Source: a bacterium (GTDB lineage Bacteria > SAR324 > JACQKK01). Taken from it: 64,000 nucleotides of DNA. The translations under genes and the position numbers were made by a program. The notes beneath the pieces were generated by a model. That model saw nothing but the letters and a program-made list of their open reading frames with translations. It ran no database searches and was not told where the DNA came from. This document shows positions 1 to 64,000 of the stretch, in pieces. The stretch covers positions 640,001 to 704,000 of the forward strand of contig OZ251219.1 in NCBI GenBank assembly GCA_965240465.1, written 5' to 3'. The stretch's first letter is position 1. The number at the start of each line of letters is the position of its first letter.

Positions 1-433
1 TTATGACGATTCCTATGCTACAAGACCACGAGCTTCTCAGGTAGCAGTCACCCATTTTGATCAGCCCTTAGCTTTGATCGCTGGTGGTACCGATAAAGGA
101 GCTTCTTTTAGCAGCTGGGCAAAAACCATCTGCCAGCAAACACAGCTAAAAAGGGTGGTGCTGATAGGAAATACCGCAGAACTCCTAGGAAAAATCTTAA
201 AACAAGTCACTCACTCAGAAAATTGCCCCCCAGTGCCAGTGGTACAAGCCCATAGCCTAGGACAAGCCTTTCAATTGGCACTCCAAGCCTTAACATCCAC
301 AGGGGGCGTTTTGTTGCTTAGTCCAGCTTGTGCTAGCCTAGACATGTTCACCGATTACCAACATCGCGGGGAATGCTTCCAAGCCTTGGTACGGGCTCAA
401 CAATTAAAATCCACCGACCCAGAGCAGAGCTAG
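1..433 (+). CDS. murD: UDP-N-acetylmuramoyl-L-alanine--D-glutamate ligase, 3' part (5' end outside window)
   Basis: Frame is open from position 2: YDDSYAT...LIAGGTDKG...LLSPACASLDMFTDYQHRGECF, matching MurD C-terminal motifs. Confidence 0.92.
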   Translation, partial: YDDSYATRPRASQVAVTHFDQPLALIAGGTDKGASFSSWAKTICQQTQLKRVVLIGNTAELLGKILKQVTHSENCPPVPVVQAHSLGQAFQLALQALTSTGGVLLLSPACASLDMFTDYQHRGECFQALVRAQQLKSTDPEQS

Positions 434-512
434 AAATGCTTAAACACCCGATTTCTATCTCCGAGAGATACGAGCATATCTTCCTTATTTAAGGAGAATA
501 GAGCAGGAACAC

Positions 513-1784
513 TCACTCTTTATTAGCTGAATGTTTTTGGGTGGAAAGCTGCGGGTTAGGAGCTTTTGGAGCTGATTGCGATGAACTGGGTTTAGATTTT
601 TTAGTACTGTTTTTTTTAGTTCGGGGAGCATTAGTTCGTGCTTGCCTTTTTTTCCAGAGGGTTTTTTCTTGGAGGATAAATTTGGAGATGATTTCTTGGA
701 GGATTTTTATGAAAGGGATGGTGTATTCAGCGAACAGGAGGGCGATTTTTTTAAGTTTATCAGCCAGTTTGGAGTAGTTGGGTAGATATTTTTTACATCT
801 AGATCTCAGAGTAGTTTTTTTGGGTGGGGGTTCTTCAATTGGTTCTTCAATTGGTTTTTCAATTGGGGGTTTGGGGGCTGATTTTTTCTTCGGCCAAACC
901 AAAGCCAGACAGATTAATTGCCAGAGTAGTAGCAAAGCTGCAATCTCTGCTGCTAGCCAGCTGAGGGCTTCTGTGGCTATTGGACCGTATAGGTAGGAGA
1001 TTAATCGGGATCCTAATAGTTGATGCCATTGAGCAATGGATAAGGATTGCTCGGTTTTAAGAGCATTTGGCTGGCTCTGTGGCAGACTGGCCAGTAGTCC
1101 CATCAAGAAGCGAGTTCGGGGAGGGACTGGGGCGTCGTCGGGGGCGTTGTCGGGGGCGTTGTCGGGTTCGGCTAAGCCAGTGGAATTAGACAGATTATTC
1201 GGTCCGACAAATATATCTTTAGTTAGATAGGGTGGATCGGCAAGGGCTTGGGCCTCGGATAACAGAGGCCAGTTGGGATGATGCATGGTCATCCAGGTTA
1301 GGACTCCTTCTATCAGCCAGTGGCCGGGATTTTTAGTAGCTGGGCTGCTTTGCCTTTGTTTTTGCAATGCTTGGAGATATTCGGCTTCGGGCATATTTGC
1401 CAGAGATTTAAGTAGGGACTGGCTACTCAACGGCTGAGAGGCAGGAATGGAAAGTTTTAGGGGTTGCAACAAGATTTCCCCCACCTGTTCCGCCACTGGA
1501 ACATCGGGAGCAGCTGGGACACGATAAAATTGATGTGCCAATAGCTGCTCAGCATTGAATGCTACCAGATAGCAAAGAGTCCAGATCCAAAATGAAACAA
1601 CAAACTGCCCTAGCAATAACGAGCTGAGCCACCCGCGTCCTATCCAACGCCTCAGGATGGTATGCAGTCCTATTCCGGCTAGGGTACTCATCAAGAACAA
1701 CAAAACCCAGACTGGCCAAGGAAATAGTGCCAGTGCTTGCTCCCAGGGGCTGGAAAGTAAGAATTTTGCTAAGATCAGCTGCAT
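513..1784 (-). CDS. Hypothetical membrane protein with Lys/Pro/Ser-rich basic C-terminal tail
   Basis: 423-aa ORF with N-terminal hydrophobic helices and one later hydrophobic helix; no family recognised. Confidence 0.6.
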   Translation of the reverse strand: MQLILAKFLLSSPWEQALALFPWPVWVLLFLMSTLAGIGLHTILRRWIGRGWLSSLLLGQFVVSFWIWTLCYLVAFNAEQLLAHQFYRVPAAPDVPVAEQVGEILLQPLKLSIPASQPLSSQSLLKSLANMPEAEYLQALQKQRQSSPATKNPGHWLIEGVLTWMTMHHPNWPLLSEAQALADPPYLTKDIFVGPNNLSNSTGLAEPDNAPDNAPDDAPVPPRTRFLMGLLASLPQSQPNALKTEQSLSIAQWHQLLGSRLISYLYGPIATEALSWLAAEIAALLLLWQLICLALVWPKKKSAPKPPIEKPIEEPIEEPPPKKTTLRSRCKKYLPNYSKLADKLKKIALLFAEYTIPFIKILQEIISKFILQEKTLWKKRQARTNAPRTKKNSTKKSKPSSSQSAPKAPNPQLSTQKHSANKE

Positions 1785-1870
1785 TTCGGGACCTGTAGAA
1801 GGGCTACAACTGCTTTTTCACCTCAGCAATGAGCATGGTAGCTAATAGGGAGCAGCTACGGGGTCGTTTT

Positions 1871-2224
1871 CTAGGAAACAGAGGGTCTAGTGGAGCTACT
1901 GGTGGAATTATGGGCAGATTTGCGGCGAGTAGGTAAATGAGCGGGAGATTTTTTATCAAGACCGTTGCGCCACACCCCAGATGGATAAAAGGTAACCACG
2001 TGCCTAGCAGATACGGCATGGAGCTTTCCTGTTTTTGGATTACGCCCAGTTCGTTCTCCTTTATGAAGCACTCTCCACTTGCCAAAACCGCTTATTAAGA
2101 CTGATTCCTTGTCTGCGAAACATTGCTTGATGGATTCTAAAATGTCCTCTACTTGTTGACTAGCTTCTTCATGCGATATTTTCAAACGCAGTTCAATCAA
2201 ACGAATAATATCAGCCTTAACCAT
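1871..2224 (-). CDS. ihfA: Integration host factor subunit alpha (IHF/HU family)
   Basis: MVKADII...VLISGFGKW.V..K.ER.GRNPKTG...VSARHVVTFYPS; short C-terminal extension. Confidence 0.88.
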   Translation of the reverse strand: MVKADIIRLIELRLKISHEEASQQVEDILESIKQCFADKESVLISGFGKWRVLHKGERTGRNPKTGKLHAVSARHVVTFYPSGVWRNGLDKKSPAHLPTRRKSAHNSTSSSTRPSVS

Positions 2225-2573
2225 GGTGTTTTTTAGGATGAGGATGAAAAGAGCAGGGTCTCAAAGACGGGTTAGGGTGATAACATGATATGAGGGCAAA
2301 GCAAGCAGGCACAATCAATTTAACGGGTTTTCAGGTGAAGTTTCCTCATAAATATGGAAATGGAGCATACCATTTATAAAGAACATTAGGATAGGAGGTC
2401 AAGCATTTTTCAGGTTTAAGAAGTGTCTTTTAGGGAGTTATTTTAATGAATTGGGGGGTTGGGAGGGTGGAGGTACTAAAAGAACGGTAAATTTGGGCAT
2501 TACAAACCTTTTTTATGGCATAATAAAAGCATAGTAGGAGGACGCTAATAGCGTTTTCTTAAAGGAGCAAAGA

Positions 2574-4694
2574 ATGATAAGTCGATCGGGATACCAAATT
2601 TTAGTAAAGGGGTTGTCGTGGGTGTTGCTTTGTGTTGGGTTAAGTTTGGGCGGGTTAACTTGGGCGGAGGACGCCAAAAATGATGAGCAACCTACCCAGG
2701 CGGATCCCGTTAGAACTGAGCCTCGGGAGAATAAGGGGTCTTTAGGGAAGGAAGCTGCGAGTGATCCAGCTGATGGATCTGATGATTCTCTCAGGGAGAG
2801 TTTTTCTTTTTGGGCTTCCCCCGATGGTTTTCCTCCTTTGTCGGAAAAGGAGTCTAAGAAGCTTTTTCCTGTTTATCCGATTGTGGCGAAGCAGCAGCAA
2901 TTTTGGATATCTGTGTTTAGCAAGTACAACTCTAAGCAAGGCTTGTTACACGATGGCTTAGTAGGCTTGCCGACTTATGGAGCGGTTAATTTAAGGGGGC
3001 TTAGTAAACGGAGTCAAGAAAGGCTGATAAGAACCAAAAAGAAGCAAGTGTCCAATAATTTGTTGGCACTGGCAAATGCGATAGAAAAAGGTCAACCACT
3101 CAGTAAGAAACAACGCCTTTTGCGAAACTTGTTTCCTAAAAAAACCACTGCTAAGCAATTGAAGATTTCAGCAGGGAGTGTTCGGTTTCAGCGTGGCTTG
3201 TCCGATAAATTTCGTAAGGGCTTGGAACGCTCCAGCAGTGTACTGGTGCATGCTCGCAGTAGTATGAGAAAACATGGTGTACCCGCAGATTTAGCATTCC
3301 TGCCTCATGTGGAATCGTCTTTTCAGGTTCATAGTTATTCCAACAAGAACGCAGCCGGAATGTGGCAATTCACCAGAGGCACTGCTCGCCTTTATATGAC
3401 CGTCAATTATACGGTGGATGAACGTCTGGATCCAATAATCGCCTCTGATGCCGCAGCCCGCTTCCTGAAAGAAAATTATAAAAAATTGAAAACCTGGCCC
3501 CTGGCGATAACCGCTTATAACCACGGCCCCTACAGCTTGAAAAAAATCGTTGCTCGGCAAGGTACCCGCAACCTAGGCAAACTGATAGAAAACTACCATG
3601 GCGGATTGTTTAAAATTGCCAGTAAAAACTTCTATGCAGAATTTCTGGCTGCTCGCACCATCGCCCTGAACCCAGAAGCATACTTCCCAGGAGTAAAACG
3701 ACAGCCAGTACTAGACTTCCAAGAACAACAACTCCCCTTCTATCTGGATGCTAAACTAGCCTCCAAATTGCTGAATACCTCTAAATCAAAACTAAGGGCA
3801 TTAAATCCCGCTTTGCGTCACCCAGTTTGGTCAGGTTCAAAACTTATCCCTACTAACTATAAACTCCGCTTCCCGTCTCATATTGATGCCCAAAAATTCC
3901 TAGCTTCAGTACCTCAAAAACAACGCTTCGCAAAACAACAACGCACCTGGGTAGTACGGGTCAGATCAGGGGATACCCTCTCCAGCATCGGACGTAAATA
4001 CAAAATCAGCTGGCACAGCATCGCCAAGGCTAATAACATCGTTTCTTATAATCGTTTGCGCCCAGGGCAAAAACTGCTGATCCCACATCGGGGCCAAACT
4101 GCACCTCCACAAATAAAGAAAATTCAGCAAAATATTCAGCTAGCCAATGCCAAAAAACAAGGCAAAAAACAAGGCGAAAAACCAGCCACCAAAACCAAAA
4201 CAGCTACTACCTCAAACTTTATCTATCCCTCTAAACACGCCAATGTCCTCCAAGTACTGGCATACTCCCCCTCCTCGGCAGAAGTTAAGGTGAAAGCCGT
4301 CTATGGAGAAGTCATCGGACACTACGCCGATTGGTCTGGAACCGGACTCACTCGCATCCTGAGAGCCAATCGCCTTAGCCGCCGTGCCAAACTGAAAGCT
4401 AATCGCCAATATCGCATCCCCCTCAATGTCTCCAAGCAGGAATTTGAAAGACGACGAATAACCTATCACGCACAACTAGAAAGCGACTTCTTCCAACGCT
4501 TCAATGTCATTGATAAAAAAACCCTCATCGTTAAACCAGGACAAACCGCCTGGAACATCGCCAAACCTCACAATATACCCATGTGGCTCTTCTTCCGAGA
4601 AAACCCCAGACTGCAAAACAAAATCCTCCAACCAGGCATGAAATTGGTACTCCCCATCGTTACACCCATTAAAAGCCAAGCACGGGTCTTGTAA
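2574..4694 (+). CDS. Lytic transglycosylase (SLT) with LysM domains, MltD-like
   Basis: LPHVESSF, AAGMWQF, DERLDP, AITAYNHG (SLT motifs); VRSGDTLSSIG and VKPGQTAWNIA LysM repeats; signal peptide. Confidence 0.9.
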   Translation: MISRSGYQILVKGLSWVLLCVGLSLGGLTWAEDAKNDEQPTQADPVRTEPRENKGSLGKEAASDPADGSDDSLRESFSFWASPDGFPPLSEKESKKLFPVYPIVAKQQQFWISVFSKYNSKQGLLHDGLVGLPTYGAVNLRGLSKRSQERLIRTKKKQVSNNLLALANAIEKGQPLSKKQRLLRNLFPKKTTAKQLKISAGSVRFQRGLSDKFRKGLERSSSVLVHARSSMRKHGVPADLAFLPHVESSFQVHSYSNKNAAGMWQFTRGTARLYMTVNYTVDERLDPIIASDAAARFLKENYKKLKTWPLAITAYNHGPYSLKKIVARQGTRNLGKLIENYHGGLFKIASKNFYAEFLAARTIALNPEAYFPGVKRQPVLDFQEQQLPFYLDAKLASKLLNTSKSKLRALNPALRHPVWSGSKLIPTNYKLRFPSHIDAQKFLASVPQKQRFAKQQRTWVVRVRSGDTLSSIGRKYKISWHSIAKANNIVSYNRLRPGQKLLIPHRGQTAPPQIKKIQQNIQLANAKKQGKKQGEKPATKTKTATTSNFIYPSKHANVLQVLAYSPSSAEVKVKAVYGEVIGHYADWSGTGLTRILRANRLSRRAKLKANRQYRIPLNVSKQEFERRRITYHAQLESDFFQRFNVIDKKTLIVKPGQTAWNIAKPHNIPMWLFFRENPRLQNKILQPGMKLVLPIVTPIKSQARVL

Positions 4695-4841
4695 CTAATA
4701 ATAAATTTCGTTTCCAAAGGGATCCACCCAACCTGATGAAAGCAACGGTCTGAAAAGATTTCTCTGAAAGCAATGCAAGAAACCCTGCAAAATCGCACCA
4801 TATTTTGTAGAGATAATCTAGAGGTGCTGTATCAATAGCGA

Positions 4842-5555
4842 TCAGCTAGGGGGTTTGCAGGCGATGTGTAGGGCAGTGGTGCCGAACAGGTATTCTTTCA
4901 GCTGGATGGAAGAGAATCCTACCTGTTGCAACAGCTGGCATAGTTGTGCTTGGGAAAGATAATCGCGGGTGGAATGAGGAAGGTAGTCAAACATTTCTTC
5001 TGCAGGCATAAGCAATTTGCCGATCCTGGGAACGATATGAAACATATAGGCATGAGCTAAGGGTTTCATCCAGCGGTAGCGTACTTGTCCGATATCCAAA
5101 CAGGCGAAACGGCCTTTGGGCTTAAGAATGCGGAACAGCTCAGTGAGACAGCCCTGGGGATCGGAAACATTACGCAATCCATAGCCGATGGTCACCACAT
5201 CAAAGGTTTGGTTGGCGAATGGAAGGATGAGGGCATCGGCAGCGAGGGTGTAGGTATGTTGGTATCGCCTTAAACGATGTTGAGTGATCCGCAACATGGG
5301 AAGGGAGAAATCAGCTGCGATAACCACTCCTTGTCCCTGGATCTGTTTGCAGGCACGCAAGCTAAGGTCGCCAGTGCCACAACAGACATCCAAGATACGC
5401 ATGGATGGACGTATTTTTGCCAACCGAATAAGAGTATTTTTCCAACGGCGATGCTGGGCTTGGGTGATTAAATCATTGAACAGGTCATAGTGGCTGGCAA
5501 TGTTTCCAAATCGCTTTTGCACGAAGCGAGCTTTGTTTTTGGGCATCTTAAACAT
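4842..5555 (-). CDS. ubiE: UbiE/MenG-family C-methyltransferase (ubiquinone/menaquinone biosynthesis)
   Basis: F..IA..YD..ND, ILDVCCGTGDL, FDVVTIGYGLRNV, LFRILKPKG; start placed at ATG 5555 (5546 also possible). Confidence 0.9.
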   Translation of the reverse strand: MFKMPKNKARFVQKRFGNIASHYDLFNDLITQAQHRRWKNTLIRLAKIRPSMRILDVCCGTGDLSLRACKQIQGQGVVIAADFSLPMLRITQHRLRRYQHTYTLAADALILPFANQTFDVVTIGYGLRNVSDPQGCLTELFRILKPKGRFACLDIGQVRYRWMKPLAHAYMFHIVPRIGKLLMPAEEMFDYLPHSTRDYLSQAQLCQLLQQVGFSSIQLKEYLFGTTALHIACKPPS

Positions 5556-5586
5556 AAAGTGGTCTGCAGTATTCAAGCATTCAACC

Positions 5587-6867
5587 TTAGTGGGTGAAGA
5601 GGCGAACCCCAATCAGGGACATGCTAATACCATGTTCATTACAGGCAGAAATGACCTCTTCATCCTTAAGAGCTCCCCCACACTGAGCAATGTGAGCTAC
5701 CGCAAAGCGAGCTGCTTGATCAACATTATCTCTAAAAGGCAAAAAGGCATCAGAAGCCATACAAAGATGCTCCCAAGTGCTCATCCAATCGGTGTACTCC
5801 TGAGGAGGAAATTTTTTGGGAGGAACAGTGAAAAGGCTCTCCCAGACAGGTCTTTGAATCGGAGTAAGGCGATCATCCAGCCAATCCACAATGGCATTGA
5901 TTTTTTGCTGGCGGGGAACTTGGGGCTGAAAAGAAAGAGCAACCGCCAAGGGATGCTGGCGTATTCTCCACAGCTGGGCTTTCCTCCCTGCTAGAATGAT
6001 GGCATCCACCCGACTTTGCTGACCTGCTCCTACTCCGACTACCTGCCCCTTCCAACTGAAGCATATTGAGTTTGATTGGGTGTACTTGGTGGTAATCAAC
6101 CCCAGACAGAGGTCCCTTATAGCTTGAGGAGAATGCTCTTGACGGGTGACCGTTTTTAATTCCTCAGCCCTTAGAAGAAACTCATTACGCTGCTGACGGA
6201 GGATAACTCCAAATATCTCTCGACTCTCATCGGATGGCGGTTGCCAATCTGGGTTAGCTCGCAGGATTATAAAGCGTCCTTTTTTCTTGGCACGTAAAAT
6301 TTTCAGGGCTTGGGGATGATAATCAGGGGCGATGATACCATCAGAGAATTCATTTTTTAAGAGCTGGGCTAGGGTTTCATCCACGGTATCGCTGACCGCA
6401 GCTAAATCGCCGAAGGAGCTCAAGGGATCGGCACTACGAGCACGCAAATAGGCATTGGCTATCGGGGAAAGCCCCGCCGCGTTTATCTGGCAATAAGCCC
6501 CTATTCCAGCCGATAATTCTCCGCTCAGGGCTGCTCCTGCAGGGCTGAGATGCTTAAAGCTAGCCGCAACGGGAGGACCTAATGCTGACTGAGCTTCACG
6601 GACTAACTGCCAACCCAGCAGGGCATCCATCACATTGATGTACCCAGGCTCCCCAGCCAGCACCTCAAAGGGAGCACCTGCCCTGGAAAAGCACAATTCA
6701 GCATCCTGATGAGGATTACAGCCATACTTTAATTTCTTTACCAGTCCCTGGTCTCGGATGGCAGAGTTGACGGATGATTTTAATTTCAAGGGTGTTATGC
6801 TATATTCCAGAGCGAGTAGTTTTGGTTTCCTTCGTCTTGCAGTCTTATCTTGCGGTTTATGGTGCAA
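5587..6867 (-). CDS. purH: AICAR formyltransferase (PurH transformylase domain only, no IMP cyclohydrolase domain)
   Basis: LKYGCNPHQ, SFKHLSPAGAA, SSFGD, KYTQSNS, GAGQQSR, ASDAFLPFRDN, RLFTH; true start uncertain. Confidence 0.85.
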   Translation of the reverse strand: MHHKPQDKTARRRKPKLLALEYSITPLKLKSSVNSAIRDQGLVKKLKYGCNPHQDAELCFSRAGAPFEVLAGEPGYINVMDALLGWQLVREAQSALGPPVAASFKHLSPAGAALSGELSAGIGAYCQINAAGLSPIANAYLRARSADPLSSFGDLAAVSDTVDETLAQLLKNEFSDGIIAPDYHPQALKILRAKKKGRFIILRANPDWQPPSDESREIFGVILRQQRNEFLLRAEELKTVTRQEHSPQAIRDLCLGLITTKYTQSNSICFSWKGQVVGVGAGQQSRVDAIILAGRKAQLWRIRQHPLAVALSFQPQVPRQQKINAIVDWLDDRLTPIQRPVWESLFTVPPKKFPPQEYTDWMSTWEHLCMASDAFLPFRDNVDQAARFAVAHIAQCGGALKDEEVISACNEHGISMSLIGVRLFTH

Positions 6868-6961
6868 TCTTATCTTGCGGTAGGTAAAATCTCATTTTTA
6901 ACACTAACAGCTTGAAGGTGAGAATGTTGTTTAGCGTGATAAAATATTTGGATAAAAGAAC

Positions 6962-7964
6962 ATGATTAAGATGGTTTCTCATAAGTCAGTCCAGCCTTTC
7001 AGCTCTGTTTGGCTTATCAATTCTGTTTGGCTTATCAATTTAGCCAAGGGCGGGATGTTTTTATGCTTAGGGTTGCTGATGGTGCCTCAGCTACGAGCAT
7101 CCCAAACGGCTACAGGAGATTCAGACTGCGTGGTGGAATCCAATGCTGCTTGCGTGAATTGGAGCACTGGACAGGTTTATATTTGATGAAAAAGGAAGAA
7201 TTAAAAAACAAATTAAATCTTAGGATACCAAAATCGTTGGTTACCGATCTGCACCAAGTCATCAAGCCATGGCTAGCGGAATAGGATTACCAGCCAGCTG
7301 GGCGGATACCGATGCCAAAAAGAAACTTAGTGCTACCCGAGCTGCCAAGCTCAGTGCTGCCCAAGCCCTATTAGAGGTACTCCAAGGCATTAACCTGAAT
7401 TCTACTGATGAATTGAATACTCGCTTGGAAAAATCGGGTTCAGTCAATAGCCGTTTGAGGGGACGTTTAAGAGATCTTGAACCAGTCAGGGGACCAGAGT
7501 ATCTAAAAGATGGTAGCGTGCGAGTTCGTTTGGCTACTAAGGTGCATGGAATTTTGCCTCGCAAATGGTTGACTACAGAAGCTACTCAAGCTAGCAGTTC
7601 TAGAGTTCTACCTACCTATAGTGGTTTAATAGTCAACGCTCAGGGATTAAGGGCCGCTCCAGCCCTTTCTCCGCGGTTGCTAGGAGCAGACGGGCAGCTG
7701 GTTTATACGGCGGGATATGTGGATCGCCGATATATTATTTCTCAGGGAGCGGTGGGTTATCTAAAATCCCTTGAAGCTGCTAAGAAACACCCTCGGGTAG
7801 GTAATCGTCCCTTGATCATCAAGCCTCAGGCGGTCAGCGGAGCTCGCCGTACTGATTTCGTGCTATCAGCAGGAGATGCCGAGTTGTTACGTCGCCTGCA
7901 TCGCCGTCAGGATTTTTTAAGTCAGAGTAGGGTAATCATCGTGCTGGGTGAGGGTAAAAAATAG
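6962..7964 (+). pseudogene. LPP20-like secreted protein gene split by a 91-nt insertion
   Basis: ORF 6962-7186 ends ..CVNWSTGQVY(I*) and ORF 7269-7964 begins (M)ASGIGLP. Removing 7181-7271 gives in-frame NWSTGQVYASGIGLP. C-terminal YSGLIVNAQGL..PALSPRL..HPRVGNRPLII..VIIVL is typical of this family. Confidence 0.65.
7181..7271 (+). other. 91-nt insertion supplying a stop codon, the start of a 32-codon mini-ORF (7186-7284) and a restart ATG
   Basis: Frame restored on removal; TGATG stop/start overlap at 7184-7188; TTGATGA/TCATCAA inverted repeat near the ends. Confidence 0.6.
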
Positions 7965-8040
7965 CTGCAGTAGCTACAAAGTATCAAGGATTTAGTTTTG
8001 TCTGAGTTTCATCCAAATTTTATTTCAGTTTCAGATTAGT

Positions 8041-9321
8041 TTGAGGATCATTTTTTTGGGAGTTATTTCCATGTTCTCGTTATTTTCAATTTCAGTTTTA
8101 TTCTTATTTTCATTGCCATTAGGTTTAGCTCGGCGGGTTTTTCGGGTTGATTGTCTAGGGGGCATGGTTGTGATGTTATCAGCGGTGGTGTTGGTAGTTG
8201 GGTGTTCCTCCAATTCTAGGCAGGCAAGCGGACGTTTGGACACTCCCGAGCATCATGTACTGCGGGGAAATGACGCCATAGCGGTCGGCAATTTTGAGCG
8301 TGCCGAGCGAGAATTTGAGCTATCCTTAGGACTTAAGGAAGATTATGCTCCTGCCTTAGCGGGTTTGGCAGTGGTGAAAGCTCAAGTTGGCACGAAACCA
8401 TTGCTGAGCAAACGCCAGCGAGAGCGTTATTTTGAGCAATCTAAGGACTACTTGAAGAAGGCTTTTGATAAGGCTAGGGGGCCGGAGAATCTGGAGGTTT
8501 ATCTAGCTGCTATTCAGGTATCACGGATCAATAAGGAGAAAAGATGGATTAAGAATGCGGAATCTCAATATTTCAAGGCACTCAAGTTAAGCGGTGATAA
8601 GAATGAAGCTCGTCCGCATTTGTATATGGCTAGGGTTTGGCGGGATGCCTTTCAATTACCCAAAGCCGAAGAGCTTTATCGCCGAGTGTTGGGGCAAGAT
8701 AGTCCTTTGAACGAGGTAGCAGATGCAGAACTAGCGGTGGTGCAAAAGATTCGCCGAGCTGCCCCTGGGAGTCGCTATGGGAAGCTGATCGCCTTTGATG
8801 ATAGAATTACTCGGGCTGATATTGCGGCTTTGTTTATTTCTGAGTTGCGACTGGAACGCATCTATAGAAGAGGAGCTAAAGCGGCTGAGTTCAAGCCTTC
8901 CACTTCTTCTGCTGGAATTTATTCGGTGCCTAAGGATGTGCTTGAGCATCCCTTGCGTGGCGACATTGAAGAGGTCATCAGGTTGGGTGTTAGGGGGCTG
9001 GAGGTTTCTCCGCGGGGGCGTTTCTTGCCCGATGAGGTAATTAACAGAGCGGAATTTGCTTTGATGGTGGAGGATATTCTCGTCAAGGTTACTGGTGAGT
9101 ACGATCTTAGTACTAGATTTGTGGGGCAGAAATCTCCTTTTGCGGATGTTAAATCTGATTTACCTTATTTTAATGCGGTGCAGACGGTGACTTCGCGTTC
9201 TTTGATGGAGCCTAAGGACAAGATCAATGGGATATTTGCTCCCTTGGATAGGGTAATCCCAGTGGATGCCTTGATTGTGCTCAGACTATTGAAAAATGAG
9301 CTGCGTTCTTATGTTCGCTAG
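8041..9321 (+). CDS. TPR and S-layer-homology (SLH-like) domain lipoprotein
   Basis: Lipobox-like VVGC; TPR-like helices; ITRADIAALF, F.PDEVINRAEFA, SPFADV SLH-like motifs; start may be 8071 or 8164. Confidence 0.75.
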   Translation: MRIIFLGVISMFSLFSISVLFLFSLPLGLARRVFRVDCLGGMVVMLSAVVLVVGCSSNSRQASGRLDTPEHHVLRGNDAIAVGNFERAEREFELSLGLKEDYAPALAGLAVVKAQVGTKPLLSKRQRERYFEQSKDYLKKAFDKARGPENLEVYLAAIQVSRINKEKRWIKNAESQYFKALKLSGDKNEARPHLYMARVWRDAFQLPKAEELYRRVLGQDSPLNEVADAELAVVQKIRRAAPGSRYGKLIAFDDRITRADIAALFISELRLERIYRRGAKAAEFKPSTSSAGIYSVPKDVLEHPLRGDIEEVIRLGVRGLEVSPRGRFLPDEVINRAEFALMVEDILVKVTGEYDLSTRFVGQKSPFADVKSDLPYFNAVQTVTSRSLMEPKDKINGIFAPLDRVIPVDALIVLRLLKNELRSYVR

Positions 9322-10876
9322 CGATACTCAGAAACAGCTGATAGTGATCATCTCAGTGGTGGGGCTTATTGTGACGGCCAGTTCGTCGTTGGGAGCTCAG
9401 GAGAAGTATATGCACCTTCAGGGTCAAGCGAGGGTGTCCATCATAGGGGATGACCTAGTTAGTGCCAAGCAAGTGGCTCTCAAGCAGGCTAAGCAGCTAG
9501 CTCTTTGGCGAGCTATTAGGCGATTGGTGGCACCGTTTTGGTTAAAACGATTCAAGCAGGATATTCAGGCCAAGATTATTACTAATCCAGCCCAGTACAT
9601 AGTTTCTTTTCAAGCTACTTTGCTGGAGCCAACCCTCAACCGTACTCGTTATTTGGCAGATGTGGAAATACAAGCTGATCGTCTGCAGTTGGAAAGTGCT
9701 CTGAGGGATATTTCCCTGCCGTTGCTGTCGCAGCCCTTAAGGGTACTTCAGCCTCTATATGCCAAAAATGATAAGGCTCTTCAACACCCAGAAATTCTTG
9801 CTGACCTGATCCGGCAATTTTCTCGTAAGTTAAGCTTATTGCGATTTCAATTAGCTAAGCCCCGCCAGTTGTCGCAGAGTGAGATGAAACATGTCTTTCG
9901 GGCTTCATCAGACAAGGAACGGCACAAGATTTTGGATAATCAATTACAAAAGCCTCTCTTGCTGTTTATGTTTTCTGGTTCGGGTTTGCGGCGTCCAGCC
10001 CGTCTGGACCTGCTACTATTAACAGAACGCTCTGCCAGCATAGTGGCTCAGGAACAGGTCAAGCTTACTGAGACCCTAAAAATTGGGGAAAAACTTTCTG
10101 CTAGTCAAAGGAGTTTATTTCTGGACCAGCTTACCATTCCTCTGGCGACTGCCTTAGTGCTTAAAAATGTGAAACTGAATACTTCCCCAGCTACCTTAGC
10201 CAAACAACAGCCCCTGCAACTAGCGGTGATCGGATTGAAAAACCTAGCTGATGAAGAAGCCTTTCGGCAACTTTTTTTCTCGGCTGGAGGACTATTTGAG
10301 GGCTTTGCCCTGGCTAAGATCACGGCCCGTACCATCTTTTTTAGAGGAAATTATCGTGGTGAACCCGAAAATCTGCCCGCCCGCTTGAATAATCGCACCT
10401 TTGGCAGCTTTATTGTTAAAACAGCCCGACTGGATGATGATATGCTTAGCCTAAATCTTACTCGCAAGCAAACCCGGCGACATCTTTCCTTGACCGTCCT
10501 GGATAGCCAAACTTTCGCGGAAGTGGAAAATAATGGCTGGTTTGATTCTGCTAATCGCCTGCTACTAAGAACCACCATTAGTGGTGCCATCAATGCTCGT
10601 GCCGATGCTGATTTCTTTATTGGATCTGCCAAGGAATCGTTAACCATCATATGGCAGCGAGAGGGACGAACTCGCATTCAGCCGATAATTAGAATCTATG
10701 ACCGAAAAAGAAATTTACTGCTGCAAAAATATCTCTCTGCTAAGAATGTTAAATTCCAAACCCGATTACCAAAGGGATCAGGGAAATTTTATCTAGAGAT
10801 TGCCGACCGCTTTGGAAATATTGCAGAAGAAGTGGGAGGGTATCTCAATCTCAATTATCGCTTACAGGTTTTTTAG
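9296..10876 (+). CDS. Secreted protein with FlgT-N-like N-terminal domain
   Basis: GQARV.I.G.D...AK..AL..AK..AL pattern after a signal peptide; overlaps upstream stop. Confidence 0.55.
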   Translation: MSCVLMFASDTQKQLIVIISVVGLIVTASSSLGAQEKYMHLQGQARVSIIGDDLVSAKQVALKQAKQLALWRAIRRLVAPFWLKRFKQDIQAKIITNPAQYIVSFQATLLEPTLNRTRYLADVEIQADRLQLESALRDISLPLLSQPLRVLQPLYAKNDKALQHPEILADLIRQFSRKLSLLRFQLAKPRQLSQSEMKHVFRASSDKERHKILDNQLQKPLLLFMFSGSGLRRPARLDLLLLTERSASIVAQEQVKLTETLKIGEKLSASQRSLFLDQLTIPLATALVLKNVKLNTSPATLAKQQPLQLAVIGLKNLADEEAFRQLFFSAGGLFEGFALAKITARTIFFRGNYRGEPENLPARLNNRTFGSFIVKTARLDDDMLSLNLTRKQTRRHLSLTVLDSQTFAEVENNGWFDSANRLLLRTTISGAINARADADFFIGSAKESLTIIWQREGRTRIQPIIRIYDRKRNLLLQKYLSAKNVKFQTRLPKGSGKFYLEIADRFGNIAEEVGGYLNLNYRLQVF

Positions 10877-10913
10877 AACAGTAGCATTCGGTTACCCGGT
10901 GATTTTTTCTGAT

Positions 10914-11573
10914 ATGAAAACTATTTCTCCTAATTATGAAGTTAATCGTCTGGTTAAGGGAGAGGCTTGGCGATTATTTCGCATACTCTCTGAATTTGTA
11001 GAGGGGTTTGACTTAATGCCACAAGAAGCGGGGGTTACTGTTTATGGTGGTGCTCGCGTTTTGGGTGATCATCCTTATTATCAGCTGGGTTTTGAGGTAG
11101 GCAAGCGTCTGGCGGAATCGGGATATAGCGTGATAACTGGCGGCGGGCCGGGGCTCATGGAAGCTGCTAATCGTGGTGCTATGGAAGCGGGTGGTTCTTC
11201 GATTGGTTTGAACATTCATTTACCTGATGAACAAAAACCTAATCCCTACTTAACCCACAGTCTTAATTTCCGCTATTTCTTTGTGCGTAAGGTGATGTTG
11301 ATAAATTATGCTTGTGCCTTTGTACTGTTGCCCGGCGGCTTTGGCACCATGGATGAATTTTTTGAAACCATCACCCTGATTCAAACTCACAAGATACGTC
11401 CCTTTCCCATAATATTGCTGGGAAGCGAATATTGGGGTGGGTTGGTGGAGTGGATGAAAAAAAACATGCTAGCCAATGATTTGCTTACCTCAGAAGACCT
11501 AGGGCTGTTTCAGATCAGTGACGATGTGGAAGAAGTCTTGGAGATCATCCAGAAGCACCACCAGCCGTTGTGA
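10914..11573 (+). CDS. LOG-family (TIGR00730-type) Rossmann-fold protein
   Basis: ITGGGPGLMEAANRGA, FRYFFVRKVML, PGGFGTMDEFFE. Confidence 0.92.
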   Translation: MKTISPNYEVNRLVKGEAWRLFRILSEFVEGFDLMPQEAGVTVYGGARVLGDHPYYQLGFEVGKRLAESGYSVITGGGPGLMEAANRGAMEAGGSSIGLNIHLPDEQKPNPYLTHSLNFRYFFVRKVMLINYACAFVLLPGGFGTMDEFFETITLIQTHKIRPFPIILLGSEYWGGLVEWMKKNMLANDLLTSEDLGLFQISDDVEEVLEIIQKHHQPL

Positions 11574-11657
11574 ATCAATGAGTTTGGTTTAGTCAGAGTT
11601 GCGAGTTTTTTTTAAAGGAAGCCAGATTCTTAGAGAATGTGCTAACTGAGAATCCTT

Positions 11658-12398
11658 ATGATTGAATTTCGCAAGATAGTAATACGTTTTGGTGAGCACA
11701 TTGTGCTCAACAAGCTTGATATGCACATTCCCGAAAGCCAAGTGACCGTAGTGATGGGAGGTTCAGGGCAGGGTAAATCTACCATTCTCAAGGTAATAAT
11801 GGGTTTTATCCATCCAGCAGAAGGGCAGATTTTCATTGATGGAGAGGAAGTGACGTTTCTCAAGACCCATCAGAGATTAGAAGTGCTTAAGAAATTAGGG
11901 ATGTCCTTTCAGTATTCGGCTTTGTTTGATTCAATGAGTGTGTATGAGAATTGTGCCTTCCCCCTGCGAGAGCACACCAAATTGAAGGAGCCAGAGATCG
12001 CTACTAAGGTGGAGGAAACTTTATCCCGCTTAGGACTGCCGGATATCGGCAATAAATTACCGGGAGAGCTTTCTGGGGGGATGAAAAAAAGGGTGGGAGT
12101 GGCTCGTGCCATTATGCTGCAGCCGAAGATCATGCTCTTTGATGAACCTGAGTCTGGCTTAGACCCGATCACCACTACTTCCATAGGGAATTTAATCATG
12201 GAAATGTGCAATGAGTTTGGGATCACCTGCATGGTTATTTCTCACCATGTACCTAATAGCATGATGATTGCCAACAAGGTTTGTATGTTGTACCAGGGGC
12301 AGATTGTGGCAGAAGGTAGTCCTGAACAAATGAAGAAAAATCCCAACCTCATCTGGCAGCAGTTCCTGCACGGACGCACCGAGGGACCCCATCAGTAG
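11658..12398 (+). CDS. mlaF: ABC transporter ATP-binding protein, MlaF/Mkl type
   Basis: Walker A GGSGQGKS, FQYSALFDSMSVYEN, LSGGMKKRV, Walker B MLFDEP, SGLDPIT. Confidence 0.85.
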   Translation: MIEFRKIVIRFGEHIVLNKLDMHIPESQVTVVMGGSGQGKSTILKVIMGFIHPAEGQIFIDGEEVTFLKTHQRLEVLKKLGMSFQYSALFDSMSVYENCAFPLREHTKLKEPEIATKVEETLSRLGLPDIGNKLPGELSGGMKKRVGVARAIMLQPKIMLFDEPESGLDPITTTSIGNLIMEMCNEFGITCMVISHHVPNSMMIANKVCMLYQGQIVAEGSPEQMKKNPNLIWQQFLHGRTEGPHQ

Positions 12399-12431
12399 CC
12401 ATATTGTTATAACGGTGTCTTTTAGACGAAT

Positions 12432-12456
12432 AAAAAATTTGACGGGGTTGCCAAAA
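12432..12456 (-). terminator. Weak intrinsic terminator downstream of tRNA-Ser
   Basis: Minus strand TTTGGC-AACCCC-GTCAAA stem-loop followed by TTTTTT. Confidence 0.45.
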
Positions 12457-12463
12457 TTGAGAA

Positions 12464-12551
12464 CGGAGAGAGAGGGATTCGAACCCTCGGTGCGCTTTTG
12501 ACACACACACGCTTTCCAGGCGTGCACCTTCAGCCACTCGGTCACCTCTCC
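12464..12551 (-). tRNA. tRNA-Ser(GGA), long variable arm, CCA not encoded
   Basis: GGAGAGGTGACCGAGTGGCTGAAGGTGCACGCCTGGAAAGCGTG...GAGGGTTCGAATCCCTCTCTCTCCG; starts 8 nt after the stop of the upstream ORF. Confidence 0.96.
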
Positions 12552-12559
12552 GTGATGGA

Positions 12560-13060
12560 TTATGGCAAGGGAAATGAGATTTCTCTTTTCAAAAATTTTA
12601 TCCGATGGATATCTCGTAAGAGTATTCTATCATTGCCCAGGATTGTTTTGCCATAAAACTTGCTGTGGCGGTCTATGTTCATCACCAGAACATCGCCCTT
12701 GCTTAGAATTACCTTGATCTGAATGAGATCGCCGTACTCATCATTTTCAGCGACAACACGCTCTAGAGAACGCAAAGAGGCAAATGGTAAGCTTATCGGG
12801 ATATTATTGTACTGAACCTCTAAGAAAACATTTCTTTCCCAAGTTAATTGTTCAATTTTTATCAGCTTACCATTATTATTCTCCAGCAAGACATGGAAGT
12901 TTTGTTTGGGGGTGTGAATTCTATCTTCAGCAGATTTATAACCGCTTTTACCTACCACGGATTTGGAACCGCTCGGTCCGCCTAAAAAAACCAGACTGAG
13001 AAGCAAGCAAATCCCCCCTAGCTGTTGCCAACGACCGCAATTTTTCAATAAAAGAAACAC
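12560..13060 (-). CDS. Hypothetical exported protein
   Basis: 166-aa ORF with N-terminal hydrophobic segment; fills the gap in the same orientation as its neighbours. Confidence 0.6.
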   Translation of the reverse strand: MFLLLKNCGRWQQLGGICLLLSLVFLGGPSGSKSVVGKSGYKSAEDRIHTPKQNFHVLLENNNGKLIKIEQLTWERNVFLEVQYNNIPISLPFASLRSLERVVAENDEYGDLIQIKVILSKGDVLVMNIDRHSKFYGKTILGNDRILLRDIHRIKFLKREISFPLP

Positions 13061-13154
13061 GATATCCTGCTAGTAGAAGTTAAATTCACCTATATATTTT
13101 GGTATTCAACTTGCTTTTTCCTCGGCTGTCAAATATTTTTGTCTCTGGCATTGG

Positions 13155-13244
13155 CAAAACCGATGAATAAGCCAAAACCGATGAATAAGCCAAAACCGAT
13201 GAATAAGCCAAAACCGATGAATAAGCCAAAACCGATGAATAAGC
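13155..13244. repeat. Perfect tandem repeat, 5 x 18 bp (CAAAACCGATGAATAAGC), intergenic
   Basis: Read directly; about 20 nt past the stop of 13264-14769. Confidence 0.95.
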
Positions 13245-13263
13245 ACTGAGCATTGTGTTACTC

Positions 13264-14769
13264 TCAGTAGGCAAATTGCTTTGCTGTTATGGGCGATTGT
13301 GCAGTATCTATTGTTGTAACTGCGTGCGGGGTACAAGTAAGATTTCCATTGCCCGCCTCTAGGTCGTACTTGGCTTGGATGCTACTGCCATCGGCACTCA
13401 ATTTTGCCAGTTTGGCGTCGCCATAGCCACCCAAGGCAGCAAAATGTCCCTGTTGAGTGCTAAAGAGCGGACCGGTTAATTTTAATTGATGAGGGTCGTT
13501 TGCAAGCGTGCCAGTGCTTAGGTCAAGCACTCTGATAAAATCATCGTCATAGGTGAACACCCAAGCCCGATCACCTTGGGGTGCCAGAGATATACCAGTA
13601 GGGTCACAACCAAGGCGGTCTAGGCGGTCTTCTTTGGCAGGGCAGTCGCTAGTAGTGGCTAGGGCTATTTCTTGGATAATATCATTGCTGGAATCAGCAT
13701 CGGCTAATAGGGCAGTGTTTATTTGCTGCAGACTACCGGGCTGACCGCCATAATTCACAAAGCCTCCGCTGCGGACTATCCATAAACTCTGCTCATGCAG
13801 CAGCATAGGCCAGGGGGGTGATATTCCCAGCTGCACCAAAGCTTTTAATTGCGGACGATGTTGGCTATCTGGCTGCAGTACCAACAACCATCCTGAACGG
13901 TACTCGCCATTCCAATTATTTACCAGAGCATAAACGCAGGAACCATCAAAGGAAGGGCAATCGGCATCCCAAATGAATCCTAATAAGCTGGTGAGCTTTT
14001 CATCATTGCGTTTTTCGGCTGAGACTAAATCTGTCAAAGAATGAAAGGATTCTTGCTCCAATCGCTCCAAATTGACTACCGAAATGCCCACCGTGGCAAA
14101 ATTATCATGACTATCACCTCGCAGAGCCACCCAGCCCCATTCAGAAAAGGCAGTCGGAGTTTTAGGCAGGATCAGCAATTGATTGGGATTGCTATTGGCA
14201 GGAAAGCCAATCTGTCCCTCGGGTAGCAAGGTTTGGGGAGAAAAACGCTGCAATAAATTTTTCCCCTCCCCTTTACCGCCAACCCGAGATAGATAGTAAC
14301 CCGAGTTATCATCAAACCAAGGCCCGACAGGATCCATCAAGATATGACGATTTTCTTCAGGAAGGTGAATGTTATTTTCTAGGTCAAAGACGGTCAAGCT
14401 GTGTCCTAGATTGGTGATGCAAAACAAGTGTTCCCCAGGGGAAATGTTAGCTGGGGGAAAAGATTTTTCCCTGACTGCTTCACCAGGTCGGGGTGCTTCT
14501 GAGCAGCTGATCAGGACTAGCAACAGACCTGCCCGCCAGAGACCCGCCTGCCAGAGACCCGCCTGCCAGTAACTCGCCCGCCGACCACTCTTAACATTGG
14601 TGATCCAGCTTAATATACGCCTTAAGTTTAGCTGCTTAACCCAAATCTTAGGCATAGTGACTTCTTGGTCGTTGTTTATTCCTAAAAAACTGCTCGCCCA
14701 TTCTGCGGCTGTGACCTTTAATTGGCAAGTACGTTTTTTTTTGTCTACATTGCTGACATTTTTAATCAT
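13264..14769 (-). CDS. Putative lipoprotein with beta-propeller-like (YncE-like) fold
   Basis: LLLVLISC lipobox; TNL...LTVFDL, SNPNQL, DPTGISL..D.AWV propeller-like blades; true start probably downstream of 14769. Confidence 0.6.
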   Translation of the reverse strand: MIKNVSNVDKKKRTCQLKVTAAEWASSFLGINNDQEVTMPKIWVKQLNLRRILSWITNVKSGRRASYWQAGLWQAGLWRAGLLLVLISCSEAPRPGEAVREKSFPPANISPGEHLFCITNLGHSLTVFDLENNIHLPEENRHILMDPVGPWFDDNSGYYLSRVGGKGEGKNLLQRFSPQTLLPEGQIGFPANSNPNQLLILPKTPTAFSEWGWVALRGDSHDNFATVGISVVNLERLEQESFHSLTDLVSAEKRNDEKLTSLLGFIWDADCPSFDGSCVYALVNNWNGEYRSGWLLVLQPDSQHRPQLKALVQLGISPPWPMLLHEQSLWIVRSGGFVNYGGQPGSLQQINTALLADADSSNDIIQEIALATTSDCPAKEDRLDRLGCDPTGISLAPQGDRAWVFTYDDDFIRVLDLSTGTLANDPHQLKLTGPLFSTQQGHFAALGGYGDAKLAKLSADGSSIQAKYDLEAGNGNLTCTPHAVTTIDTAQSPITAKQFAY

Positions 14770-14885
14770 TCATAAGTACTTTTTTATTTTATAGCCAGCC
14801 TGAGAATTTTAGCAGATATGTTATCAATGGAGGGAATGGCAGGTTATCATAGCTGGCAAGTTTTTGGATTTTCTACGGTTTTTTT

Positions 14886-15713
14886 GTGTTTTCAATGAAT
14901 GTTTCGCCGACCATTTCTATTACCATAACTGGTCATAATGAGGCTGATTTACTAGCTCGGGCTTTTGAGTCGGTAGCTTGGGCAGATGAGATAATCTATG
15001 TGGATTGTGAGAGCAATGATGATTCGGTTGCGATTGCTCGCCGGTATACTAAGCGGGTTTATCGTCGTAGTAACAACTTAAATTTGAATGTGAACAAGGC
15101 TTATGCCTTAGAAAGAGCCAGCGGGGATTGGATTTTTTACCTGGACCCAGATGAGCAGATAAGTCCCGCTTTGGCTAAGGAGATTCGGCAGGTGATTTCT
15201 AGTCGGACTGCTAAGAATGGCTTTTCTTTGCCTCGCCGCAACTATTATTTTGGTTATTGGTTAAGACATGGAGGGCAATATCCCGATACCCAGTTGCGTT
15301 TATTGCGTCGCGGGAAGGGGTATTTTCCTTGTCATCATGTGCATGAGAAGCTCAAGGTGCAGGGGGAGGTAGGGGGTTTAAGGGAGGCATTGGATCATTA
15401 CACTGTAGCTACTCCATTGGTATCTCTGAGCAAGGTAGATTTTTTCTCTACCTTTGATGCATGTTTGATGGTGCAAGAGAACAAGCGTCCGGGCATTTGG
15501 ATGGCATTTAGTTATTGTTTTTCTAAGCCTTTGGGTCGTTTTAGTAGGCGTTGGTTGTTTGGGGCCGGATTTTTGGATGGCTGGCCGGGTTTTTTGCAGG
15601 CATTGGCGGGGGCTTTGGATTTTCCAATGCGATTCATCAAATTTTGGTGGTTTTTTCATCACCCAGAAGAGATGCCCTTGGGTTTCAAGGAGGGTGGAGT
15701 TAGGCAGGGTTAG
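14886..15713 (+). CDS. Glycosyltransferase family 2 (LPS-core WaaE/KdtX-like)
   Basis: WADEIIYVDCES.D, DWIFYLDPDE, YPDTQLRL, HVHE, GFLDGWPG. Confidence 0.88.
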   Translation: MFSMNVSPTISITITGHNEADLLARAFESVAWADEIIYVDCESNDDSVAIARRYTKRVYRRSNNLNLNVNKAYALERASGDWIFYLDPDEQISPALAKEIRQVISSRTAKNGFSLPRRNYYFGYWLRHGGQYPDTQLRLLRRGKGYFPCHHVHEKLKVQGEVGGLREALDHYTVATPLVSLSKVDFFSTFDACLMVQENKRPGIWMAFSYCFSKPLGRFSRRWLFGAGFLDGWPGFLQALAGALDFPMRFIKFWWFFHHPEEMPLGFKEGGVRQG

Positions 15714-15780
15714 GCGGAGTTAGGCGGAGTTAGGCAGGGTTAGGCAGGGTTAGGCGGAGTTAGGCAGGGTTAGGCGGAGT
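15701..15780. repeat. 8 x 10 bp two-variant tandem array (TAGGCAGGGT / TAGGCGGAGT, order ABBAABAB) spanning the stop codon
   Basis: Read directly. Confidence 0.95.
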
Positions 15781-15852
15781 TTTACTGGTGTGACAGGATG
15801 AGGGGTTAAGTTTTAGTTGTCGGGGGTGGACGATGGGTAGGAATTTGGGAGT

Positions 15853-17520
15853 TTAGGTGGTTTCAGGGCAGATTTCTTCTTTTGTTTTGCTATTTTTTTG
15901 GCAGGTTGGAAAGATGTGGTCTTCAAAGAGCGTTTTCACCAGCTGTTTTTCTTGATCATCCAGGTAGAAGAAATCTACTCCGCGGTCGGTTATTTCCCAG
16001 AATTTTTTGGAACTGACCGCCATAATTTCATTAAGGATGGCTTCCATGCGTTCTTTAGGTTCTATGCTAAGGTCATCGATGATTTGTTGTAGTAGATTGT
16101 ATTCTTTATGAGCCAGCATGAAGCTGGCTAGGCTTATTTGAGCTTTACGTACACTGCGTAGATCAAATTCGTTGGCACGGGTACTGGGGTTATCATCTAC
16201 TTCTAGGAATGTTTTTAGCAATTTATCCAGGGAGGAGGATTTTAAGTGATAAGCTCTTTTAAGAATAGAAGCTAGATCAAAGCAGACGGTAATAAGGATC
16301 AGGGGGATATTATAGTTTTGGGCGGTTTGGCCGTAGAATTTGAAGTAAAAAGCGATTTTTTCTGCTAGTTCTGCATCAGATTCCAGTATTTCTTCGGCTA
16401 GCAGACGGTATTGATAAAGAATGTTGTAAATCGCCTTAGGGTTACGAGCATTCAATGAATGACGCAAAAAGGTATTAAAGAATTGCACTGCATCGTTGAG
16501 GACTTGTCGGTCTTCCAGCAGAATGGCGTAGTGTCCCATTATGCGGGTATTGTTGGCGATGGCACTGACGACATCGGGCATTTGCTGGACTGCACTCTTA
16601 AAGACCAAGTCCATGTCCATAAAGCCTCGCAGTTCCAGCCAGTTGTTTCCTTGTGATATTTCATCAAAGAAGTCAGAAGAGATAGCTGGGAAGTGTTTTT
16701 TTTCAGGCTTGAACCATTTTTTGGGCATGCGTTTTTTGATGAGCATATGGTCAATCATAACATCGCGTAAGGATCGCAAGCTGAGCAAAGCCACATTACG
16801 GTCGGTTTGAGATACAGCACTGAGAGCGATGTCGGTGATTTGTTCGGTAGCATTAGCAGCGTTTTCTTGGTGTTGTTTTAGTCCTCCCCAGCGGGAGGCT
16901 TTTTTCATGGAGCGTAGGGCATTGCGTCTCAGTGTTATAAGGATGTTGGCAGGGGTAAGAAAGCGAAAAACATAGGAGAAATAAGGCAATAAGAGGATCA
17001 TCACCAAGATGCTTAAAGCTACTAATGATAAGGCTCCCCAAAATGGAAAAACCCCAGAATTAACGGAATAAATAACCAGCACGCTATACATGCTAGTGAC
17101 CACCATCAGGGTGAAATACCCAATGTTAATCCGATCTGCTACAAAGAGCTCCACCAATTTTGGCGTATAACGCTGAGAGGCTAACTGAACCACAATCGCG
17201 ACCACGGTGATCACCAAACCTAACAAAGCCACTACCACCTCTGCCATTCCCCCGATCGCATCGGTGACACGATCCGACTCAGCTAGTACAAATAGCTCCG
17301 CAAAGGACCTTATTCCAGTGAACGATACGACATCGGCAAAGCGAACACCTACATGCAACACTGCCACCAATAAAGACACCAATAAAATAGGGAAGATCCA
17401 AGAACCAAACATGGTACCCTTGTGTGGTCCCCATTCATCAACATCTTCGCTCTGCCGCAACTGCTCCAGTTGATGCAGTCTATCTTCTAGGGGCATTGAA
17501 TCTTTTTTAGATTTTTCCAA
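15853..17520 (-). CDS. DUF2254-like membrane protein
   Basis: TVVAIVVQLASQRYTPKLVELF plus several TM helices, then a helical cytoplasmic region. Confidence 0.7.
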   Translation of the reverse strand: MEKSKKDSMPLEDRLHQLEQLRQSEDVDEWGPHKGTMFGSWIFPILLVSLLVAVLHVGVRFADVVSFTGIRSFAELFVLAESDRVTDAIGGMAEVVVALLGLVITVVAIVVQLASQRYTPKLVELFVADRINIGYFTLMVVTSMYSVLVIYSVNSGVFPFWGALSLVALSILVMILLLPYFSYVFRFLTPANILITLRRNALRSMKKASRWGGLKQHQENAANATEQITDIALSAVSQTDRNVALLSLRSLRDVMIDHMLIKKRMPKKWFKPEKKHFPAISSDFFDEISQGNNWLELRGFMDMDLVFKSAVQQMPDVVSAIANNTRIMGHYAILLEDRQVLNDAVQFFNTFLRHSLNARNPKAIYNILYQYRLLAEEILESDAELAEKIAFYFKFYGQTAQNYNIPLILITVCFDLASILKRAYHLKSSSLDKLLKTFLEVDDNPSTRANEFDLRSVRKAQISLASFMLAHKEYNLLQQIIDDLSIEPKERMEAILNEIMAVSSKKFWEITDRGVDFFYLDDQEKQLVKTLFEDHIFPTCQKNSKTKEEICPETT

Positions 17521-17749
17521 GGTGTTTTTCTCTCCTCTGGCAAAAATAAATTAAAAGAGGTCTCAGCTCTTTTTTGTCCGTTCCAGCTAATCTTGGGGAT
17601 TACTGGCATAGGTACGTTTTCTGGAACTTAAACAACCCGACCATGCTAACACATTAATACTGAATGGGTTATCTTGAGCTAGGTTTTACCTCGGCAGGTT
17701 AATTTTAAGTCTCGTTTTAGCAGGTAATTTTTTATACAAGTAAAATGCT

Positions 17750-18628
17750 GTGCCTATCTTTGGTTCAAATCTTTTTTATTTTACCTCCAATAAGAAGAAT
17801 GCTCCTATTTCTTCAGCATCTGGGGCAAGTTTTTCTCCATGGAGATCCTATAATATATTCCCGCTCAATTTGTATACCGCTTGGCTACGCTTTCGCCTGA
17901 GGCACGAGAAATGTCCTGATCACGTGGGACTTATCTTGGATGGAAACCGTCGTTTTGCTGCCAGTCAGAAATTAGAAAAAGCTTGGATGGGACATGCCAT
18001 CGGGGCTCGCAAGGTGGAAAAAGTAATAGAATGGCTACGTTTGACAGGGGTACGGGTGGTGTCTATTTGGGTTTTTTCCTTGGAAAACTTTCACCGAACA
18101 CCCGAAGAAGTGGCAGTACTGATGCAACTCTTTGAAAGTGAGATCGCCAATTTAGCTAAAAGCCCCAAGCTTGAGCAACATGGAATTTGCGTGCGGGCAT
18201 TTGGCGTGTTGGAAGCTCTGCCTCCACAACTGTGCCAAGCCCTTAAAAAAATTGAAGCGGACACCCAACACCATAAAAATTTCTTTCTCAATATAGGAAT
18301 CGCCTATAGCGGTCAGCAGGAAATTGTCCATGCAGTTCAAACTTGGCTGAATACCCAAGCCCAAAAACCTAACCCCCCCTCTCTCAAAGCCGCCGCGGCC
18401 GCTCTGTCTCCCGAAACACTTTCCCAACACCTCTATAACGCCAAACTGCCCAATCCAGACCTCATCATTCGCACCAGCGGCGAGCAACGTACCTCAGGCT
18501 TTCTCCTCTGGCAAAGTGCCTATGCAGAATACTACTTTTGTCCCGCTAACTGGCCAGAATTCCAAGAACATCAACTACTAAAAGCCCTCTTGGCATACGC
18601 CAAAAGGCAAAGAAGATTCGGATGCTAA
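17750..18628 (+). CDS. uppS: cis-prenyltransferase (undecaprenyl/isoprenyl diphosphate synthase)
   Basis: PDHVGLILDGNRRFA, FSLENFHR, PDLIIRTSGEQRTSGFLLWQSAYAE, RRFG; start uncertain. Confidence 0.88.
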   Translation: MPIFGSNLFYFTSNKKNAPISSASGASFSPWRSYNIFPLNLYTAWLRFRLRHEKCPDHVGLILDGNRRFAASQKLEKAWMGHAIGARKVEKVIEWLRLTGVRVVSIWVFSLENFHRTPEEVAVLMQLFESEIANLAKSPKLEQHGICVRAFGVLEALPPQLCQALKKIEADTQHHKNFFLNIGIAYSGQQEIVHAVQTWLNTQAQKPNPPSLKAAAAALSPETLSQHLYNAKLPNPDLIIRTSGEQRTSGFLLWQSAYAEYYFCPANWPEFQEHQLLKALLAYAKRQRRFGC

Positions 18629-18670
18629 AAAATCCAGCCCACCGCAAATCTATTGAAAAACCTATCGCAT

Positions 18671-18796
18671 CACAAACCCACTGCACCGAACCCCACTGCA
18701 CCGAAACCCACACAAACCTACACAAACCCACCGAAACCCACACAAACCCACCGAAACCCACACAAACCCACCGAAACCCACCGCACCGAAAACCCA
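18671..18796. repeat. C/A-rich tandem array, core 8 x 10 bp (CCGAAACCCA / CACAAACCCA) at 18701-18780
   Basis: Read directly; between convergent uppS and rplI. Confidence 0.9.
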
Positions 18797-18836
18797 GCTC
18801 TGCGGTCGGGAAAAGATCAGAAAGGGAGATGGCTCT

Positions 18837-19490
18837 TTAGGAAGAAATATCGGGGGAGGCAGCTTTATTTTTTTCTGTTTTGTCAGTATCAGGTGATGCT
18901 GCGATTGAATCTGTGGCAGTTGAATCTGTAGCGGGGGCATCCGTGGCTGGGGGAGCTGCTACTTTTTGGTTTAATTCTTGTGCAGGAAGGGGCGAGGATT
19001 TTTCTGGTTGTTTTTTGGGATCATCAGGGGCGGGCAGTTTTTCTTCTGGCTCTACCTTTAAGTTGAGTTCCACCCGTACCTGACTATGTAGTTTGATGAT
19101 GAAGATGTGATTGCCAAGGTGGCGAATAGGTTTGGGCAGGGAAATATGGCGTCGGTCAATGGAATGCCCTAGTAATTCCAGTTGAGTACTGATTTCCCGA
19201 TTGGTGATGGAGCCGAAGAGCTTGCCAGTTTTTCCAGCCTTAGCATTTATTTTGAGTTCTAGTTGTGCTACGGTTTCGGTTTGGGTTTGAGCACTTTCAA
19301 TTGCGGTTTGGCGAAGTTTTTCCAAGTACAGACGGCGATGCTTGTATTCAGCGGCGTTTTTGCGATTAGCAGCGATAGCTAATCCTTTGGGGATGAGGTA
19401 ATTACGTGCATAACCGCCCTTGACTACTAGCTCATCGCCTAAGGAGCCTAAGTTGGGAACATCTTTGGTGAGGATGATTTGATAATTCAT
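18837..19490 (-). CDS. rplI: 50S ribosomal protein L9 with about 65-aa low-complexity C-terminal tail
   Basis: IILTKDVPNLGSLGD.V.VKGGYARNYLIPKGLA; GKLFGSIT. Confidence 0.95.
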   Translation of the reverse strand: MNYQIILTKDVPNLGSLGDELVVKGGYARNYLIPKGLAIAANRKNAAEYKHRRLYLEKLRQTAIESAQTQTETVAQLELKINAKAGKTGKLFGSITNREISTQLELLGHSIDRRHISLPKPIRHLGNHIFIIKLHSQVRVELNLKVEPEEKLPAPDDPKKQPEKSSPLPAQELNQKVAAPPATDAPATDSTATDSIAASPDTDKTEKNKAASPDISS

Positions 19491-19584
19491 AGCTGGCGGA
19501 AGGGTTTATTCAACGATGGTTATAGGAGGGCGTGAGGCAGGGGAGTATATGCTTTAACAGGAGAGCAGCAGGGATTTGGGTTCA

Positions 19585-19998
19585 CTAATTTTGAGGGTTA
19601 GCAGCTTGTTCTTTTGGTTCGGATGTGCGGGTGGTATTGCTTCTTTCTCCAGTATATTTTTTTACATAGGGTGCTGAACTCGGGGTTTCTCGCGATTGGT
19701 ATCTGGGGGTGCTGGTTGGGGTTATTTGAGGTACATAACCATCAGAGAATGAGAGCAAGGCAAGATGTCTGGCTCTTTTGATAGCAAGTTTCAGTTTTCT
19801 TTGGGTACAAGCATCGGTTCCAGTTATTCGGCGGGGCATAATGCGTCCATTATCGGTCACGTAATCCTTCAAGATTTCGGCATCTTTGAAAGGGATGCTC
19901 TCCATTCTATTAAGGGGAGAGGCCTTACGTTTCATAAAGAATAAACGACTACCGGGGCGTCTTTTTTTATTGCTAGGGATTCTTTTTCTATGGAACAT
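19585..19998 (-). CDS. rpsR: 30S ribosomal protein S18 (no N-terminal CxxC) with C-terminal extension
   Basis: FKD...L..YVT.NGRIMPRRITGT...QRKL..AIKRARHLALL. Confidence 0.93.
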   Translation of the reverse strand: MFHRKRIPSNKKRRPGSRLFFMKRKASPLNRMESIPFKDAEILKDYVTDNGRIMPRRITGTDACTQRKLKLAIKRARHLALLSFSDGYVPQITPTSTPRYQSRETPSSAPYVKKYTGERSNTTRTSEPKEQAANPQN

Positions 19999-20045
19999 GT
20001 TTATTTTATAGGTTTCTTTTACAGGGGGGAGGTGTTTTCCATCAA

Positions 20046-20630
20046 TTAGGGAGTTAGTTCTTGTTCTTTTTGGGCTTTTTCTTGGCTTTGTTTCATTTCT
20101 TCAAAGGCTGCCAATTCTGCCTTATAGTCTTCCACCCTGATGGAAAGCCAGCGAAAAACCTTTTCTTCAATGCAGAATTGTTTTTCTAGTGCATGCAGGG
20201 CCAAGGGATGAAGACTGAGATATAAGATATAATAGTGTCCGTAGGTCTGCTTTTTGATGGGATAGGCTAATTTTCTTTTTCCCCAACGGGTTTGATGTGT
20301 TAATTTTCCCCCTTGTTCTTCAAATAATTTCTTAAATTTTTGCAAGAGATTGTCTTGGGCATCATCATTTAGATCGGGGTGCAAAATTAAGGTGCACTCG
20401 TATCCCCCGCTGGATGATGTCGGGGAGGCTTTTTTGCGGCTGGTACTATTGTCGGGAGGTTTTTTGGGAGAGGTTTTTGTCGTAGCAGGGGCAGTGCTAG
20501 CAGGGGCAGGCGTAGCAGGGGCAGTGCCAGCAGGGGTAGGCGTAGCGGGTGCAGGCGTAGCAGTAGTATTTTCAGAGGGTCTAGGGTTCATGGTTGCCGA
20601 TTGGGAAACATCAGGAGAGGAATTTACCAT
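20046..20630 (-). CDS. rpsF: 30S ribosomal protein S6 with about 75-aa Pro/Thr/Ala-rich N-terminal extension
   Basis: YECTLILHPDL, WGKRKLAYPIKK...G.Y; no Met near the core, so the extension is probably translated. Confidence 0.92.
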   Translation of the reverse strand: MVNSSPDVSQSATMNPRPSENTTATPAPATPTPAGTAPATPAPASTAPATTKTSPKKPPDNSTSRKKASPTSSSGGYECTLILHPDLNDDAQDNLLQKFKKLFEEQGGKLTHQTRWGKRKLAYPIKKQTYGHYYILYLSLHPLALHALEKQFCIEEKVFRWLSIRVEDYKAELAAFEEMKQSQEKAQKEQELTP

Positions 20631-20711
20631 ACAGGGTTTCTACTATGGCTTAATGAGGAGTTCCTTGCCAAGCATTTTTAGCATATTTGCCTAAAAAGAC
20701 CAAAGATTTTG

Positions 20712-21287
20712 TTAGGTAGCTGCTTGTTGTTCGGGAATGGTGAAGGTTGTAGCTATAAGGGGGTTATCGGGGTTCCACTCTGCTCTCGATTGAGCGGCGA
20801 ACATTATTACCTGTTCCAGTTGATCAGCCTCAGTATCCGATGGCTTTGACAACACATATTTGGTGATTTCGGTCTTGCGTTCAGGGCATCCAATTCCTAG
20901 TCGTAAGCGAGCAAAATTAGTGGTCCCCAAGCTTCTTTCAATTGATGCTAACCCCTTGTGTCCTCCGCTAGAACCAGACAATCGCAACCGTAGCTGCCCT
21001 ATCGGCAAGGCTAAGTCATCCGTGATGATCAACAGATCGGCAGGATCCAATTTGTAAAAGTGAAGCAACTCGGCAACCGATTCTCCACTTAGGTTCATAA
21101 AGGTTTGCGGTTTAGCCAAGATGACTGGCGGAGTGGGAACTTTAGTCAACAATGCCTTTTGTTGTCGCTTCCAAGCGGGAGCAGAAATTTTTTCTGCCAA
21201 GGTATCAAGCACCTGAAAACCCAAATTGTGACGGGTGAGAGTATATTTATCCCCCGGATTTCCTAGACCGACAATTAACATGATCAA
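20712..21287 (-). CDS. pth: Peptidyl-tRNA hydrolase
   Basis: LIVGLGNPG..Y..TRHNLGF, KPQTFMNLSGESV, GSSGGHKGL, RLRLGIG. Confidence 0.95.
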   Translation of the reverse strand: MIMLIVGLGNPGDKYTLTRHNLGFQVLDTLAEKISAPAWKRQQKALLTKVPTPPVILAKPQTFMNLSGESVAELLHFYKLDPADLLIITDDLALPIGQLRLRLSGSSGGHKGLASIERSLGTTNFARLRLGIGCPERKTEITKYVLSKPSDTEADQLEQVIMFAAQSRAEWNPDNPLIATTFTIPEQQAAT

Positions 21288-21419
21288 CCTTCATGATGGC
21301 ATTACGATGGTTTCTATGGTGGCATTCATGAATAGCAAGGCTACCAGACGATGTTATTAGAATAACAAGGCTGTTAACCCAGCAGGACGCGATAACAGAT
21401 TATGATAACATAGCAACAG

Positions 21420-22073
21420 TTATTTGTCACCCTCAGGCTTTGCTTCTGAATCTTCGGACTCAGGACTTTCTTCTTCGGTGGCAGCTTCTTCTTCTAGATC
21501 GGTCATTTTGCGCGGGGATTGTAGTACCATCACGGTATCTTCCTTATCATTGACCGCCTCCACTCCCTCTGGTAATTGCATATCGGATACATGGATGCTG
21601 TCCCCAATGTTGAGAGGGCTGATGTCTATTTCAATCTGTTGGGGAATGTTGCCCGGTAGGCATTCCAAAAGCACCTCATGCATCACGGTTTGTAGTAAGC
21701 CACCATGCACTTCACCAGCAGCCTTGCCCACCGATCGAACCTCCACCAACACTTTCACCTTGATAGACAAATCAACCTGATAAAAATCAACATGCACCAA
21801 ATTATTACCCAAGGGTGAAGTGTGCACCTGACGCACCAATACTTGATATTTTTCCTGCTCAGTTCCTTCAACCTTCAGGGATATCAACCTCTCACTGCCG
21901 TGAATGGCCTGAAACACCTGCTCTGCTTGGCGAGTATCCAATTCTAAACTGATGGGAGGCTCGTTCTTACCATACAAAATCGCTGGCAAACGACCCGCTC
22001 GCCTCAATCTGCGACAGGCAGATGAACCATGCAGGGTGCGAACCGTGGCTGCTAAAGTTTTCGCGATCTCCAT
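21420..22073 (-). CDS. rplY: 50S ribosomal protein L25 / Ctc (long form)
   Basis: RRLRRAGRLPAILYG, HVDFY, GGLL, CLPGNIP..IEIDIS.L.IGDSIHV.D. Confidence 0.95.
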   Translation of the reverse strand: MEIAKTLAATVRTLHGSSACRRLRRAGRLPAILYGKNEPPISLELDTRQAEQVFQAIHGSERLISLKVEGTEQEKYQVLVRQVHTSPLGNNLVHVDFYQVDLSIKVKVLVEVRSVGKAAGEVHGGLLQTVMHEVLLECLPGNIPQQIEIDISPLNIGDSIHVSDMQLPEGVEAVNDKEDTVMVLQSPRKMTDLEEEAATEEESPESEDSEAKPEGDK

Positions 22074-22075
22074 GT

Positions 22076-22158
22076 TCTCGGTTTGCTGCTCTCGGTTTGC
22101 TGCTCTCGGTTTGCTGTGCTTGGCTTGCTGTGCTTGGCTTGCTGCTCTTGGTTTGCTA
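22076..22158. repeat. About 5.5 x 14 bp array (TTGCTGCTCTCGGT / TTGCTGTGCTTGGC) directly upstream of the rplY start
   Basis: Read directly. Confidence 0.85.
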
Positions 22159-22395
22159 TATTCTTGACTGCTTTATGGCTCGGTTTCTACTAGGTACGTT
22201 GAACTCTAACAGAAAAAATACCCCATGGGAGATATTTTCCATCTCCATTGAGTACTTTGGTACTATGCGAGCTAGATACTGCTAGAACACTAACGTAATT
22301 GGTGCTTATAGTTAACGATTTATAATGCTCTTCCCAAGTAGTGCTAATTCTAAAGGCATATGATATACTTATTTAAGGCGATATTGAGATGAATA

Positions 22396-23073
22396 ATGAA
22401 GCAAGCAAAGATATTGATAGTAGATGATGAACAGGACAATCTAGAACTCATCAAGGATATTTTTGTTTCGGAATACGATGTTCGCGTTGCTAGCAATGGA
22501 GAGAAGGCGATAGAGATAGCCTTAGAATGGCATCCAGATCTGATCTTGTTGGATGTAGTAATGCCTAATTTGGATGGTTTTCAGGTGTGTTTGAAGTTGA
22601 GGCAGAAATCGGCGATGAGGGGTGTTCCGATTATTTTTTTAACGAACAAGAATGATCCTGCTTCAGAGAGTTTTGGCTTGGAGTTGGGAGCAGAGGATTT
22701 TATTACCAAGCCTTTTGATAAGGAGGTATTGAAGAGTCGGGTTAAAAAGCGGATAGGAATTTTATTCCCGAAGACCTATATTGAGAATACGGAGATTGGA
22801 GATTGTGTTGTCCTGTGGGACAGGCAGGAGGTTCAATTGCCCGACAAGGAACAGCTCCCGCTAACTTCTAAGGAAGCTGCCTTGCTGAGGATGCTGGTGG
22901 ATAACAATGCTAGGGTGCTGACGCGGGAAAAGATTTTGGAAGAGCTCTGGGACGATACTTATATCACCGACCGCACCATAGATACCCATGTGAAAGATTT
23001 ACGCAAGAAAATTCCTCCCTTAGCCAAATTGCTAAAAACCATTTACGGAGCTGGATATCGGCTTGATTTATGA
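22396..23073 (+). CDS. OmpR/PhoB-family response regulator
   Basis: ILIVDDE, PDLILLDVVMP..DG, GAEDFITKPF, LT.KE..LL, RTIDTHVKDLRKKI, TIYGAGY. Confidence 0.93.
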   Translation: MKQAKILIVDDEQDNLELIKDIFVSEYDVRVASNGEKAIEIALEWHPDLILLDVVMPNLDGFQVCLKLRQKSAMRGVPIIFLTNKNDPASESFGLELGAEDFITKPFDKEVLKSRVKKRIGILFPKTYIENTEIGDCVVLWDRQEVQLPDKEQLPLTSKEAALLRMLVDNNARVLTREKILEELWDDTYITDRTIDTHVKDLRKKIPPLAKLLKTIYGAGYRLDL

Positions 23074-23148
23074 GTCTGTTTTTTTGCAGTGAGAAAGTAG
23101 TGCTTAACAACGGCATTCTTCATAGAATAAGAAAAGATATAAGCAGTA

Positions 23149-23412
23149 CTATTGTAGATGAGATATGTAGGTTCTTAAGTTTTTTTCCTTAAAGGCTTCT
23201 ACTTTGCATACAATTAATCTGTATTTACAATCAAAACCTTCAAATACTTTATTTGAAATATCTGCTAAGGAAAGCTTACTTTCAAAAAACAAAGTAGTAG
23301 TTAAAATATCATAGATTTCGGTCTTTAGCGTACTTTCCAAGTTTTCTCTTATTTTTTTGTGGTCTTCTGTTTCCCTTTCTCCTAAATCAAAGGAAATTAG
23401 GTAGTTTTCCAT
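23149..23412 (-). CDS. Small AT-rich protein with Cas2/VapD-like N-terminal motif
   Basis: MENYLISFDL...; 87 aa; much lower GC than flanking genes. Confidence 0.5.
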   Translation of the reverse strand: MENYLISFDLGERETEDHKKIRENLESTLKTEIYDILTTTLFFESKLSLADISNKVFEGFDCKYRLIVCKVEAFKEKNLRTYISHLQ

Positions 23413-23457
23413 AATTATACACCGTAAAAAGGTTGTTTAAGATACCAATAATTTCCG

Positions 23458-23485
23458 AAAAAAACTGCTTATAATCAGTTTTTTT
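23458..23485. promoter_or_regulatory. Perfect 10-bp inverted repeat AAAAAAACTG-N8-CAGTTTTTTT (operator or weak terminator)
   Basis: Read directly; between the kinase-like stop and the small ORF start. Confidence 0.4.
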
Positions 23486-23535
23486 AGATAAGTGCGTTCT
23501 ATCAAAAAAGACTACCTGTGGTCAATGGTGTGTGT

Positions 23536-24648
23536 TCAGGGCGAGATGCTCTCAGCCATTAGTTCCAATAAGGAAAAGGGGGTGAGAGATTGGAAGTCCA
23601 GCAGCCAAGGTCCGTGAATGGGGGGTGGTTTAATCCAATTTGGCAGGGATGAGGGGGGGGGTGGATGAAGGGCATCAAGTAAGAGAGAAGCGGGCGGTTG
23701 ATGTGGCTGGGTGGATAGCTGTTTGAATCCTGCTGCCATTAGACAATGGGCGGCTATTTTGGCTCTTTGGGGGTCGGAGCTGAGGATTGCACAGGGGAGT
23801 TTTTGCCAGGGTTTTAATTTTTCAATGCTTTGTTGCCATTTATTTTTGGGGGCTGCAAAGGGCATCCAGAGTTGTAGGACTATGCTGGGATTGGAAGGTG
23901 CAGGGGTGGAAGGTGCAGGGGTGGAAGGTGCAGGGGTGGAAGGTGCAGGGGTGGAAGGTGCAGGGGTGGAAGGTGCAGGGATAGAATGGCTGATGGTGCC
24001 GTGCTGTAGATTAAATAGCTGGTGAGCCAGCAGGAATTGAAGGGTTCGGCTATTTTTTGGAGGGGAAGGGTCTAGGGGAAAGGTGAGGGGCAGGGTGAGG
24101 GATTGAGGCTGAAAATAGGGACCCTGGGCTTCAATTTCCCAGCTGAGACCCAGCGAATTTTTAAAATGTGTTTTGAGAAGAAACTTTAATTTTGTAGCAC
24201 CATTGGCAAATAAACTGGAGATCAGTTGTTCCAGAGCAATGGTTATCAGCTGGGGATCTCCCCAGCAGGATAGGGTTTCTGGCAATTGGCTGGAGATGGG
24301 ATAATCATTTTTTTTAAGAGCGTGTTTCAAGGGCTCAGCGGGGTTGAAAAATCCCCATTCTGGGGTAAGAGATTGCTCAGCTGCCAAACAGCTATACATC
24401 AGGGTATCACTGATAAGTAGTCCCTTGGCGGTCTGATGGCGAATACGTGCGGCTTGCTCCTTAATTTTCAGGGGAGCATCCTCTAGCAGCTGGGAAATTA
24501 AATCTATGGTGGATAGCGAGGAACGTAAATCATGACTGCAAACCTCCCGAATGGCTTTTAGCAGCTGGTCGGGCTGGTAGATGAACCTTAAATAAGGAGA
24601 AGGAAGAGGGGGAGGGGCATTCCATAGTTCCATAATAGGATGCTCCAA
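23536..24648 (-). CDS. Degenerate histidine-kinase-like protein
   Basis: H-box-like SHDLRSSLSTI and GDPQLI..ALEQLI; N/G boxes eroded; internal (PAPST)6. Confidence 0.55.
   Translation of the reverse strand: MEHPIMELWNAPPPLPSPYLRFIYQPDQLLKAIREVCSHDLRSSLSTIDLISQLLEDAPLKIKEQAARIRHQTAKGLLISDTLMYSCLAAEQSLTPEWGFFNPAEPLKHALKKNDYPISSQLPETLSCWGDPQLITIALEQLISSLFANGATKLKFLLKTHFKNSLGLSWEIEAQGPYFQPQSLTLPLTFPLDPSPPKNSRTLQFLLAHQLFNLQHGTISHSIPAPSTPAPSTPAPSTPAPSTPAPSTPAPSNPSIVLQLWMPFAAPKNKWQQSIEKLKPWQKLPCAILSSDPQRAKIAAHCLMAAGFKQLSTQPHQPPASLLLDALHPPPPSSLPNWIKPPPIHGPWLLDFQSLTPFSLLELMAESISP
23892..23980. repeat. 6 x 15 bp in-frame repeat encoding (PAPST)n
   Basis: TGGAAGGTGCAGGGG units read directly. Confidence 0.95.
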
Positions 24649-24782
24649 GGTGAAGATAGCAGGATGGTCTGATATAAAGAAGGTGAATATGTGATTGTAT
24701 CAAAATTAATGGAGATTGGCATTGCTATCTGCAGGATGGCTATGTACCCTCGCAAGAAAGATGCAAAACTAATTTAATAGAT

Positions 24783-24875
24783 GCAGTATCCTCGCAGTGC
24801 CTCGCAGTATCCTCTCCTCGCAGTATCCTCTCCTCGCAGTATCCTCTCCTCGCAGTATCCTCCTCCCGCAGTGCC
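24783..24875. repeat. Tandem array with 16-bp core unit CCTCGCAGTATCCTCT upstream of the CPBP gene
   Basis: Read directly; shorter variant units at the edges. Confidence 0.85.
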
Positions 24876-24888
24876 TTTCCCCCTTTGT

Positions 24889-25857
24889 ATGCACCATCCG
24901 AGATCATGGCTTCCAGCCGTTTGGAGTAAAATACTGAGAGGCTTTTGGTATGCTCTGGTGATGGTGTTTGCCTATCAGCCTTTTGTGGCTCATGCCTTAG
25001 GACCGAATACCTCTGCCCTAAGTAGTTTGCTGTTCCCTGGTTTGGGCCAATTGATCAATGAGGACTATGCCTCTGGTGGCTGGCAAATGGGGGCATACTG
25101 GGCACTTAATAGCCGCATTCTCAGCTTGAAAAAACGTCCAGATTACCTTGAAGATACTCTGATTAAATCCAGCAATGAAAAACGCATCAATCATACCACC
25201 TTGGAGGCCGAAACCTTAAGTGTACTGCAATTTAACGGGCTAGCTTTTTATTCTGGATATGATGCCTATCGTTCGGCCCGAGCTTTGCCAGAATATCGCC
25301 TAAAGTACAGCCGAACACCCATTCCCAAAGATACCCTGCTAGATTTATCTTTAGCTCCTTTTAGATGGAGAAATTTCACTGATTTGACGGTATTAGTGCC
25401 ACTAGCCTTAGCAGCTAATGCGGCCCTGGGAGATCCTATTGAAAACACCGAAGACCCTAGCAAGAATGACTTTGTCTATCGGCGAGAAGGGGGCTTGAGC
25501 CGTGATACTCTGAGGGCACATCATTTTGTTTCATTTCAGGTGGTGGGCATGGGAGAAGAAGCCTTTTTTCGGGGTTATCTAAACACTGAATTTGTGGAAA
25601 GATTTGGTCCTGTATGGGGAGTAGCTATGTCTTCTTTAACTTTTGGGTCATTACATTCTGGTTCAGGTGGTTCAGCCAATCAAGTATTAGCCTCCTTGTT
25701 TGGGGTTTATACTGGATGGATGCATCTAAGAAATGATTATAGCTTGCAACAAGTAGTAGCCTTGCATTCGTGGTGGGATGTGCTGATCAGCTACCGAGCC
25801 AGCAAGGACCGTAAATCTTTACAGATTCCCATTTTTACCGTTGCTAATAAGTTTTAA
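24889..25857 (+). CDS. CPBP/Abi-family intramembrane metalloprotease
   Basis: GEEAFFRG, SSLTFGSLH, ALHSWWD; start placed after the repeat array (24781 also possible). Confidence 0.85.
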   Translation: MHHPRSWLPAVWSKILRGFWYALVMVFAYQPFVAHALGPNTSALSSLLFPGLGQLINEDYASGGWQMGAYWALNSRILSLKKRPDYLEDTLIKSSNEKRINHTTLEAETLSVLQFNGLAFYSGYDAYRSARALPEYRLKYSRTPIPKDTLLDLSLAPFRWRNFTDLTVLVPLALAANAALGDPIENTEDPSKNDFVYRREGGLSRDTLRAHHFVSFQVVGMGEEAFFRGYLNTEFVERFGPVWGVAMSSLTFGSLHSGSGGSANQVLASLFGVYTGWMHLRNDYSLQQVVALHSWWDVLISYRASKDRKSLQIPIFTVANKF

Positions 25858-25947
25858 CGGGCATGGTTCGTACATTGCGATGGGATAACAGGAGGACAGG
25901 AGGGCAAGGACAGGAGGGCAAGATGATAGCAGGCAGGCAGCCAGCGA

Positions 25948-26589
25948 TTACAAGCTTCCCAGGGCAGCTTGAAAGTTCAACAGAGCTTGGGCGGGATTTG
26001 GGGCTTCCCAAATGGCAGAGATAACTGCTACCCCAGCAGCACCCGCGTGCAGACAGCTGAGGGCGTTTTCGGGAGTAATTCCTCCTAGGGCTATCACTGG
26101 TAGGGGAGATTTTTTGCAGAGCTCTGCCAGTTGTTTTAGTCCTAGACCCGACTGATTTGGTTTGGATGGAGTAGGAAAGATGGGTGCTAGCAAGGTGAAG
26201 GTTGCTCCCCAGTGGGCAGCTTGGGTGAGGCCGCGGGCAGAATGTGCAGCACAAGACCAACCTGAGAGCTGCTTCAACTGGGCAATCAATTTCACAGAGG
26301 GAGGCAAAAATCTTTCTGGCAAATGGAGGGCTAGCTCTAGTTGCAGAGCTATGGCTATGCTACCGTTCACCCACCAGCTTAAGGAATAAGGAGCAATCAA
26401 ATTTTTCCATTGAGCTACACAGTCCAACAATTCCACTTGGCTTAAGTCGGGTTCTCTAAGCTGTATTGCCTTCAGACCCCGAGCTACTAATTGAGGCAAA
26501 CAAGCGGAAACCAAGGAACGGCTTTTAATACCGCCTGTCAGTAAGAGAAAGCGAAAACCTAGGCTCTGCTGGGATGGAGTGATAACCAA
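25948..26589 (-). CDS. thiE: Thiamine phosphate synthase / TenI-like protein
   Basis: IQLRE.DL, LHLP, AAHS, APIFPTPSKP, PVIALGGIT.EN, GAAGVAVISAI. Confidence 0.75.
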   Translation of the reverse strand: MVITPSQQSLGFRFLLLTGGIKSRSLVSACLPQLVARGLKAIQLREPDLSQVELLDCVAQWKNLIAPYSLSWWVNGSIAIALQLELALHLPERFLPPSVKLIAQLKQLSGWSCAAHSARGLTQAAHWGATFTLLAPIFPTPSKPNQSGLGLKQLAELCKKSPLPVIALGGITPENALSCLHAGAAGVAVISAIWEAPNPAQALLNFQAALGSL

Positions 26590-26655
26590 TGTGGAATTTA
26601 CCTAGGCTTGATAAGGTCTGGGGTTGATAAGGTCTGGGGTTGAATGAGCTGAGGG

Positions 26656-28086
26656 TTATCCAAATGTTTCTAATTGCTGAGTAATGAAATCCAATAAAGC
26701 TGAGGGAAACAGTCCGAGATAGATTATTCCGCTGAGGCAGATGGTAATTACCAGATAAAGAGGCCAATGGAAGGGTAGGCTAGGGGTTTCTGGCGAGGAG
26801 GATTCAGAGTACATAACCACCACGATACGGAGGTAGTAATAGAGAGAGAGTACGCTATTGAGTACTCCGATGATGGTGAGCCAGATCCATCCTTGTTGAA
26901 GGACTGATTTAAATATTTGGAATTTACCGATAAATCCTGCGGTGAGGGGGATTCCAGCTAAGGAGAGCATCATGATGAAGAGTGACAGGGCGAGGAAGGG
27001 TTTTTGATATCCGAAGCCTTGGTAGTCGGAGAAGGAGAGTTTTTCTGATTGGGTTGTAGAAGCGAGAATGATTACTGCGAACACGCCAGTATTCATGAGG
27101 GTATAGACGATGCTGTAGAAGAGGATAGCACTCAGAGCAGGGGCGGAAGAGACAGCTAGGGCAGCGGTGAGGTATCCAGCGTGAGCGATGGAGGAGTAGG
27201 CGAGCATTCGTTTGAGGTTTTGCTGTTTGAGAGCCATCAAGTTTCCGCTGGTCATGGTGAGGGCAGCTATTCCCCAGAGGATGAGGCTCCAGCTGGGCTG
27301 TAGGAGGGGTAGGGCTTCTAGGAGCAGGCGAGTGAGAGTTGCAAATCCAGCGGCCTTTGTGCCTGCGGACAGAAAGGCAGTGATGCTAGTAGGGGCTCCT
27401 TCATAGACGTCGGGGGTCCACATATGGAAGGGTACTAGTGAGATTTTGAAGGCGAAGCCGATCAGGAGCAAGATCATACCCAAGTTCAGGAGGGAGCTAG
27501 GGGGGGTGATTGCAATATCCTCCAGTTGTAGACTACCGCTGGCACCGTAGAGCATGGTAGCTCCGTAGAGCCAAATGGCACTGGCGAAGGCTCCCAGCAG
27601 GAAGTATTTCATGGCGGACTCGTTAGAACGAGGCTGGGAGGTGTCTAATCCACAAAGTATGTAACTGCAAATGGAGAGGATTTCCAGACCGATAAACATC
27701 AGCAACAAATCCCTGCTAGAGACCATGAGCATCATTCCGCTAATGGCAAACATCACTAGGGCATAGTATTCGCCAAGGGGCAGCTTCTGGTTGGCTAAAT
27801 TCTTTACCGATAGCAGCACCGTAAATGCTCCTACTGACAAAAATACCAATTCAAACACGGTGGAGAATCCATCTCCCACAATGCTGCCTTGAAAACCACT
27901 TATGGGCTGAAATAACTGCTGACAAAGGGCATAACTAGCTAATAGCAATCCAAACAAAGAAACTCCTGCCATGGTTCTCATTTTGATACGCGGAAAAAGC
28001 AAATCTAGTCCGATCAGTACCAATCCCGTTGCTGCTACCAGTATTTCTGGTAGCACGGACAAAATGTCTATCAGGGTAACGTTCAT
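26656..28086 (-). CDS. nuoN: NADH-quinone oxidoreductase subunit N
   Basis: ESAMKYFLLGAFAS, FKISLVPFHMWTPDVYEGAPT, KRMLAYSSIAHAGY, SLAGIPLTAGFIGK. Confidence 0.95.
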   Translation of the reverse strand: MNVTLIDILSVLPEILVAATGLVLIGLDLLFPRIKMRTMAGVSLFGLLLASYALCQQLFQPISGFQGSIVGDGFSTVFELVFLSVGAFTVLLSVKNLANQKLPLGEYYALVMFAISGMMLMVSSRDLLLMFIGLEILSICSYILCGLDTSQPRSNESAMKYFLLGAFASAIWLYGATMLYGASGSLQLEDIAITPPSSLLNLGMILLLIGFAFKISLVPFHMWTPDVYEGAPTSITAFLSAGTKAAGFATLTRLLLEALPLLQPSWSLILWGIAALTMTSGNLMALKQQNLKRMLAYSSIAHAGYLTAALAVSSAPALSAILFYSIVYTLMNTGVFAVIILASTTQSEKLSFSDYQGFGYQKPFLALSLFIMMLSLAGIPLTAGFIGKFQIFKSVLQQGWIWLTIIGVLNSVLSLYYYLRIVVVMYSESSSPETPSLPFHWPLYLVITICLSGIIYLGLFPSALLDFITQQLETFG

Positions 28087-29816
28087 GGTTTTTCAGTGGG
28101 TTTTTCAGTGGGGGGAAGTTTTTCAGTGGGTCTTTCGGTGGCGAGAGGTTTTTCAGTGGGTCTTTCGGTGGCGGGAGGTTTTTCAGTGGGTTTTTCGGTG
28201 GCGAGAGGTTTTTCAGTGGGTCTTTCAGGGTTTTTTGGATGAATAGGCAAGGTTTTAGCAAATGGTAGGGTTAGAGTTCTTGCGGGGGTCGGAGTTCTTG
28301 CGGGGATTGGATTAATTTGCGATTGGCGTTCAGAGAGTGAATTCACCAATCTTTGGGAAGTGGGTTCTAGTCGGTTGAGTAGGGGTTGGGGGTATATTCC
28401 GACCCAAATCATTAAGAGCAGCAGAGGTGTAAGTACGGTGATTTCCAGCCAAGTGAGGTCAAGCAGGGATTTATTTTTGGGATTGGAGAGGCGACCAAAA
28501 AACACTCTTTGGATCATCCAGAGCAAATAAATGGCGGTTAGGATCATTGCAAAAGCGGAAACGATGGCTGTTGCGGGCAGGCGTTGGAAAGCTCCGAGCA
28601 GTACTAGGTATTCACCGACAAAGCCATTTAGCCCTGGCAGTCCTGCTGAGGCTAGGGCAGTTATGATAAAAGCTGCCGAGAACCAAGGCATTACTTGGAT
28701 TAGCCCTCCAAATTCGGCGATGGCTTTGGTACGTCGCCTTTGGTAGATGATGCCTACCAGCATAAACAGAGCTGCGGTGATGACTCCATGGCTGAGTATT
28801 TGTAGTACTCCGCCTTGCAGACCTTCTTCATTGAGGGTGAAAATGCCCAGGGTGACAAATCCCATGTGAGATACAGAAGAATAAGCTACTAGTTTTTTCA
28901 TGTCGGGCTGTACCATACATACTAAGGCTCCGTAGATGATGCTAGCTACACTTATCCACAGGAGCCAGGGCAAAAAGGCCTCGGTGGCAGCTGGGAAGAG
29001 CGGAATGGCAAAGCGGATGAAGCCATAAGCACCCATTTTTAGGAGTACTCCAGCTAGAATCATAGAACCTGCCGTAGGTGCTTCTACATGGGCATCGGGT
29101 AGCCACGTGTGGAAGGGAAACATGGGGGCCTTAACCGCAAATGATAGCCCAAATGCAGCCAACAACCAGTATTGTAGTTGGATTGGAAAATTGAGTTGGT
29201 ACCAATCCAGCAGGGAGAAGCTGAGTTGTGCTTGGGTTTTGTAGTGGAAGAAATAAACGAAAATGATGGCTACCAGCATGAGTACCGAGGCAGTCATGGT
29301 ATAGGCTACGAACTTAAAAGCTGCATAAACTCTATTTTCACTTCCCCAGACTAAAATGAGGAAGTACATTGGAAAGAGCATCGCTTCCCAAAAGACATAA
29401 AATAGCAGCACGTCCAAAGCCAAGAAAACCCCATTCATGCCTATCTCCAGCAGCAGCAGAGATATCATGAATTCACGTACGTGCTTGTCTACGGTAGTCC
29501 AAGAACCAATGATAGCCAGCAGGGTAAGTAGGCTAGTCAACAGCACCAGCAATAGAGATAAACCATCCAGCCCCAAGTGATAAGAAGCTCCCCAAGCGGG
29601 AATCCAAGCTAGTTTTTCAACAAATTGAAAATCAGCTCCTTGGGGTTGATAGAGCCAGTACAAGGGCAGAGCCAGCAAAAAGGTACTCGCAGCAGAGAGC
29701 ATGGCGATCCATTTCGCCCAGCTGGCAGTCCGACTAGGAATCAGCAGCAATATCACTCCCAGCAAGGGGGAAAACAGGACTGCACTTAACAATGGTATTT
29801 CAGCTAGAGAGGTCAT
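28083..29816 (-). CDS. nuoM: NADH-quinone oxidoreductase subunit M with Pro/Thr/Glu/Lys repeat tail
   Basis: FYVFWE, VKAPMFPFHTWLPDAHVEAPT, KKLVAYSSVSHMG, GLPGLNGFVGE. Confidence 0.95.
   Translation of the reverse strand: MTSLAEIPLLSAVLFSPLLGVILLLIPSRTASWAKWIAMLSAASTFLLALPLYWLYQPQGADFQFVEKLAWIPAWGASYHLGLDGLSLLLVLLTSLLTLLAIIGSWTTVDKHVREFMISLLLLEIGMNGVFLALDVLLFYVFWEAMLFPMYFLILVWGSENRVYAAFKFVAYTMTASVLMLVAIIFVYFFHYKTQAQLSFSLLDWYQLNFPIQLQYWLLAAFGLSFAVKAPMFPFHTWLPDAHVEAPTAGSMILAGVLLKMGAYGFIRFAIPLFPAATEAFLPWLLWISVASIIYGALVCMVQPDMKKLVAYSSVSHMGFVTLGIFTLNEEGLQGGVLQILSHGVITAALFMLVGIIYQRRRTKAIAEFGGLIQVMPWFSAAFIITALASAGLPGLNGFVGEYLVLLGAFQRLPATAIVSAFAMILTAIYLLWMIQRVFFGRLSNPKNKSLLDLTWLEITVLTPLLLLMIWVGIYPQPLLNRLEPTSQRLVNSLSERQSQINPIPARTPTPARTLTLPFAKTLPIHPKNPERPTEKPLATEKPTEKPPATERPTEKPLATERPTEKLPPTEKPTEKP
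28087..28228. repeat. About 4.7 x 30 bp in-frame repeat forming the NuoM tail (PTEKPLATER variants)
   Basis: GGTTTTTCAGTGGG-containing units read directly. Confidence 0.9.
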
Positions 29817-29897
29817 GTTGTATTTCCATCAGGGTAGTGCGAACAGAGGTAGTGCGGGGTAGTGCGGGGTAAAGTGCGAATTCTCAAAAAGTTAGGC

Positions 29898-31826
29898 TTA
29901 AAAGAGCCACCATCCTTCCACCAAACTGACTAGTACCAGCATTCCCAGTAACATTGCCAAGAGATAGGTTTGTGCTAAGCCAGTTTGGGTTTGTAGTAGT
30001 AGGCTACCTAAGCCTCTTGCTCCTCGTCCGACGGCATTAACTAAGCCATCCACGATTCGTACATCCATGGTTTTCCACAGCAATTGTCTAGAGAACCAAT
30101 TCAGGGGTTTTATAATAAGCACGTCATATATTTCATCAAGGTAGTATTTTTTTTGTAAGGGTAGTGCTAGGGGCTGCATTTTCTTACCCAGTGCCGAAGC
30201 TCCCTTCAGCCAGCGGCTGAACAATAGAAAGCCGAAGATCATGGCTAATAGAGCTGCTCCAGAGGTAATTCCGCTTAGTAGCCATTCCAAGGATGCCTCC
30301 TCAGTTGCGGATCCCACTGAGGGGAAGAAGCCCTCAAAGTAGCCTTCTAGCCAATTAGGAAGATGGAGGGGATGCCCTAAGAAATGGGGTATGCTAATCC
30401 AGCCTCCGCAGATGGATAACAATGCCAGACTCAACAAGGGGATGGTCATACTGGGGTGAGATTCTTTAATCTTGCTGGTAACGGAGAATCGTGGTTTGCC
30501 AAAGAAGGTCATGGCTACCGAGCGAAACATATAGAAAGCGGTCAGCACTGCGGTTAGGGCGGCTACCGCCCACAAGAGATGGCTACCCAAGGGCGAAGTG
30601 TAGGCTAGCCAGAGGATTTCATCTTTGCTGAAAAAGCCTGCAAATAGCAGGGGAAAGCCCGAGATTGCTAAGGCTCCTATCAAGTAGGTAATACCAGTGA
30701 TGGGCATATATCGGAGTAATCCGCCCATTTGTCGCATATCTTGCTGGTGATGCATGCGGTGAATTACTGATCCAGCTGCCAAGAACAACAAAGCTTTGAA
30801 GAAGGCATGGGTAAGCACATGAAAAATACTAGCCGTGAAAGCTCCTACTCCGATGGCTAGGAACATGTATCCCAATTGACTAATGGTGGAATACGCCAGC
30901 ACTTTTTTAATATCGTTTTGTACCAAGGCGATGGTAGCCGCTAATAGAGCAGTAGCTGTTCCCAATATCGCGATCACCCCCATAGCAAAGGGTGCTAGTA
31001 CTAGCAATCCGCTTAAGCGTGCCAGCAGGTAGAGTCCAGCGGTAACCATGGTAGCCGCGTGGATTAGGGCTGAAACAGGAGTGGGACCTTCCATTGCATC
31101 TGGGAGCCACACATAGAGAGGAATTTGAGCACTCTTTCCAGCTGCTGCCAGCAAAAACAGCAGGACTATTGAATTGGCAATCCAGCTATTTTCTTCCAGC
31201 CGCAAGGGAGCTTGTTCTCTCAAGAAATTGAATTCCAAACTACCAAAAATCCAAAACACCAATAGGGTAGCTACCACAAAACCCACATCCCCCACCCGAT
31301 TAAACACAAATGCCTTTTTGGCAGCTTCTGCGGCAGCTTCTCTCTGATGTTCGTATCCGATCAGCAGATAAGAGCATAGTCCGACCCCCTCCCAACCTAC
31401 GAACATCAATAGCAAATTGTTGGATAACACCAGCAATAGCATGAAAAATATAAATAAATTCAAATAGGCAAAAAATCGCTGAGAACCAGCTTCAGCTCCT
31501 ATGTAACCCACCGAATACACATGAATTAAAAAACCCACCCCAGTTATGATCAGCACGTACAAGGCACTTAGCCGATCCATCTCCAACTCTGCCCCTACCC
31601 GAAAACTACCAGCCCTAATCCAAGTGAATAATTCCTGCTGCAATATGCCCCCTTCCTCAGCCGATAACTGTAAAAACGTCAGCACTCCTAACCCAAATGA
31701 TCCCAAAATAACCCCAGGGGAAATCCAAAACACCAACTGCTTGTTTTCAGCCATATTCAGCAAGACACAACCGAAAAAACCCGCCAAAGGTAGTCCTGCT
31801 ATCAGCCATAAATAGGATCCCATCAA
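29898..31826 (-). CDS. nuoL: NADH-quinone oxidoreductase subunit L
   Basis: GWEGVGLCSYLLIG, GKSAQIPLYVWLPDAMEGPTPVSALIHAATMVTAG, HAFFKALLFL, FFSKDEIL. Confidence 0.96.
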   Translation of the reverse strand: MMGSYLWLIAGLPLAGFFGCVLLNMAENKQLVFWISPGVILGSFGLGVLTFLQLSAEEGGILQQELFTWIRAGSFRVGAELEMDRLSALYVLIITGVGFLIHVYSVGYIGAEAGSQRFFAYLNLFIFFMLLLVLSNNLLLMFVGWEGVGLCSYLLIGYEHQREAAAEAAKKAFVFNRVGDVGFVVATLLVFWIFGSLEFNFLREQAPLRLEENSWIANSIVLLFLLAAAGKSAQIPLYVWLPDAMEGPTPVSALIHAATMVTAGLYLLARLSGLLVLAPFAMGVIAILGTATALLAATIALVQNDIKKVLAYSTISQLGYMFLAIGVGAFTASIFHVLTHAFFKALLFLAAGSVIHRMHHQQDMRQMGGLLRYMPITGITYLIGALAISGFPLLFAGFFSKDEILWLAYTSPLGSHLLWAVAALTAVLTAFYMFRSVAMTFFGKPRFSVTSKIKESHPSMTIPLLSLALLSICGGWISIPHFLGHPLHLPNWLEGYFEGFFPSVGSATEEASLEWLLSGITSGAALLAMIFGFLLFSRWLKGASALGKKMQPLALPLQKKYYLDEIYDVLIIKPLNWFSRQLLWKTMDVRIVDGLVNAVGRGARGLGSLLLQTQTGLAQTYLLAMLLGMLVLVSLVEGWWLF

Positions 31827-31830
31827 TTAC

Positions 31831-32133
31831 CTAACCTTTTAATAAATTGATGTGCTCAATTTCTAGTTTTCCGCTATTCCGAAAAATAGACAAGATAATG
31901 GATAATCCTATCACCGCCTCTGCAGCCGCAATCGCTAGCACAAAAAACACCACCAAAACTCCCGTTAGTGAATCCAAGAAAGTACTAAAAGCCACCAAGG
32001 CTAAATTTACTCCATTCAGCATTAACTCAATGCAAAGCAAAATCACGATCGCATTACGACGCAAAATCACTCCAAAAGCTCCCAAACAGAACAAAGCTGC
32101 ACTCAAGACCAAGGCTCCATCCAACATGCTCAT
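31831..32133 (-). CDS. nuoK: NADH-quinone oxidoreductase subunit K
   Basis: RRNAI..L.CIELMLN.VNL, AAAEAVIGL, LLKG. Confidence 0.95.
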   Translation of the reverse strand: MSMLDGALVLSAALFCLGAFGVILRRNAIVILLCIELMLNGVNLALVAFSTFLDSLTGVLVVFFVLAIAAAEAVIGLSIILSIFRNSGKLEIEHINLLKG

Positions 32134-32675
32134 CCGCTATCCTCCTGACTTTCTCCCTCAGGAGGAGGAACTTGGCGTCGCTTGGCAATCACTACAGCCC
32201 CAATCACCGCTACCAGCAAAATAATGGAAATAGCTTCAAAGGGTAGTAAGTAATCCACCAAGAGGGTGTCTCCAATCGCCCGTACCGAACCCTCTTCTAC
32301 TAGCTTTTCAATCGGATATTCTCCCAGGATCCCCAGATTCTCCTCGGCTTTGAGTAACAAAATTGATAACTGGATAAACAAACCCCCGCAAGCTAAACCA
32401 GCTACGATGGTTCTTAAGGGCCAGCGTAATCCAAAGGCGGAATCTTCTTTTAGGTTCAGTAACATGATCACAAATAAAAACAAGACCACGATCGCCCCAG
32501 CATAAATTAGTATTTGCACCGCAGCAATGAATTCCTGACCCAGCAGAATGAAGATTCCCGCTACCGCCAACAGACATGCCACCAGCGATAAAGCACAGTA
32601 AACTGGATTACGCCCTAGTACTACCCCAAAAGCTCCTAGCAAGCTAAAGAAAGCTAGTAGATAAAATATTGTCAT
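32130..32675 (-). CDS. nuoJ: NADH-quinone oxidoreductase subunit J
   Basis: RNPVYCAL.L, QILIYAGAIVVLFLFVIMLL, YLLPFE..SIILLVAVIGA. Confidence 0.95.
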   Translation of the reverse strand: MTIFYLLAFFSLLGAFGVVLGRNPVYCALSLVACLLAVAGIFILLGQEFIAAVQILIYAGAIVVLFLFVIMLLNLKEDSAFGLRWPLRTIVAGLACGGLFIQLSILLLKAEENLGILGEYPIEKLVEEGSVRAIGDTLLVDYLLPFEAISIILLVAVIGAVVIAKRRQVPPPEGESQEDSG

Positions 32676-32697
32676 AAGTTCACGGTGGGCTTAAGCT

Positions 32698-34323
32698 CTA
32701 CTGGATGTTTTTCAAAGAAGAGAGGTCAAAAGGTTTTCCTTGGGGTCCGATGTGATCCCAGCTAAGTCCGTTCCAGGGTCCTTTCAGACGACTTAGGGCT
32801 GCTAGTACTTCTTTGCCATCAGCCAGAGGGGGGCTATTTTTCAGTTGTTGTAGCAAGGAGCTAAGTACGAAGATAGCGTCGGAGCAATTTTCAGGAGGTT
32901 TGATGGCAGGCTGGATTCTTTGGATGCGTCCTAGTTTATTGATATAGGTTCCATATTTTTCGGCGTGGGTGTAGATTGGGAAGACCACATCGGCAGTTTT
33001 GCTCCAGACGTTTTCAGTGTGTCCGAGGTGGATACGCAGTTTAGCTTGGGCGAGGGTATCGTGGAGTACTTGGTGTTGGAGGAAAGGTGAGCCCAGTATC
33101 CAGATCACGGAGGCTTTTTTAGCTGCATCCAGGATTTTATTACCATTGGGATCGGGCACTAGTCCCAGCAGGGAGGCCCCGGTGGTATTGGGAGATTTAT
33201 CGGTAGTGAGCAGGGTGTAGATGAAGGGGTCTGGATGATTTTTAGGAGGAGCAATGGCGGTTTTGCCTGGGCAGAAGGGGAAGAACACTACCGACTGGTT
33301 AAAGCCTTGTTGCATGAGAGTGCGTAGCATAAAGAGTTCTTCATTGGTAGCTGCGGAATCGCTGATAGCTAGTATTTCAGTGGGTGGAGGTTGCAATTCC
33401 TTAATGCGTTCCAGCAAGGCGGTGATAAGAGCAGACAGTTCGGCTGGCTGTTGCTTTCCTGCTACCATAGCCAGGGGTGTTGTGAGGCGGTTGCGACTAT
33501 TAGGTAGCTGATGATGACTTAAACGCCCTTCGTCACACATCCACCAGCGGTTCACCTCGTGATTTTCTCGTGGTTTGATGCGGTAGATGTGGTTATCGTG
33601 GTGGTCAAGGTTTATGTTGCAACCAGTGGAGCAACCGTTGCAGACGGAGGGGGTGTTCTTTAGTTTCCAGGCTCGTTTTTTGAAACGCCAGTCTTTTTCC
33701 ATGATGCACCCTACGGGGCAGATATCGGCTAGATTGCCTTGGAATTTATGGGTGATTTTTTGGTCTGAGAAGGTATCAAAAGTGAGTTCGTGACTGCGGA
33801 AGAACATGCTGAAGTCGTGGCTGCCGGTTATTTCTTTGCTAAAGCGTTCGCAAAGTGAGCAGTGAATACAGCGATTACGTTCCAGTTCTAGGAAGGTTCC
33901 TATTTCACGCCGACCGTAGGTACGTTTTTCGTATTCCATTTCTGAGTTACCACTGCCGTAGCGAAAGGCGAAGTCTTGCAGATCGCATTCACCAGCTTGA
34001 TCGCAGATGGAGCAATCCAGCGGGTGATTCATCAAGATGTATTCGTTGACCAGTTTTTGTCCTGCGATTGCCTTGGGCGATTCGGTGAGTACTCTCATGC
34101 CAGGGGCCGCGGGCATGGCACAGGAAGCCTGCAATTTAGGGCTAGGGTGTCCATCACCTAAGTCGGTAATTTCTACTAGGCACTGACGGCATTGGGCGGT
34201 TATGCTCAAGCCAGGGTGGTAGCAGTAATGAGGGATTTCAATTTTGTTACGCAGTACCGCAGGGAGGATGTTTTCCCCTTCGGCAAAGGTTATTTCCTTA
34301 TCGTTGATGAACAAAGTGGGCAT
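32698..34323 (-). CDS. nuoG: NADH-quinone oxidoreductase subunit G (short form)
   Basis: IPHYCYHPGL...CRQCLVE, NHPLDCSICDQAGECDLQD, RCIHCSLC, CNGCSTGC, WMCDEGR. Confidence 0.93.
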   Translation of the reverse strand: MPTLFINDKEITFAEGENILPAVLRNKIEIPHYCYHPGLSITAQCRQCLVEITDLGDGHPSPKLQASCAMPAAPGMRVLTESPKAIAGQKLVNEYILMNHPLDCSICDQAGECDLQDFAFRYGSGNSEMEYEKRTYGRREIGTFLELERNRCIHCSLCERFSKEITGSHDFSMFFRSHELTFDTFSDQKITHKFQGNLADICPVGCIMEKDWRFKKRAWKLKNTPSVCNGCSTGCNINLDHHDNHIYRIKPRENHEVNRWWMCDEGRLSHHQLPNSRNRLTTPLAMVAGKQQPAELSALITALLERIKELQPPPTEILAISDSAATNEELFMLRTLMQQGFNQSVVFFPFCPGKTAIAPPKNHPDPFIYTLLTTDKSPNTTGASLLGLVPDPNGNKILDAAKKASVIWILGSPFLQHQVLHDTLAQAKLRIHLGHTENVWSKTADVVFPIYTHAEKYGTYINKLGRIQRIQPAIKPPENCSDAIFVLSSLLQQLKNSPPLADGKEVLAALSRLKGPWNGLSWDHIGPQGKPFDLSSLKNIQ

Positions 34324-34436
34324 GGTTTTACGATTTTACCTGATTTTTATGTTTTTGGAATGCAAATGATTAAGCCAGCTTATTAAGTCAAGCGATGAGT
34401 GGAGCTATGAGTGAAGATAGCAGGAAGAATTAAGCA

Positions 34437-35702
34437 TTAGATCAACCGATGAGAAAAGTAGTGGCGGAATTCGGCTGGGAATTTTTGTATAAAGGCTTGC
34501 ATGGGAGCACCGGCGGCTTCTCCGAAGGCACAGATGGTTGTACCGATCATATTACCAGCGATGCGATTCATGCGTTGTAGGAGGTCTTCATTACCGGCTT
34601 TGTCTAGGAATTGTCGCATCATTTGTCGTATCCAGAGGGTTCCTTCTCGGCAGGGGGTGCATTGGCCGCAGGATTCGTGGTTAAAGAATCGGATGGTGCG
34701 TTCAGCTAGTTGTACCACGTCGGTTTTTTCATCAAAGACCATTAGAGCTCCAGAGCCTCTCATGGTTTGGGCTTTAGCGAGGCTATCGAAGTCGTAGGGG
34801 ATGTTTATTTCATCGGCTTTTAGTACACTGGCAGAAGCTCCTCCTGGGATAACGGCCTTTAGCAGGCGATTTTGGTGCAAGCCGCCGCCAAAATGCTGGA
34901 TGATATGTGGGAGTTGGTGTCCCATTTCCAGTTCATAGACGCCGGGTTTGTTCACATGTCCGCTGAGGCACACCAGTTGAGTGCCGCTATTTTTGGGAGT
35001 GCCGTATTGAGCGAATTTACTAGCTCCTTCTGCGAGGATTAGGGGGATATTAGCCAGGGTTTCCACATTATTGACGGTGGTAGGGCAGCCATCAAAGCCA
35101 GACTGAGCGGGAAATGGAGGCCTAAAGCGGGGTTGACCGCGTTTTCCTTCCAGTGAGTCCAGCAGGGCGGTTTCTTCTCCACAGATATATGCCCCAGCCC
35201 CAGGGTGGATGGTCAGTTCTAATGGCTGGAGGCTCAAGGATAATAGTCCCGCTTGGCGTGCTTCATCAACTGCCTTTTGCATTATTTGAATGGCAGCTAC
35301 CGATTCGCCCCGAATATAAATATATCCGTGCTGGCAACCGATGGCATAACAACCCAGCATCATTCCTTCTAGGAATAAGTGGGGGTCTTGGAGCATCAAC
35401 AAATGGTCTTTGAAGGTGCCGGGTTCACTTTCATCGGCATTGGCTACTAGGTAGTTGGGCTTATCTTTAGCCAGTGGAGGCATAAAACTCCACTTAGCAC
35501 CAGTAGGAAACCCCGCTCCGCCCCGCCCTCGCAAGCCAGATTCCTTGACAATTTCTATCAGCCGAGCTGGAGAGCAATCATTTAACACCTGTCGCCAAGC
35601 CCTATAGCCTCCTGCTTTAAGATATGCTCGCAAGCTACCGTCATAGTCTCTCCTGCGAATGTTGCGTAACAACCATAGGGTTTCTTTTGAGGTCTCTATC
35701 AT
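34437..35702 (-). CDS. nuoF: NADH-quinone oxidoreductase subunit F
   Basis: SGLRGRGGAGFPTG.KW, NADESEPGTFKD, GAGAYICGEETAL, ESCGQCTPCREG; start at ATG 35702, just after the nuoE stop. Confidence 0.96.
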   Translation of the reverse strand: MIETSKETLWLLRNIRRRDYDGSLRAYLKAGGYRAWRQVLNDCSPARLIEIVKESGLRGRGGAGFPTGAKWSFMPPLAKDKPNYLVANADESEPGTFKDHLLMLQDPHLFLEGMMLGCYAIGCQHGYIYIRGESVAAIQIMQKAVDEARQAGLLSLSLQPLELTIHPGAGAYICGEETALLDSLEGKRGQPRFRPPFPAQSGFDGCPTTVNNVETLANIPLILAEGASKFAQYGTPKNSGTQLVCLSGHVNKPGVYELEMGHQLPHIIQHFGGGLHQNRLLKAVIPGGASASVLKADEINIPYDFDSLAKAQTMRGSGALMVFDEKTDVVQLAERTIRFFNHESCGQCTPCREGTLWIRQMMRQFLDKAGNEDLLQRMNRIAGNMIGTTICAFGEAAGAPMQAFIQKFPAEFRHYFSHRLI

Positions 35703-35703
35703 A

Positions 35704-36234
35704 CTAACTATTGAACCTTGTATTTGCCAAAGGCAATATCTGAATGGCATCCTCATTACCGCTATAGACCGCATCAATCCATTCGTCCACTACTTCTAGT
35801 TTTAGCGGGCCATATAATTGCAAGTTAACCATCATCAAAGGGGCTTTATCGCAGGCTGCCAAGCATTGGGCTTCCTCCAAGCTGAATAGATTATCAGCAG
35901 TGATCCCTCCAGCGTGAATTTTTAGGTACTCCTCCAGATGTTTCATTAGATCCAAGCCTCCACATAGCCCACAAGGCAGGCAGCTACATACCATCAGGTG
36001 ATATTGACCAACTGGATGACGCTTAAACATGTTGTAAAAGGTCACCACCCCCCGTACATGATTCAAACTAGTTTCACACAATTCAGCCACACAGACATCC
36101 CAGCCCGGCGGCAACCAGCCGCCATTATCTCTTTGAGCTAGGTGCAGAATAGGCAACAAAGCGTGAACTTTTTTAGGATAACGGGCAAAAAGTTCGTTCA
36201 CTTCTGCCATCGTTTGCTTGCTAAATTTAGCCAT
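35704..36234 (-). CDS. nuoE: NADH-quinone oxidoreductase subunit E
   Basis: ALLPILHLAQ, VVTFYNMF, VCSCLPC, CLAACDKAP. Confidence 0.93.
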   Translation of the reverse strand: MAKFSKQTMAEVNELFARYPKKVHALLPILHLAQRDNGGWLPPGWDVCVAELCETSLNHVRGVVTFYNMFKRHPVGQYHLMVCSCLPCGLCGGLDLMKHLEEYLKIHAGGITADNLFSLEEAQCLAACDKAPLMMVNLQLYGPLKLEVVDEWIDAVYSGNEDAIQILPLANTRFNS

Positions 36235-36303
36235 CTTTTTAGATCAACAAGCCATCAGAAACATGCTCCCTACTAGAACATATACCGATCATGGGATGTT
36301 CCG

Positions 36304-39300
36304 TCAAAGGTTAATTCTGAAGGATTCACGCCAAAGCACCCGATAAATGCGGAGACGCTTTTTTCCAGATAGGAGTTTTTTGGTAGTTTTTGCTAAGGCG
36401 ATCCTCTGCCCTCCAGTCAACAAACTAATTAGCCCCTTGGTACTTTGCAAAGGAATGACCATCCCAGGACGCAATTGCATTAAATCTTTCACCAAAAGGT
36501 GAGCTTGCCCGATCTCACAAACAGTCGGCAAACGGACTTCCAACAAAGGATTGGAAGAGGTCTCCCCACTTATTATGCCACCGATTCCTCCGCCACCGAT
36601 TCCTCCGCCACCGATTCCTCCGCCACCGATTCCTCCGCCACCGATTCCTCCGCCACCGATTCCTCTACCATTTTCGCCTATTCCTCTGCCCTTATCTCCG
36701 CCTATTTTGTCATCAATTGGCTTGTCTCTTTCCACTTTTCTGGGAAGCATCAATTCAAAGGGTGAGGGGGTAGGTTGAGGTTTTTTGGCAGTTTTTGCAG
36801 CAAGTTTTGGGGCAAGTTTTGGGGCAAGTTTTGCGATGGGTTTCGCAATGGGCTTTAATTTGTATGGTACCGCAGATGACACTGGGGGTGGTTTGGCAGG
36901 TTTTTCTAACGAAAGTGGATCTTTGTGTTGGGGATGCACCAGGGGCCAGCTGGCAGGCTGATATGTTTTTTCCTTTTTAGTTACAGAAACAGGAGTAGTT
37001 TTGGTAGCGGGTGGGGTTGGGGTTTTGGAGGGTATTGTTGGTATGGCTTTGGCAGGTATTTTTGGTGGTATTTTTCTGTCGGGAGGAGTTTTTTCTAATG
37101 GTGTTGTTTTGGTTGGAGGAGGCAGTTTTTGTGGTGTGGTCAGGATGAGCGGTTCAGCGAGATTGGGGTCGGGCGGTGTTTTTGGTTTTTGAGTGTCTTT
37201 GTCTTGGAAGGTTTCCAATATATCAGCTGCTTTAGCGATGGCTTGTTCTAGGCTCAGAATATCTTCTTCACTGAGGAAGGGGTCGGCTTCTAGGAGATGT
37301 TCTTGGTAGTCGGTAGGTGTTTGATCTTTTTTGGGAAGGATATTTTGAGGAGGAGGTTCATCCCAGAATCCATTTGTTTTTGTTGCTGATTCAGGGAGGG
37401 TGAAAGCCTTGGTTGTTGCTGGGTCAGGTTTTTTTTCTGCCTCGGGGGGCAATTTTGTTTCAAGTGGAATTTGGAATGGTTCAATCTCAGGAGGCAATTC
37501 TGGATCGGGGAGCGATTTTTCCTCGGGAGGCAATTTTTCCTCAGAGGGCAATTTTGTTTCAAGCGGAATTTGGAATGGTTCAATCTCAGGAGGCAATTCT
37601 GCTTGGGTCAGTGTCAGGGGGGTGTCGGGTTGTTTTTCTTGAACGGGGATTTTTTGGGGTTCTTTGAGCTCTTTGAGCTCTTGGAGGGGTGGGGGGAGTT
37701 GGAGGGTTTTTTTGTCAATTGGTGGTGTTATTGTTGGTGAGGTTAGCACTGGTTTGATCACCTCTGGGGGTTCAATTTTAGGTGGATCTGTTTTTGGAAG
37801 TTTTATTTCTGGGGTTGGTTGTGCAGGGAGTACAGTTGCCTCTGGGATTGCCTCTGGGATTGCCTTTGGGATTGCCTTTGGGATTGCCTTTGGGGTTATT
37901 TTTGATAAATGTTCTTTTAGAGGGAAAGGTTTTCCGATTTTAGCGGGGGGTTCTGTTTGGTCTTGTTTGTAGATGGTACTGAGGATCTTAGTGGATTCTA
38001 CTAGGGTTTTTTCGGCTTGAGCTTTTATTTGAGGATCGGAATCTTTTTGTATCAGGGGTGTAGCTGGCAGTGGCTCGGCTGGGGGGGGTCCAAAGCCATT
38101 GGAAGTATTTGCTGTTATTTCAGTTTCAGCGACAATTTCTTCTGGTTTTTGTTTTTCTAGAGTGGGGAATTTTTCTTCCTCAGTGGCTGCGGGCAGTTTT
38201 TTTAGGGTGAGGGGTTTTTGGATTGTCGCTGGGGTTTTTTCTTTGGCAGGGATTTTTTCTTCTTTGGACAGAGTGGCTGCGGGCAGTTTTTTTAGGGTGA
38301 GGGGTTTTTGGATTGTCGCTGGGGTTTTTTCTTTGGCAGGGATTTTTTCTTCTTTGGACAGAGTGGCTACGGGCAGTTTTTTTAGGGTGAGGGGTTTTTG
38401 GATTGTCGCTGGGGTTTTTTCTTTGGCAGGGATTTTTTCTTCTTTGGACAGAGTGGCTACGGGCAGTTTTTTTAGGGTGAGGGGTTTTTGGATTGTCGCT
38501 GGGGTTTTTTCTTTGGCAGGGATTTTTTCTTCTTTGGACAGAGTGGCTACGGGCAGTTTTTTTAGGGTGAGGGGTTTTTGGATTGTCGCTGGGGTTTTTT
38601 CTTTGGCAGGGATTTTTTCTTCTTTGGCAGGAGTTTTTTCTTCTTTGGACAGAGTGGCTGCGGGCAGTTTTCCTAGGGTGAGGGGTTTTTGGATTGTCGC
38701 GGTTTTTTTTGTTTGATCTTGTTGGCTGAGAACACTAAGTATTTCAGTGGATTTTTCTAGTATTTGTTCGGCTTCGGTGATGGCTTGGGATTTGTTTTTG
38801 GGGTCGGAATCTTTCTCTGTAGGGTGTGTGGTGGATAATGGCTCAGCTGGCGGTGGTTGAGAGGTTTGCGGGGTTGGTCGGAGGGTCTCAAAGGCATCAT
38901 TTATTTTGGTGGGTTCAGGAGGAGGTTTATTCCAGAAGCCATTGGTGGTATCCTCAGGTTTTTCTATTTTTGCTGGTTCTGAGTCTTTACTGGCTTTTAC
39001 TTCGGGGAGCGGGATTGATGGCGGGATTGATGGCGGGATTTCTTTAGACAGGCTAGTCACAGGTGGGATGCGATCGGGGGTAGTGTCTGGCTTGGGAGTA
39101 GTGTATGGCTTGGGAGTAGTGTATGGCTTGGGAGTAGGATCGGCAGGGTGGTGATCAGTAGGGGTAGTTTTTTCGGGTATGGTTAGGAAGGTATCTGGGA
39201 AGTCCTCGGACCATTTATCGGCGGCGGGCAAGCGAGTCTGTAGCTCTTCCATGTCCTTCATTAGCTCTGCTACAGAGGGGAGCGAGGCTGATTTTCTTTT

Positions 39301-39309
39301 AAGTTTCAT
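36304..39309 (-). CDS. 1001-aa Pro/Lys/Thr/Glu-rich disordered protein with C-terminal SpoA (FliM/FliN-C)-like domain
   Basis: Long repeat-rich ORF; C-terminus LEVRLP..CEIGQAHLLVKDLMQLRPGMVIPL...GQRIA resembles SpoA. Confidence 0.6.
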   Translation of the reverse strand: MKLKRKSASLPSVAELMKDMEELQTRLPAADKWSEDFPDTFLTIPEKTTPTDHHPADPTPKPYTTPKPYTTPKPDTTPDRIPPVTSLSKEIPPSIPPSIPLPEVKASKDSEPAKIEKPEDTTNGFWNKPPPEPTKINDAFETLRPTPQTSQPPPAEPLSTTHPTEKDSDPKNKSQAITEAEQILEKSTEILSVLSQQDQTKKTATIQKPLTLGKLPAATLSKEEKTPAKEEKIPAKEKTPATIQKPLTLKKLPVATLSKEEKIPAKEKTPATIQKPLTLKKLPVATLSKEEKIPAKEKTPATIQKPLTLKKLPVATLSKEEKIPAKEKTPATIQKPLTLKKLPAATLSKEEKIPAKEKTPATIQKPLTLKKLPAATEEEKFPTLEKQKPEEIVAETEITANTSNGFGPPPAEPLPATPLIQKDSDPQIKAQAEKTLVESTKILSTIYKQDQTEPPAKIGKPFPLKEHLSKITPKAIPKAIPKAIPEAIPEATVLPAQPTPEIKLPKTDPPKIEPPEVIKPVLTSPTITPPIDKKTLQLPPPLQELKELKEPQKIPVQEKQPDTPLTLTQAELPPEIEPFQIPLETKLPSEEKLPPEEKSLPDPELPPEIEPFQIPLETKLPPEAEKKPDPATTKAFTLPESATKTNGFWDEPPPQNILPKKDQTPTDYQEHLLEADPFLSEEDILSLEQAIAKAADILETFQDKDTQKPKTPPDPNLAEPLILTTPQKLPPPTKTTPLEKTPPDRKIPPKIPAKAIPTIPSKTPTPPATKTTPVSVTKKEKTYQPASWPLVHPQHKDPLSLEKPAKPPPVSSAVPYKLKPIAKPIAKLAPKLAPKLAAKTAKKPQPTPSPFELMLPRKVERDKPIDDKIGGDKGRGIGENGRGIGGGGIGGGGIGGGGIGGGGIGGGGIGGIISGETSSNPLLEVRLPTVCEIGQAHLLVKDLMQLRPGMVIPLQSTKGLISLLTGGQRIALAKTTKKLLSGKKRLRIYRVLWRESFRINL
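36578..36665. repeat. About 6 x 15 bp in-frame repeat encoding (GGGGI)n
   Basis: CCACCGATTCCTCCG units read directly. Confidence 0.92.
38183..38700. repeat. About 5.5 x 90 bp in-frame repeat (LSKEEKIPAKEKTPATIQKPLTLKKLP[V/A]AT)
   Basis: Units start at 38183, 38273, 38363, 38453, 38543 and about 38654. Confidence 0.95.
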
Positions 39310-39402
39310 GAGGTTTGGTGGGGTAGGATTAATTTCGGCAGGGAGCTACCGATAAGAACTCTGGTGCCTTATACTCCAGACATTCAAAAAGTATGCAGTT
39401 TC

Positions 39403-40767
39403 TTAATGAGAGGGGGTAGAATGCGGTTCTATTTGTCGGCTGAGATTGCTGAATTTGGTATATTGCGGCCTGAAGCTAAGCTGGATCCCGTGTTCTGAGG
39501 TGGTGATGGGGCCATTTCTATGCTTGGCGATGTGTAATTCTGCCACTCCTTTGAAGTCGGTGTTGGGATTGTAGACCTCATCACGGTAGATGAACATCAC
39601 CAGATCTGCATCTTGCTCGATGGCACCCGATTCTCGTAGATCGGATAATCGGGGGCGTTTATTGACTCGGGTTTCCAGCATGCGATTTAGTTGGGCACAG
39701 GCGATAACGGGTATTTCTAGGTCTTTGGCTAGTGCCTTGAGGCTACGGGAAACGTAGGCGATTTCTTGTTCGCGGTTATCATGTTTGAGATGGCTTTGCA
39801 TGAGTTGGAGGTAGTCCACCACTACTAAGGCGAGGCTATGTTCGGTTTTGATACGGCGGGCGATTGCCCGAGCATTTAGAGGGCTCATTTCGGGGGTATC
39901 GTCAATAAAGATGGGTAGATTAGCTAGTTGGCTGGTGACTTTAATAATTCTGTCCCATTCGGGTTGGTTCATTTTGCCGGCTTCCATTTTTTTGCTTTCA
40001 ATGCAGGCATTTGAGCATAGCAATCGGCGTCCTAGTTGTTCTTTGGACATTTCTAGGCTAAACATCAGCACTCTTTTTTGGGTATGCTGAGCGACATGTT
40101 GGGCGATGGAAAGGGCTAGCGAGGTCTTTCCCATGGAGGGTCGGGATGCCAACACGATCAGCTCTGAGGGTTGTAGTCCATTGGTTAATTTGTCTAGTTC
40201 TACAAAGCCCGAAGGTAATCCCAGCAGCTGTCCCTTGAGGGATTGAGCTTTCTCTAACTGGGTGAAATTGATTTCTAGGATGCTTTTTAGATCATAAAAA
40301 CTGCGGCGTACGGATCTATTGGCTAGCTCTAAGAAAATATCCTCGGCTTCATGGATTAGCTTGCCGACATCTTCGGTATTTTGGCGTCCTTGGTTGGCGA
40401 TGTTAACCGCGGATTCAATCAGCTGTCGTAGCTGATATTTTTCTCGGACAATGTTTGCATACACCAACACATTGGCAGTTACTGGTACCGATTCATTAAG
40501 TTCCGCCAGATAGAGCGGGCCTCCTATTTCGTCTAGGGTTCCGCGGCTACGCAGGTGGCTAACCAGAGTGATGTCGTCAATGGGTTCTTGACGCTCGGTC
40601 ATGGCTTCCATGGCTTGGAATATTACTCGGTGGGTGGGCGAAAAGAAGCTTTCTGCCTGTAGTACATCGGTAACCTGAAAGAAGCACTCATTGTTTTGGA
40701 GTACAGCCCCTAGTACTCCTTGCTCGGCTTCTTTGTCGTGTGGGGGCAGTTGTGCGGTATCAGCCAT
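39403..40767 (-). CDS. dnaB: Replicative DNA helicase
   Basis: PPHDKEAEQ.VLGA, ASRPSMGKT, FSLEMS, DYLQLM, SDLRESGAIEQDAD, IAKHRNGP; no intein. Confidence 0.97.
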   Translation of the reverse strand: MADTAQLPPHDKEAEQGVLGAVLQNNECFFQVTDVLQAESFFSPTHRVIFQAMEAMTERQEPIDDITLVSHLRSRGTLDEIGGPLYLAELNESVPVTANVLVYANIVREKYQLRQLIESAVNIANQGRQNTEDVGKLIHEAEDIFLELANRSVRRSFYDLKSILEINFTQLEKAQSLKGQLLGLPSGFVELDKLTNGLQPSELIVLASRPSMGKTSLALSIAQHVAQHTQKRVLMFSLEMSKEQLGRRLLCSNACIESKKMEAGKMNQPEWDRIIKVTSQLANLPIFIDDTPEMSPLNARAIARRIKTEHSLALVVVDYLQLMQSHLKHDNREQEIAYVSRSLKALAKDLEIPVIACAQLNRMLETRVNKRPRLSDLRESGAIEQDADLVMFIYRDEVYNPNTDFKGVAELHIAKHRNGPITTSEHGIQLSFRPQYTKFSNLSRQIEPHSTPSH

Positions 40768-40854
40768 GTTTTTTTGCAAGCTAGGAAAAATGTATAGCAA
40801 CCAACCTTAAATCAGGATGGATATGGTATCCCAATCAGCTGAGTTCTCCAAGAG

Positions 40855-41274
40855 TTAATCAAGCTTTGGGGGGTGGGGGGGTAGCGAGTTGTATTGAATT
40901 TGACAACCTAGTCGTTCTACAAATTCACGGAAGTCCACTGGTGGTGATGATTGTTGATAGAGCAGCTTAAGGGCGGTGGTGATGATTGGGGGGGGGTAGT
41001 TCACGATGTTGAAGGCAGAAGCCTCGGGTCCGAGGGATTTTTTAAGGATTTTTTGATAAGGCAGGGTAATTTTGGGATGTAGTTGGTGGAGTTGCCATAG
41101 TTTTCGGGCAATTTGGTCGTAGGCGGGATCACTTATGAGGGGTTGTTGCAGGCGGTTATAGAGGAAGTTATGGAGCAGGTATTGGTAGGCTAGTCGCCTT
41201 AGTTGTGGCTGGATGGCAGTTGTGGGGGGGGTGGGGGTGGGGGTGGAGTTTGGAGGATTGGGCGGGGTAGGCAT
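40855..41274 (-). CDS. Stand-alone protein resembling the N-terminal subdomain Ia of NAD-dependent DNA ligase
   Basis: YLLHNFLY...QPLISDPAYDQI.R.L..L...HP matches the LigA Ia pattern H...YY...P.ISD..YD. Confidence 0.6.
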   Translation of the reverse strand: MPTPPNPPNSTPTPTPPTTAIQPQLRRLAYQYLLHNFLYNRLQQPLISDPAYDQIARKLWQLHQLHPKITLPYQKILKKSLGPEASAFNIVNYPPPIITTALKLLYQQSSPPVDFREFVERLGCQIQYNSLPPHPPKLD

Positions 41275-41322
41275 AGCGGTTGTTCTGGGGAAATTTTTAG
41301 CAGGGATTAGGCAGGAGGGATT

Positions 41323-41418
41323 GTTTTAGTTGCAGTGTTTTAGTTGCAGTGTTTTAGTTGCAGTGTTTTAGTTGAAGTATCTAGTTGCAGTGTTTTAGTT
41401 GAAGTATCTAGTTGCAGT
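41323..41418. repeat. 7-unit 13/14-bp array (GTTTTAGTTG[C/A]AGT / ATCTAGTTGCAGT) directly after the hemD stop
   Basis: Read directly; no spacers. Confidence 0.92.
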
Positions 41419-41421
41419 GCC

Positions 41422-42219
41422 TTATTTATTTGCCTCAGTAATTTGTACGATTACCTTGACTAGGGCAGGCATGTTTTGTTGGGAGGGTTGGGCGGTTACT
41501 TTTAGTCCGTGGAGGTTGGCGATTTCAGAGGTAATGCTTCCTAGGCAGGCGGTGCGGGGTTGATGGGTTTGGAGGGCGTGTCTGGCAGCTGAGGAGAGGG
41601 CATCAATGAAGTTGCTCACGGCTTGAGGACTGGTAAAGGTGAGCCAGTTAATTTGGCCTTTCATGATGGCGGGTTCGGCTTTGGCGAGTCCGGATTTGGG
41701 TGGGATGGTTTGGTAGACGGGGATGATTTTCACTTTATGGCCGGATTTTTTCAATCCATTTTCTAGTACGGAGCGGGCTTTTAGGGAGCGAGGGATCCAG
41801 ATGGTTGTTTTTTTGGGTAGTACCTTAAGTAATTGGAGGAGCAGGTTTTCTTGTTTGGATACATCGGGGACGAGGCTGGGTTTGAGTTGGCAGGCGTGCA
41901 TTTGGGCGGCGGTGCTGGCACCGATGGCAGCTAGGGAGGAGAGTTTGAGTTTTTTTAAGGGTTGTGCTTGTTCATTTAGGTGCTGGACTAGTCTTTTAAC
42001 GGCGGTGGTGCTGGTAAAGACGATCCAGTGAGATGGTTTTAGTTGTTGGTAGAATTTGTGGCAGTCATCCCATGAAGGTGGAGGCTCAAAAAGCAGCATG
42101 GGACATTCTAGTACTTCTGCCCCTTGTGCTTGGAGTAATGAACTGAGATCTTCAGCTGTTTCAGCTGGTCTGGTATTGAGGATGTTCTGCCCTTGTAGCG
42201 GTTTTTTAGTAGTGTTCAT
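41422..42219 (-). CDS. hemD: Uroporphyrinogen-III synthase
   Basis: ILNTRP, WIVFTSTTAV, AIGASTA, VYQT, LTFTSPQAV, CLGSITS. Confidence 0.88.
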   Translation of the reverse strand: MNTTKKPLQGQNILNTRPAETAEDLSSLLQAQGAEVLECPMLLFEPPPSWDDCHKFYQQLKPSHWIVFTSTTAVKRLVQHLNEQAQPLKKLKLSSLAAIGASTAAQMHACQLKPSLVPDVSKQENLLLQLLKVLPKKTTIWIPRSLKARSVLENGLKKSGHKVKIIPVYQTIPPKSGLAKAEPAIMKGQINWLTFTSPQAVSNFIDALSSAARHALQTHQPRTACLGSITSEIANLHGLKVTAQPSQQNMPALVKVIVQITEANK

Positions 42220-43616
42220 GGCAGGTTTTGGTGCTTGGGCGGGCGAGCATGGGTTAATGAGTTCTCGGGGTTGAGATTTTCTTTTAGGTCAAATAGTTCT
42301 GCTAGTACTCGGGCTTGGGTGGTGATGATAGGCAGGGGCGGGTTATTGCACTCGGGTATCGGTGGAGCAGAGAGTAGGGCTTGTTCGGCGGCGATACTTT
42401 TAAGTCTTACAGAAGGGATATGGAGCAAGCGATTGATAAGGCGATGCATGGTTTGGTTTAGGTATGGTTCTAGTTGTTGTGCGAGGAGGGGGTTTTTATA
42501 TTTGAGAGCGGTGAGGGTTTGTTGACATTCGGTATTTCCCCAGCGGGTGATTTTTTGTCGTAGGGAGCGTATCAGTGGTACTGCTAGTAGTTCCTGTTGT
42601 TTTTGGAGCCACCGATTGAGTTCTGTTTCTACTAGGGATAGGGCTTGTTGGATTTGTTGTCCTCGGTCTTGGCGATTTTCCTCGGCTAGATGTTGCAGGT
42701 CGTTGAGGTCGTAGCGGTAGGCATTGGCAAGGGAGTTGATGGTGGGATCAATATCGGGTGGCATGGCGATGTCAATGAAGAAGATTGGTGAGCCTTTGCG
42801 TTTTTTCAGGGCTTGGGCGGCCATTGTTCGGGTAATTAGAGGTTGGGTAGCGCCGCTGGAGCCTAGGACGATATCGGCGGTGGAAAGGAGGGTATCTAGT
42901 TCAGCAAAGCAAGCGGGCTGAGCTTGTACTTGTTCGGCAAGGGCTTGGGCGTGAGCAATGGTACGGCTAGCGACCTTTAAGTTACATAAGCCGTCTTTTT
43001 TTAGTTCTTGAGCTGCCAGCTGGGACATTTCACCTGCCCCCAGTAAGAGCATACATTTATCTGACAATCCAGAAAAAATCTTGCGTGCCAATTGCACCGC
43101 GATATGACTGATGGATAAAGGATTGATAGCTACCTCGGTTTCGGTATGCACTCGTTTGGCAGTCCGAAAAGCATGTTGCAACAAGGGTTGTAGCAAGGCT
43201 CCTAAGGACTCGGCTTCCAAAGCTTGCCGATAAGCCTGCTTCACCTGACCCAAAATCTGAGGCTCTCCCACCAGCATGGAATCCAAACTAGTAACCACCA
43301 ATAGCAAATGACGAACCGCGGAACTACCACTCAGCTGCAAACACTTTTCTTCCCAATCCTTATCAGAATCAAAATCCCGCGGCAGTCTAAAATGCTCCCC
43401 CAGCCAAGCAATTAGCCGAACTCTCGTCTGCTCAGCATCCCGACCACTCACTAGATAACACTCCACCCGATTACAAGTAGTTAACCAAAATACTTCCTCT
43501 CCAATATCCAGCATCTCCCTAAGTAAACTCACTCGCTCAGATTCAGGAACATAAAGAGCCTCTCTTAACTCAGGACTACTAACGCGAAAATTGAAACTCA
43601 GCAAATGTAGATACAT
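42216..43616 (-). CDS. hemA: Glutamyl-tRNA reductase
   Basis: TTCNRVECY, SLDSMLVGEPQILGQVK.AY, LGAGEM, IDIAMPPDID. Confidence 0.95.
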   Translation of the reverse strand: MYLHLLSFNFRVSSPELREALYVPESERVSLLREMLDIGEEVFWLTTCNRVECYLVSGRDAEQTRVRLIAWLGEHFRLPRDFDSDKDWEEKCLQLSGSSAVRHLLLVVTSLDSMLVGEPQILGQVKQAYRQALEAESLGALLQPLLQHAFRTAKRVHTETEVAINPLSISHIAVQLARKIFSGLSDKCMLLLGAGEMSQLAAQELKKDGLCNLKVASRTIAHAQALAEQVQAQPACFAELDTLLSTADIVLGSSGATQPLITRTMAAQALKKRKGSPIFFIDIAMPPDIDPTINSLANAYRYDLNDLQHLAEENRQDRGQQIQQALSLVETELNRWLQKQQELLAVPLIRSLRQKITRWGNTECQQTLTALKYKNPLLAQQLEPYLNQTMHRLINRLLHIPSVRLKSIAAEQALLSAPPIPECNNPPLPIITTQARVLAELFDLKENLNPENSLTHARPPKHQNLP

Positions 43617-43933
43617 TCGGTACCCTTTTCTTCAAGCCCTAAAAAATTGCTACCGATACTCAATGCTAGTAACAAAAAACCCAAATAGCTAAAATTGCCA
43701 GCGACATTTCTTAGCTAATCGCCTCATCATAACCTCAGCGAAAAAAAAATCAAAGATGCATTGAAAACATGAGTACCACCCAGAAAGTACCATCCAAGAC
43801 AATATCCCAGAGCATTGCTCCCGCAGAGTTTTAAGCTTATAATCGCAGCTGTGCCTTATCGGCATTATTTACTTATCTTAAACATTGTGCCAAATAACAA
43901 GCTGATATAAACAAGTACAAATAATGACCAGAT

Positions 43934-44884
43934 ATGCCCGCTATCACCAAAAAATCTCCCATGGAATCTCCTAGGAAATCTCCCATGGAATCTCCTAGGA
44001 AATCTCCCATGGAATCTCCTAGGAAATCTCCCATGGAATCTCCTAGGAAATCTCCCATGGAATCTCCTAGGAAATCTCCCATGGAATCTCCTAGGAAATC
44101 TCCCATGGAATCTCCTAGGAAATCTCCCATGGAATCTCCTAAGAAATCTATAACCTCAGGCTGGGTAATTACTCCCAATCGGCTTACCTGGATGCGAGTA
44201 GCTTTAGTGCCTCCCTTGTTGGTGGTTTTGTATCAAGACCAACCTTTTTATAACTGGGTTGCCTTGGCGTTGTTCTTGTTGGCGGTATCCACCGATATTG
44301 CCGATGGCATTGTAGCTCGTAGCCGACAGCAAGTATCTCAGCAGGGAAAATTGATGGACCCTCTAGCTGATAAGATCTTGGCAATGAGCTTGATGGTTAG
44401 TTTGGTGGGTTTGCAACGGGTAGGAGCTTTGCCAGTTATTCTGATATTAGGGCGGGATTTTGGAATTTCCATGTTGCGTCAGCGGTCTGCTTTAAGGGGC
44501 TGGGCGATGGCAGCCAGCAAGTTTGGAAAGCTTAAGACCGTCATTCAAGGAATTGCCATTGGAGTATTATTGGTAAGCCACAATCCTTGGGAAATATCCA
44601 CCGAGTTATTAGGAGTGGTTTTACTCTGGTTAAGTGTGGGGGTATCTTTGACTAGCGGATGGGGATATTGGACTTCTTTTCAGCGTTTTAAGAAATCTCT
44701 TGATGCCAAGACAGCTGAGGCTGCCAAGACAGCTGAGGCTACCAAGACAGCTAAAGCTACCAAGACAGCTGAAGCTGCCAAGACAGCTGAGGCTACCAAG
44801 ACAGCTAAAGCTACCAAGACAGCTGAAGCTGCCAAGACATCCGAAGCTGCCAAACGGGTAGGTAGGATTTCGCCCTTGGCTTAG
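43934..44884 (+). CDS. pgsA: CDP-diacylglycerol--glycerol-3-phosphate 3-phosphatidyltransferase with repeat tails at both ends
   Basis: PNRLTWMR, TDIADGIVARSRQQVS..GKLMDPLADKIL, GKLKT..Q. Confidence 0.92.
   Translation: MPAITKKSPMESPRKSPMESPRKSPMESPRKSPMESPRKSPMESPRKSPMESPRKSPMESPRKSPMESPKKSITSGWVITPNRLTWMRVALVPPLLVVLYQDQPFYNWVALALFLLAVSTDIADGIVARSRQQVSQQGKLMDPLADKILAMSLMVSLVGLQRVGALPVILILGRDFGISMLRQRSALRGWAMAASKFGKLKTVIQGIAIGVLLVSHNPWEISTELLGVVLLWLSVGVSLTSGWGYWTSFQRFKKSLDAKTAEAAKTAEATKTAKATKTAEAAKTAEATKTAKATKTAEAAKTSEAAKRVGRISPLA
43952..44143 (+). repeat. 8 x 24 bp in-frame repeat AAATCTCCCATGGAATCTCCTAGG encoding (KSPMESPR)n
   Basis: Read directly; last unit has one mismatch. Confidence 0.97.
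44705..44854 (+). repeat. About 8 x 18 bp in-frame repeat encoding ([A/T]KTA[E/K]A)n at the PgsA C-terminus
   Basis: Read directly. Confidence 0.93.
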
Positions 44885-44909
44885 CAAAGAGCAGGGGGTG
44901 GGTAGGACA

Positions 44910-47900
44910 TCAGGGTACGGATTCCAGTTGTAATCTTTGTTGATAGGCTTGGGCAGATTTTTGGTGTTTGCCGAGGTGGTAGTACAAGCTACCGATGATG
45001 TCTAGTACTTGGGCGATTTTAGTTTGTGGTTCTTTTAGTTGTCGCAAGAGGTTTTCCAGTAGGAGGTAGGCATCCAGTTGTTGTTCGGGTGTGGTTTGCG
45101 ATAGTTGGGGGCAGATTTGTTGGAGGAGGGCTAAGTTTTTTTGATTGGGGGGGGGATTTTTGGAGAATGTTTTCCAAGCTTCCAGCGGTTGATTTTTTTG
45201 CAGATATATTTGTACGAGCAGGTTTGAGAGCCAATTAGGTATGGCAGTTTTGGCTGGCCAGTGTAGGAGTGCCAGTTTTCCCAAGTTGAAGGCTAGTTCT
45301 GGCTGTGGCGGGGATGTTTGCAAGTAGCAGCGTGCCAGCAGGGCTTGCAGGCGAGTAAGGGACGGGAGTGAGGAGGGGGTATTTAGGTGTTCTAGCCAAG
45401 TCAGTTGGGAGGTAAGGAGTTTTATCAGGGTACGGGAGGGATTTTTTTCCAGTTGGATTAGGTGTTCGCAGGCTAGGGTCAGGGAGGGGGGGTCTTGGGT
45501 TTGTCGGGCAATGGCGAGCCACTGCTGGGCTGCTTCTTGTTGGGAGGGGGTGGGGTGGGTGGGGGTATTTTGGTTGGGTTCAGGGGGATTGTCAGGGGGA
45601 TTGTCAGGGGGGTTGTCAGGGGGTTTGTGGAGGTGTAGTTGGCTTTGATTAAATACCCGATGAACTTCCAGCAGCTGTTTTTTTAGGTTTGGGGGGTCGG
45701 CTGGGGAGGTATGCTGAAGAGCTTGGGGGATATGCAGATCTTGGGGGGGGGGGTTATGCTGAAGGGCTTGTTGAGCTAGTTTTCGGGCGAGAGCCCAGTT
45801 TTGGTATTTGGCAGCTTGGGAGGCGGTTTTGGCTAGGAGTTCAAATTCCAGATTTTTTAGGTTGAGGTCTTTAAGTTGCGGGTCTGGCGAGGTAGTTTTT
45901 TTCAGTTCGGTGGTTATGGCAGCAGGGCAGGTTTGGATGGCTCGTAGCAAGCAGCCGAGCAGTGCAGGTTCACAGCTATTGCTTAGGCTGTAAGAAAGCG
46001 GGCAGATTTTTTGATATAGCTGATACAACTGCAATAGGGAGGAGTATTGTTTAAATTCATCCAGCAACAGGGCTAGTTCTGCTAGATTGGCTTGCTGACT
46101 TTCCCATAAGAGTTGAAGGTCTTTTTTAGGCAACTCAGAGGAATTTAAGACGGTCATTCCTTTTAGGAGCAAGGAACAGGCTTTTTCCCAGCTGGCAGGT
46201 CCCATTTTTTGGAGCAGGTTTTTTGTCAGGGGCTGGCGTAACCCACTGGGTAGCTGCCAGAAGCCAGCGGATAGTCGTTGTAACCAGCCCTCAGATTCTA
46301 GCTTTTCCAAAGCCAGCTGCCATTTTGACGCACAGCAATGCCCTAGTAATTCGCTAGGCAAGGCAGCTGGACACAGGCTAAACAGAGTTAACAATTCTAT
46401 CTCCACGGCACTCCACTTGGATACATGGGTACTCACCAGCCAATCCAACAACGCTTTTGAGGCTTCTGCCAAATGAAAAGATGAGTGAGAAGCGGAAGCC
46501 GAGGTTACCGCAACAGAGGTTACCGCAACAGAGGTTACCGCAACGGAAGTTACCGTGGCAGAGGTTACCGCAGTCGCCTTATATTTATCCCAGCAAGAAC
46601 TCACTATCTCTGGCGAAGGCCAAGGCGAAAGTCGCGATAATAAACGACCCAATAATAAATGCTGTCCGCACAAAGCGAGCAACTGCTGAGCATCAGGACG
46701 AGCTCTAACCTCTCGCATCCAGCTGGGACCGAATACTTGCTCCAATTCTTCTTCCTCCAAGGGAGCTAACTCCAGAACCTCAGCTGCCTTGAGGGAATCC
46801 GAGCTTTGATTGCCTACCAGCAAGGTACAACTTTTACCCTCCAGCTCTGCCAAGCGAACTGCCAAACCAAGCCAGCTTGGCTTATGCTCCACATGCTCCA
46901 GCACCAATAAGTGGGAGGTATTCCTCCAAGCTGAGGCAATCAGGCTCTGGTACTTATCAGCTGGTACTTCGGGTAGAGCCAACATCTTTCCTAGCAATTG
47001 CCACGGAGCAGTACTATCAGCTGGGTTGTTGTCATTTGGGTTGTTGTCATTGCGGCTCGGGATAACTGCGGGAGACCAAAATTCTAGTTCTTCCAAGCTA
47101 GGGGAAAGGAAATCTCCATCAAGGTGGATCACCTTGTCGTAACGGGACTTAACATGCTTTAGGGCTGCATGTACTAGGGTACTTTTTCCTCCGCTGGGGG
47201 AGGATCTTAATTGCAAAAAAGCTGGAGCTTCTGCCCTGAGGTGACTCAGTAATGTTAGCAAGCTCTGATGCCGATCGGCGCAGCGATTCGTCGGTGAGGG
47301 ATTCGTTGGCGAGGGATTCATCGGTGAGGGATTTGTTGGCGAGGGATTCATCGGTGAGGGATTTGTTGGCGAGGAAGGTGCTAAATTAACTAAGGTATCC
47401 AGGGGGGGTGATTGCCAGAATTTTTGTTTTCGCGGGATAGATTGCTCGGACAGAGTTGGCTGAGACAGGGTTGGCTGAGACAGGGTTGGCTGAGACAGAG
47501 TTGGCTGAGACCAAGATTGCTGAAAGCGTAAATAAGCCCATTGTCCCTGATGTCCTCCCCAGAGAGCAACATGCTGGATGGCAGCCAGATGGCTAGCTTC
47601 GGGGGAATTTCCTTGGGCAAGCTGCAAAGATAATCGCTGGAAATAGCGTTGTTGCACTGGGGCAGATAGCTGTCCTCTGAGTCGGATCAGGGCGGGAATA
47701 CCGCTATTGAGTAGGGTACAATCCACGGTGTGACTATGAGAGGGATTGAGCCAGCTGGATGAATCCTGCAATAAGAGCAATTTTAAGCCCGCCTTAGCCG
47801 CAGAACTCCACCGACCGTACATGGAACGGTTGTCTAGGATTTCCAATTTTGCCGAGGGACTTTCCAAGTACCAGCCGTATTCATCGGCATAGCAGCTGAG

Positions 47901-48782
47901 CCAGAGCAGATCAGGAGGCTCAGCCAGCAAGCGACTTAATTTAGCGGCTGATAGTGGTTCTAGTACTCGGTGATCAAAGCGTCCTTGTGGGTTGGGGGGG
48001 CTGGGGGGGCTGGGGGGGGGCAAGTTAAGAATATCTGGTGGGAGTGTCCTTTGCATGCGTTGCAAGCGATTAACCATGGCTGCCTGAGTAGATTGGTGAG
48101 GAGGTTGGGCGGTAGCAGTGACCAAGCGGAGGGGGTGGGGTAGGGTGGGGGTCGGGAGGCCTAGGTCTAGCGAGGCTGGGATAGCGGGAGCGGAGAGGGG
48201 TATTTGGGGGACATCAGGGCGGGCAGTATTTTCTGGGTACTGATTCCTTGGGCACTGCTCTTGGGAGTACCTTTTGGGATGCTCTTGGGAGTACCTTTTG
48301 GGATGCTCTTGGGAGTACCTTTTGGGATGCTCTTGGGGATACCTTTGCGGGTACCTTCGGGGATACCTTTGCGGGTACCTTCGGGGATGCTCTTGGGAGT
48401 ACTTGTGTTCTCCCAAGCGAATTATTCCGCGAGATAATGCCAGCCACATACGCCCGTCATGGAGAAGTTCCCAAGGATAATCGGCCCATTGGGGTTCGGT
48501 TTGGAGTAACAGGGGGCCGGGATTTTTTTTATCTAGCCAGAGGGAGGCACTGATCCAAGCGAATAGGGCTTCACCCAGTTCTCTAAAGGCTCTGGCTTCT
48601 GGTGCTTGAGTGGGCGACCACGTGCCAGCCAGCGAGTGTTCATGCCAGCGAGTTAGCTGTTCTTGCAGCGAACTAGGCGGCTGAGAAAGAGGATAATGGT
48701 CTTTTTGTAGGGGCAATTCCACTTGCTGAGAAAGCAATCGCACCCAGTCATAAGAGGAGTAAATTAAGCTAGGGCCTTCCAT
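44910..48782 (-). CDS. Large degenerate CHAT-like / P-loop NTPase / TPR protein with several internal repeat arrays
   Basis: WADYPWELLHDG (pre-CHAT motif), SPSGGKSTL (Walker A-like), LLVLEHVE (Walker B-like), C-terminal VLDIIGSLYYHLG..QKSAQAYQ TPR. Confidence 0.55.
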   Translation of the reverse strand: MEGPSLIYSSYDWVRLLSQQVELPLQKDHYPLSQPPSSLQEQLTRWHEHSLAGTWSPTQAPEARAFRELGEALFAWISASLWLDKKNPGPLLLQTEPQWADYPWELLHDGRMWLALSRGIIRLGEHKYSQEHPRRYPQRYPRRYPQRYPQEHPKRYSQEHPKRYSQEHPKRYSQEQCPRNQYPENTARPDVPQIPLSAPAIPASLDLGLPTPTLPHPLRLVTATAQPPHQSTQAAMVNRLQRMQRTLPPDILNLPPPSPPSPPNPQGRFDHRVLEPLSAAKLSRLLAEPPDLLWLSCYADEYGWYLESPSAKLEILDNRSMYGRWSSAAKAGLKLLLLQDSSSWLNPSHSHTVDCTLLNSGIPALIRLRGQLSAPVQQRYFQRLSLQLAQGNSPEASHLAAIQHVALWGGHQGQWAYLRFQQSWSQPTLSQPTLSQPTLSQPTLSEQSIPRKQKFWQSPPLDTLVNLAPSSPTNPSPMNPSPTNPSPMNPSPTNPSPTNRCADRHQSLLTLLSHLRAEAPAFLQLRSSPSGGKSTLVHAALKHVKSRYDKVIHLDGDFLSPSLEELEFWSPAVIPSRNDNNPNDNNPADSTAPWQLLGKMLALPEVPADKYQSLIASAWRNTSHLLVLEHVEHKPSWLGLAVRLAELEGKSCTLLVGNQSSDSLKAAEVLELAPLEEEELEQVFGPSWMREVRARPDAQQLLALCGQHLLLGRLLSRLSPWPSPEIVSSCWDKYKATAVTSATVTSVAVTSVAVTSVAVTSASASHSSFHLAEASKALLDWLVSTHVSKWSAVEIELLTLFSLCPAALPSELLGHCCASKWQLALEKLESEGWLQRLSAGFWQLPSGLRQPLTKNLLQKMGPASWEKACSLLLKGMTVLNSSELPKKDLQLLWESQQANLAELALLLDEFKQYSSLLQLYQLYQKICPLSYSLSNSCEPALLGCLLRAIQTCPAAITTELKKTTSPDPQLKDLNLKNLEFELLAKTASQAAKYQNWALARKLAQQALQHNPPPQDLHIPQALQHTSPADPPNLKKQLLEVHRVFNQSQLHLHKPPDNPPDNPPDNPPEPNQNTPTHPTPSQQEAAQQWLAIARQTQDPPSLTLACEHLIQLEKNPSRTLIKLLTSQLTWLEHLNTPSSLPSLTRLQALLARCYLQTSPPQPELAFNLGKLALLHWPAKTAIPNWLSNLLVQIYLQKNQPLEAWKTFSKNPPPNQKNLALLQQICPQLSQTTPEQQLDAYLLLENLLRQLKEPQTKIAQVLDIIGSLYYHLGKHQKSAQAYQQRLQLESVP
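48256..48402. repeat. In-frame 24/12-bp array (YSQEHPKR / YPQR / YPRR); further arrays in this gene near 45580-45622, 46501-46572, 47286-47374 and 47450-47510
   Basis: Read directly. Confidence 0.88.
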
Positions 48783-48829
48783 GGTGTTCTTGCGGTGGAT
48801 GATACTGCGTGTGCTATATTGGCTGTACC

Positions 48830-49996
48830 ATGACCGTTAATCAAACTACACCCTTAAAATTTGAATTATGTTCTACCGATGGTCAAGCTCGGCGGGGGAA
48901 ATTGATTTCTGCTTGGGGGGAGGTAGAGACTCCAGTGTTTATGCCAGTTGCCAGTCAGGGAGCCATCAAGACTTTGCCGATCTGGCAGGGGCAGAAATTA
49001 GGAGTGGGGGCTTTGTTGAGTAATAGTTATCATTTGCATTTGCAGCCTGGGGAGGATTTAGTACATGCGGCTGGAGGGATCCATCGTTGGATGGGCTGGC
49101 AGGGGCTGGTGATAACTGATAGTGGTGGTTATCAGGTATTTTCATTACCCAAGCGAAAAATTACTGAGGAGGGGGTATCCTTTATCACGCAGCGGGGCGA
49201 GCTGAGGCTGACCCCAGAAAAAGCGATGGAGATCCAGCAAAAGCTGGGGGCTGATATTGTCATGGTGCTGGATGAATGCTTAGCTTATCCTGCTTCTTAT
49301 AAAATGGCGCGACAAGCCATGGAACGCACTGTACGCTGGGCTGAGCGTTGTCAGACGGCTCATCATCGGGCGGATCATCGTCAGGCGGATCATCATCAGG
49401 GACAGGCTTTGTTTGCGATTGTGCAGGGGGGGACTCATGCGGATCTTCGCCAGGGCTGTGTAGAGCAACTAGCAGCTCTGAATCTAGCGGGAATGGCAAT
49501 CGGAGGCTTGAGTGTAGGAGAGGGCATAGAGGTCATGACCACGGTACTGGGCTTTACGGTAGAACATATGCCTGCTGATCGTCCTCGTTATTTAATGGGC
49601 GTGGGGTTGCCTGAGGACATCTTGACCGCGGTGGAAATGGGGATAGACATGTGTGATTGCGTGATCCCTACTAAATATGCTCGTTCTGGGGTATTATTCA
49701 CTCGGGTGGGACGCCTGCGAATTACGGGTGGTAGCTATCGCAAGGACGGCTTCCCGATTGACTCAGACTGCGATTGTTTAACTTGTCGGCATCATTCGCG
49801 GGCATATTTGCATCACTTATTTCGCAATCGGGACCCTTTATCGCAAACGCTGGCTACCATTCATAATCTGCATTTTTATCTCGGGCTGATGTCGCAGGCA
49901 CGACAAGCGATTACCGAAAAACGCTTCTCGGCTTTCAAACGAGAAACGCTGGCTCTTTATCAGAGAGAGGGAAAGAAAAATCAACGGGTCAGCTAA
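48830..49996 (+). CDS. tgt: Queuine tRNA-ribosyltransferase (tRNA-guanine transglycosylase)
   Basis: ETPVFMPV, TDSGGYQVFSL, LFAIVQGG, IGGLSVGE, RPRYLMGVG, CDC.TC..H Zn site, HNL.FY. Confidence 0.96.
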   Translation: MTVNQTTPLKFELCSTDGQARRGKLISAWGEVETPVFMPVASQGAIKTLPIWQGQKLGVGALLSNSYHLHLQPGEDLVHAAGGIHRWMGWQGLVITDSGGYQVFSLPKRKITEEGVSFITQRGELRLTPEKAMEIQQKLGADIVMVLDECLAYPASYKMARQAMERTVRWAERCQTAHHRADHRQADHHQGQALFAIVQGGTHADLRQGCVEQLAALNLAGMAIGGLSVGEGIEVMTTVLGFTVEHMPADRPRYLMGVGLPEDILTAVEMGIDMCDCVIPTKYARSGVLFTRVGRLRITGGSYRKDGFPIDSDCDCLTCRHHSRAYLHHLFRNRDPLSQTLATIHNLHFYLGLMSQARQAITEKRFSAFKRETLALYQREGKKNQRVS

Positions 49997-50069
49997 ACCC
50001 GATCGCTAAACCCGATCGCCAAACCCGACCGCTAAACTCGATCGCCAAACCCGACCGCTAAACTCGATC
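49992..50069. repeat. 6 x 13 bp array (GCYAAACYCGAYC) starting at the tgt stop codon
   Basis: Read directly. Confidence 0.93.
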
Positions 50070-50123
50070 TTGGCAACTGGAATTAGCTCTCCGCCCCTCG
50101 CCCCCCCCTCCTCAGTTGCTTTG

Positions 50124-50519
50124 CTATTCTTTGGGAGAACTTACAGGCGACTTGACGAGATTTTCGGTCACCTTAGCTTTAAGGCTGGAACAAATATTCT
50201 CAAACACTTGGGGCTGTTGAACGGCAATGTTTGCCAGCACCTTGCGATTTAGTCCCATATCGGACTGCCGAGCCGCACAGATAAACTGGCTATAACTCAA
50301 CCCCAACTGACGACAAGCAGCATTGATACGCACAATCCATAAACGCCGAAAATCGCGTTTCTTTATCCGTCGGTCACGATAGGCGTAGCTATGGGCTCTA
50401 TCAACGGCATTGCGTACGGTACGCCACAAACGCCTCCGTCCGCCACAATAACCTTTGGCGGCTTTGAAATAATTACTTTTTCGCTTGCGGGCAGCCACGG
50501 CCCTCTTGATCTTCGCCAT
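50124..50519 (-). CDS. rplT: 50S ribosomal protein L20
   Basis: AKGYCG.R, YAYRDRRIKKRDFRRLWIVRINAACR..GLSYSQF, LNRKVLA. Confidence 0.96.
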   Translation of the reverse strand: MAKIKRAVAARKRKSNYFKAAKGYCGGRRRLWRTVRNAVDRAHSYAYRDRRIKKRDFRRLWIVRINAACRQLGLSYSQFICAARQSDMGLNRKVLANIAVQQPQVFENICSSLKAKVTENLVKSPVSSPKE

Positions 50520-50583
50520 TGGCAACTAATAACTGAAATAAAACAAAAAATTAAGCTAAAACAATCAACCTAACAAAAAATAC

Positions 50584-50784
50584 CTAGCGATAAGGAAGCA
50601 GGCATTTCAGCAATGGTCTATCGGCCGCGGAAACGTATCCACTATGACGCAGGCGACGCTTAGCGGTCGTGTTTTTACGCCGCATAAAATGCCGCATACC
50701 CGCCTTCTTGCGTTTGAGCTTACCCTTAGCGGTAAAAGAAAAACGCTTGGCAGCGGAACGATTGGTCTTCATTTTGTACGCCAT
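50584..50784 (-). CDS. rpmI: 50S ribosomal protein L35
   Basis: MAYKMKTNRSAAKRFSFTAKGKLKRKKAGMRH...LLPY. Confidence 0.95.
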   Translation of the reverse strand: MAYKMKTNRSAAKRFSFTAKGKLKRKKAGMRHFMRRKNTTAKRRLRHSGYVSAADRPLLKCLLPYR

Positions 50785-50857
50785 ATCTACCCGTATGCTG
50801 TCTGTGTGCCGTCTATCTGCCAGTGACGATGAAAATCTAACTGACCCCAACTCCCCG

Positions 50858-50886
50858 ACCATACTCAAATAAAATCGCTTATGCAA
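50858..50886 (-). promoter_or_regulatory. Putative sigma70 promoter for rpmI-rplT
   Basis: Minus strand TTGCAT-N17-TATGGT. Confidence 0.5.
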
Positions 50887-51101
50887 GCCTTAAAAATACT
50901 CTAAAAACATTGCAACCCAAAAAACTTGATCATTAACTCAAAAAACTCAATATGCTCATAAGACGCTTCTTATAAAATAACAAACCTCAGCACCGAACTT
51001 CCCATAATCATCCAAGTTAATGGCCAGTTACTCTGTAAGCAACCCCGCTTAATTACAAAATACGCCTTCGTTCAGGGTGCGGGGACGCCCTAGGCTACCC
51101 C

Positions 51102-51231
51102 CCCCCCTAGGAAGATTGCCTAAAGAAATGTGCCTCTAGCTACCTCCGAGGACTATTACAGCGGCGGGTGCTTTTTCAAGCCGAGGCATGCCTTAGGATT
51201 AGCCTTTCAGGCAGTTAATCTACAGGGAAAG
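51102..51231 (-). ncRNA. Candidate rod-shaped structured RNA (6S-like), strand tentative
   Basis: Nested complementary arms found by eye: TTCCCTG/TAGGGGG, AGATT/AATCT, TGCCTGAAAG/CTTTAGGCA, TGCCTC/GAGGCA. Confidence 0.4.
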
Positions 51232-51275
51232 TGTGCTAAGATGATTACACCTTAAACAGACACTCCGAAAAAAAC

Positions 51276-51304
51276 TTGACACAATGTGAATTGTAGTATA
51301 TAAG
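51276..51304 (+). promoter_or_regulatory. Near-consensus sigma70 promoter of giant lipoprotein 1
   Basis: A7 tract, TTGACA-N17-TATAAG. Confidence 0.75.
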
Positions 51305-51384
51305 TATGACCTAGACCCCATCATTTGTAGATCACCATTACCTGCAGATCACGGTTTTTATCCAATCAGATTAAAAGGGCACCC

Positions 51385-54300
51385 ATGAGAAAATTATTTC
51401 TACAACACTGGCGACTATTAGCCGGTTTAATTATTACCATAATCCTAGCCAGCTGTGGTGGTGGTGGTGGTGGCAGTGGTGGTAGCGGATCTATTGATAC
51501 CGATGGCGATGGCATCGCCGATTTTGAGGCAGATGGCACCACCAAGAAAGACCTATGCTCCCCTAGTGAAGATGAGAAATTCGTCAGTACCCCCATAACT
51601 GACTACGATCGCGACGGTTGCGAGGATGCTGGCGAAGACGAAGATGATGATAATGATGGGATCAACGATTTTAATGATAGTGGTATCAAACTAGACAAAT
51701 GCTCTACCAGTCCCACCGGCTTCACCAGCTCCACCGCCACCGACGCTGATGGTGATGGTTGCCAAGATTCTGGCACAGGTGGTGCGGTTGGCGAAGATAT
51801 GGATGGCGGTGCTGGCACCGACACAGACAATGATGGCCAACCAGACGACGATGATGATGATGATGACAATGATACCATTCTAGATGGCAATGACTTGGAT
51901 GATAACGGCAACGGTCTGATAGAGATTTCCACTGCCGAGGAGCTGGGCAATATCCGCTACGATCTGGACGGCAGTCATTATGATGAAGAAGAAGATGACC
52001 TAGGAGATAAGGTAGGATCTGATGCAGGTTGTCCCACTACCGTAGGTTGCATCGGCTATGAACTAGTTGATAACATTGACTTAGGAGCCCCCGTTGCCAC
52101 TGCTACCAGTAACTGGGAGCCCATTGATGGAGAATTTACCGCCACCTTAGAAGGCAATAATTACACCATCAGTAACTTAACCATTAACAGTGGCACCCAA
52201 TACACAAGCTTCTTTACGGTCTTGGGGAACCGCGGCACAGTCCGAAACTTGTCCTTTGTAGCAGGTTCAGTTACTAGTAGCTACACTCTTGCTCCCACCA
52301 ACAATTTCAGCCATGTGGGGGTTCTGGTAGGCAGTAGTTCAGGAAAAATATCCAAGGTTTCTGCGAATCTACTGATTTTTGTCAGCCCGAGTAATAATGA
52401 CTATGTGGGTGGTTTGGTGGGCTTTAATGATGGGATCATCCAAGATAGCTATGTCACTGGCACCGTTAATGGCGGTGATGGTAGTAATGGCTCTGTGGGC
52501 GGCTTAGTAGGCTCAAATTCTCTTAGTGGTACCATCCAAGATAGCTATGCCACTGGCACCGTTAATGGCGGTGATGGTAATGAAGTCTCTGTGGGCGGTT
52601 TGGTGGGCTTTAACAATGGGATCATCCAAAATAGCTCTGCCGCTGGCACCGTTAATGGCGGTGATGGTAATGAAGTCTCTGTGGGCGGCTTAGTAGGCTT
52701 AAATTCTCTTGGTGGTATCATCCAAGATAGCTATGCCACTGGCTCTGTTAATGGCGGTGCTGGTAATGAAATCTCTGTGGGCGGCTTGGCGGGTACATCT
52801 AGTGGCACCATCGGAAATAGCTTTGCCACTGGCAATGCCACTGGCAATGTCGGAAATGCTAGCTTCGTGGGCGGCTTGGTGGGATATATCCTTGAAAAAA
52901 ACACCATCGGAAATAGCTTTGCCACTGGTAATGCTACTGGCGGTGCTGGTAATAATGACTGGGTGGGTGGCTTGGTGGGAAATGTTGATGCTGGAACCAT
53001 CCAGAACAGTTATTCCATAGGTGTTGCTGATGGCGGTGCCGGAGATTTTGACTTTGTGGGCGGCTTGGTGGGATATATTGCGTCTGGAACCATCCAGAAC
53101 AATTATTCCCTAAGTGTTGTTAATGGTGGTGATGGAGACGATAGGGTGGGCAGCTTAATTGGCAATACAAGAGATGATACAATCACAATTACTGGTAACT
53201 ATTACAATAGTGATAGTGAATTGAATGGCGAAAAAATAAAATCATTTACAGGCCCTGAGGCCACCGGTAAAACTAGCACTCAACTAAAAGAATTGAATGC
53301 CAATACCACCGCTAGTGATTTTGGCACGGACGGTTGGAGCACCAACAACTGGAATTTTGGCTCAAACAAACAATATCCCAGTCTGAGATCATACCAGGAT
53401 AATCCCCCCGGCGTCCAAACTGAAGGCGATTTGCTCTGTAGGCAAGATATCAACTTCGTTCAGTGTAGTGACACCGATGGCGACAATGATGGAGTGAAGG
53501 ATGGTGATGCAGATGGAAACCCTCTGGACCTATGTCCCCGTAGCCCTTCTGGCTTCACCAGCTCCTCCACCACCGACGCTGATGGCGATGGTTGCCAAGA
53601 TGGAGCAGGAAACGAAGACAAAGATGGTGGCACTGGTGAAGACACGGATAATGATGGCAAATATGGCAATGACCCCAATGATAGCACCATTAGGCTTGAT
53701 AAGTGCGAAGACGGCGACAAAGGCTGGACTAGCACCACCACCACCGATATTGATGGCGATGGTTGCCAAGACTCTGGCGAAGATAACGATGATGACAACG
53801 ATAACATAATCGACACTGATGACCAATGCCCTCTTGTCGCTGCTACTACTGATGCTAATAACGATGGTTGTACAGACATCGCAGACATCGCCGATAAAGA
53901 TAACGATGGCATAGACGACGCCACTGATGTAGATGACGACGGCGACGGTCTGATAGAGATTTCCACTGCTGAGGAGCTAAACAACATCCGCTACGATCTG
54001 GACGGCAGTCATTATGATGAAGAAGAAGATGACCTAGGAGATAAGGTAGGATCTGATGCAGGTTGTCCCACTACCGTAGGTTGCATCGGCTATGAACTAG
54101 TTGATAACATTGACTTAGGAGCCCCCGTTGCCACTGCTACCAGTAACTGGGAGCCCATTGATGGAGAATTTGCCGCCACCTTAGAAGGCAATAACAACAC
54201 CATCAGTAACCTGATCCTCTCCACCACTACTCAACACACCGGCTTCTTTACAAGATTGGGCTCTACTAGCACAGTTAGAAACTTGTCCTTTGTAACAAGT

Positions 54301-57300
54301 TCAGTTACTAGTAGCTATGCTTCTACCACCAAATATGGCAGCGTGGGGGTTCTGGCAGGCATGAGTCATGGAACAATATCCGGTGTTTCGGTTACTGGGA
54401 TCTCGGTTACTGGTGTCCCTGGTAATGGGTATTTTGGCGGCTTGGTAGGTTGGAGTGATTCGGGCAAAATCCAAAATAGCTATGCCACTGGCTATGCTTA
54501 CGGTACTATTGGTGATAACTCTGTGGGCGGCTTGGTGGGTAGAAATGATGCCCTCATACAAAATAGCTACGCCGCTGTGAAGGTCATTGGTGCTGGTGGC
54601 ACTGACCGGGTGGGCGGCTTGGTGGGTGATTCTAGTAGTGATGCCTACATTCAGAATAGCTATGCCACTGGCGATGCTTCTGGCGATGCGGGTAGAGACT
54701 TGGTGGGTGGCTTGGTGGGTTATATCGCGTCTGGAACAACCATCCAGAATAGCTATGCCACTGGCTCTGCCAATGGTGGTGATGATGATGGAGATAATGT
54801 GGGCGGCTTGGTGGGTTATATTATGTCTGGAGCCATCCAGAACAGTTATTCCATAGGTGTTGCTGATGGCGGCGCCGGAGATGCTAACTCTGTGGGTGGC
54901 TTGGTAGGTTATCTTGATGTGGGGACAGTCCAAAATAGCTATGCCACTGGTTCTGCTAATGGCAGTGCGGGTAATGGTGACTCTGTGGGCGGTTTGGTGG
55001 GGTATGTTGCAGGTGGGACCTCCCAGGACGTGGCAACTCTCCAGAACAGTTATTCCCTAAGTGTTGTTAACGGTGGTGATGGAGACGATAGGGTGGGCCG
55101 CTTGGTTGGTGCTAAAGGAGCTGGTACAATTGGAATTACCAGCAACTATTATGATAGTGCTACTAGCAAACTGGTTTTCAGTACCGCAGACACCATATTA
55201 GCCCTTGTAGACACCGAGGCTAAGGGCAAAACCAACGCTGAGATAAGAGCCTTGACTGCTACCACCACCGAAGATGACTTTACAGGTGATAATAATGGCT
55301 GGAGTGAGAACAACTGGCAGTTCACAGCTGGTTTATACCCCAGTTTGAAGTCTTACAAAACAACCACTAACAATAACGTAGTCTCCCAAGTTGCGGGTGT
55401 TTTGCTCTGTGGACAATCTGGCAACTTCTTTCAGTGTAGTGACACCGATGGCGACAATGATGGAGTGAAGGATGGTGATGCAGATGGAAACGCTCTGGAC
55501 CTATGTCCTCGTAGCCCTTCCAGCTTCACCAGCTCCTCCACCACCGACGCTGATGGCGATGGTTGCCAAGATGGAGTAGGAAACGAAGACAAAGATGGTG
55601 GCACTGGTGAAGACACGGATAATGATGGCAAATATGGTAATGACCCCAATGATAGCACCATTAGGCTTGATAAGTGCGAAGACGGCGACAAAGGCTGGAC
55701 TAGCACCACCACCACCGATATTGATGGCGATGGTTGCCAAGACTCTGGCGAAGATAACGATGATGACGACGATAACATAATTGACACTGATGACCTATGC
55801 CCTCTTGTCGCTGCTACTACTGATGCTGATAACGATGGTTGCCAAGATAGTGGCACTGGTGGCGGTGGCGGCGGCGGTGGTGGCACGGGCGGCGGTGGCA
55901 CTGGCGGCGGCGGTACCGATGTGGATGCTGACGGCGACGGTCTGATAGAGATTTCCACTGCTGAGGAGCTGAACAATATCCGCTACGATCTGGACGGCAG
56001 TCATTATGATGATGAAGAAGATGATGGCACCGGTAATATAGGCTCCAATGCAGGCTGTCCCAGTACAGGTTGCATAGGCTATGAACTAGTTGGTAACATT
56101 GACTTAGGAGCCCTCGTTGACCCTGCTACCAGTAACTGGGACCCCATTGAGGGAGAATTTACCGCCACCTTAGAAGGCGGTTACAAAACCATCAGTAACC
56201 TAGTCATTAAAAGTGATGCTGAATACACGGGCTTCTTTACAAGCTTGGGTATCGACGGCATAGTCCAAAACTTGTCCTTTGCAACAGGTTCAGTTACTGG
56301 TAGCTACACCGGATATGGCGATGTGGGGCTTCTGGCAGGCACTAGTGATGGAACAATATCAGGTGTTTCGGTTACTGGGATCTCGGTTTCTAGCAGCACG
56401 GGTACTAGTGGCTCTGTGGGCGGTTTGGTAGGGAATAGCTATGATGGTACTATAGAAAATAGCTATGTCACTGGAAATATCACTGGTAGTGATGGTGAAG
56501 ACTATGTGGGCGGCTTAGTGGGATATCTTGATGTCGATGGTACCATCAAAGATAGCTATGCCACTGGTGTTACCGATGGCGGTAATGGTAGAAACTATGT
56601 GGGCGGCTTGGCAGGTTATGGTGCTGGCATCATAGAAAATAGCTATGCCACTGGAAATGTCATTGGTGGTGATGGTGATGGAAACTTTGTGGGCGGCTTG
56701 GTAGGTGATAATAGAGCCACCATCCGAAATAGCTATGCCACTGGTGCTACCGATGGCGGTAATGGTAGAGACAATGTGGGCGGCTTGGCAGGTTATAGTG
56801 CTGGCATCATAGAAAATAGCTACGCCACTGGAAATATCACTGGTAGTGATGGTGGAGACAATGTGGGCGGCTTGGTGGGTTATATTACGTCTGGAACCAT
56901 CCAGAACAGTTATTCCCTAAGTGTTGTTAATGGTGGTGATGGAAACGATAATGTGGGCCGCTTGGTTGGTTTTAAGGGAACTGGTACAATTGGAATTACC
57001 AGCAACTATTATGATAGTGCTACTAGCAAACTGATTTTCAGTACCGCAGACACCATATTAGCCCTTGTAGACACCGAGGCTAAGGGCAAAACCAACGCTG
57101 AGATAAGAGCCTTGACTGCTACCACCACCGAAGATGACTTTACAGGTGATAATAATGGCTGGAGTGAGAACAACTGGCAGTTCACAGCTGGTTTATACCC
57201 CAGTTTGAAGTCTTACAAAACAACCACTAACAATAACGTAGTCTCCCAAGTTGCGGGTGTTTTGCTCTGTGGACAATCTGGCAACTTCTTTCAGTGTAGT

Positions 57301-59268
57301 GACACCGATGGCGACAATGATGGAGTGAATGATGGTGATGCAGATGGAAACGCTCTGGATCTATGTCCCCGTAGCCCTTCCGGCTTCACCAGCTCCTCCA
57401 CCACCGACGCTGATGGCGATGGTTGCCAAGATGGAGCAGGAAACGAAGACAAAGATGGTGGCACTGGTGAAGACACGGATAATGATGGCAAATATGGCAA
57501 TGACCCCAATGATAGCACCATTAAGCTTGATAAGTGCGAAGACGGCGACAAAGGCTGGACTAGCACCGCCACCACCGATATTGATGGCGATGGTTGCCAA
57601 GACTCTGGCGAAGATAACGATGATGACGACGATAACATAATTGACACTGATGACCTATGCCCTCTTGTCGCTGCTACTACTGATGCTAATAACGATGGTT
57701 GTACAGACATCGCCGATAAAGATAACGATGGCATAGACGACGCCACTGATGTAGATGACGACGGCGACGGTCTGATAGAGATTTCCACTGCTGAGGAGCT
57801 AAACAACATCCGCCATAATTTAAGAGGCATGTACTATGATGATGAAGAAGATGATGGCACCGGTAATATAGGCTCCAATGCAGGCTGTCCCAGTGCAGGT
57901 TGCATAGGCTATGAACTAGTCAATAACATTGACCTAGGAGCCCTCGTTGACCCTGCTACCAGTAACTGGACCCCCATTGAGGACTATTTTTCCGCTACCT
58001 TTGAAGGCAATAACAACACCATCAGTAACCTGATCATTTCCACCACTAATACCCGAAACACCGGCTTCTTTGAATCCTTGAGGGATACTGCCACAGTTAA
58101 AAAATTGTTCTTTGTAGGAGGTTCAGTTACTGGTAGCTATGATGACGGCGCGGTGGGAGTTCTGATAGGCAATAATAGAGGAAAAATATCCGAGGTTTTT
58201 GCTACTGGAATATCGGTTTCTGCTGGTGATGGTAGAGACAATGTGGGCGGCTTGGTAGGTTATAGTACTGGCACCATCCAAAATAGCTCCGCCACTGTAA
58301 ACACCAGTGGCGGAGCGGGTGATGGTGACAATGTGGGTGGCTTGGTAGGTTATAATGGCGGCACCATCCAAGATAGCTCTGCAGCTGGAAATACCTATGG
58401 CAATGCTGGTAGAGACAATGTGGGCGGCTTGGTAGGTTATAATAACGGCACCATCCAAGATAGCTCTGCCATTACTGGCTCTGCTACTGGAGGAACTGAG
58501 GGAATCTTGGTTTCTGCTAGTAGTAGTAACTATGACAGTGTAGGTGGCTTGGTTGGTGATAACGATGGCGGTACCATCCAAAATAGCTCCGCCACCGTTT
58601 CTGTCGTTGGCGGTGCTGATAACTTTGATAAGGTGGGTGGCTTGGTGGGTAATAGTCGTAGCAGCGGCATCATCCGAAATAGCTATGCCACTGGCTCTGC
58701 TGATGGCAATGCTGGTTATAGCGACTATGTGGGTGGCTTGGTAGGTTATCTTGATGGGGGGACAGTCCAAAATAGCTATGCCATTGGTTCTGTTAATGGC
58801 GGTACTGGCAGGGACTATGTAGGTGGCTTGTTAGGATATATTGTGTTTGGAACCCTAAAAAACAGTTATTCCCTAAATACTGTTGATGGGGGAGAGGGAG
58901 AAGATGATATTGGCCGCTTGTTTGGTTATAAAGGAGATGGTTTGTCTGGTACGATTGCGATTACCGGCAACTATTACGATAGTGCTACTAGCAAACTGGT
59001 TTTCAGTACCGCAGACACCATATTAGCCCTTGTAGACACCGAGGCTAAGGGCAAAACCAACGCTGAGATAAGAGCCTTGACTGCTACCACCACCGAAGAT
59101 GACTTTGCAGGTGATAACAATGGCTGGAGTACTAACAACTGGAAATTCACTGACGGCAAATACCCCAGCCTGAAGTCCTACAAGGTGGATGTCAACGATG
59201 CCCAAATCGCAGGCACTCTACTCTGTGGGCAATCACCCGTGGCTGACTTCGTTCAGTGTATACCCTAG
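51385..59268 (+). CDS. Giant surface lipoprotein (2627 aa): four GLUG-repeat modules alternating with Asp/Cys-rich TSP3-like linkers
   Basis: Lipobox ILASC plus poly-Gly; repeated VGGLVG.N...I.NSYATG (GLUG); D.DGDGCQD and D.CP repeats; module heads GLIEISTAEEL at 51913, 53947, 55939, 57769. Confidence 0.88.
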   Translation: MRKLFLQHWRLLAGLIITIILASCGGGGGGSGGSGSIDTDGDGIADFEADGTTKKDLCSPSEDEKFVSTPITDYDRDGCEDAGEDEDDDNDGINDFNDSGIKLDKCSTSPTGFTSSTATDADGDGCQDSGTGGAVGEDMDGGAGTDTDNDGQPDDDDDDDDNDTILDGNDLDDNGNGLIEISTAEELGNIRYDLDGSHYDEEEDDLGDKVGSDAGCPTTVGCIGYELVDNIDLGAPVATATSNWEPIDGEFTATLEGNNYTISNLTINSGTQYTSFFTVLGNRGTVRNLSFVAGSVTSSYTLAPTNNFSHVGVLVGSSSGKISKVSANLLIFVSPSNNDYVGGLVGFNDGIIQDSYVTGTVNGGDGSNGSVGGLVGSNSLSGTIQDSYATGTVNGGDGNEVSVGGLVGFNNGIIQNSSAAGTVNGGDGNEVSVGGLVGLNSLGGIIQDSYATGSVNGGAGNEISVGGLAGTSSGTIGNSFATGNATGNVGNASFVGGLVGYILEKNTIGNSFATGNATGGAGNNDWVGGLVGNVDAGTIQNSYSIGVADGGAGDFDFVGGLVGYIASGTIQNNYSLSVVNGGDGDDRVGSLIGNTRDDTITITGNYYNSDSELNGEKIKSFTGPEATGKTSTQLKELNANTTASDFGTDGWSTNNWNFGSNKQYPSLRSYQDNPPGVQTEGDLLCRQDINFVQCSDTDGDNDGVKDGDADGNPLDLCPRSPSGFTSSSTTDADGDGCQDGAGNEDKDGGTGEDTDNDGKYGNDPNDSTIRLDKCEDGDKGWTSTTTTDIDGDGCQDSGEDNDDDNDNIIDTDDQCPLVAATTDANNDGCTDIADIADKDNDGIDDATDVDDDGDGLIEISTAEELNNIRYDLDGSHYDEEEDDLGDKVGSDAGCPTTVGCIGYELVDNIDLGAPVATATSNWEPIDGEFAATLEGNNNTISNLILSTTTQHTGFFTRLGSTSTVRNLSFVTSSVTSSYASTTKYGSVGVLAGMSHGTISGVSVTGISVTGVPGNGYFGGLVGWSDSGKIQNSYATGYAYGTIGDNSVGGLVGRNDALIQNSYAAVKVIGAGGTDRVGGLVGDSSSDAYIQNSYATGDASGDAGRDLVGGLVGYIASGTTIQNSYATGSANGGDDDGDNVGGLVGYIMSGAIQNSYSIGVADGGAGDANSVGGLVGYLDVGTVQNSYATGSANGSAGNGDSVGGLVGYVAGGTSQDVATLQNSYSLSVVNGGDGDDRVGRLVGAKGAGTIGITSNYYDSATSKLVFSTADTILALVDTEAKGKTNAEIRALTATTTEDDFTGDNNGWSENNWQFTAGLYPSLKSYKTTTNNNVVSQVAGVLLCGQSGNFFQCSDTDGDNDGVKDGDADGNALDLCPRSPSSFTSSSTTDADGDGCQDGVGNEDKDGGTGEDTDNDGKYGNDPNDSTIRLDKCEDGDKGWTSTTTTDIDGDGCQDSGEDNDDDDDNIIDTDDLCPLVAATTDADNDGCQDSGTGGGGGGGGGTGGGGTGGGGTDVDADGDGLIEISTAEELNNIRYDLDGSHYDDEEDDGTGNIGSNAGCPSTGCIGYELVGNIDLGALVDPATSNWDPIEGEFTATLEGGYKTISNLVIKSDAEYTGFFTSLGIDGIVQNLSFATGSVTGSYTGYGDVGLLAGTSDGTISGVSVTGISVSSSTGTSGSVGGLVGNSYDGTIENSYVTGNITGSDGEDYVGGLVGYLDVDGTIKDSYATGVTDGGNGRNYVGGLAGYGAGIIENSYATGNVIGGDGDGNFVGGLVGDNRATIRNSYATGATDGGNGRDNVGGLAGYSAGIIENSYATGNITGSDGGDNVGGLVGYITSGTIQNSYSLSVVNGGDGNDNVGRLVGFKGTGTIGITSNYYDSATSKLIFSTADTILALVDTEAKGKTNAEIRALTATTTEDDFTGDNNGWSENNWQFTAGLYPSLKSYKTTTNNNVVSQVAGVLLCGQSGNFFQCSDTDGDNDGVNDGDADGNALDLCPRSPSGFTSSSTTDADGDGCQDGAGNEDKDGGTGEDTDNDGKYGNDPNDSTIKLDKCEDGDKGWTSTATTDIDGDGCQDSGEDNDDDDDNIIDTDDLCPLVAATTDANNDGCTDIADKDNDGIDDATDVDDDGDGLIEISTAEELNNIRHNLRGMYYDDEEDDGTGNIGSNAGCPSAGCIGYELVNNIDLGALVDPATSNWTPIEDYFSATFEGNNNTISNLIISTTNTRNTGFFESLRDTATVKKLFFVGGSVTGSYDDGAVGVLIGNNRGKISEVFATGISVSAGDGRDNVGGLVGYSTGTIQNSSATVNTSGGAGDGDNVGGLVGYNGGTIQDSSAAGNTYGNAGRDNVGGLVGYNNGTIQDSSAITGSATGGTEGILVSASSSNYDSVGGLVGDNDGGTIQNSSATVSVVGGADNFDKVGGLVGNSRSSGIIRNSYATGSADGNAGYSDYVGGLVGYLDGGTVQNSYAIGSVNGGTGRDYVGGLLGYIVFGTLKNSYSLNTVDGGEGEDDIGRLFGYKGDGLSGTIAITGNYYDSATSKLVFSTADTILALVDTEAKGKTNAEIRALTATTTEDDFAGDNNGWSTNNWKFTDGKYPSLKSYKVDVNDAQIAGTLLCGQSPVADFVQCIP
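53461..53946 (+). repeat. Near-identical ~0.4-0.5-kb linker cassette, copy 1; other copies start at 55432, 57292 and 62341
   Basis: CAGTGTAGTGACACCGATGGCGACAATGATGGAGTG... shared with few mismatches across both genes. Confidence 0.93.
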
Positions 59269-59290
59269 GCAGACGCCCCCGCAAAAAAAC

Positions 59291-59320
59291 TTGACACTAG
59301 TAGGTAAATTGGAGTATAAG
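59291..59320 (+). promoter_or_regulatory. Near-consensus sigma70 promoter of giant lipoprotein 2
   Basis: A7 tract, TTGACA-N18-TATAAG; GGAGG RBS at 59362-59366. Confidence 0.72.
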
Positions 59321-59373
59321 AACAGTACCACCCTGAGGCTACGTTTTTTATGACGATCTTGGGAGGAAAGCCC

Positions 59374-62300
59374 ATGAAAAAATTATCGCTGTTCTCAGCC
59401 AGTTGTATTCTCGCTATGTTCTTAGCTAGCTGTGGCATTGGCAGTATTGGTGATGCTGTCGGTGGCAGATATGCAGATACTGATACCGATGCCGATGGCG
59501 TTCCTGATAGACTAGATTCATGCCTCAACAGTATTGATGGAGCCTTCATCAGCAATAGTGAAGATGACTACGATGACGACGGCTGCCAAGACTCTGACGA
59601 AGACCTTGATGATGATAATGACAAAATCCCCGATGTGACAGACGCTTGTAAGAAAGGCGACACTGGCTGGACTAGCACCAACACCACCGACCATGATGGC
59701 GATGGGTGCCAAGATGACTCTGAAGACCCCGATGATGACAATGATGGCTTAGCCGATGCCGACGACTTCTGTGCCAAGGGTGAAAAAAACTGGAACAGAA
59801 ACAGCATCACCGACAAAGATGGCGATGGTTGCCAAGACTCAGGCGAAGATCTTGATGATGATGACGATGGGGTATCGGACAAGCTTGACCAATGCCCTGA
59901 CAACCCTTACGACTTTATCAGTAACAGTGCTAGCGACTACGACGGTGACGGCTGTGAAGACTCCGAAGACCCTGATGACGACAATGATGAAATTAATGAT
60001 TTTGATGGAGCAAATGTACTAGATAAATGCCCTAGGAGCATCGATAAAAACTTTGTCAGCAGTCCTGCCAATGACCGCGACAGTGATGGTTGCCAAGACT
60101 CAGGCGAAGATCTTGATGATGACGATGATGGCATATTAGACACCGTTGATATGGATGATGACAATGATGGAGTTGACGATGTGGACGCAAACCAAGAAAC
60201 TCTAGACCAATGTCCCAGCAGCCGCCCCAGCTTCACCAGCTCCCTTAACACCGACTTTGATGGCGATGGATGTGAAGACTCAGGCGAAGATCTTGATGAT
60301 GATAACGATGGGGTACCGGACAAGCTTGACCAATGCCCTGGAACATCTTTAAATTTCGCCAACGCTAGCGACTATGATAAAGATGGTTGCCGAGACCAAG
60401 ATGAAGATGATGATGACGATGACGATGGTAATCTTGATACTGACTATGACGGTGATGGAATAGGTGATAATGCAGATTCGGATGATGACAACGATACGAT
60501 TAATGATAAACTGGACGCATGCCAAAAAAGTGTTGATACAAGCTTCATTAGTGACAGCACCAATGACCTAGATAGAGATGGCTGCAAAGATAGTAGCGAA
60601 GATAGGGACCAAGGTAGAGGCACTGATTTAGACAATGATGGCATTGACGATGACGTTGATACAGATGATGACAATGACAATATTTTAGATGACGATGATG
60701 TGGATGATGATGGTGATGGTTTGATAGAGATAACCACTGCTGCCGAGCTGGACAATATCCGCTATGATTTGTATGGCACTCGCTATGATGATGAAGCAGA
60801 TGACACAGGAGACAATGCAGGCTCTAATGCAGGCTCTAATGCGGGCTGTCCCATCACAACAGGTTGCATCGGATATGAATTAACAACTGACATTACCTTC
60901 CCTGATCCCAGCAACTGGAATCCCGTTTTTGGAAGCTTTAAAGCTATCTTAGATGGCAATGATCACACCATCTATAACCTAACCATGGATAATTACGAGT
61001 TCCACATGGGCTTATTTAAAATCTTGGGTGCTAACGGCGTAGTCCGAAACTTGTCTTTTGTAAGAGGTTCAATTACTAGTAGATACATTTTAGACGATTA
61101 TTCATATATTGGGGTTCTGGTAGGCGTGAATTCTGGAACAATATCCGATGTTTCTGTGGAAGGGATATCAATGTCTGTCACCAATACTGGAAAAGGTTCC
61201 GTGGGCGGCTTGGTAGGTTACAATAATGGCGGTACCGTCCAAAATAGCTCTGCCGCTGGAAATGTAGATGGTGGTAGCGGTGGTGGAGATATTGTGGGCG
61301 GCTTGGTAGGTTACAATGATCGCGGTATCATCCAAGATAGCCATGCCACTGGAAATATCACTGGTCATGATGGTAATGCTGATAGGGTAGGCGGCTTGGT
61401 AGGTCACAATTATAAAGGCACCATAAAAAATAGTTATGCCACTGGAAATATCACTGGTGATGGTGGTAATGATGATAGGGTAGGCGGCTTGGTAGGTGAG
61501 AATAGGAATGGTCTCATCGAAAATAGTTATGCTACTGGATATACTTCTGGCGGTGATGGCGCACAAGATAGGGTGGGCGGCTTGGTAGGTCACAACCTCG
61601 GTATCATCCAAAATAGTTATGCCACTGGAAATGCTTCTGGCAATAATGGTTATAAAGATACTGTGGGCGGCTTGACAGGTTACAATCAAGATATCATCCA
61701 AAATAGCCATGCCACCGGCAATTCTTCTGGCGGTAATGGTGATAGAGACTATGTGGGTGGCTTATCGGGTTATAATGATGGCGGCGTCATCCGAAATAGC
61801 TATGCCACTGGCGATTCTTTCGGCGGTAATGGTGGAGACCTTGTAGGTGGTTTAACTAGTGGTAATAAGAATTCCTCCATCGAAGATAGCTATGCTACTG
61901 GCAATGTTTATGGCGATGCTGGAAATGACTTGTCGGGTGGCTTGGTGGGATATTTTTCTGATGGAACCATCAAGAGAAGTTATTCCTTAGGTATTGTTGA
62001 TGGTGGTGATGGCAACGATAATGTGGGCCGCTTGGTTGGTTTTAAGGGAACTGGTACAATTAAAATTACCGGCAACTATTATGATAGTGCTATTAGCAAA
62101 CTGGTTTTCAGTACCGCAGACACCATATTAGCCCTTGTAAACACCGAGGCTAAGGGCAAAACCAACGCTGAGATGAGAGCCTTGACTGCTACCACCACCG
62201 AAGATGACTTTACAGGTGATAATAATGGCTGGAGTGAGAAGAACTGGCAGTTCACGGCTGGTTTATACCCCAGTTTGAGGTCTTACAAAACAACCACTAG

Positions 62301-64000
62301 CAATGGTGTTTTGCTCTGTGGACAGCCTAGCAACTTCGTTCAGTGTAGTGACACCGATGGCGACAATGATGGAGTGAATGATGGTGATGCAGATGGAAAC
62401 CCTCTGGATCTATGTCCCCGTAGCCCTTCTGGCTTCACCAGCTCCTCCACCACCGACGCTGATGGCGATGGTTGCCAAGATGGAGCAGGAAACGAAGACA
62501 AAGATGGTGGCACTGGTGAAGACACGGATAATGATGGCAAATATGGCAATGACCCCAATGATAGCACCATTAAGCTTGATAAGTGCGAAGACGGCGACAA
62601 AGGCTGGACTAGCACCGCCACCACCGATATTGATGGCGATGGTTGCCAAGACTCTGGCGAAGATAACGATGATGACGACGATAACATAATCGACACTGAT
62701 GACCTATGCCCTCTTGTCGCTGCTACTACTGATGTTAATAACGATGGTTGTACAGACATCGCCGATAAAGATAACGATGGCATAGACGACGCCACTGATG
62801 TAGATGACGACGGCGACGGTCTGATAGAGATTTCCACTGCTGAGGAGCTAAACAACATCCGCCATAATTTAAGAGGCAGGTACTATAGTGATGGCACCGG
62901 TAATATAGACTCTAATACAGGCTGTCCCAGTACAGGTTGCATAGGCTATGAACTAGTCGATAACATTGACCTAGGAGCCCTGGTTGACCCTGCTACCAGT
63001 AACTGGACCCCCGTTGAGGGCTATTTTTCCGCTACCTTTGAAGGCAATAACAACACCATCAGTAACCTGATCATTTCCACCACTAATACCCGAAACACCG
63101 GCTTCTTTGAATCCTTGAGGGATACTGCCACAGTTAAAAAATTGTTCTTTGTAGGAGGTTCAGTTACTGGTAGCTATGATGACGGCGCGGTGGGAGTTCT
63201 GGTAGGCAATAATAGAGGAAAAATATCCGAGGTTTTTGCTACTGGAATATCGGTTTCTGCTGGTGATGGTGAAGACAATGTGGGCGGCTTGGTAGGTTAT
63301 AGTAGTGGCACCATCAAAAATAGCTCTGCAACTGGAAATACCGATGGCAATGCTGGTATTGACAATGTGGGTGGCTTGGTAGGTTATCTTGATGGGGGGA
63401 CAGTCCAAGATAGCTCTGCCACTGTGAATACCAGTGGCGGTACTGGTAGAGACAATGTGGGTGGCTTGATAGGTTACAATGGCGGCACCGTCAAAAATAG
63501 CTCTGCAACTGGAAATACCGATGCCAATGGCAATGCTGGTATTGACAATGTGGGTGGCTTGGTAGGTTATAATAACAGCACCGTCCAAGATAGCTCTGCC
63601 ACTGTAAATACCAGTGGTGGTGATGATAATGACTCTGTGGGCGGATTGGTAGGTTATAATAGCGTCACTGGCACCGTCCAAGATAGCTCTGCCATTGGCT
63701 CTGCCACTGGTTCTGTTAATGGTGGTGCTGGTAATAGTGACTCTGTGGGCGGCTTGGTAGGTTTTAATGGCAGCATCATCCGAAATAGCTCCGCCACTGT
63801 TTCTGCCGTTGGCGGTGATGGTGACCATGATAAGGTAGGTGGCTTGGTGGGTTATAATCGTAGTAGCGGCATCATCCGAAATAGCTATGCTACTGGCTCT
63901 GCTGATGGCAATGCTGGTAATAGTGACTCTGTGGGTGGCTTGGTAGGTTATCTTGATGGGGGGACAGTCCAAAATAGCTACGCCACTGGTTCTGTTAATG
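59374..64000 (+). CDS. Second giant GLUG/TSP3-like lipoprotein (>1540 aa, 3' end outside window; absent from the ORF track)
   Basis: ATG 59374 MKKLSLFSASCILAMFLASC lipobox; same frame reads GTVQNSYATGSVN at the window end; module heads at 60718 and 62818. Confidence 0.88.
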   Translation, partial: MKKLSLFSASCILAMFLASCGIGSIGDAVGGRYADTDTDADGVPDRLDSCLNSIDGAFISNSEDDYDDDGCQDSDEDLDDDNDKIPDVTDACKKGDTGWTSTNTTDHDGDGCQDDSEDPDDDNDGLADADDFCAKGEKNWNRNSITDKDGDGCQDSGEDLDDDDDGVSDKLDQCPDNPYDFISNSASDYDGDGCEDSEDPDDDNDEINDFDGANVLDKCPRSIDKNFVSSPANDRDSDGCQDSGEDLDDDDDGILDTVDMDDDNDGVDDVDANQETLDQCPSSRPSFTSSLNTDFDGDGCEDSGEDLDDDNDGVPDKLDQCPGTSLNFANASDYDKDGCRDQDEDDDDDDDGNLDTDYDGDGIGDNADSDDDNDTINDKLDACQKSVDTSFISDSTNDLDRDGCKDSSEDRDQGRGTDLDNDGIDDDVDTDDDNDNILDDDDVDDDGDGLIEITTAAELDNIRYDLYGTRYDDEADDTGDNAGSNAGSNAGCPITTGCIGYELTTDITFPDPSNWNPVFGSFKAILDGNDHTIYNLTMDNYEFHMGLFKILGANGVVRNLSFVRGSITSRYILDDYSYIGVLVGVNSGTISDVSVEGISMSVTNTGKGSVGGLVGYNNGGTVQNSSAAGNVDGGSGGGDIVGGLVGYNDRGIIQDSHATGNITGHDGNADRVGGLVGHNYKGTIKNSYATGNITGDGGNDDRVGGLVGENRNGLIENSYATGYTSGGDGAQDRVGGLVGHNLGIIQNSYATGNASGNNGYKDTVGGLTGYNQDIIQNSHATGNSSGGNGDRDYVGGLSGYNDGGVIRNSYATGDSFGGNGGDLVGGLTSGNKNSSIEDSYATGNVYGDAGNDLSGGLVGYFSDGTIKRSYSLGIVDGGDGNDNVGRLVGFKGTGTIKITGNYYDSAISKLVFSTADTILALVNTEAKGKTNAEMRALTATTTEDDFTGDNNGWSEKNWQFTAGLYPSLRSYKTTTSNGVLLCGQPSNFVQCSDTDGDNDGVNDGDADGNPLDLCPRSPSGFTSSSTTDADGDGCQDGAGNEDKDGGTGEDTDNDGKYGNDPNDSTIKLDKCEDGDKGWTSTATTDIDGDGCQDSGEDNDDDDDNIIDTDDLCPLVAATTDVNNDGCTDIADKDNDGIDDATDVDDDGDGLIEISTAEELNNIRHNLRGRYYSDGTGNIDSNTGCPSTGCIGYELVDNIDLGALVDPATSNWTPVEGYFSATFEGNNNTISNLIISTTNTRNTGFFESLRDTATVKKLFFVGGSVTGSYDDGAVGVLVGNNRGKISEVFATGISVSAGDGEDNVGGLVGYSSGTIKNSSATGNTDGNAGIDNVGGLVGYLDGGTVQDSSATVNTSGGTGRDNVGGLIGYNGGTVKNSSATGNTDANGNAGIDNVGGLVGYNNSTVQDSSATVNTSGGDDNDSVGGLVGYNSVTGTVQDSSAIGSATGSVNGGAGNSDSVGGLVGFNGSIIRNSSATVSAVGGDGDHDKVGGLVGYNRSSGIIRNSYATGSADGNAGNSDSVGGLVGYLDGGTVQNSYATGSVN

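What the first reader, a model, noticed from the sequence alone, without database searches (positions are those of the whole stretch)
1..51300. Kilobase-scale saw-tooth strand skew that appears independent of gene orientation
Seen: on the + strand, composition repeatedly jumps from C/A-rich to G/T-rich and then drifts back over roughly 2-7 kb. Apparent jumps lie near 500, 2300, 4800, 14800, 18830, 22100, 28080, 32700, 36750, 44000 and 47900. Hand counts per 60 nt: the + strand LysM gene has G22/C6 at 2581-2640 and G7/C21 at 4561-4620; the - strand hemA gene has G22/C7 at 42481-42540 and G5/C20 at 43441-43500. The left-to-right polarity is therefore the same for genes on either strand. Jumps occur at convergent, divergent and co-directional junctions and once inside a gene (~36750), while two convergent junctions (15713/15853 and 49996/50124) show none. 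Many proteins end in P/T/K/Q/N-rich stretches as a result. Established: a C-to-G jump marks a bidirectional replication origin, normally once per bacterial chromosome. Inference: many fixed sites of bidirectional DNA synthesis, repair or single-strand exposure, or an unusual transcript-position bias. Several repeat arrays sit at jumps. The lines counted were hand-picked, so this needs computing.
Basis: partly seen in the sequence, partly recalled or inferred. Interest (0 to 1): 0.85.

Follow-up and report, generated by a model that had tools for sequence, protein, structure and literature searches.

The report
Within-gene G-to-C strand-skew gradient
In this small bacterial genome and its sister species most genes or operons start G/T-rich and end C/A-rich even at silent codon positions, giving a saw-tooth in strand composition that mimics many replication origins but follows expression units, and I found no bacterial precedent for it.

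Summary
The saw-tooth is real. All four hand counts are exact, and 9 of the 11 listed jumps are recovered. It runs through the whole 1.6-Mb genome and is shared by the one congener sampled. It was not seen in samples of 13 other genomes of the family or order, nor in 45 loci from diverse bacteria.

It is not protein-driven. It is strongest at 4-fold sites, where sense-strand GC skew falls from -0.06 to -0.33 along genes. It is present in all eight 4-fold codon families. It persists at identical residues of orthologues whose relatives are flat.

The "same polarity on both strands" follows from symmetry: a 5'-to-3' G-to-C gradient is unchanged by reverse complementation. Upward jumps sit at gene boundaries and are nearly absent at tight co-directional junctions. 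The switch occurs 25-50 nt after stop codons, in non-coding DNA.

One ordinary origin signature exists: dnaA lies at the global skew minimum.

Best reading: a transcription-unit-anchored strand asymmetry, probably mutational. The mechanism is unresolved. Many replication origins are unlikely.

The parts
1..51300 (.). Region of saw-tooth strand skew as flagged. Plus-strand GC skew in 500-nt windows ranges from -0.385 to +0.559.
470..570 (.). Upward C-to-G jump (D 0.50), 8 nt from the stop of minus-strand ORF 513-1784.
2140..2240 (.). Upward jump (D 0.36) at the start of a small minus-strand ORF, upstream of the LysM/SLT gene.
4770..4870 (.). Upward jump (D 0.53) at convergent junction 4694/4842.
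18750..18850 (.). Upward jump (D 0.77) at convergent junction 18628/18837, beside the C/A-rich tandem array 18674-18781.
22290..22390 (.). Upward jump (D 0.45) in the divergent region upstream of the response-regulator gene.
23420..23520 (.).
28040..28140 (.). Upward jump (D 0.52) at the 4-nt overlap of two Proton_antipo_M (nuoM/N-like) genes. It is sharpened by the TEKP-type repeat tail 28087-28226.
32590..32690 (.). Upward jump (D 0.49) at the nuoG-like/nuoJ-like junction inside the nuo cluster.
36690..36790 (.). Upward jump (D 0.83) inside the 1001-aa SctQ/FliN-like ORF. This one is protein-driven: codon positions 1+2 flip from about -0.2 to -0.7 to +0.5 at the Gly-rich C-terminal part, while position 3 stays negative.
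40810..40910 (.). Upward jump (D 0.53) at a co-directional junction between dnaB and the upstream small ORF.
44130..44230 (.). Upward jump (D 0.53) just inside the plus-strand CDP-OH transferase gene, after the divergent hemA promoter region. It overlaps the 24-nt x 8 repeat 43952-44149.
46960..47060 (.). Internal upward jump (D 0.46) 1.8 kb from any boundary, inside the 1290-aa ORF, which carries two teeth.
2574..4694 (+). LysM/SLT gene. Third-position sense skew in 240-nt bins: +0.6 +0.4 +0.2 -0.2 -0.4 -0.5 -0.5 -0.6 -0.6.
41422..43616 (-). hemA-hemD unit (4-nt overlap). hemA third-position skew: +0.9 +0.5 -0.2 -0.8 -0.6 -0.5. hemD continues at -0.4 -0.8 -0.8 without a reset.
15853..17520 (-). 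DUF2254 gene. Third-position skew: +0.4 +0.3 -0.6 -0.2 -0.5 -0.7 -0.5.
26656..31826 (-). Three Proton_antipo_M genes (nuoL/M/N-like), each with its own G-to-C tooth at third positions: +0.6 to -0.3, +0.2 to -0.7, +0.2 to -0.7.
32698..36234 (-). nuoE/F/G-like genes behave as one unit. nuoF-like runs +0.2 to -0.7. nuoG-like stays at -0.2 to -0.8 with no G-rich start.
15713..15853 (.). Convergent junction without a jump (D -0.09). Holds the 10-nt tandem array 15696-15781.
49996..50124 (.). Convergent junction without a jump (D -0.16). Holds the 13-nt tandem array 49992-50069.
51385..64000 (+). Exceptions: two giant GLUG-motif ORFs. Third-position skew is -0.24 to -0.83 throughout, with no G-rich start. 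Their roughly 2-kb skew periodicity matches repeated protein modules of about 650 aa.

Best explanation
The saw-tooth is a gradient anchored on genes or operons. On the sense strand, each expression unit begins G/T-rich and becomes C/A-rich with distance from its start, at about -0.2 skew units per kb at 4-fold sites. It saturates near -0.4 to -0.5.

The composition resets 25-50 nt downstream of the stop codon, in the spacer before the next unit. Such a gradient is its own reverse complement, so on the + strand every unit reads G-to-C from left to right whatever its orientation. This mimics an origin-like jump at each boundary. It is superimposed on one ordinary replication skew, with the origin beside dnaA at 605 kb.

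Shown here:
- It acts on silent sites.
- It is independent of protein sequence.
- It extends into non-coding spacers.
- It shifts amino-acid usage, and C-terminal P/T/K/Q/N-rich stretches are consistent with that shift.
- It is a derived trait of this reduced-genome genus.

Inferred: the cause is a transcription-linked, strand-asymmetric substitution bias whose balance changes with distance from the promoter. Near the 5' end the non-template strand would be the exposed one, for example behind RNA polymerase in negatively supercoiled or R-loop-prone DNA. An opposite unit-wide bias would dominate further downstream. The enzymology is unknown.
For: Silent sites:
- Metagene of 941 ORFs of at least 200 aa: sense GC skew falls monotonically at 4-fold sites from -0.055 to -0.334, third positions +0.058 to -0.160, first positions 0.275 to 0.092, second positions -0.04 to -0.157. 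The slope is the same in 467 leading and 474 lagging genes.
- At 4-fold sites C rises 0.232 to 0.305 and G falls 0.208 to 0.152, with A and T flat.
- The gradient is seen in all 8 four-fold families. In 2-fold R codons G/(A+G) falls, for example GAR 0.41 to 0.27.

Per gene:
- First-half minus second-half 4-fold skew is positive in 71% of 675 genes, mean 0.179, p = 1.5e-41.
- First-minus-last third-position skew exceeds 0.6 in 76 of 412 genes and is below -0.6 in 6. Shuffles gave 0 either way.

Orthologue control: at identical conserved 4-fold residues, G000 runs -0.13 to -0.31 while the same columns in G009 are flat (-0.055 to +0.02). Against G008, G000 runs +0.11 to -0.28 while G008 stays -0.17 to -0.215.

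Lineage:
- The congener G001 shows the same gradient (+0.047 to -0.254; 71% of 180 genes; p = 3e-11).
- G004, G008, G009, G013, G015, 8 further family genera and 45 diverse loci show none.
- Excess SD of 300-nt skew is 0.20 in G000 and G001, against 0.00-0.10 elsewhere.

Anchoring:
- 84-93% of strong upward jumps lie within 200 nt of an ORF boundary (random 41%). Downward jumps lie inside genes.
- Junction D is 0.219 divergent, 0.134 convergent, 0.106 co-directional with gap over 30 nt, 0.026 with gap of 30 nt or less, and -0.057 mid-gene.
- Logit slope on distance from the start is -0.31 to -0.44 per kb (z -18 to -30). The slope on distance to the stop is +0.05 to +0.17.
- In 100 co-directional spacers of 150-450 nt, skew flips 25-50 nt after the stop. 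The spacer then sits at +0.10 to +0.14 in sense orientation.

Signature: the synonymous-codon shift between first and last thirds correlates with the leading-versus-lagging shift (r = 0.878, slope 1.03, 59 codons).

Conservation: local third-position skew, measured at disjoint sites, correlates between G000 and G001 orthologues (r = 0.59, n = 877 windows). Their 4-fold sites are close to saturation, 36% identical against 25.5% expected.
Against: - Replichore, gene strand and position together explain only 14% of the variance of 300-nt all-site skew, although 85% of that variance is not sampling noise.
- 29% of genes show no gradient or a reversed one. The giant ORFs, the SctQ-like ORF and the nuoG-like ORF have no G-rich start.
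- Evidence that the unit is the operon rather than the ORF is mixed. Gap class 1-10 nt resets by 0.225 +/- 0.067, whereas overlapping genes reset by 0.10 and gaps of 11-30 nt by 0.06. Regression favours operon distance for gaps of 10 nt or less but own-gene distance for gaps up to 30 or 50 nt.
- Operons were inferred from gaps only. No transcript data exist.
- A pure cytosine/adenine deamination signature is not met. At 4-fold sites A and T stay flat, and the purine fraction moves from 0.30 to 0.535 between C-rich and G-rich patches. This fits a simple weight on G versus C, which selection could also produce.
- A mutational model needs a second, opposite bias to explain 3' ends more C-rich (-0.33 to -0.5) than the 4-fold skew of any relative sampled.
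- None of 10 candidate families is missing from both G000 and G001: UDG, Mfd TRCF, RNase HI, RNase HII, Rho, NusG, TopA, GyrA-type, MutS, HhH-GPD.
Confidence: 0.55

Rival explanations
1. Selection on the G-versus-C balance of the nascent transcript. G-rich, C-poor 5' parts and leaders would keep Rho from loading early, or tune R-loop propensity. C-rich, G-poor 3' parts would act as Rho loading regions that end each unit.
For: - At 4-fold sites the change is a nearly pure G-for-C exchange with the A/T ratio constant at 0.69. The log-odds shifts of G/A (1.09) and C/T (1.19) are about half that of C/G (2.28), as a single weight on G minus C predicts (numbers computed by hand).
- The gradient resets at unit ends and is nearly absent at tight junctions.
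- The C-rich regime ends 25-50 nt after the stop codon, and spacers are G/T-rich.
- Intrinsic-terminator-like hairpins are rare in 3' flanks: 7% in G000 and 0% in G001 by a crude rule.
- Rho and NusG are present.
- The skew landscape is conserved between the two species.
Against: - Relatives equally poor in terminator-like hairpins, and also carrying Rho, have no gradient.
- A loading site needs on the order of 100 nt (recalled), not a kb-scale gradient.
- Mean all-site skew in the last 100 nt is only about -0.06.
- The giant ORFs are C-rich at third positions but G-rich overall.
- The effect also changes amino-acid usage. It would require effective weak selection at tens of thousands of silent sites in a reduced genome.
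- The codon shift has the same direction and size as the replication-strand shift.
- Selection for unstructured mRNA is not supported. Mean 100-nt MFE is -20.81 for real genes and -20.70 for synonymous-position shuffles, p = 0.095, in 160 genes drawn at random from the ORFs of 1200-2400 nt.
Confidence: 0.22
2. Many fixed sites of bidirectional DNA synthesis, repair synthesis or single-strand exposure lie at the jumps, so each unit behaves as a pair of converging mini-replichores. A variant has Okazaki fragments phased on gene boundaries.
For: - The shape is that of multi-origin skew domains: abrupt upward jumps and slower declines. Upward jumps outnumber downward ones, 67 to 19 at D > 0.6.
- Jumps occur at divergent, convergent and co-directional junctions.
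- The first-versus-last-third codon shift equals the leading-versus-lagging shift in direction and size (r = 0.878, slope 1.03).
- In 81 isolated genes, both distance from the start and distance to the stop matter (-0.39 and +0.29).
Against: - One conventional origin signature exists, with dnaA at the global skew minimum.
- Jumps are almost absent at tight co-directional junctions (0.026 against 0.106-0.219). An orientation-blind and expression-blind process does not predict this.
- In most gene sets distance from the start dominates.
- The Okazaki-phase variant predicts leading genes anchored at their 3' end and lagging genes at their 5' end, with no sign inversion on the lagging-strand template. 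Both classes behave alike, and + strand third-position skew swings from about +0.8 to -0.9 within the right replichore.
- Amplitude grows with gene length instead of being constant.
Confidence: 0.05
3. Translational codon selection that strengthens along the reading frame, either as a 5' ramp of rare codons or as a growing cost of nonsense errors. C- and A-ending codons would be the optimal ones.
For: - The gradient runs with the reading frame. 3' values become more extreme in longer genes.
- Reset is only partial where genes overlap and translation could be coupled.
Against: - The composition switch lies in non-coding DNA 25-50 nt after the stop. The whole spacer upstream of the next start codon is already G/T-rich.
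- Upstream halves of divergent spacers are skewed in sense orientation, -0.057 and +0.053.
- First and second codon positions and amino-acid usage shift too.
- The elongation-factor genes tuf and fusA, identified from their N-terminal sequence only, are not C-biased at 4-fold sites (+0.08 and -0.17) and show no gradient.
- Known position-dependent codon bias decays over tens of codons (passages of PMC4069614), not kilobases.
Confidence: 0.05
4. Protein composition alone. G-rich codons of N-terminal catalytic domains and C/A-rich codons of low-complexity P/T/K/Q/N tails and tandem repeats would create the skew.
For: - Several sharp jumps in the window are sharpened or caused by repeats or low-complexity segments: 28087-28226, 36577-36665, 18674-18781, 43952-44149.
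- The jump at 36740 is carried by codon positions 1+2.
- The giant ORFs' periodic skew follows protein modules.
Against: - The effect is largest at 4-fold sites and is present in every 4-fold family.
- It persists at identical residues of orthologues while the relatives are flat.
- It is linear through bins 1-8, not confined to the tails.
- G001 has the gradient with few tandem repeats: 11 arrays per 100 kb, against 26 in G000 and 73 in the window.
Confidence: 0.02

Closest known systems
[quoted passage not shown]
   Same: - Sense-strand GC skew changes progressively, and changes sign, between gene start and end.
- It affects 4-fold sites, extends into flanking non-coding DNA and biases amino-acid usage between protein ends.
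- AT skew is nearly flat, which argues against simple C-to-T deamination.
- The cause is unresolved between mutation and adaptation.
   Different: - The direction is reversed: fungi are C-biased at the 5' end and G-biased at the 3' end.
- The fungal case involves eukaryotic Pol II genes and is widespread across fungi.
- Here it is a bacterium, confined to one genus among those sampled, with resets between operon-like units and single genes swinging from +0.9 to -0.8 at third positions.
Transcription-associated strand asymmetry in bacteria: constant excess of G and T on the non-template strand (recalled; reviewed in PMC2031905 and PMC10030826, seen only as search listings and abstracts)
   Same: - Tied to the sense strand of transcribed DNA.
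- Keto (G,T) versus amino (C,A) axis at 2-fold sites.
- Strongest at silent sites.
   Different: - The known effect is treated as uniform along a gene and small.
- Here it changes sign within the unit and depends on distance from the start.
- It equals or exceeds the replication skew.
Promoter-proximal GC skew and 5'-end mutational asymmetry of mammalian genes (PMC3787257, PMC2927911, PMC2817419; search listings and abstracts only)
   Same: G-rich non-template strand just downstream of the start, decaying over 1-2 kb. It is linked there to R-loops and transcription-associated mutation.
   Different: - The mammalian case involves CpG-island biology and Pol II.
- It has no C-rich regime growing toward the 3' end.
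- It is not a genome-wide feature of nearly all genes.
Replication-origin skew switch and multi-origin skew domains with upward jumps (the mammalian case is recalled)
   Same: Abrupt C-to-G jumps followed by declines. The codon-level signature equals that of leading versus lagging strands.
   Different: - The jumps follow ORF and unit boundaries and are nearly absent at tight operon junctions.
- The genome has one separate, ordinary origin signature at dnaA.
Position-dependent codon usage or 5' codon ramp (Hockenberry et al. 2014, PMC4069614, passages read; Hooper and Berg 2000, recalled and seen only in reference lists)
   Same: Synonymous codon choice depends on position in the gene.
   Different: - The known effects are short-range or weak.
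- As I recall Hooper and Berg, third-position G rises along E. coli genes, the opposite direction.
- Here the scale is kilobases, the amplitude is large and non-coding spacers take part.

Membership tests
Bacterial replication origin (oriC) skew switch | Global minimum of cumulative GC skew, one per chromosome, with the opposite switch at the terminus. | tested here: not met
   The global minimum is near 605 kb and the maximum near 1562 kb of the genome, both outside the window. The window's jumps are local steps on a rising cumulative curve.
Bacterial replication origin (oriC) skew switch | Next to dnaA, DnaA-box clusters or an AT-rich unwinding element. | tested here: inconclusive
   dnaA lies at 605.6 kb beside a 1-kb stretch of 33.6% GC, not in the window. 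The E. coli DnaA-box consensus (recalled motif) with up to 1 mismatch gives 14 matches in the window against 15.4 expected. It is also not enriched around dnaA, 4 against 3.5, so the motif test cannot discriminate.
Bacterial replication origin (oriC) skew switch | Polarity set by fork direction, independent of gene or operon structure. | tested here: not met
   84-93% of strong upward jumps lie within 200 nt of an ORF boundary. Mean D is 0.026 at tight co-directional junctions against 0.106-0.219 at other junctions.
Multi-origin skew domains (upward jumps at origins, linear decline between) | Saw-tooth shape with abrupt rises and gradual falls. | tested here: met
   Upward jumps outnumber downward ones: 289/220, 135/68 and 67/19 at D > 0.4, 0.5 and 0.6. 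Declines lie inside genes.
Multi-origin skew domains (upward jumps at origins, linear decline between) | Amplitude set by fork polarity, constant between domains, and symmetric dependence on both boundaries. | tested here: not met
   Amplitude grows with gene length. Distance from the start dominates distance to the stop in most gene sets.
Multi-origin skew domains (upward jumps at origins, linear decline between) | Initiation of DNA synthesis mapped at the jumps. | not testable with these tools
   No nascent-strand data. Only assembled contigs of DNA runs were on offer.
Transcription-associated strand asymmetry | Sense-strand-specific skew at silent sites and in non-coding DNA flanking the genes (whether that DNA is transcribed is not known). 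| tested here: met
   4-fold gradient. Spacers are skewed in sense orientation, with the switch 25-50 nt after stops.
Transcription-associated strand asymmetry | Follows transcription units rather than single reading frames. | tested here: inconclusive
   For: junction D is 0.026 at gaps of 30 nt or less. hemA-hemD and nuoE/F/G behave as single units. Operon distance wins for gaps of 10 nt or less. Against: own-gene distance wins for gaps up to 30 or 50 nt. The 1-10 nt gap class resets by 0.225. Units were inferred from gaps only.
Transcription-associated strand asymmetry | Strength scales with expression. | not testable with these tools
   No RNA holder listed.
Transcription-associated strand asymmetry | Deamination signature: C-to-T and A-to-G on the exposed strand, with GC and AT skew inversely coupled. 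| tested here: inconclusive
   2-fold sites fit: G/(A+G) 0.22 to 0.58 and C/(C+T) 0.46 to 0.19 between patch classes. All-site r(GC skew, AT skew) = -0.36. But at 4-fold sites A and T are flat and the purine fraction changes from 0.30 to 0.535.
Fungal opposite 5'/3' GC skews (McLean and Tirosh 2011) | [quoted passage not shown] | tested here: met
Fungal opposite 5'/3' GC skews (McLean and Tirosh 2011) | Direction: C-biased at the 5' end, G-biased at the 3' end. | tested here: not met
   Here the 5' end is G-biased and the 3' end C-biased.
5' codon ramp / position-dependent codon bias | Confined to coding sequence and decaying within tens of codons. | tested here: not met
   The decline continues for 1.5-2 kb. 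Spacers share the 5' regime.
Single-strand-exposure-time gradients of vertebrate mitochondrial DNA (recalled) | Gradient at silent sites made of transitions only, with purine/pyrimidine totals unchanged. | tested here: not met
   A near-monotonic gradient is present, but the purine fraction at 4-fold sites shifts from 0.30 to 0.535.

The most novel reading that the evidence does not exclude
In this genus each transcription unit carries a replication-like strand asymmetry that flips inside the unit, because DNA synthesis or long-lived single-strand exposure is primed at unit boundaries. Candidates are R-loop-primed or nick-primed synthesis running inward from both ends. A bacterial chromosome would then be shaped by hundreds of fixed, expression-linked DNA-synthesis or exposure sites in addition to oriC, strongly enough to remodel proteins from N- to C-terminus.
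Probability: 0.07. Interest if true: 0.95.

Novelty: new variant of a known kind. Interest (0 to 1): 0.78.

Why it matters
- If the cause is mutational, this lineage is a natural experiment. A process anchored on expression units rivals replication in shaping strand composition. It drives silent sites within one 1.4-kb gene from 95% G to 90% C among G/C-ending codons. It also shifts amino-acid usage between protein N- and C-terminal parts.
- That would make distance-dependent transcription-associated mutagenesis (R-loops, supercoiling, repair) directly visible in a bacterial genome.
- If the cause is selection, it would show genome-wide tuning of transcript G/C balance, for example for Rho-dependent termination. 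That has not been described at this scale.
- In practice, such genomes break methods that read local GC skew as replication history: origin finders and inference of gene inversions from skew. They also break the assumption of stationary codon usage within genes that gene finders and substitution models make.

Tried and rejected
- Protein-driven skew as the main cause: rejected.
- Tandem repeats as the cause: rejected, because G001 has the gradient with few repeats.
- Read-through antisense transcription from convergent neighbours: 3' ends are equally C-rich with convergent neighbours (-0.44 lagging, -0.21 leading) and with co-directional ones (-0.41, -0.28).
- Okazaki-phase or fork-entry exposure model: rejected on anchoring and sign inversion.
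- Selection for weaker local mRNA structure: no difference from synonymous-position shuffles.
- Context-specific deaminase: by my hand calculation, the log-odds change is similar (about 0.5-0.9) in all 8 four-fold families, whatever the preceding base.
- Candidate gene losses: 10 Pfam families searched in G000, G001, G009, G008 and G004, none missing from both members of the genus. Only a MutY-like ORF is not found in G000, and it is present in G001.
- Promoter consensus scan of 26000-45000: 17 hits against 21 expected, uninformative. Terminator-like hits: 33 against 22.4 expected, mostly on the wrong strand.
- Motif search in 3' flanks: only C-runs were enriched (CCCCCC in 32 of 418 flanks). 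No common motif emerged.
- Intrinsic-terminator loss as a genus-specific change: terminator-like hairpins are rare in all relatives sampled.
- DnaA-box scan: uninformative.
- Expression data: no RNA holder listed. Read laying was not used, because only assembled contigs were on offer.
- Internal roughly 2-kb periodicity of the giant ORFs as evidence for a fixed physical period: explained by protein modules of about 650 aa.
- Naming the organism: the TGT protein has at most 51% identity to any named genome locus. A scan with the DnaB protein returned one locus, the congener's, whose record title gives no taxon. I did not pursue it further.
- Literature: five full-text searches returned no report of a kb-scale sign-changing intragenic GC-skew gradient in bacteria. 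Supplementary files were not consulted.

Full report
**Setting.** The window is bases 640001-704000 of a single-contig genome of 1,599,138 bp with 45.4% G+C. No annotation was available. I called 1260 non-overlapping ORFs of at least 80 aa by a greedy longest-ORF rule; they cover 89% of the genome. Starts may therefore be over-extended, and operons are inferred only from gap sizes. Pfam names for the window's genes come: a LysM/SLT protein, nuo genes, hemA, hemD, dnaB, ribosomal proteins, an SctQ/FliN-like ORF and GLUG giants.

- D is the GC skew of the right 500 nt minus that of the left 500 nt. The window has 14 upward jumps above 0.355, the largest value seen in 50 shuffles. Nine of the 14 lie within 60 nt of an ORF boundary. 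The 11 downward jumps above the same threshold all lie inside ORFs.
Those at 14800 (D 0.29) and 47900 (D 0.22) are sub-threshold. The two convergent junctions said to lack a jump do lack one.
- GC and AT skew are anticorrelated (r = -0.36), so the contrast between C/A-rich and G/T-rich is a fair description.

**It is genome-wide and lies within genes.**
- Over 941 ORFs of at least 200 aa, sense-strand GC skew falls monotonically from 5' to 3' at every codon position. The fall is greatest at 4-fold degenerate sites (-0.055 to -0.334). The slope is the same in leading and lagging genes, which differ by a constant offset of about 0.2.
- At 4-fold sites C rises from 0.232 to 0.305 and G falls from 0.208 to 0.152. 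A and T stay flat.
- All eight 4-fold families show it. In 2-fold purine-ending codons G gives way to A. Asp, Cys and Val decline along proteins, while Gln, Tyr, Asn, Thr, Pro and Lys rise.
- First-half minus second-half 4-fold skew is positive in 71% of 675 genes (p = 1.5e-41).
- Third-position skew in 300-nt bins has an SD of 0.40 against a binomial 0.15. First-minus-last exceeds 0.6 in 76 of 412 genes and is below -0.6 in 6; shuffles gave none either way.
- Single genes are dramatic. hemA runs +0.9, +0.5, -0.2, -0.8, -0.6, -0.5 at third positions.

**Why the polarity looks independent of gene orientation.** A sequence that is G-rich in its 5' part and C-rich in its 3' part has a reverse complement with the same property. 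On the + strand, + and - genes therefore both read G-to-C from left to right, and every boundary between units shows a C-to-G step. This is arithmetic, not biology, and it removes the main argument for an orientation-blind process.

**It is not protein-driven.**
- The effect is ordered 4-fold > third > first > second position.
- At residues that are identical and 4-fold degenerate in orthologous pairs, G000 keeps its gradient while the same columns are flat in the relatives. With 65 pairs, G000 runs -0.13 to -0.31 and G009 runs -0.055 to +0.02. With 41 pairs, G000 runs +0.11 to -0.28 and G008 runs -0.17 to -0.215.
- Individual sharp jumps can still be protein- or repeat-driven. The jump at 36740 inside the SctQ-like ORF is carried by codon positions 1+2 at a Gly-rich repeat.
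- The roughly 2-kb periodicity in the two giant ORFs follows protein modules of about 650 aa.

**It is a trait of this genus.**
- The one congener held (G001, 1.72 Mb; 400 kb sampled) has the same gradient: +0.047 to -0.254, 71% of 180 genes, p = 3e-11.
- Samples of 29-320 kb from 11 other genera of the family, two genera of the order and 45 loci of diverse bacteria show none.
- The excess SD of 300-nt GC skew is 0.20 in G000 and G001, against 0.00-0.10 elsewhere. 10.9% of their 300-nt windows exceed |0.35|, against 0-1.3% elsewhere.
- Family members are larger (2.3-5.2 Mb) and richer in G+C (51-70% in the samples). The trait therefore arose in a reduced, AT-shifted lineage.

**What the unit is.**
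- Genome-wide, 84-93% of strong upward jumps lie within 200 nt of an ORF boundary (random 41%). Downward jumps are distributed like random points.
- Mean D is 0.219 at divergent junctions, 0.134 at convergent ones and 0.106 at co-directional junctions with gaps over 30 nt. It is 0.026 at gaps of 30 nt or less and -0.057 at mid-gene controls.
- In the window, hemA-hemD and the nuoE/F/G-like genes behave as single units.
- In 100 co-directional spacers of 150-450 nt the switch from C/A-rich to G/T-rich occurs 25-50 nt after the stop codon. The rest of the spacer, well upstream of the next start codon, sits at +0.10 to +0.14 in sense orientation. Halves of divergent spacers are each G-rich in the sense of their own gene.
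- The pattern therefore belongs to DNA or transcripts, not to translated codons, and mostly follows operon-like units.
- The evidence is not clean. The 1-10 nt gap class resets by 0.225 +/- 0.067. Regression favours operon distance for gaps of 10 nt or less but own-gene distance for gaps up to 30 or 50 nt.

**Anchoring.**
- In logistic fits of G versus C at 4-fold sites, distance from the start has a slope of -0.31 to -0.44 per kb (z -18 to -30). Distance to the stop has +0.05 to +0.17. In 81 isolated genes both matter (-0.39, +0.29). The leading-strand term is +0.5.
- The decline continues for about 2 kb and saturates near -0.4.

**Signature.**
- The shift in synonymous codon use between first and last thirds of genes correlates with the shift between leading and lagging genes (r = 0.878, slope 1.03, 59 codons).
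- I classified patches by the odd codons and measured them on the even codons. From the most C-rich to the most G-rich class, 4-fold C goes 0.40 to 0.14 and G 0.09 to 0.31, with the A/T ratio constant. In 2-fold codons G/(A+G) goes 0.22 to 0.58 and C/(C+T) 0.46 to 0.19.
- This is the keto-versus-amino axis of classical strand asymmetry. It is not a transitions-only deamination signature, because the purine fraction at 4-fold sites moves from 0.30 to 0.535. A single weight on G minus C describes it well, which leaves selection open.

**Replication.**
- The genome has one conventional origin signature. The cumulative skew minimum is near 605 kb and the maximum near 1562 kb. dnaA lies at 605.6 kb, next to a 1-kb stretch of 33.6% G+C.
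- A model of phased Okazaki fragments would also give the same + strand polarity in both replichores. It predicts different anchoring for leading and lagging genes and no sign inversion. Both predictions fail.

**Mechanism.** I favour a transcription-linked, distance-dependent strand-asymmetric substitution bias (confidence about 0.55).
- Reasons for it:
  - The effect is largest at the freest sites.
  - It reaches non-coding spacers.
  - It drags amino-acid usage along.
  - It has the direction and size of the replication asymmetry.
  - It extends over kilobases.
  - It occurs in a reduced genome, where weak selection on tens of thousands of silent sites should be ineffective.
- Weaknesses:
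  - A second, opposite bias is needed to make 3' ends more C-rich than in any relative sampled.
  - No candidate repair, topology or termination gene is missing from both genomes; 10 families were tested.
  - No transcript data exist.
- The main rival is selection on the transcript's G/C balance, for example Rho loading at unit ends and protection of 5' parts. It fits the G-for-C exchange and the reset at unit ends. It is weakened because relatives with Rho and equally few terminator-like hairpins lack the gradient. Selection for less mRNA structure is not seen.

**What remains unexplained.**
- Replichore, strand and position together explain only 14% of the variance of 300-nt skew, although 85% of that variance is not sampling noise.
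- The residual landscape is not noise. Local third-position skew, measured at disjoint sites, correlates between G000 and G001 orthologues (r = 0.59 over 877 windows; r = 0.31 within genes after removing an average gradient). Their 4-fold sites are close to saturation, 36% identical against 25.5% expected.
- Some locus-specific, conserved factor therefore sets the local skew state. Expression level is an obvious untested candidate.

**Comparison with what is known.**
- The closest described phenomenon is the opposite 5'/3' GC skew of fungal genes (PMC3315797; abstract, the first Results subsection and the Discussion read). It shares the silent-site effect, the extension into flanks, the amino-acid bias and the flat AT skew. 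It runs in the reverse direction and concerns Pol II genes.
- Position-dependent codon bias in bacteria is short-range (PMC4069614, passages read).
- Five full-text searches found no bacterial report of a kb-scale, sign-changing intragenic skew gradient. The library lacks most subscription journals, and supplements were closed, so this is absence in those searches only.

Noticed in passing
window 18837-19490 (-), 19585-19998 (-), 20046-20630 (-): Ribosomal proteins carry low-complexity extensions. L9 is 217 aa and S18 is 137 aa, each with a P/T/S/K-rich C-terminal tail. S6 has a P/T/A-rich N-terminal extension of about 75 aa before its Pfam domain.
   Followed up: no
window 36304-39309 (-): A 1001-aa ORF whose only Pfam match is a C-terminal FliN/SctQ-type domain. 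The rest is P/T/K/E-rich with a 90-nt x 5 near-perfect repeat (38182-38627) and a GGGGI x 6 repeat (36577-36665).
   Followed up: partly
window 51385-59268 (+) and 59350-64000 (+; the ORF runs on to 64485 in the genome): Two adjacent giant GLUG-motif ORFs (2627 and 1711 aa) built of modules of about 650 aa that are 47-73% identical within and between the two genes. Third positions are strongly C-rich throughout.
   Followed up: partly
window intergenic arrays 13155-13244, 15696-15781, 18674-18781, 22076-22157, 41322-41419, 49992-50069: Short-period (10-20 nt) tandem arrays fill many intergenic spacers. The window has 73 merged arrays per 100 kb, the first 400 kb of the genome 26, and the congener only 11.
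   Followed up: partly
genome G000:C1:255696-271494 (outside the window): Downstream of the intact RNase HI gene lie four fragments matching the 3' end of the RNase H domain, spaced about 3.0-3.5 kb apart. This suggests a tandem segmental duplication.
   Followed up: no
whole genome: No gene-strand bias: 632 of 1260 ORFs lie on the leading strand as I assigned it. The ribosomal-protein cluster appears split into two blocks at about 75.7-82.5 kb and 92.5-99.9 kb. Gene names there are inferred from N-terminal sequences only.
   Followed up: no
G000 versus G001 (whole genomes): A MutY-like HhH-GPD ORF of about 400 aa is found in G001 and in the relatives. Only the short Nth-like one is found in G000.
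   Followed up: no
3' flanks of ORFs in G000, G001, G004, G008, G009, G013, G015: Intrinsic-terminator-like hairpins followed by T-runs are rare throughout this family and order: 0-7% of 3' flanks by a crude rule.
   Followed up: partly
window 12464-12551 (-): The only Rfam match in the window is one long (88-nt) tRNA gene.
   Followed up: no

Follow-up and report, generated by a model that had tools for sequence, protein, structure and literature searches.

The window, the whole 64,000-nt stretch of DNA that was analysed, contains an LPP20/FlgP-like gene that is interrupted by a 91-nt insert and is read as three ORFs on the plus strand. The features of the locus are the following.

5587-6867, minus strand: ORF with an AICARFT/IMPCHase domain, the upstream neighbour, on the opposite strand
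6962-7186, plus strand: ORF1, 74 aa
6962-7171, plus strand: native 5' part of the gene, with the start region, the signal peptide, a conserved Cys pair and ...CVNWSTG, which opens the LPP20/FlgP-like domain
7172-7262, plus strand: 91-nt insert, its placement ambiguous by 2 nt (up to 7174-7264)
7184-7186, plus strand: TGA stop supplied by the insert, which closes ORF1 after three foreign residues (VYI)
7186-7284, plus strand: mini-ORF, 32 aa, its ATG overlapping the TGA of ORF1
7263-7964, plus strand: native 3' part of the gene, in which ORF3 opens at a native internal Met codon
7269-7964, plus strand: ORF3, 231 aa
8041-9321: gene of a TPR/SLH-like protein, the downstream neighbour

The three ORFs and the peptide of the mini-ORF are as the initial annotation had given them, and the TGATG overlap (7184-7188) and the pair TTGATGA/TCATCAA (7183-7189/7259-7265) are also present. 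The insert shifts the reading frame and its TGA comes 13 nt into it. ORF1 consists only of the signal peptide and about 25 mature residues, and ORF3 has lost the first strand of the protein together with the signal peptide and the Cys pair. Upstream of the ATG at 7269 there is no purine-rich (Shine-Dalgarno-like) run, and no promoter-like site was found within the insert. The first 26 to 27 codons of the mini-ORF are insert, and its 3' end runs out of frame in native sequence; we read the mini-ORF as a by-product of the insertion, an accidental reading of the insert that has no relatives. Neither ORF1 nor the mini-ORF nor ORF3 matched a family of Pfam or NCBIfam at an E-value of 0.1 or below.

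A further, out-of-frame ORF crosses the insert on the plus strand (7009-7284), and public protein sets list it as P0001 (73 aa), a spurious call that owes its existence to the insertion that splits the gene. The upstream neighbour (5587-6867, minus strand) encodes 426 aa, and its only profile match is AICARFT_IMPCHas, from position 75 on (E-value of 2.9e-59); its counterpart in a genome of the same genus (G001; 1.7 Mb, one contig) has 440 aa. It looks like a stand-alone or shortened PurH-like gene.

A search with ORF3 gave a match at an E-value of 0.001 or below in 32 of 41 genomes, the genome of the window (G000) included, and the 14 loci returned for genomes other than G000 were taken as the ortholog set. 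All 14 have a single stop-free frame through the site and none has the gap. In each of them a signal peptide is followed by the motif C-x(7)-C-[VI]-[DN]-W-x-x-G and then by the part homologous to ORF3. The ortholog in G001 is a 294-aa ORF that is 67% identical to ORF3 over the shared part and has the same neighbours on both sides; ORF1 aligns to its N-terminal 61 residues and ORF3 aligns to it from the Met of ORF3 onward. The start of the gene reads MIKMVSH... in the window and MMNKMRS... in G001. The alignment with orthologs, which had been suggested as a check, thus bears out the claim that a single gene has been split.

The name given to that gene, LPP20-like, is weakly supported by family profiles. 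ORF3 itself has no Pfam match at an E-value of 0.1 or below, yet 12 of the 14 orthologs match PF02169 when E-values of up to 1 are admitted (best, 1.2e-05); the full G001 protein matched no Pfam family at the same threshold. A profile built from the 14 orthologs found FlgP and lipoprotein chains (2.2e-09 to 1.4e-05) and, at profile positions 174-288, Tp0624 (5jir_B; 3.8e-10). In a Foldseek search with the structure model of the G001 ortholog (pLDDT 72.7), the best match was again Tp0624 (5jir_A; 6.5e-11 over 256 columns), and Lpp20 HP1456 was also found (5ok8_A; E-value of 0.031, prob 0.96, TMt 0.47). The model would place the insert site at the start of a predicted strand formed by residues 62-69. 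The only named homologue is a hypothetical protein of Chitinispirillum alkaliphilum (33% identity). The signal sequence of a lipoprotein has a lipobox Cys at the cleavage site. By eye, no lipobox was evident in the N-termini of the orthologs, which show an Ala-X-Ala/Gln-like site and the first conserved Cys 5 to 10 residues later. The protein is secreted and has two domains, the first LPP20/FlgP-like and the second like the middle of Treponema pallidum Tp0624, and for the first domain the label LPP20-like is acceptable.

Does the gene exist without the insert? Contigs of four public runs were placed on positions 6700-8100 (1401 nt), and three of the runs gave coverage there: X1 and X2, which were made from one sample, and X3, which belongs to a different study and is about 96% alike. 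In the contigs of all three, position 7171 is joined straight to 7263, skipping the 91 nt, with a depth at the joint of 77.7 in X1, 75.4 in X2 and 2 in X3. Over the rest of the 1401 nt X1 and X2 have no other letter, and the same holds for 6902-7171 in their main contigs. Two letters, CA, fit on either side of the insert, so that 7172-7262, 7173-7263 and 7174-7264 are equivalent placements. A protein record leads to the same joint: P0003 (272 aa) is encoded on an ENA contig of 11211 nt and shares a 90% cluster with ORF3. At the site its sequence is NWSTGQAMASGIG, and when 6962-7171 and 7263-7964 are read through as one frame (303 aa), P0003 agrees letter for letter with the C-terminal 272 residues.

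Several details of the initial annotation change with this joint. That a 91-nt insert is present and that its removal restores one frame stands, and the limits are 7172-7262, neither 7181-7271 nor 7178-7268; deleting either of these two segments also restores the frame, and neither deletion gives the native junction. The restored peptide is not the predicted ...QVYASG..., since P0003 has NWSTGQAMASGIG instead. From the joint and the identity of P0003 with the read-through it also follows that the ATG at 7269 was not brought in by the insert, as had been supposed: it is a native Met codon, and the Met is present in both P0003 and G001.

The search for reads lacking the insert, another check that had been proposed, is answered by the contigs of X1, X2 and X3, all of which skip 7172-7262. 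No RNA run was listed among those containing the sequence, and run X5 gave no contig that could be placed. Neighbouring contigs of X1 and X2 have a similar depth of 66 to 90 on both strands and in the spacers, and the longest records of the two runs measure 275523 and 138118 nt, which may stem from other organisms. The records of X1 and X2 do not state the run type; from the even depth and the long records we infer that they are DNA runs, and X3 is DNA by the guess of the tool. The assembly junctions 7171|7172 and 7262|7263 are in no contig of the runs placed, which is the sign of a chimeric assembly that the initial annotation had named, and among these data the interrupted form is seen in the assembly record only. 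Contigs show presence and not absence, as rare variants get dropped. The unbroken gene is also part of the population and, in the runs placed, its main form.

The signal-peptide region of ORF1 carries an 18-nt tandem duplication (6994-7029; SVWLIN twice, copies 78% alike). The main contigs of X1 and X2 share it (0 other letters).

The insert differs from its surroundings in composition. Its GC content is 0.308 vs 0.47 to 0.49 in the two halves of the gene, A makes up 42% of it, and a GC content this low occurs in only 3% of the 91-nt windows of the genome. By DNA and protein search it is single-copy in G000. Among 40 relatives, DNA searches gave chance-level short matches only (at most 36 nt, E-values of at least 0.0016), with none in G001, and a protein search of G001 with the mini-ORF gave nothing. 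An exact 35-mer of the insert had 0 matches in genome_contigs, viral_contigs and metagenome_contigs, so that the proposed search of the genome and of viromes for the 91-mer turned up neither a second copy in G000 nor a viral one. At the protein level, tblastn against plasmids and phages at an E-value of up to 10 gave no match to the insert, and no candidate among proteins of 22 to 70 aa shared three words with a 40-aa stretch. A phmmer search of 1.84 billion representatives with the mini-ORF returned P0001, the overlapping ORF of the window itself, as its sole match. The likeness of the mini-ORF to a ribbon-helix-helix start, which had been pointed out, was not borne out by Pfam, NCBIfam or PHROGs (0 matches in each), by an atlas search (best score of 0.78, the chance level) or by RHH_1 (PF01402), which had 0 matches over the six frames of G000.

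Outside the assembly, the 91-mer has one other place. Low-depth contigs of X1 and X2 depart from the window at two segments that flank the gene.

6932-6970, no strand assigned: gene start and just upstream, replaced by about 1.76 kb in X1 record 3
7964-8051, no strand assigned: variable downstream spacer, different in low-depth contigs of X1 and X2

X1 record 3 (1844 nt, depth of 8.67) contains, on the plus strand and in this order, 6902-6931, 1663 nt that could not be placed, 7171-7265, four letters and 6971-7022. Its copy of 7171-7265 has one change, C>T at 7229, and the 91-mer forms the right end of the about 1.76 kb of extra DNA. X2 record 8 (392 nt, depth of 5) shows the same departure after 6931. 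Together the two records point to a minor form of the locus in which about 1.76 kb replaces 6932-6970. For this context of the donor we have one low-depth contig of X1 and, from X2, a left junction that agrees with it; contigs built from de Bruijn graphs may be chimeras. In the extra DNA, the opening 30 letters occur neither in G000 nor, by exact match, in genome_contigs, viral_contigs or metagenome_contigs. In G001 only 124 nt separate the two divergent genes, for which reason we regard the 1.76 kb as an addition and not as an ancestral remnant. On the other side of the gene, X1 has a joint from 7963 to 8052 at a depth of 5.34, and X2 record 10 (1181 nt, depth of 11.3) has a loose end before 8052. 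These contigs point to structural heterogeneity of the population round the gene, which concerns about 1.76 kb on its upstream side and at least 1.1 kb on the other.

The low-depth contigs of X1 and X2 have another, longer and AT-rich sequence in place of 7964-8051, and X3 has small insertions at 7977-7980.

We consider it moderately probable that the interruption is a very recent, non-programmed 91-nt insertion, copied from nearby variant DNA by template switching, and that the result is a null allele. The template of the 91 nt would have been variant DNA that sits some 200 nt from the site on a homologous molecule, and the likely route is microhomology-mediated template switching or filler synthesis in replication or break repair. 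The donor match is 95 nt long (7171-7265) vs a net insertion of 91 nt, with 4 nt shared with the native flanks. This 4-nt overrun, together with the lack of a clear target duplication or terminal repeat, is why we infer a template switch; an overlap of 4 nt in total over the two junctions would arise by chance in a few per cent of cases, according to our estimate. The frameshift and the TGA of the insert would make this haplotype null for the gene. ORF3, which opens at the native internal Met, has neither a ribosome-binding site nor an export signal. On this reading the insert is neither removed nor bypassed.

Microhomology-mediated templated insertion and template switching are known as FoSTeS/MMBIR and as filler DNA in alternative end joining. 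Like these, the event seems to be a single one in which a short piece was copied from a nearby template, with overlaps of a few nt at both junctions and without a clear target duplication or terminal repeats. A nearby donor and the overlaps are both present, the donor being known from one low-depth contig. Unlike the known cases, the template lies outside this genome record, in a low-depth variant of the same locus only, the locus points to no bacterial enzyme, and the event is deduced from sequence. Papers on templated insertions and microhomology include PMC5120786 and bioRxiv 10.1101/2022.03.14.484287. Of the origins listed in the initial annotation, captured DNA, its first option, comes closest to the evidence.

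The insertion could also be the footprint of an exchange between co-resident molecules, in which a low-depth replicon of the same sample, with the about 1.76 kb of foreign DNA at the gene start, templated a microhomology-mediated copy into the main chromosome, although we think this unlikely. The replicon could be a minor haplotype of the symbiont, or the locus could have a copy in a different genome, for example that of the host; such a copy was considered because of the 5-11x depth and the AT-rich flanks. If true, inter-molecule template switching would have been caught in the act of making a pseudogene in a reduced, IS-poor genome.

Is there a cell that carries the interrupted allele? An artifact of assembly or polishing, in which a source population mixed from the uninterrupted form and the variant with about 1.76 kb of extra DNA led to 91 nt of the variant being misplaced in the gene, is a possible explanation that we hold to be clearly less probable than a recent templated insertion, and under it no cell would have the allele. 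In favor of it, X1, X2 and X3 have no contig with either assembly junction though the runs are otherwise identical, and the best run holds 0.84 of the sampled words, as expected from losing the words of the insert and its junctions. The same sample moreover has the 91-mer at this locus, differently arranged, and proteins of the interrupted form come only from the 1599138-nt record itself. On the other side, the source reads of the assembly may be outside the runs examined, and contigs cannot show absence. Clean junctions with an overlap of 1 to 3 nt would also be unlike routine assembler error, and we know of no routine assembler error that shifts 91 nt about 200 nt downstream with clean junctions.

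Could the insert be an element that moves by itself? We regard as improbable a tiny non-autonomous mobile element of 89 to 91 nt, perhaps with a CA duplication, that hopped locally. The same 95 nt (7171-7265) do occur in two contexts within 300 nt, differing by the one C>T at 7229, and CA bounds the segment in both. The 7-bp inverted repeat that had been noticed in the insert is present, and a repeat of this length near the ends is somewhat unusual (380 of 20000 shuffles); any 7-bp inverted repeat occurred in 1262 of 5000 shuffles. As evidence for an element the repeat is weak: its left arm lies 10 to 12 nt inside the left end and its right arm overruns into native sequence (7263-7265), so that the true ends have no terminal inverted repeat. 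The only repeat at the insert junctions is CA, with no clear target duplication. The segment is also single-copy in the 1.6-Mb genome, was not found in the 40 relatives nor by exact 35-mer in the three collections, and is continuous with 1663 further nt in the variant, for which one larger piece is the simpler account. Profiles of DDE_Tnp_1, rve and the TnpB zinc-ribbon matched control genomes and had no match in G000. MITEs and other small elements derived from IS resemble the insert in being small and AT-rich, in having an inverted repeat near the ends and in the occurrence of the same sequence at two sites. The insert, by contrast, is present once per genome and has neither terminal repeats at its true ends nor a clear target duplication, and G000 gave no match to the three transposase families searched. 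The suggestion of a tiny mobile element is accordingly weak.

G000 is a closed contig of 1.6 Mb with 83.6% marker completeness and without matches to DDE_Tnp_1, rve, the TnpB zinc-ribbon or RHH_1. It looks like a reduced, IS-poor genome.

A programmed feature, be it a ribosome bypass in the style of T4 gene 60, an excision at the RNA level or a coupled three-ORF operon with a working protein, is highly improbable. The arrangement has features that invite such a reading: the stop comes directly after a candidate take-off codon, the TGA overlaps an ATG, and in the minimum-energy fold the insert can form a loop closed by the 7-bp repeat. The proposed landing from Ile ATT on ATC at 7233 is right in that this ATC is in frame with ORF3, and at the true edges of the gap the codons are unmatched (GGA at 7169-7171 vs CAT at 7260-7262), leaving a bypass without support. 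The fold of 7160-7290 is no better than that of shuffled sequences (z of -0.26; 80 of 200 shuffles fold at least as well). An Rfam search of the whole window at the gathering score found only a tRNA at 12464-12551, and hence no self-splicing or other intron family, and a permissive scan of 6900-7500 gave three chance matches with E-values of at least 3.3. The gap is missing from all 14 orthologs. The unbroken allele has been assembled, in contigs of X1, X2 and X3 as well as on the ENA contig, and therefore neither the RNA-level removal nor the ribosome bypass that had been proposed is needed. The flanks are letter-identical in both forms, so that the event is too young for a device to have evolved or for a coupled three-ORF unit, and ORF3 has neither a Shine-Dalgarno-like run nor an export signal.

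In phage T4 gene 60, ribosomes bypass a 50-nt coding gap. The locus in the window is like gene 60 in having a non-coding gap in an ORF and a stop right after a possible take-off codon, and unlike it in that take-off and landing codons at the true edges do not match, that a significant hairpin and conservation are both lacking, and that the gap is missing from the DNA of most of the population. That the family consists of two genes with a natural spacer can be dismissed, as all 14 orthologs are single ORFs and P0003 is the single-ORF form of the very same gene.

What is left is an ordinary event, either a recent 91-nt insertion that breaks the gene or an error of one assembly, with no special decoding device. 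Reduced bacterial genomes undergo gene decay and acquire pseudogenes via small indels. The locus shares with such decay a small, closed and IS-poor genome (1.6 Mb), a non-essential envelope gene and a frameshifting indel. It departs from it in that the allele is not fixed, the intact form dominating the runs seen, and in that the inserted DNA has an identifiable source. An annotation of the locus should hence speak of one LPP20/FlgP-like gene with an interrupted allele or pseudogene, or else of an assembly error; three separate genes or a site of recoding would be wrong labels. Provided that the allele is real, it is a dated, source-identified example of how a small insertion originates in a small, transposase-poor genome.

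The whole gene is flanked by a 21-nt inverted repeat (6937-6957/8007-8027; 81% complementary), both arms of which sit in the segments that differ in the low-depth contigs. As a recombination site the repeat was rejected: in G001 no such repeat flanks the gene, and imperfect ones just as large are scattered there at random places. A simple inversion between the flanking repeats does not fit the loose ends of the contigs either, and we read the inverted repeat as chance. A 19-nt direct repeat (6838-6856/6863-6881; 95% alike, 25 nt apart) lies in the spacer of the divergent genes and reaches into the AICARFT-like ORF at its 5' end, where the start codon is TTG. At its start, the gene of the TPR/SLH-like protein carries a 24-nt tandem repeat (8065-8112; 75% alike; FSLFSISVLFLFS...).
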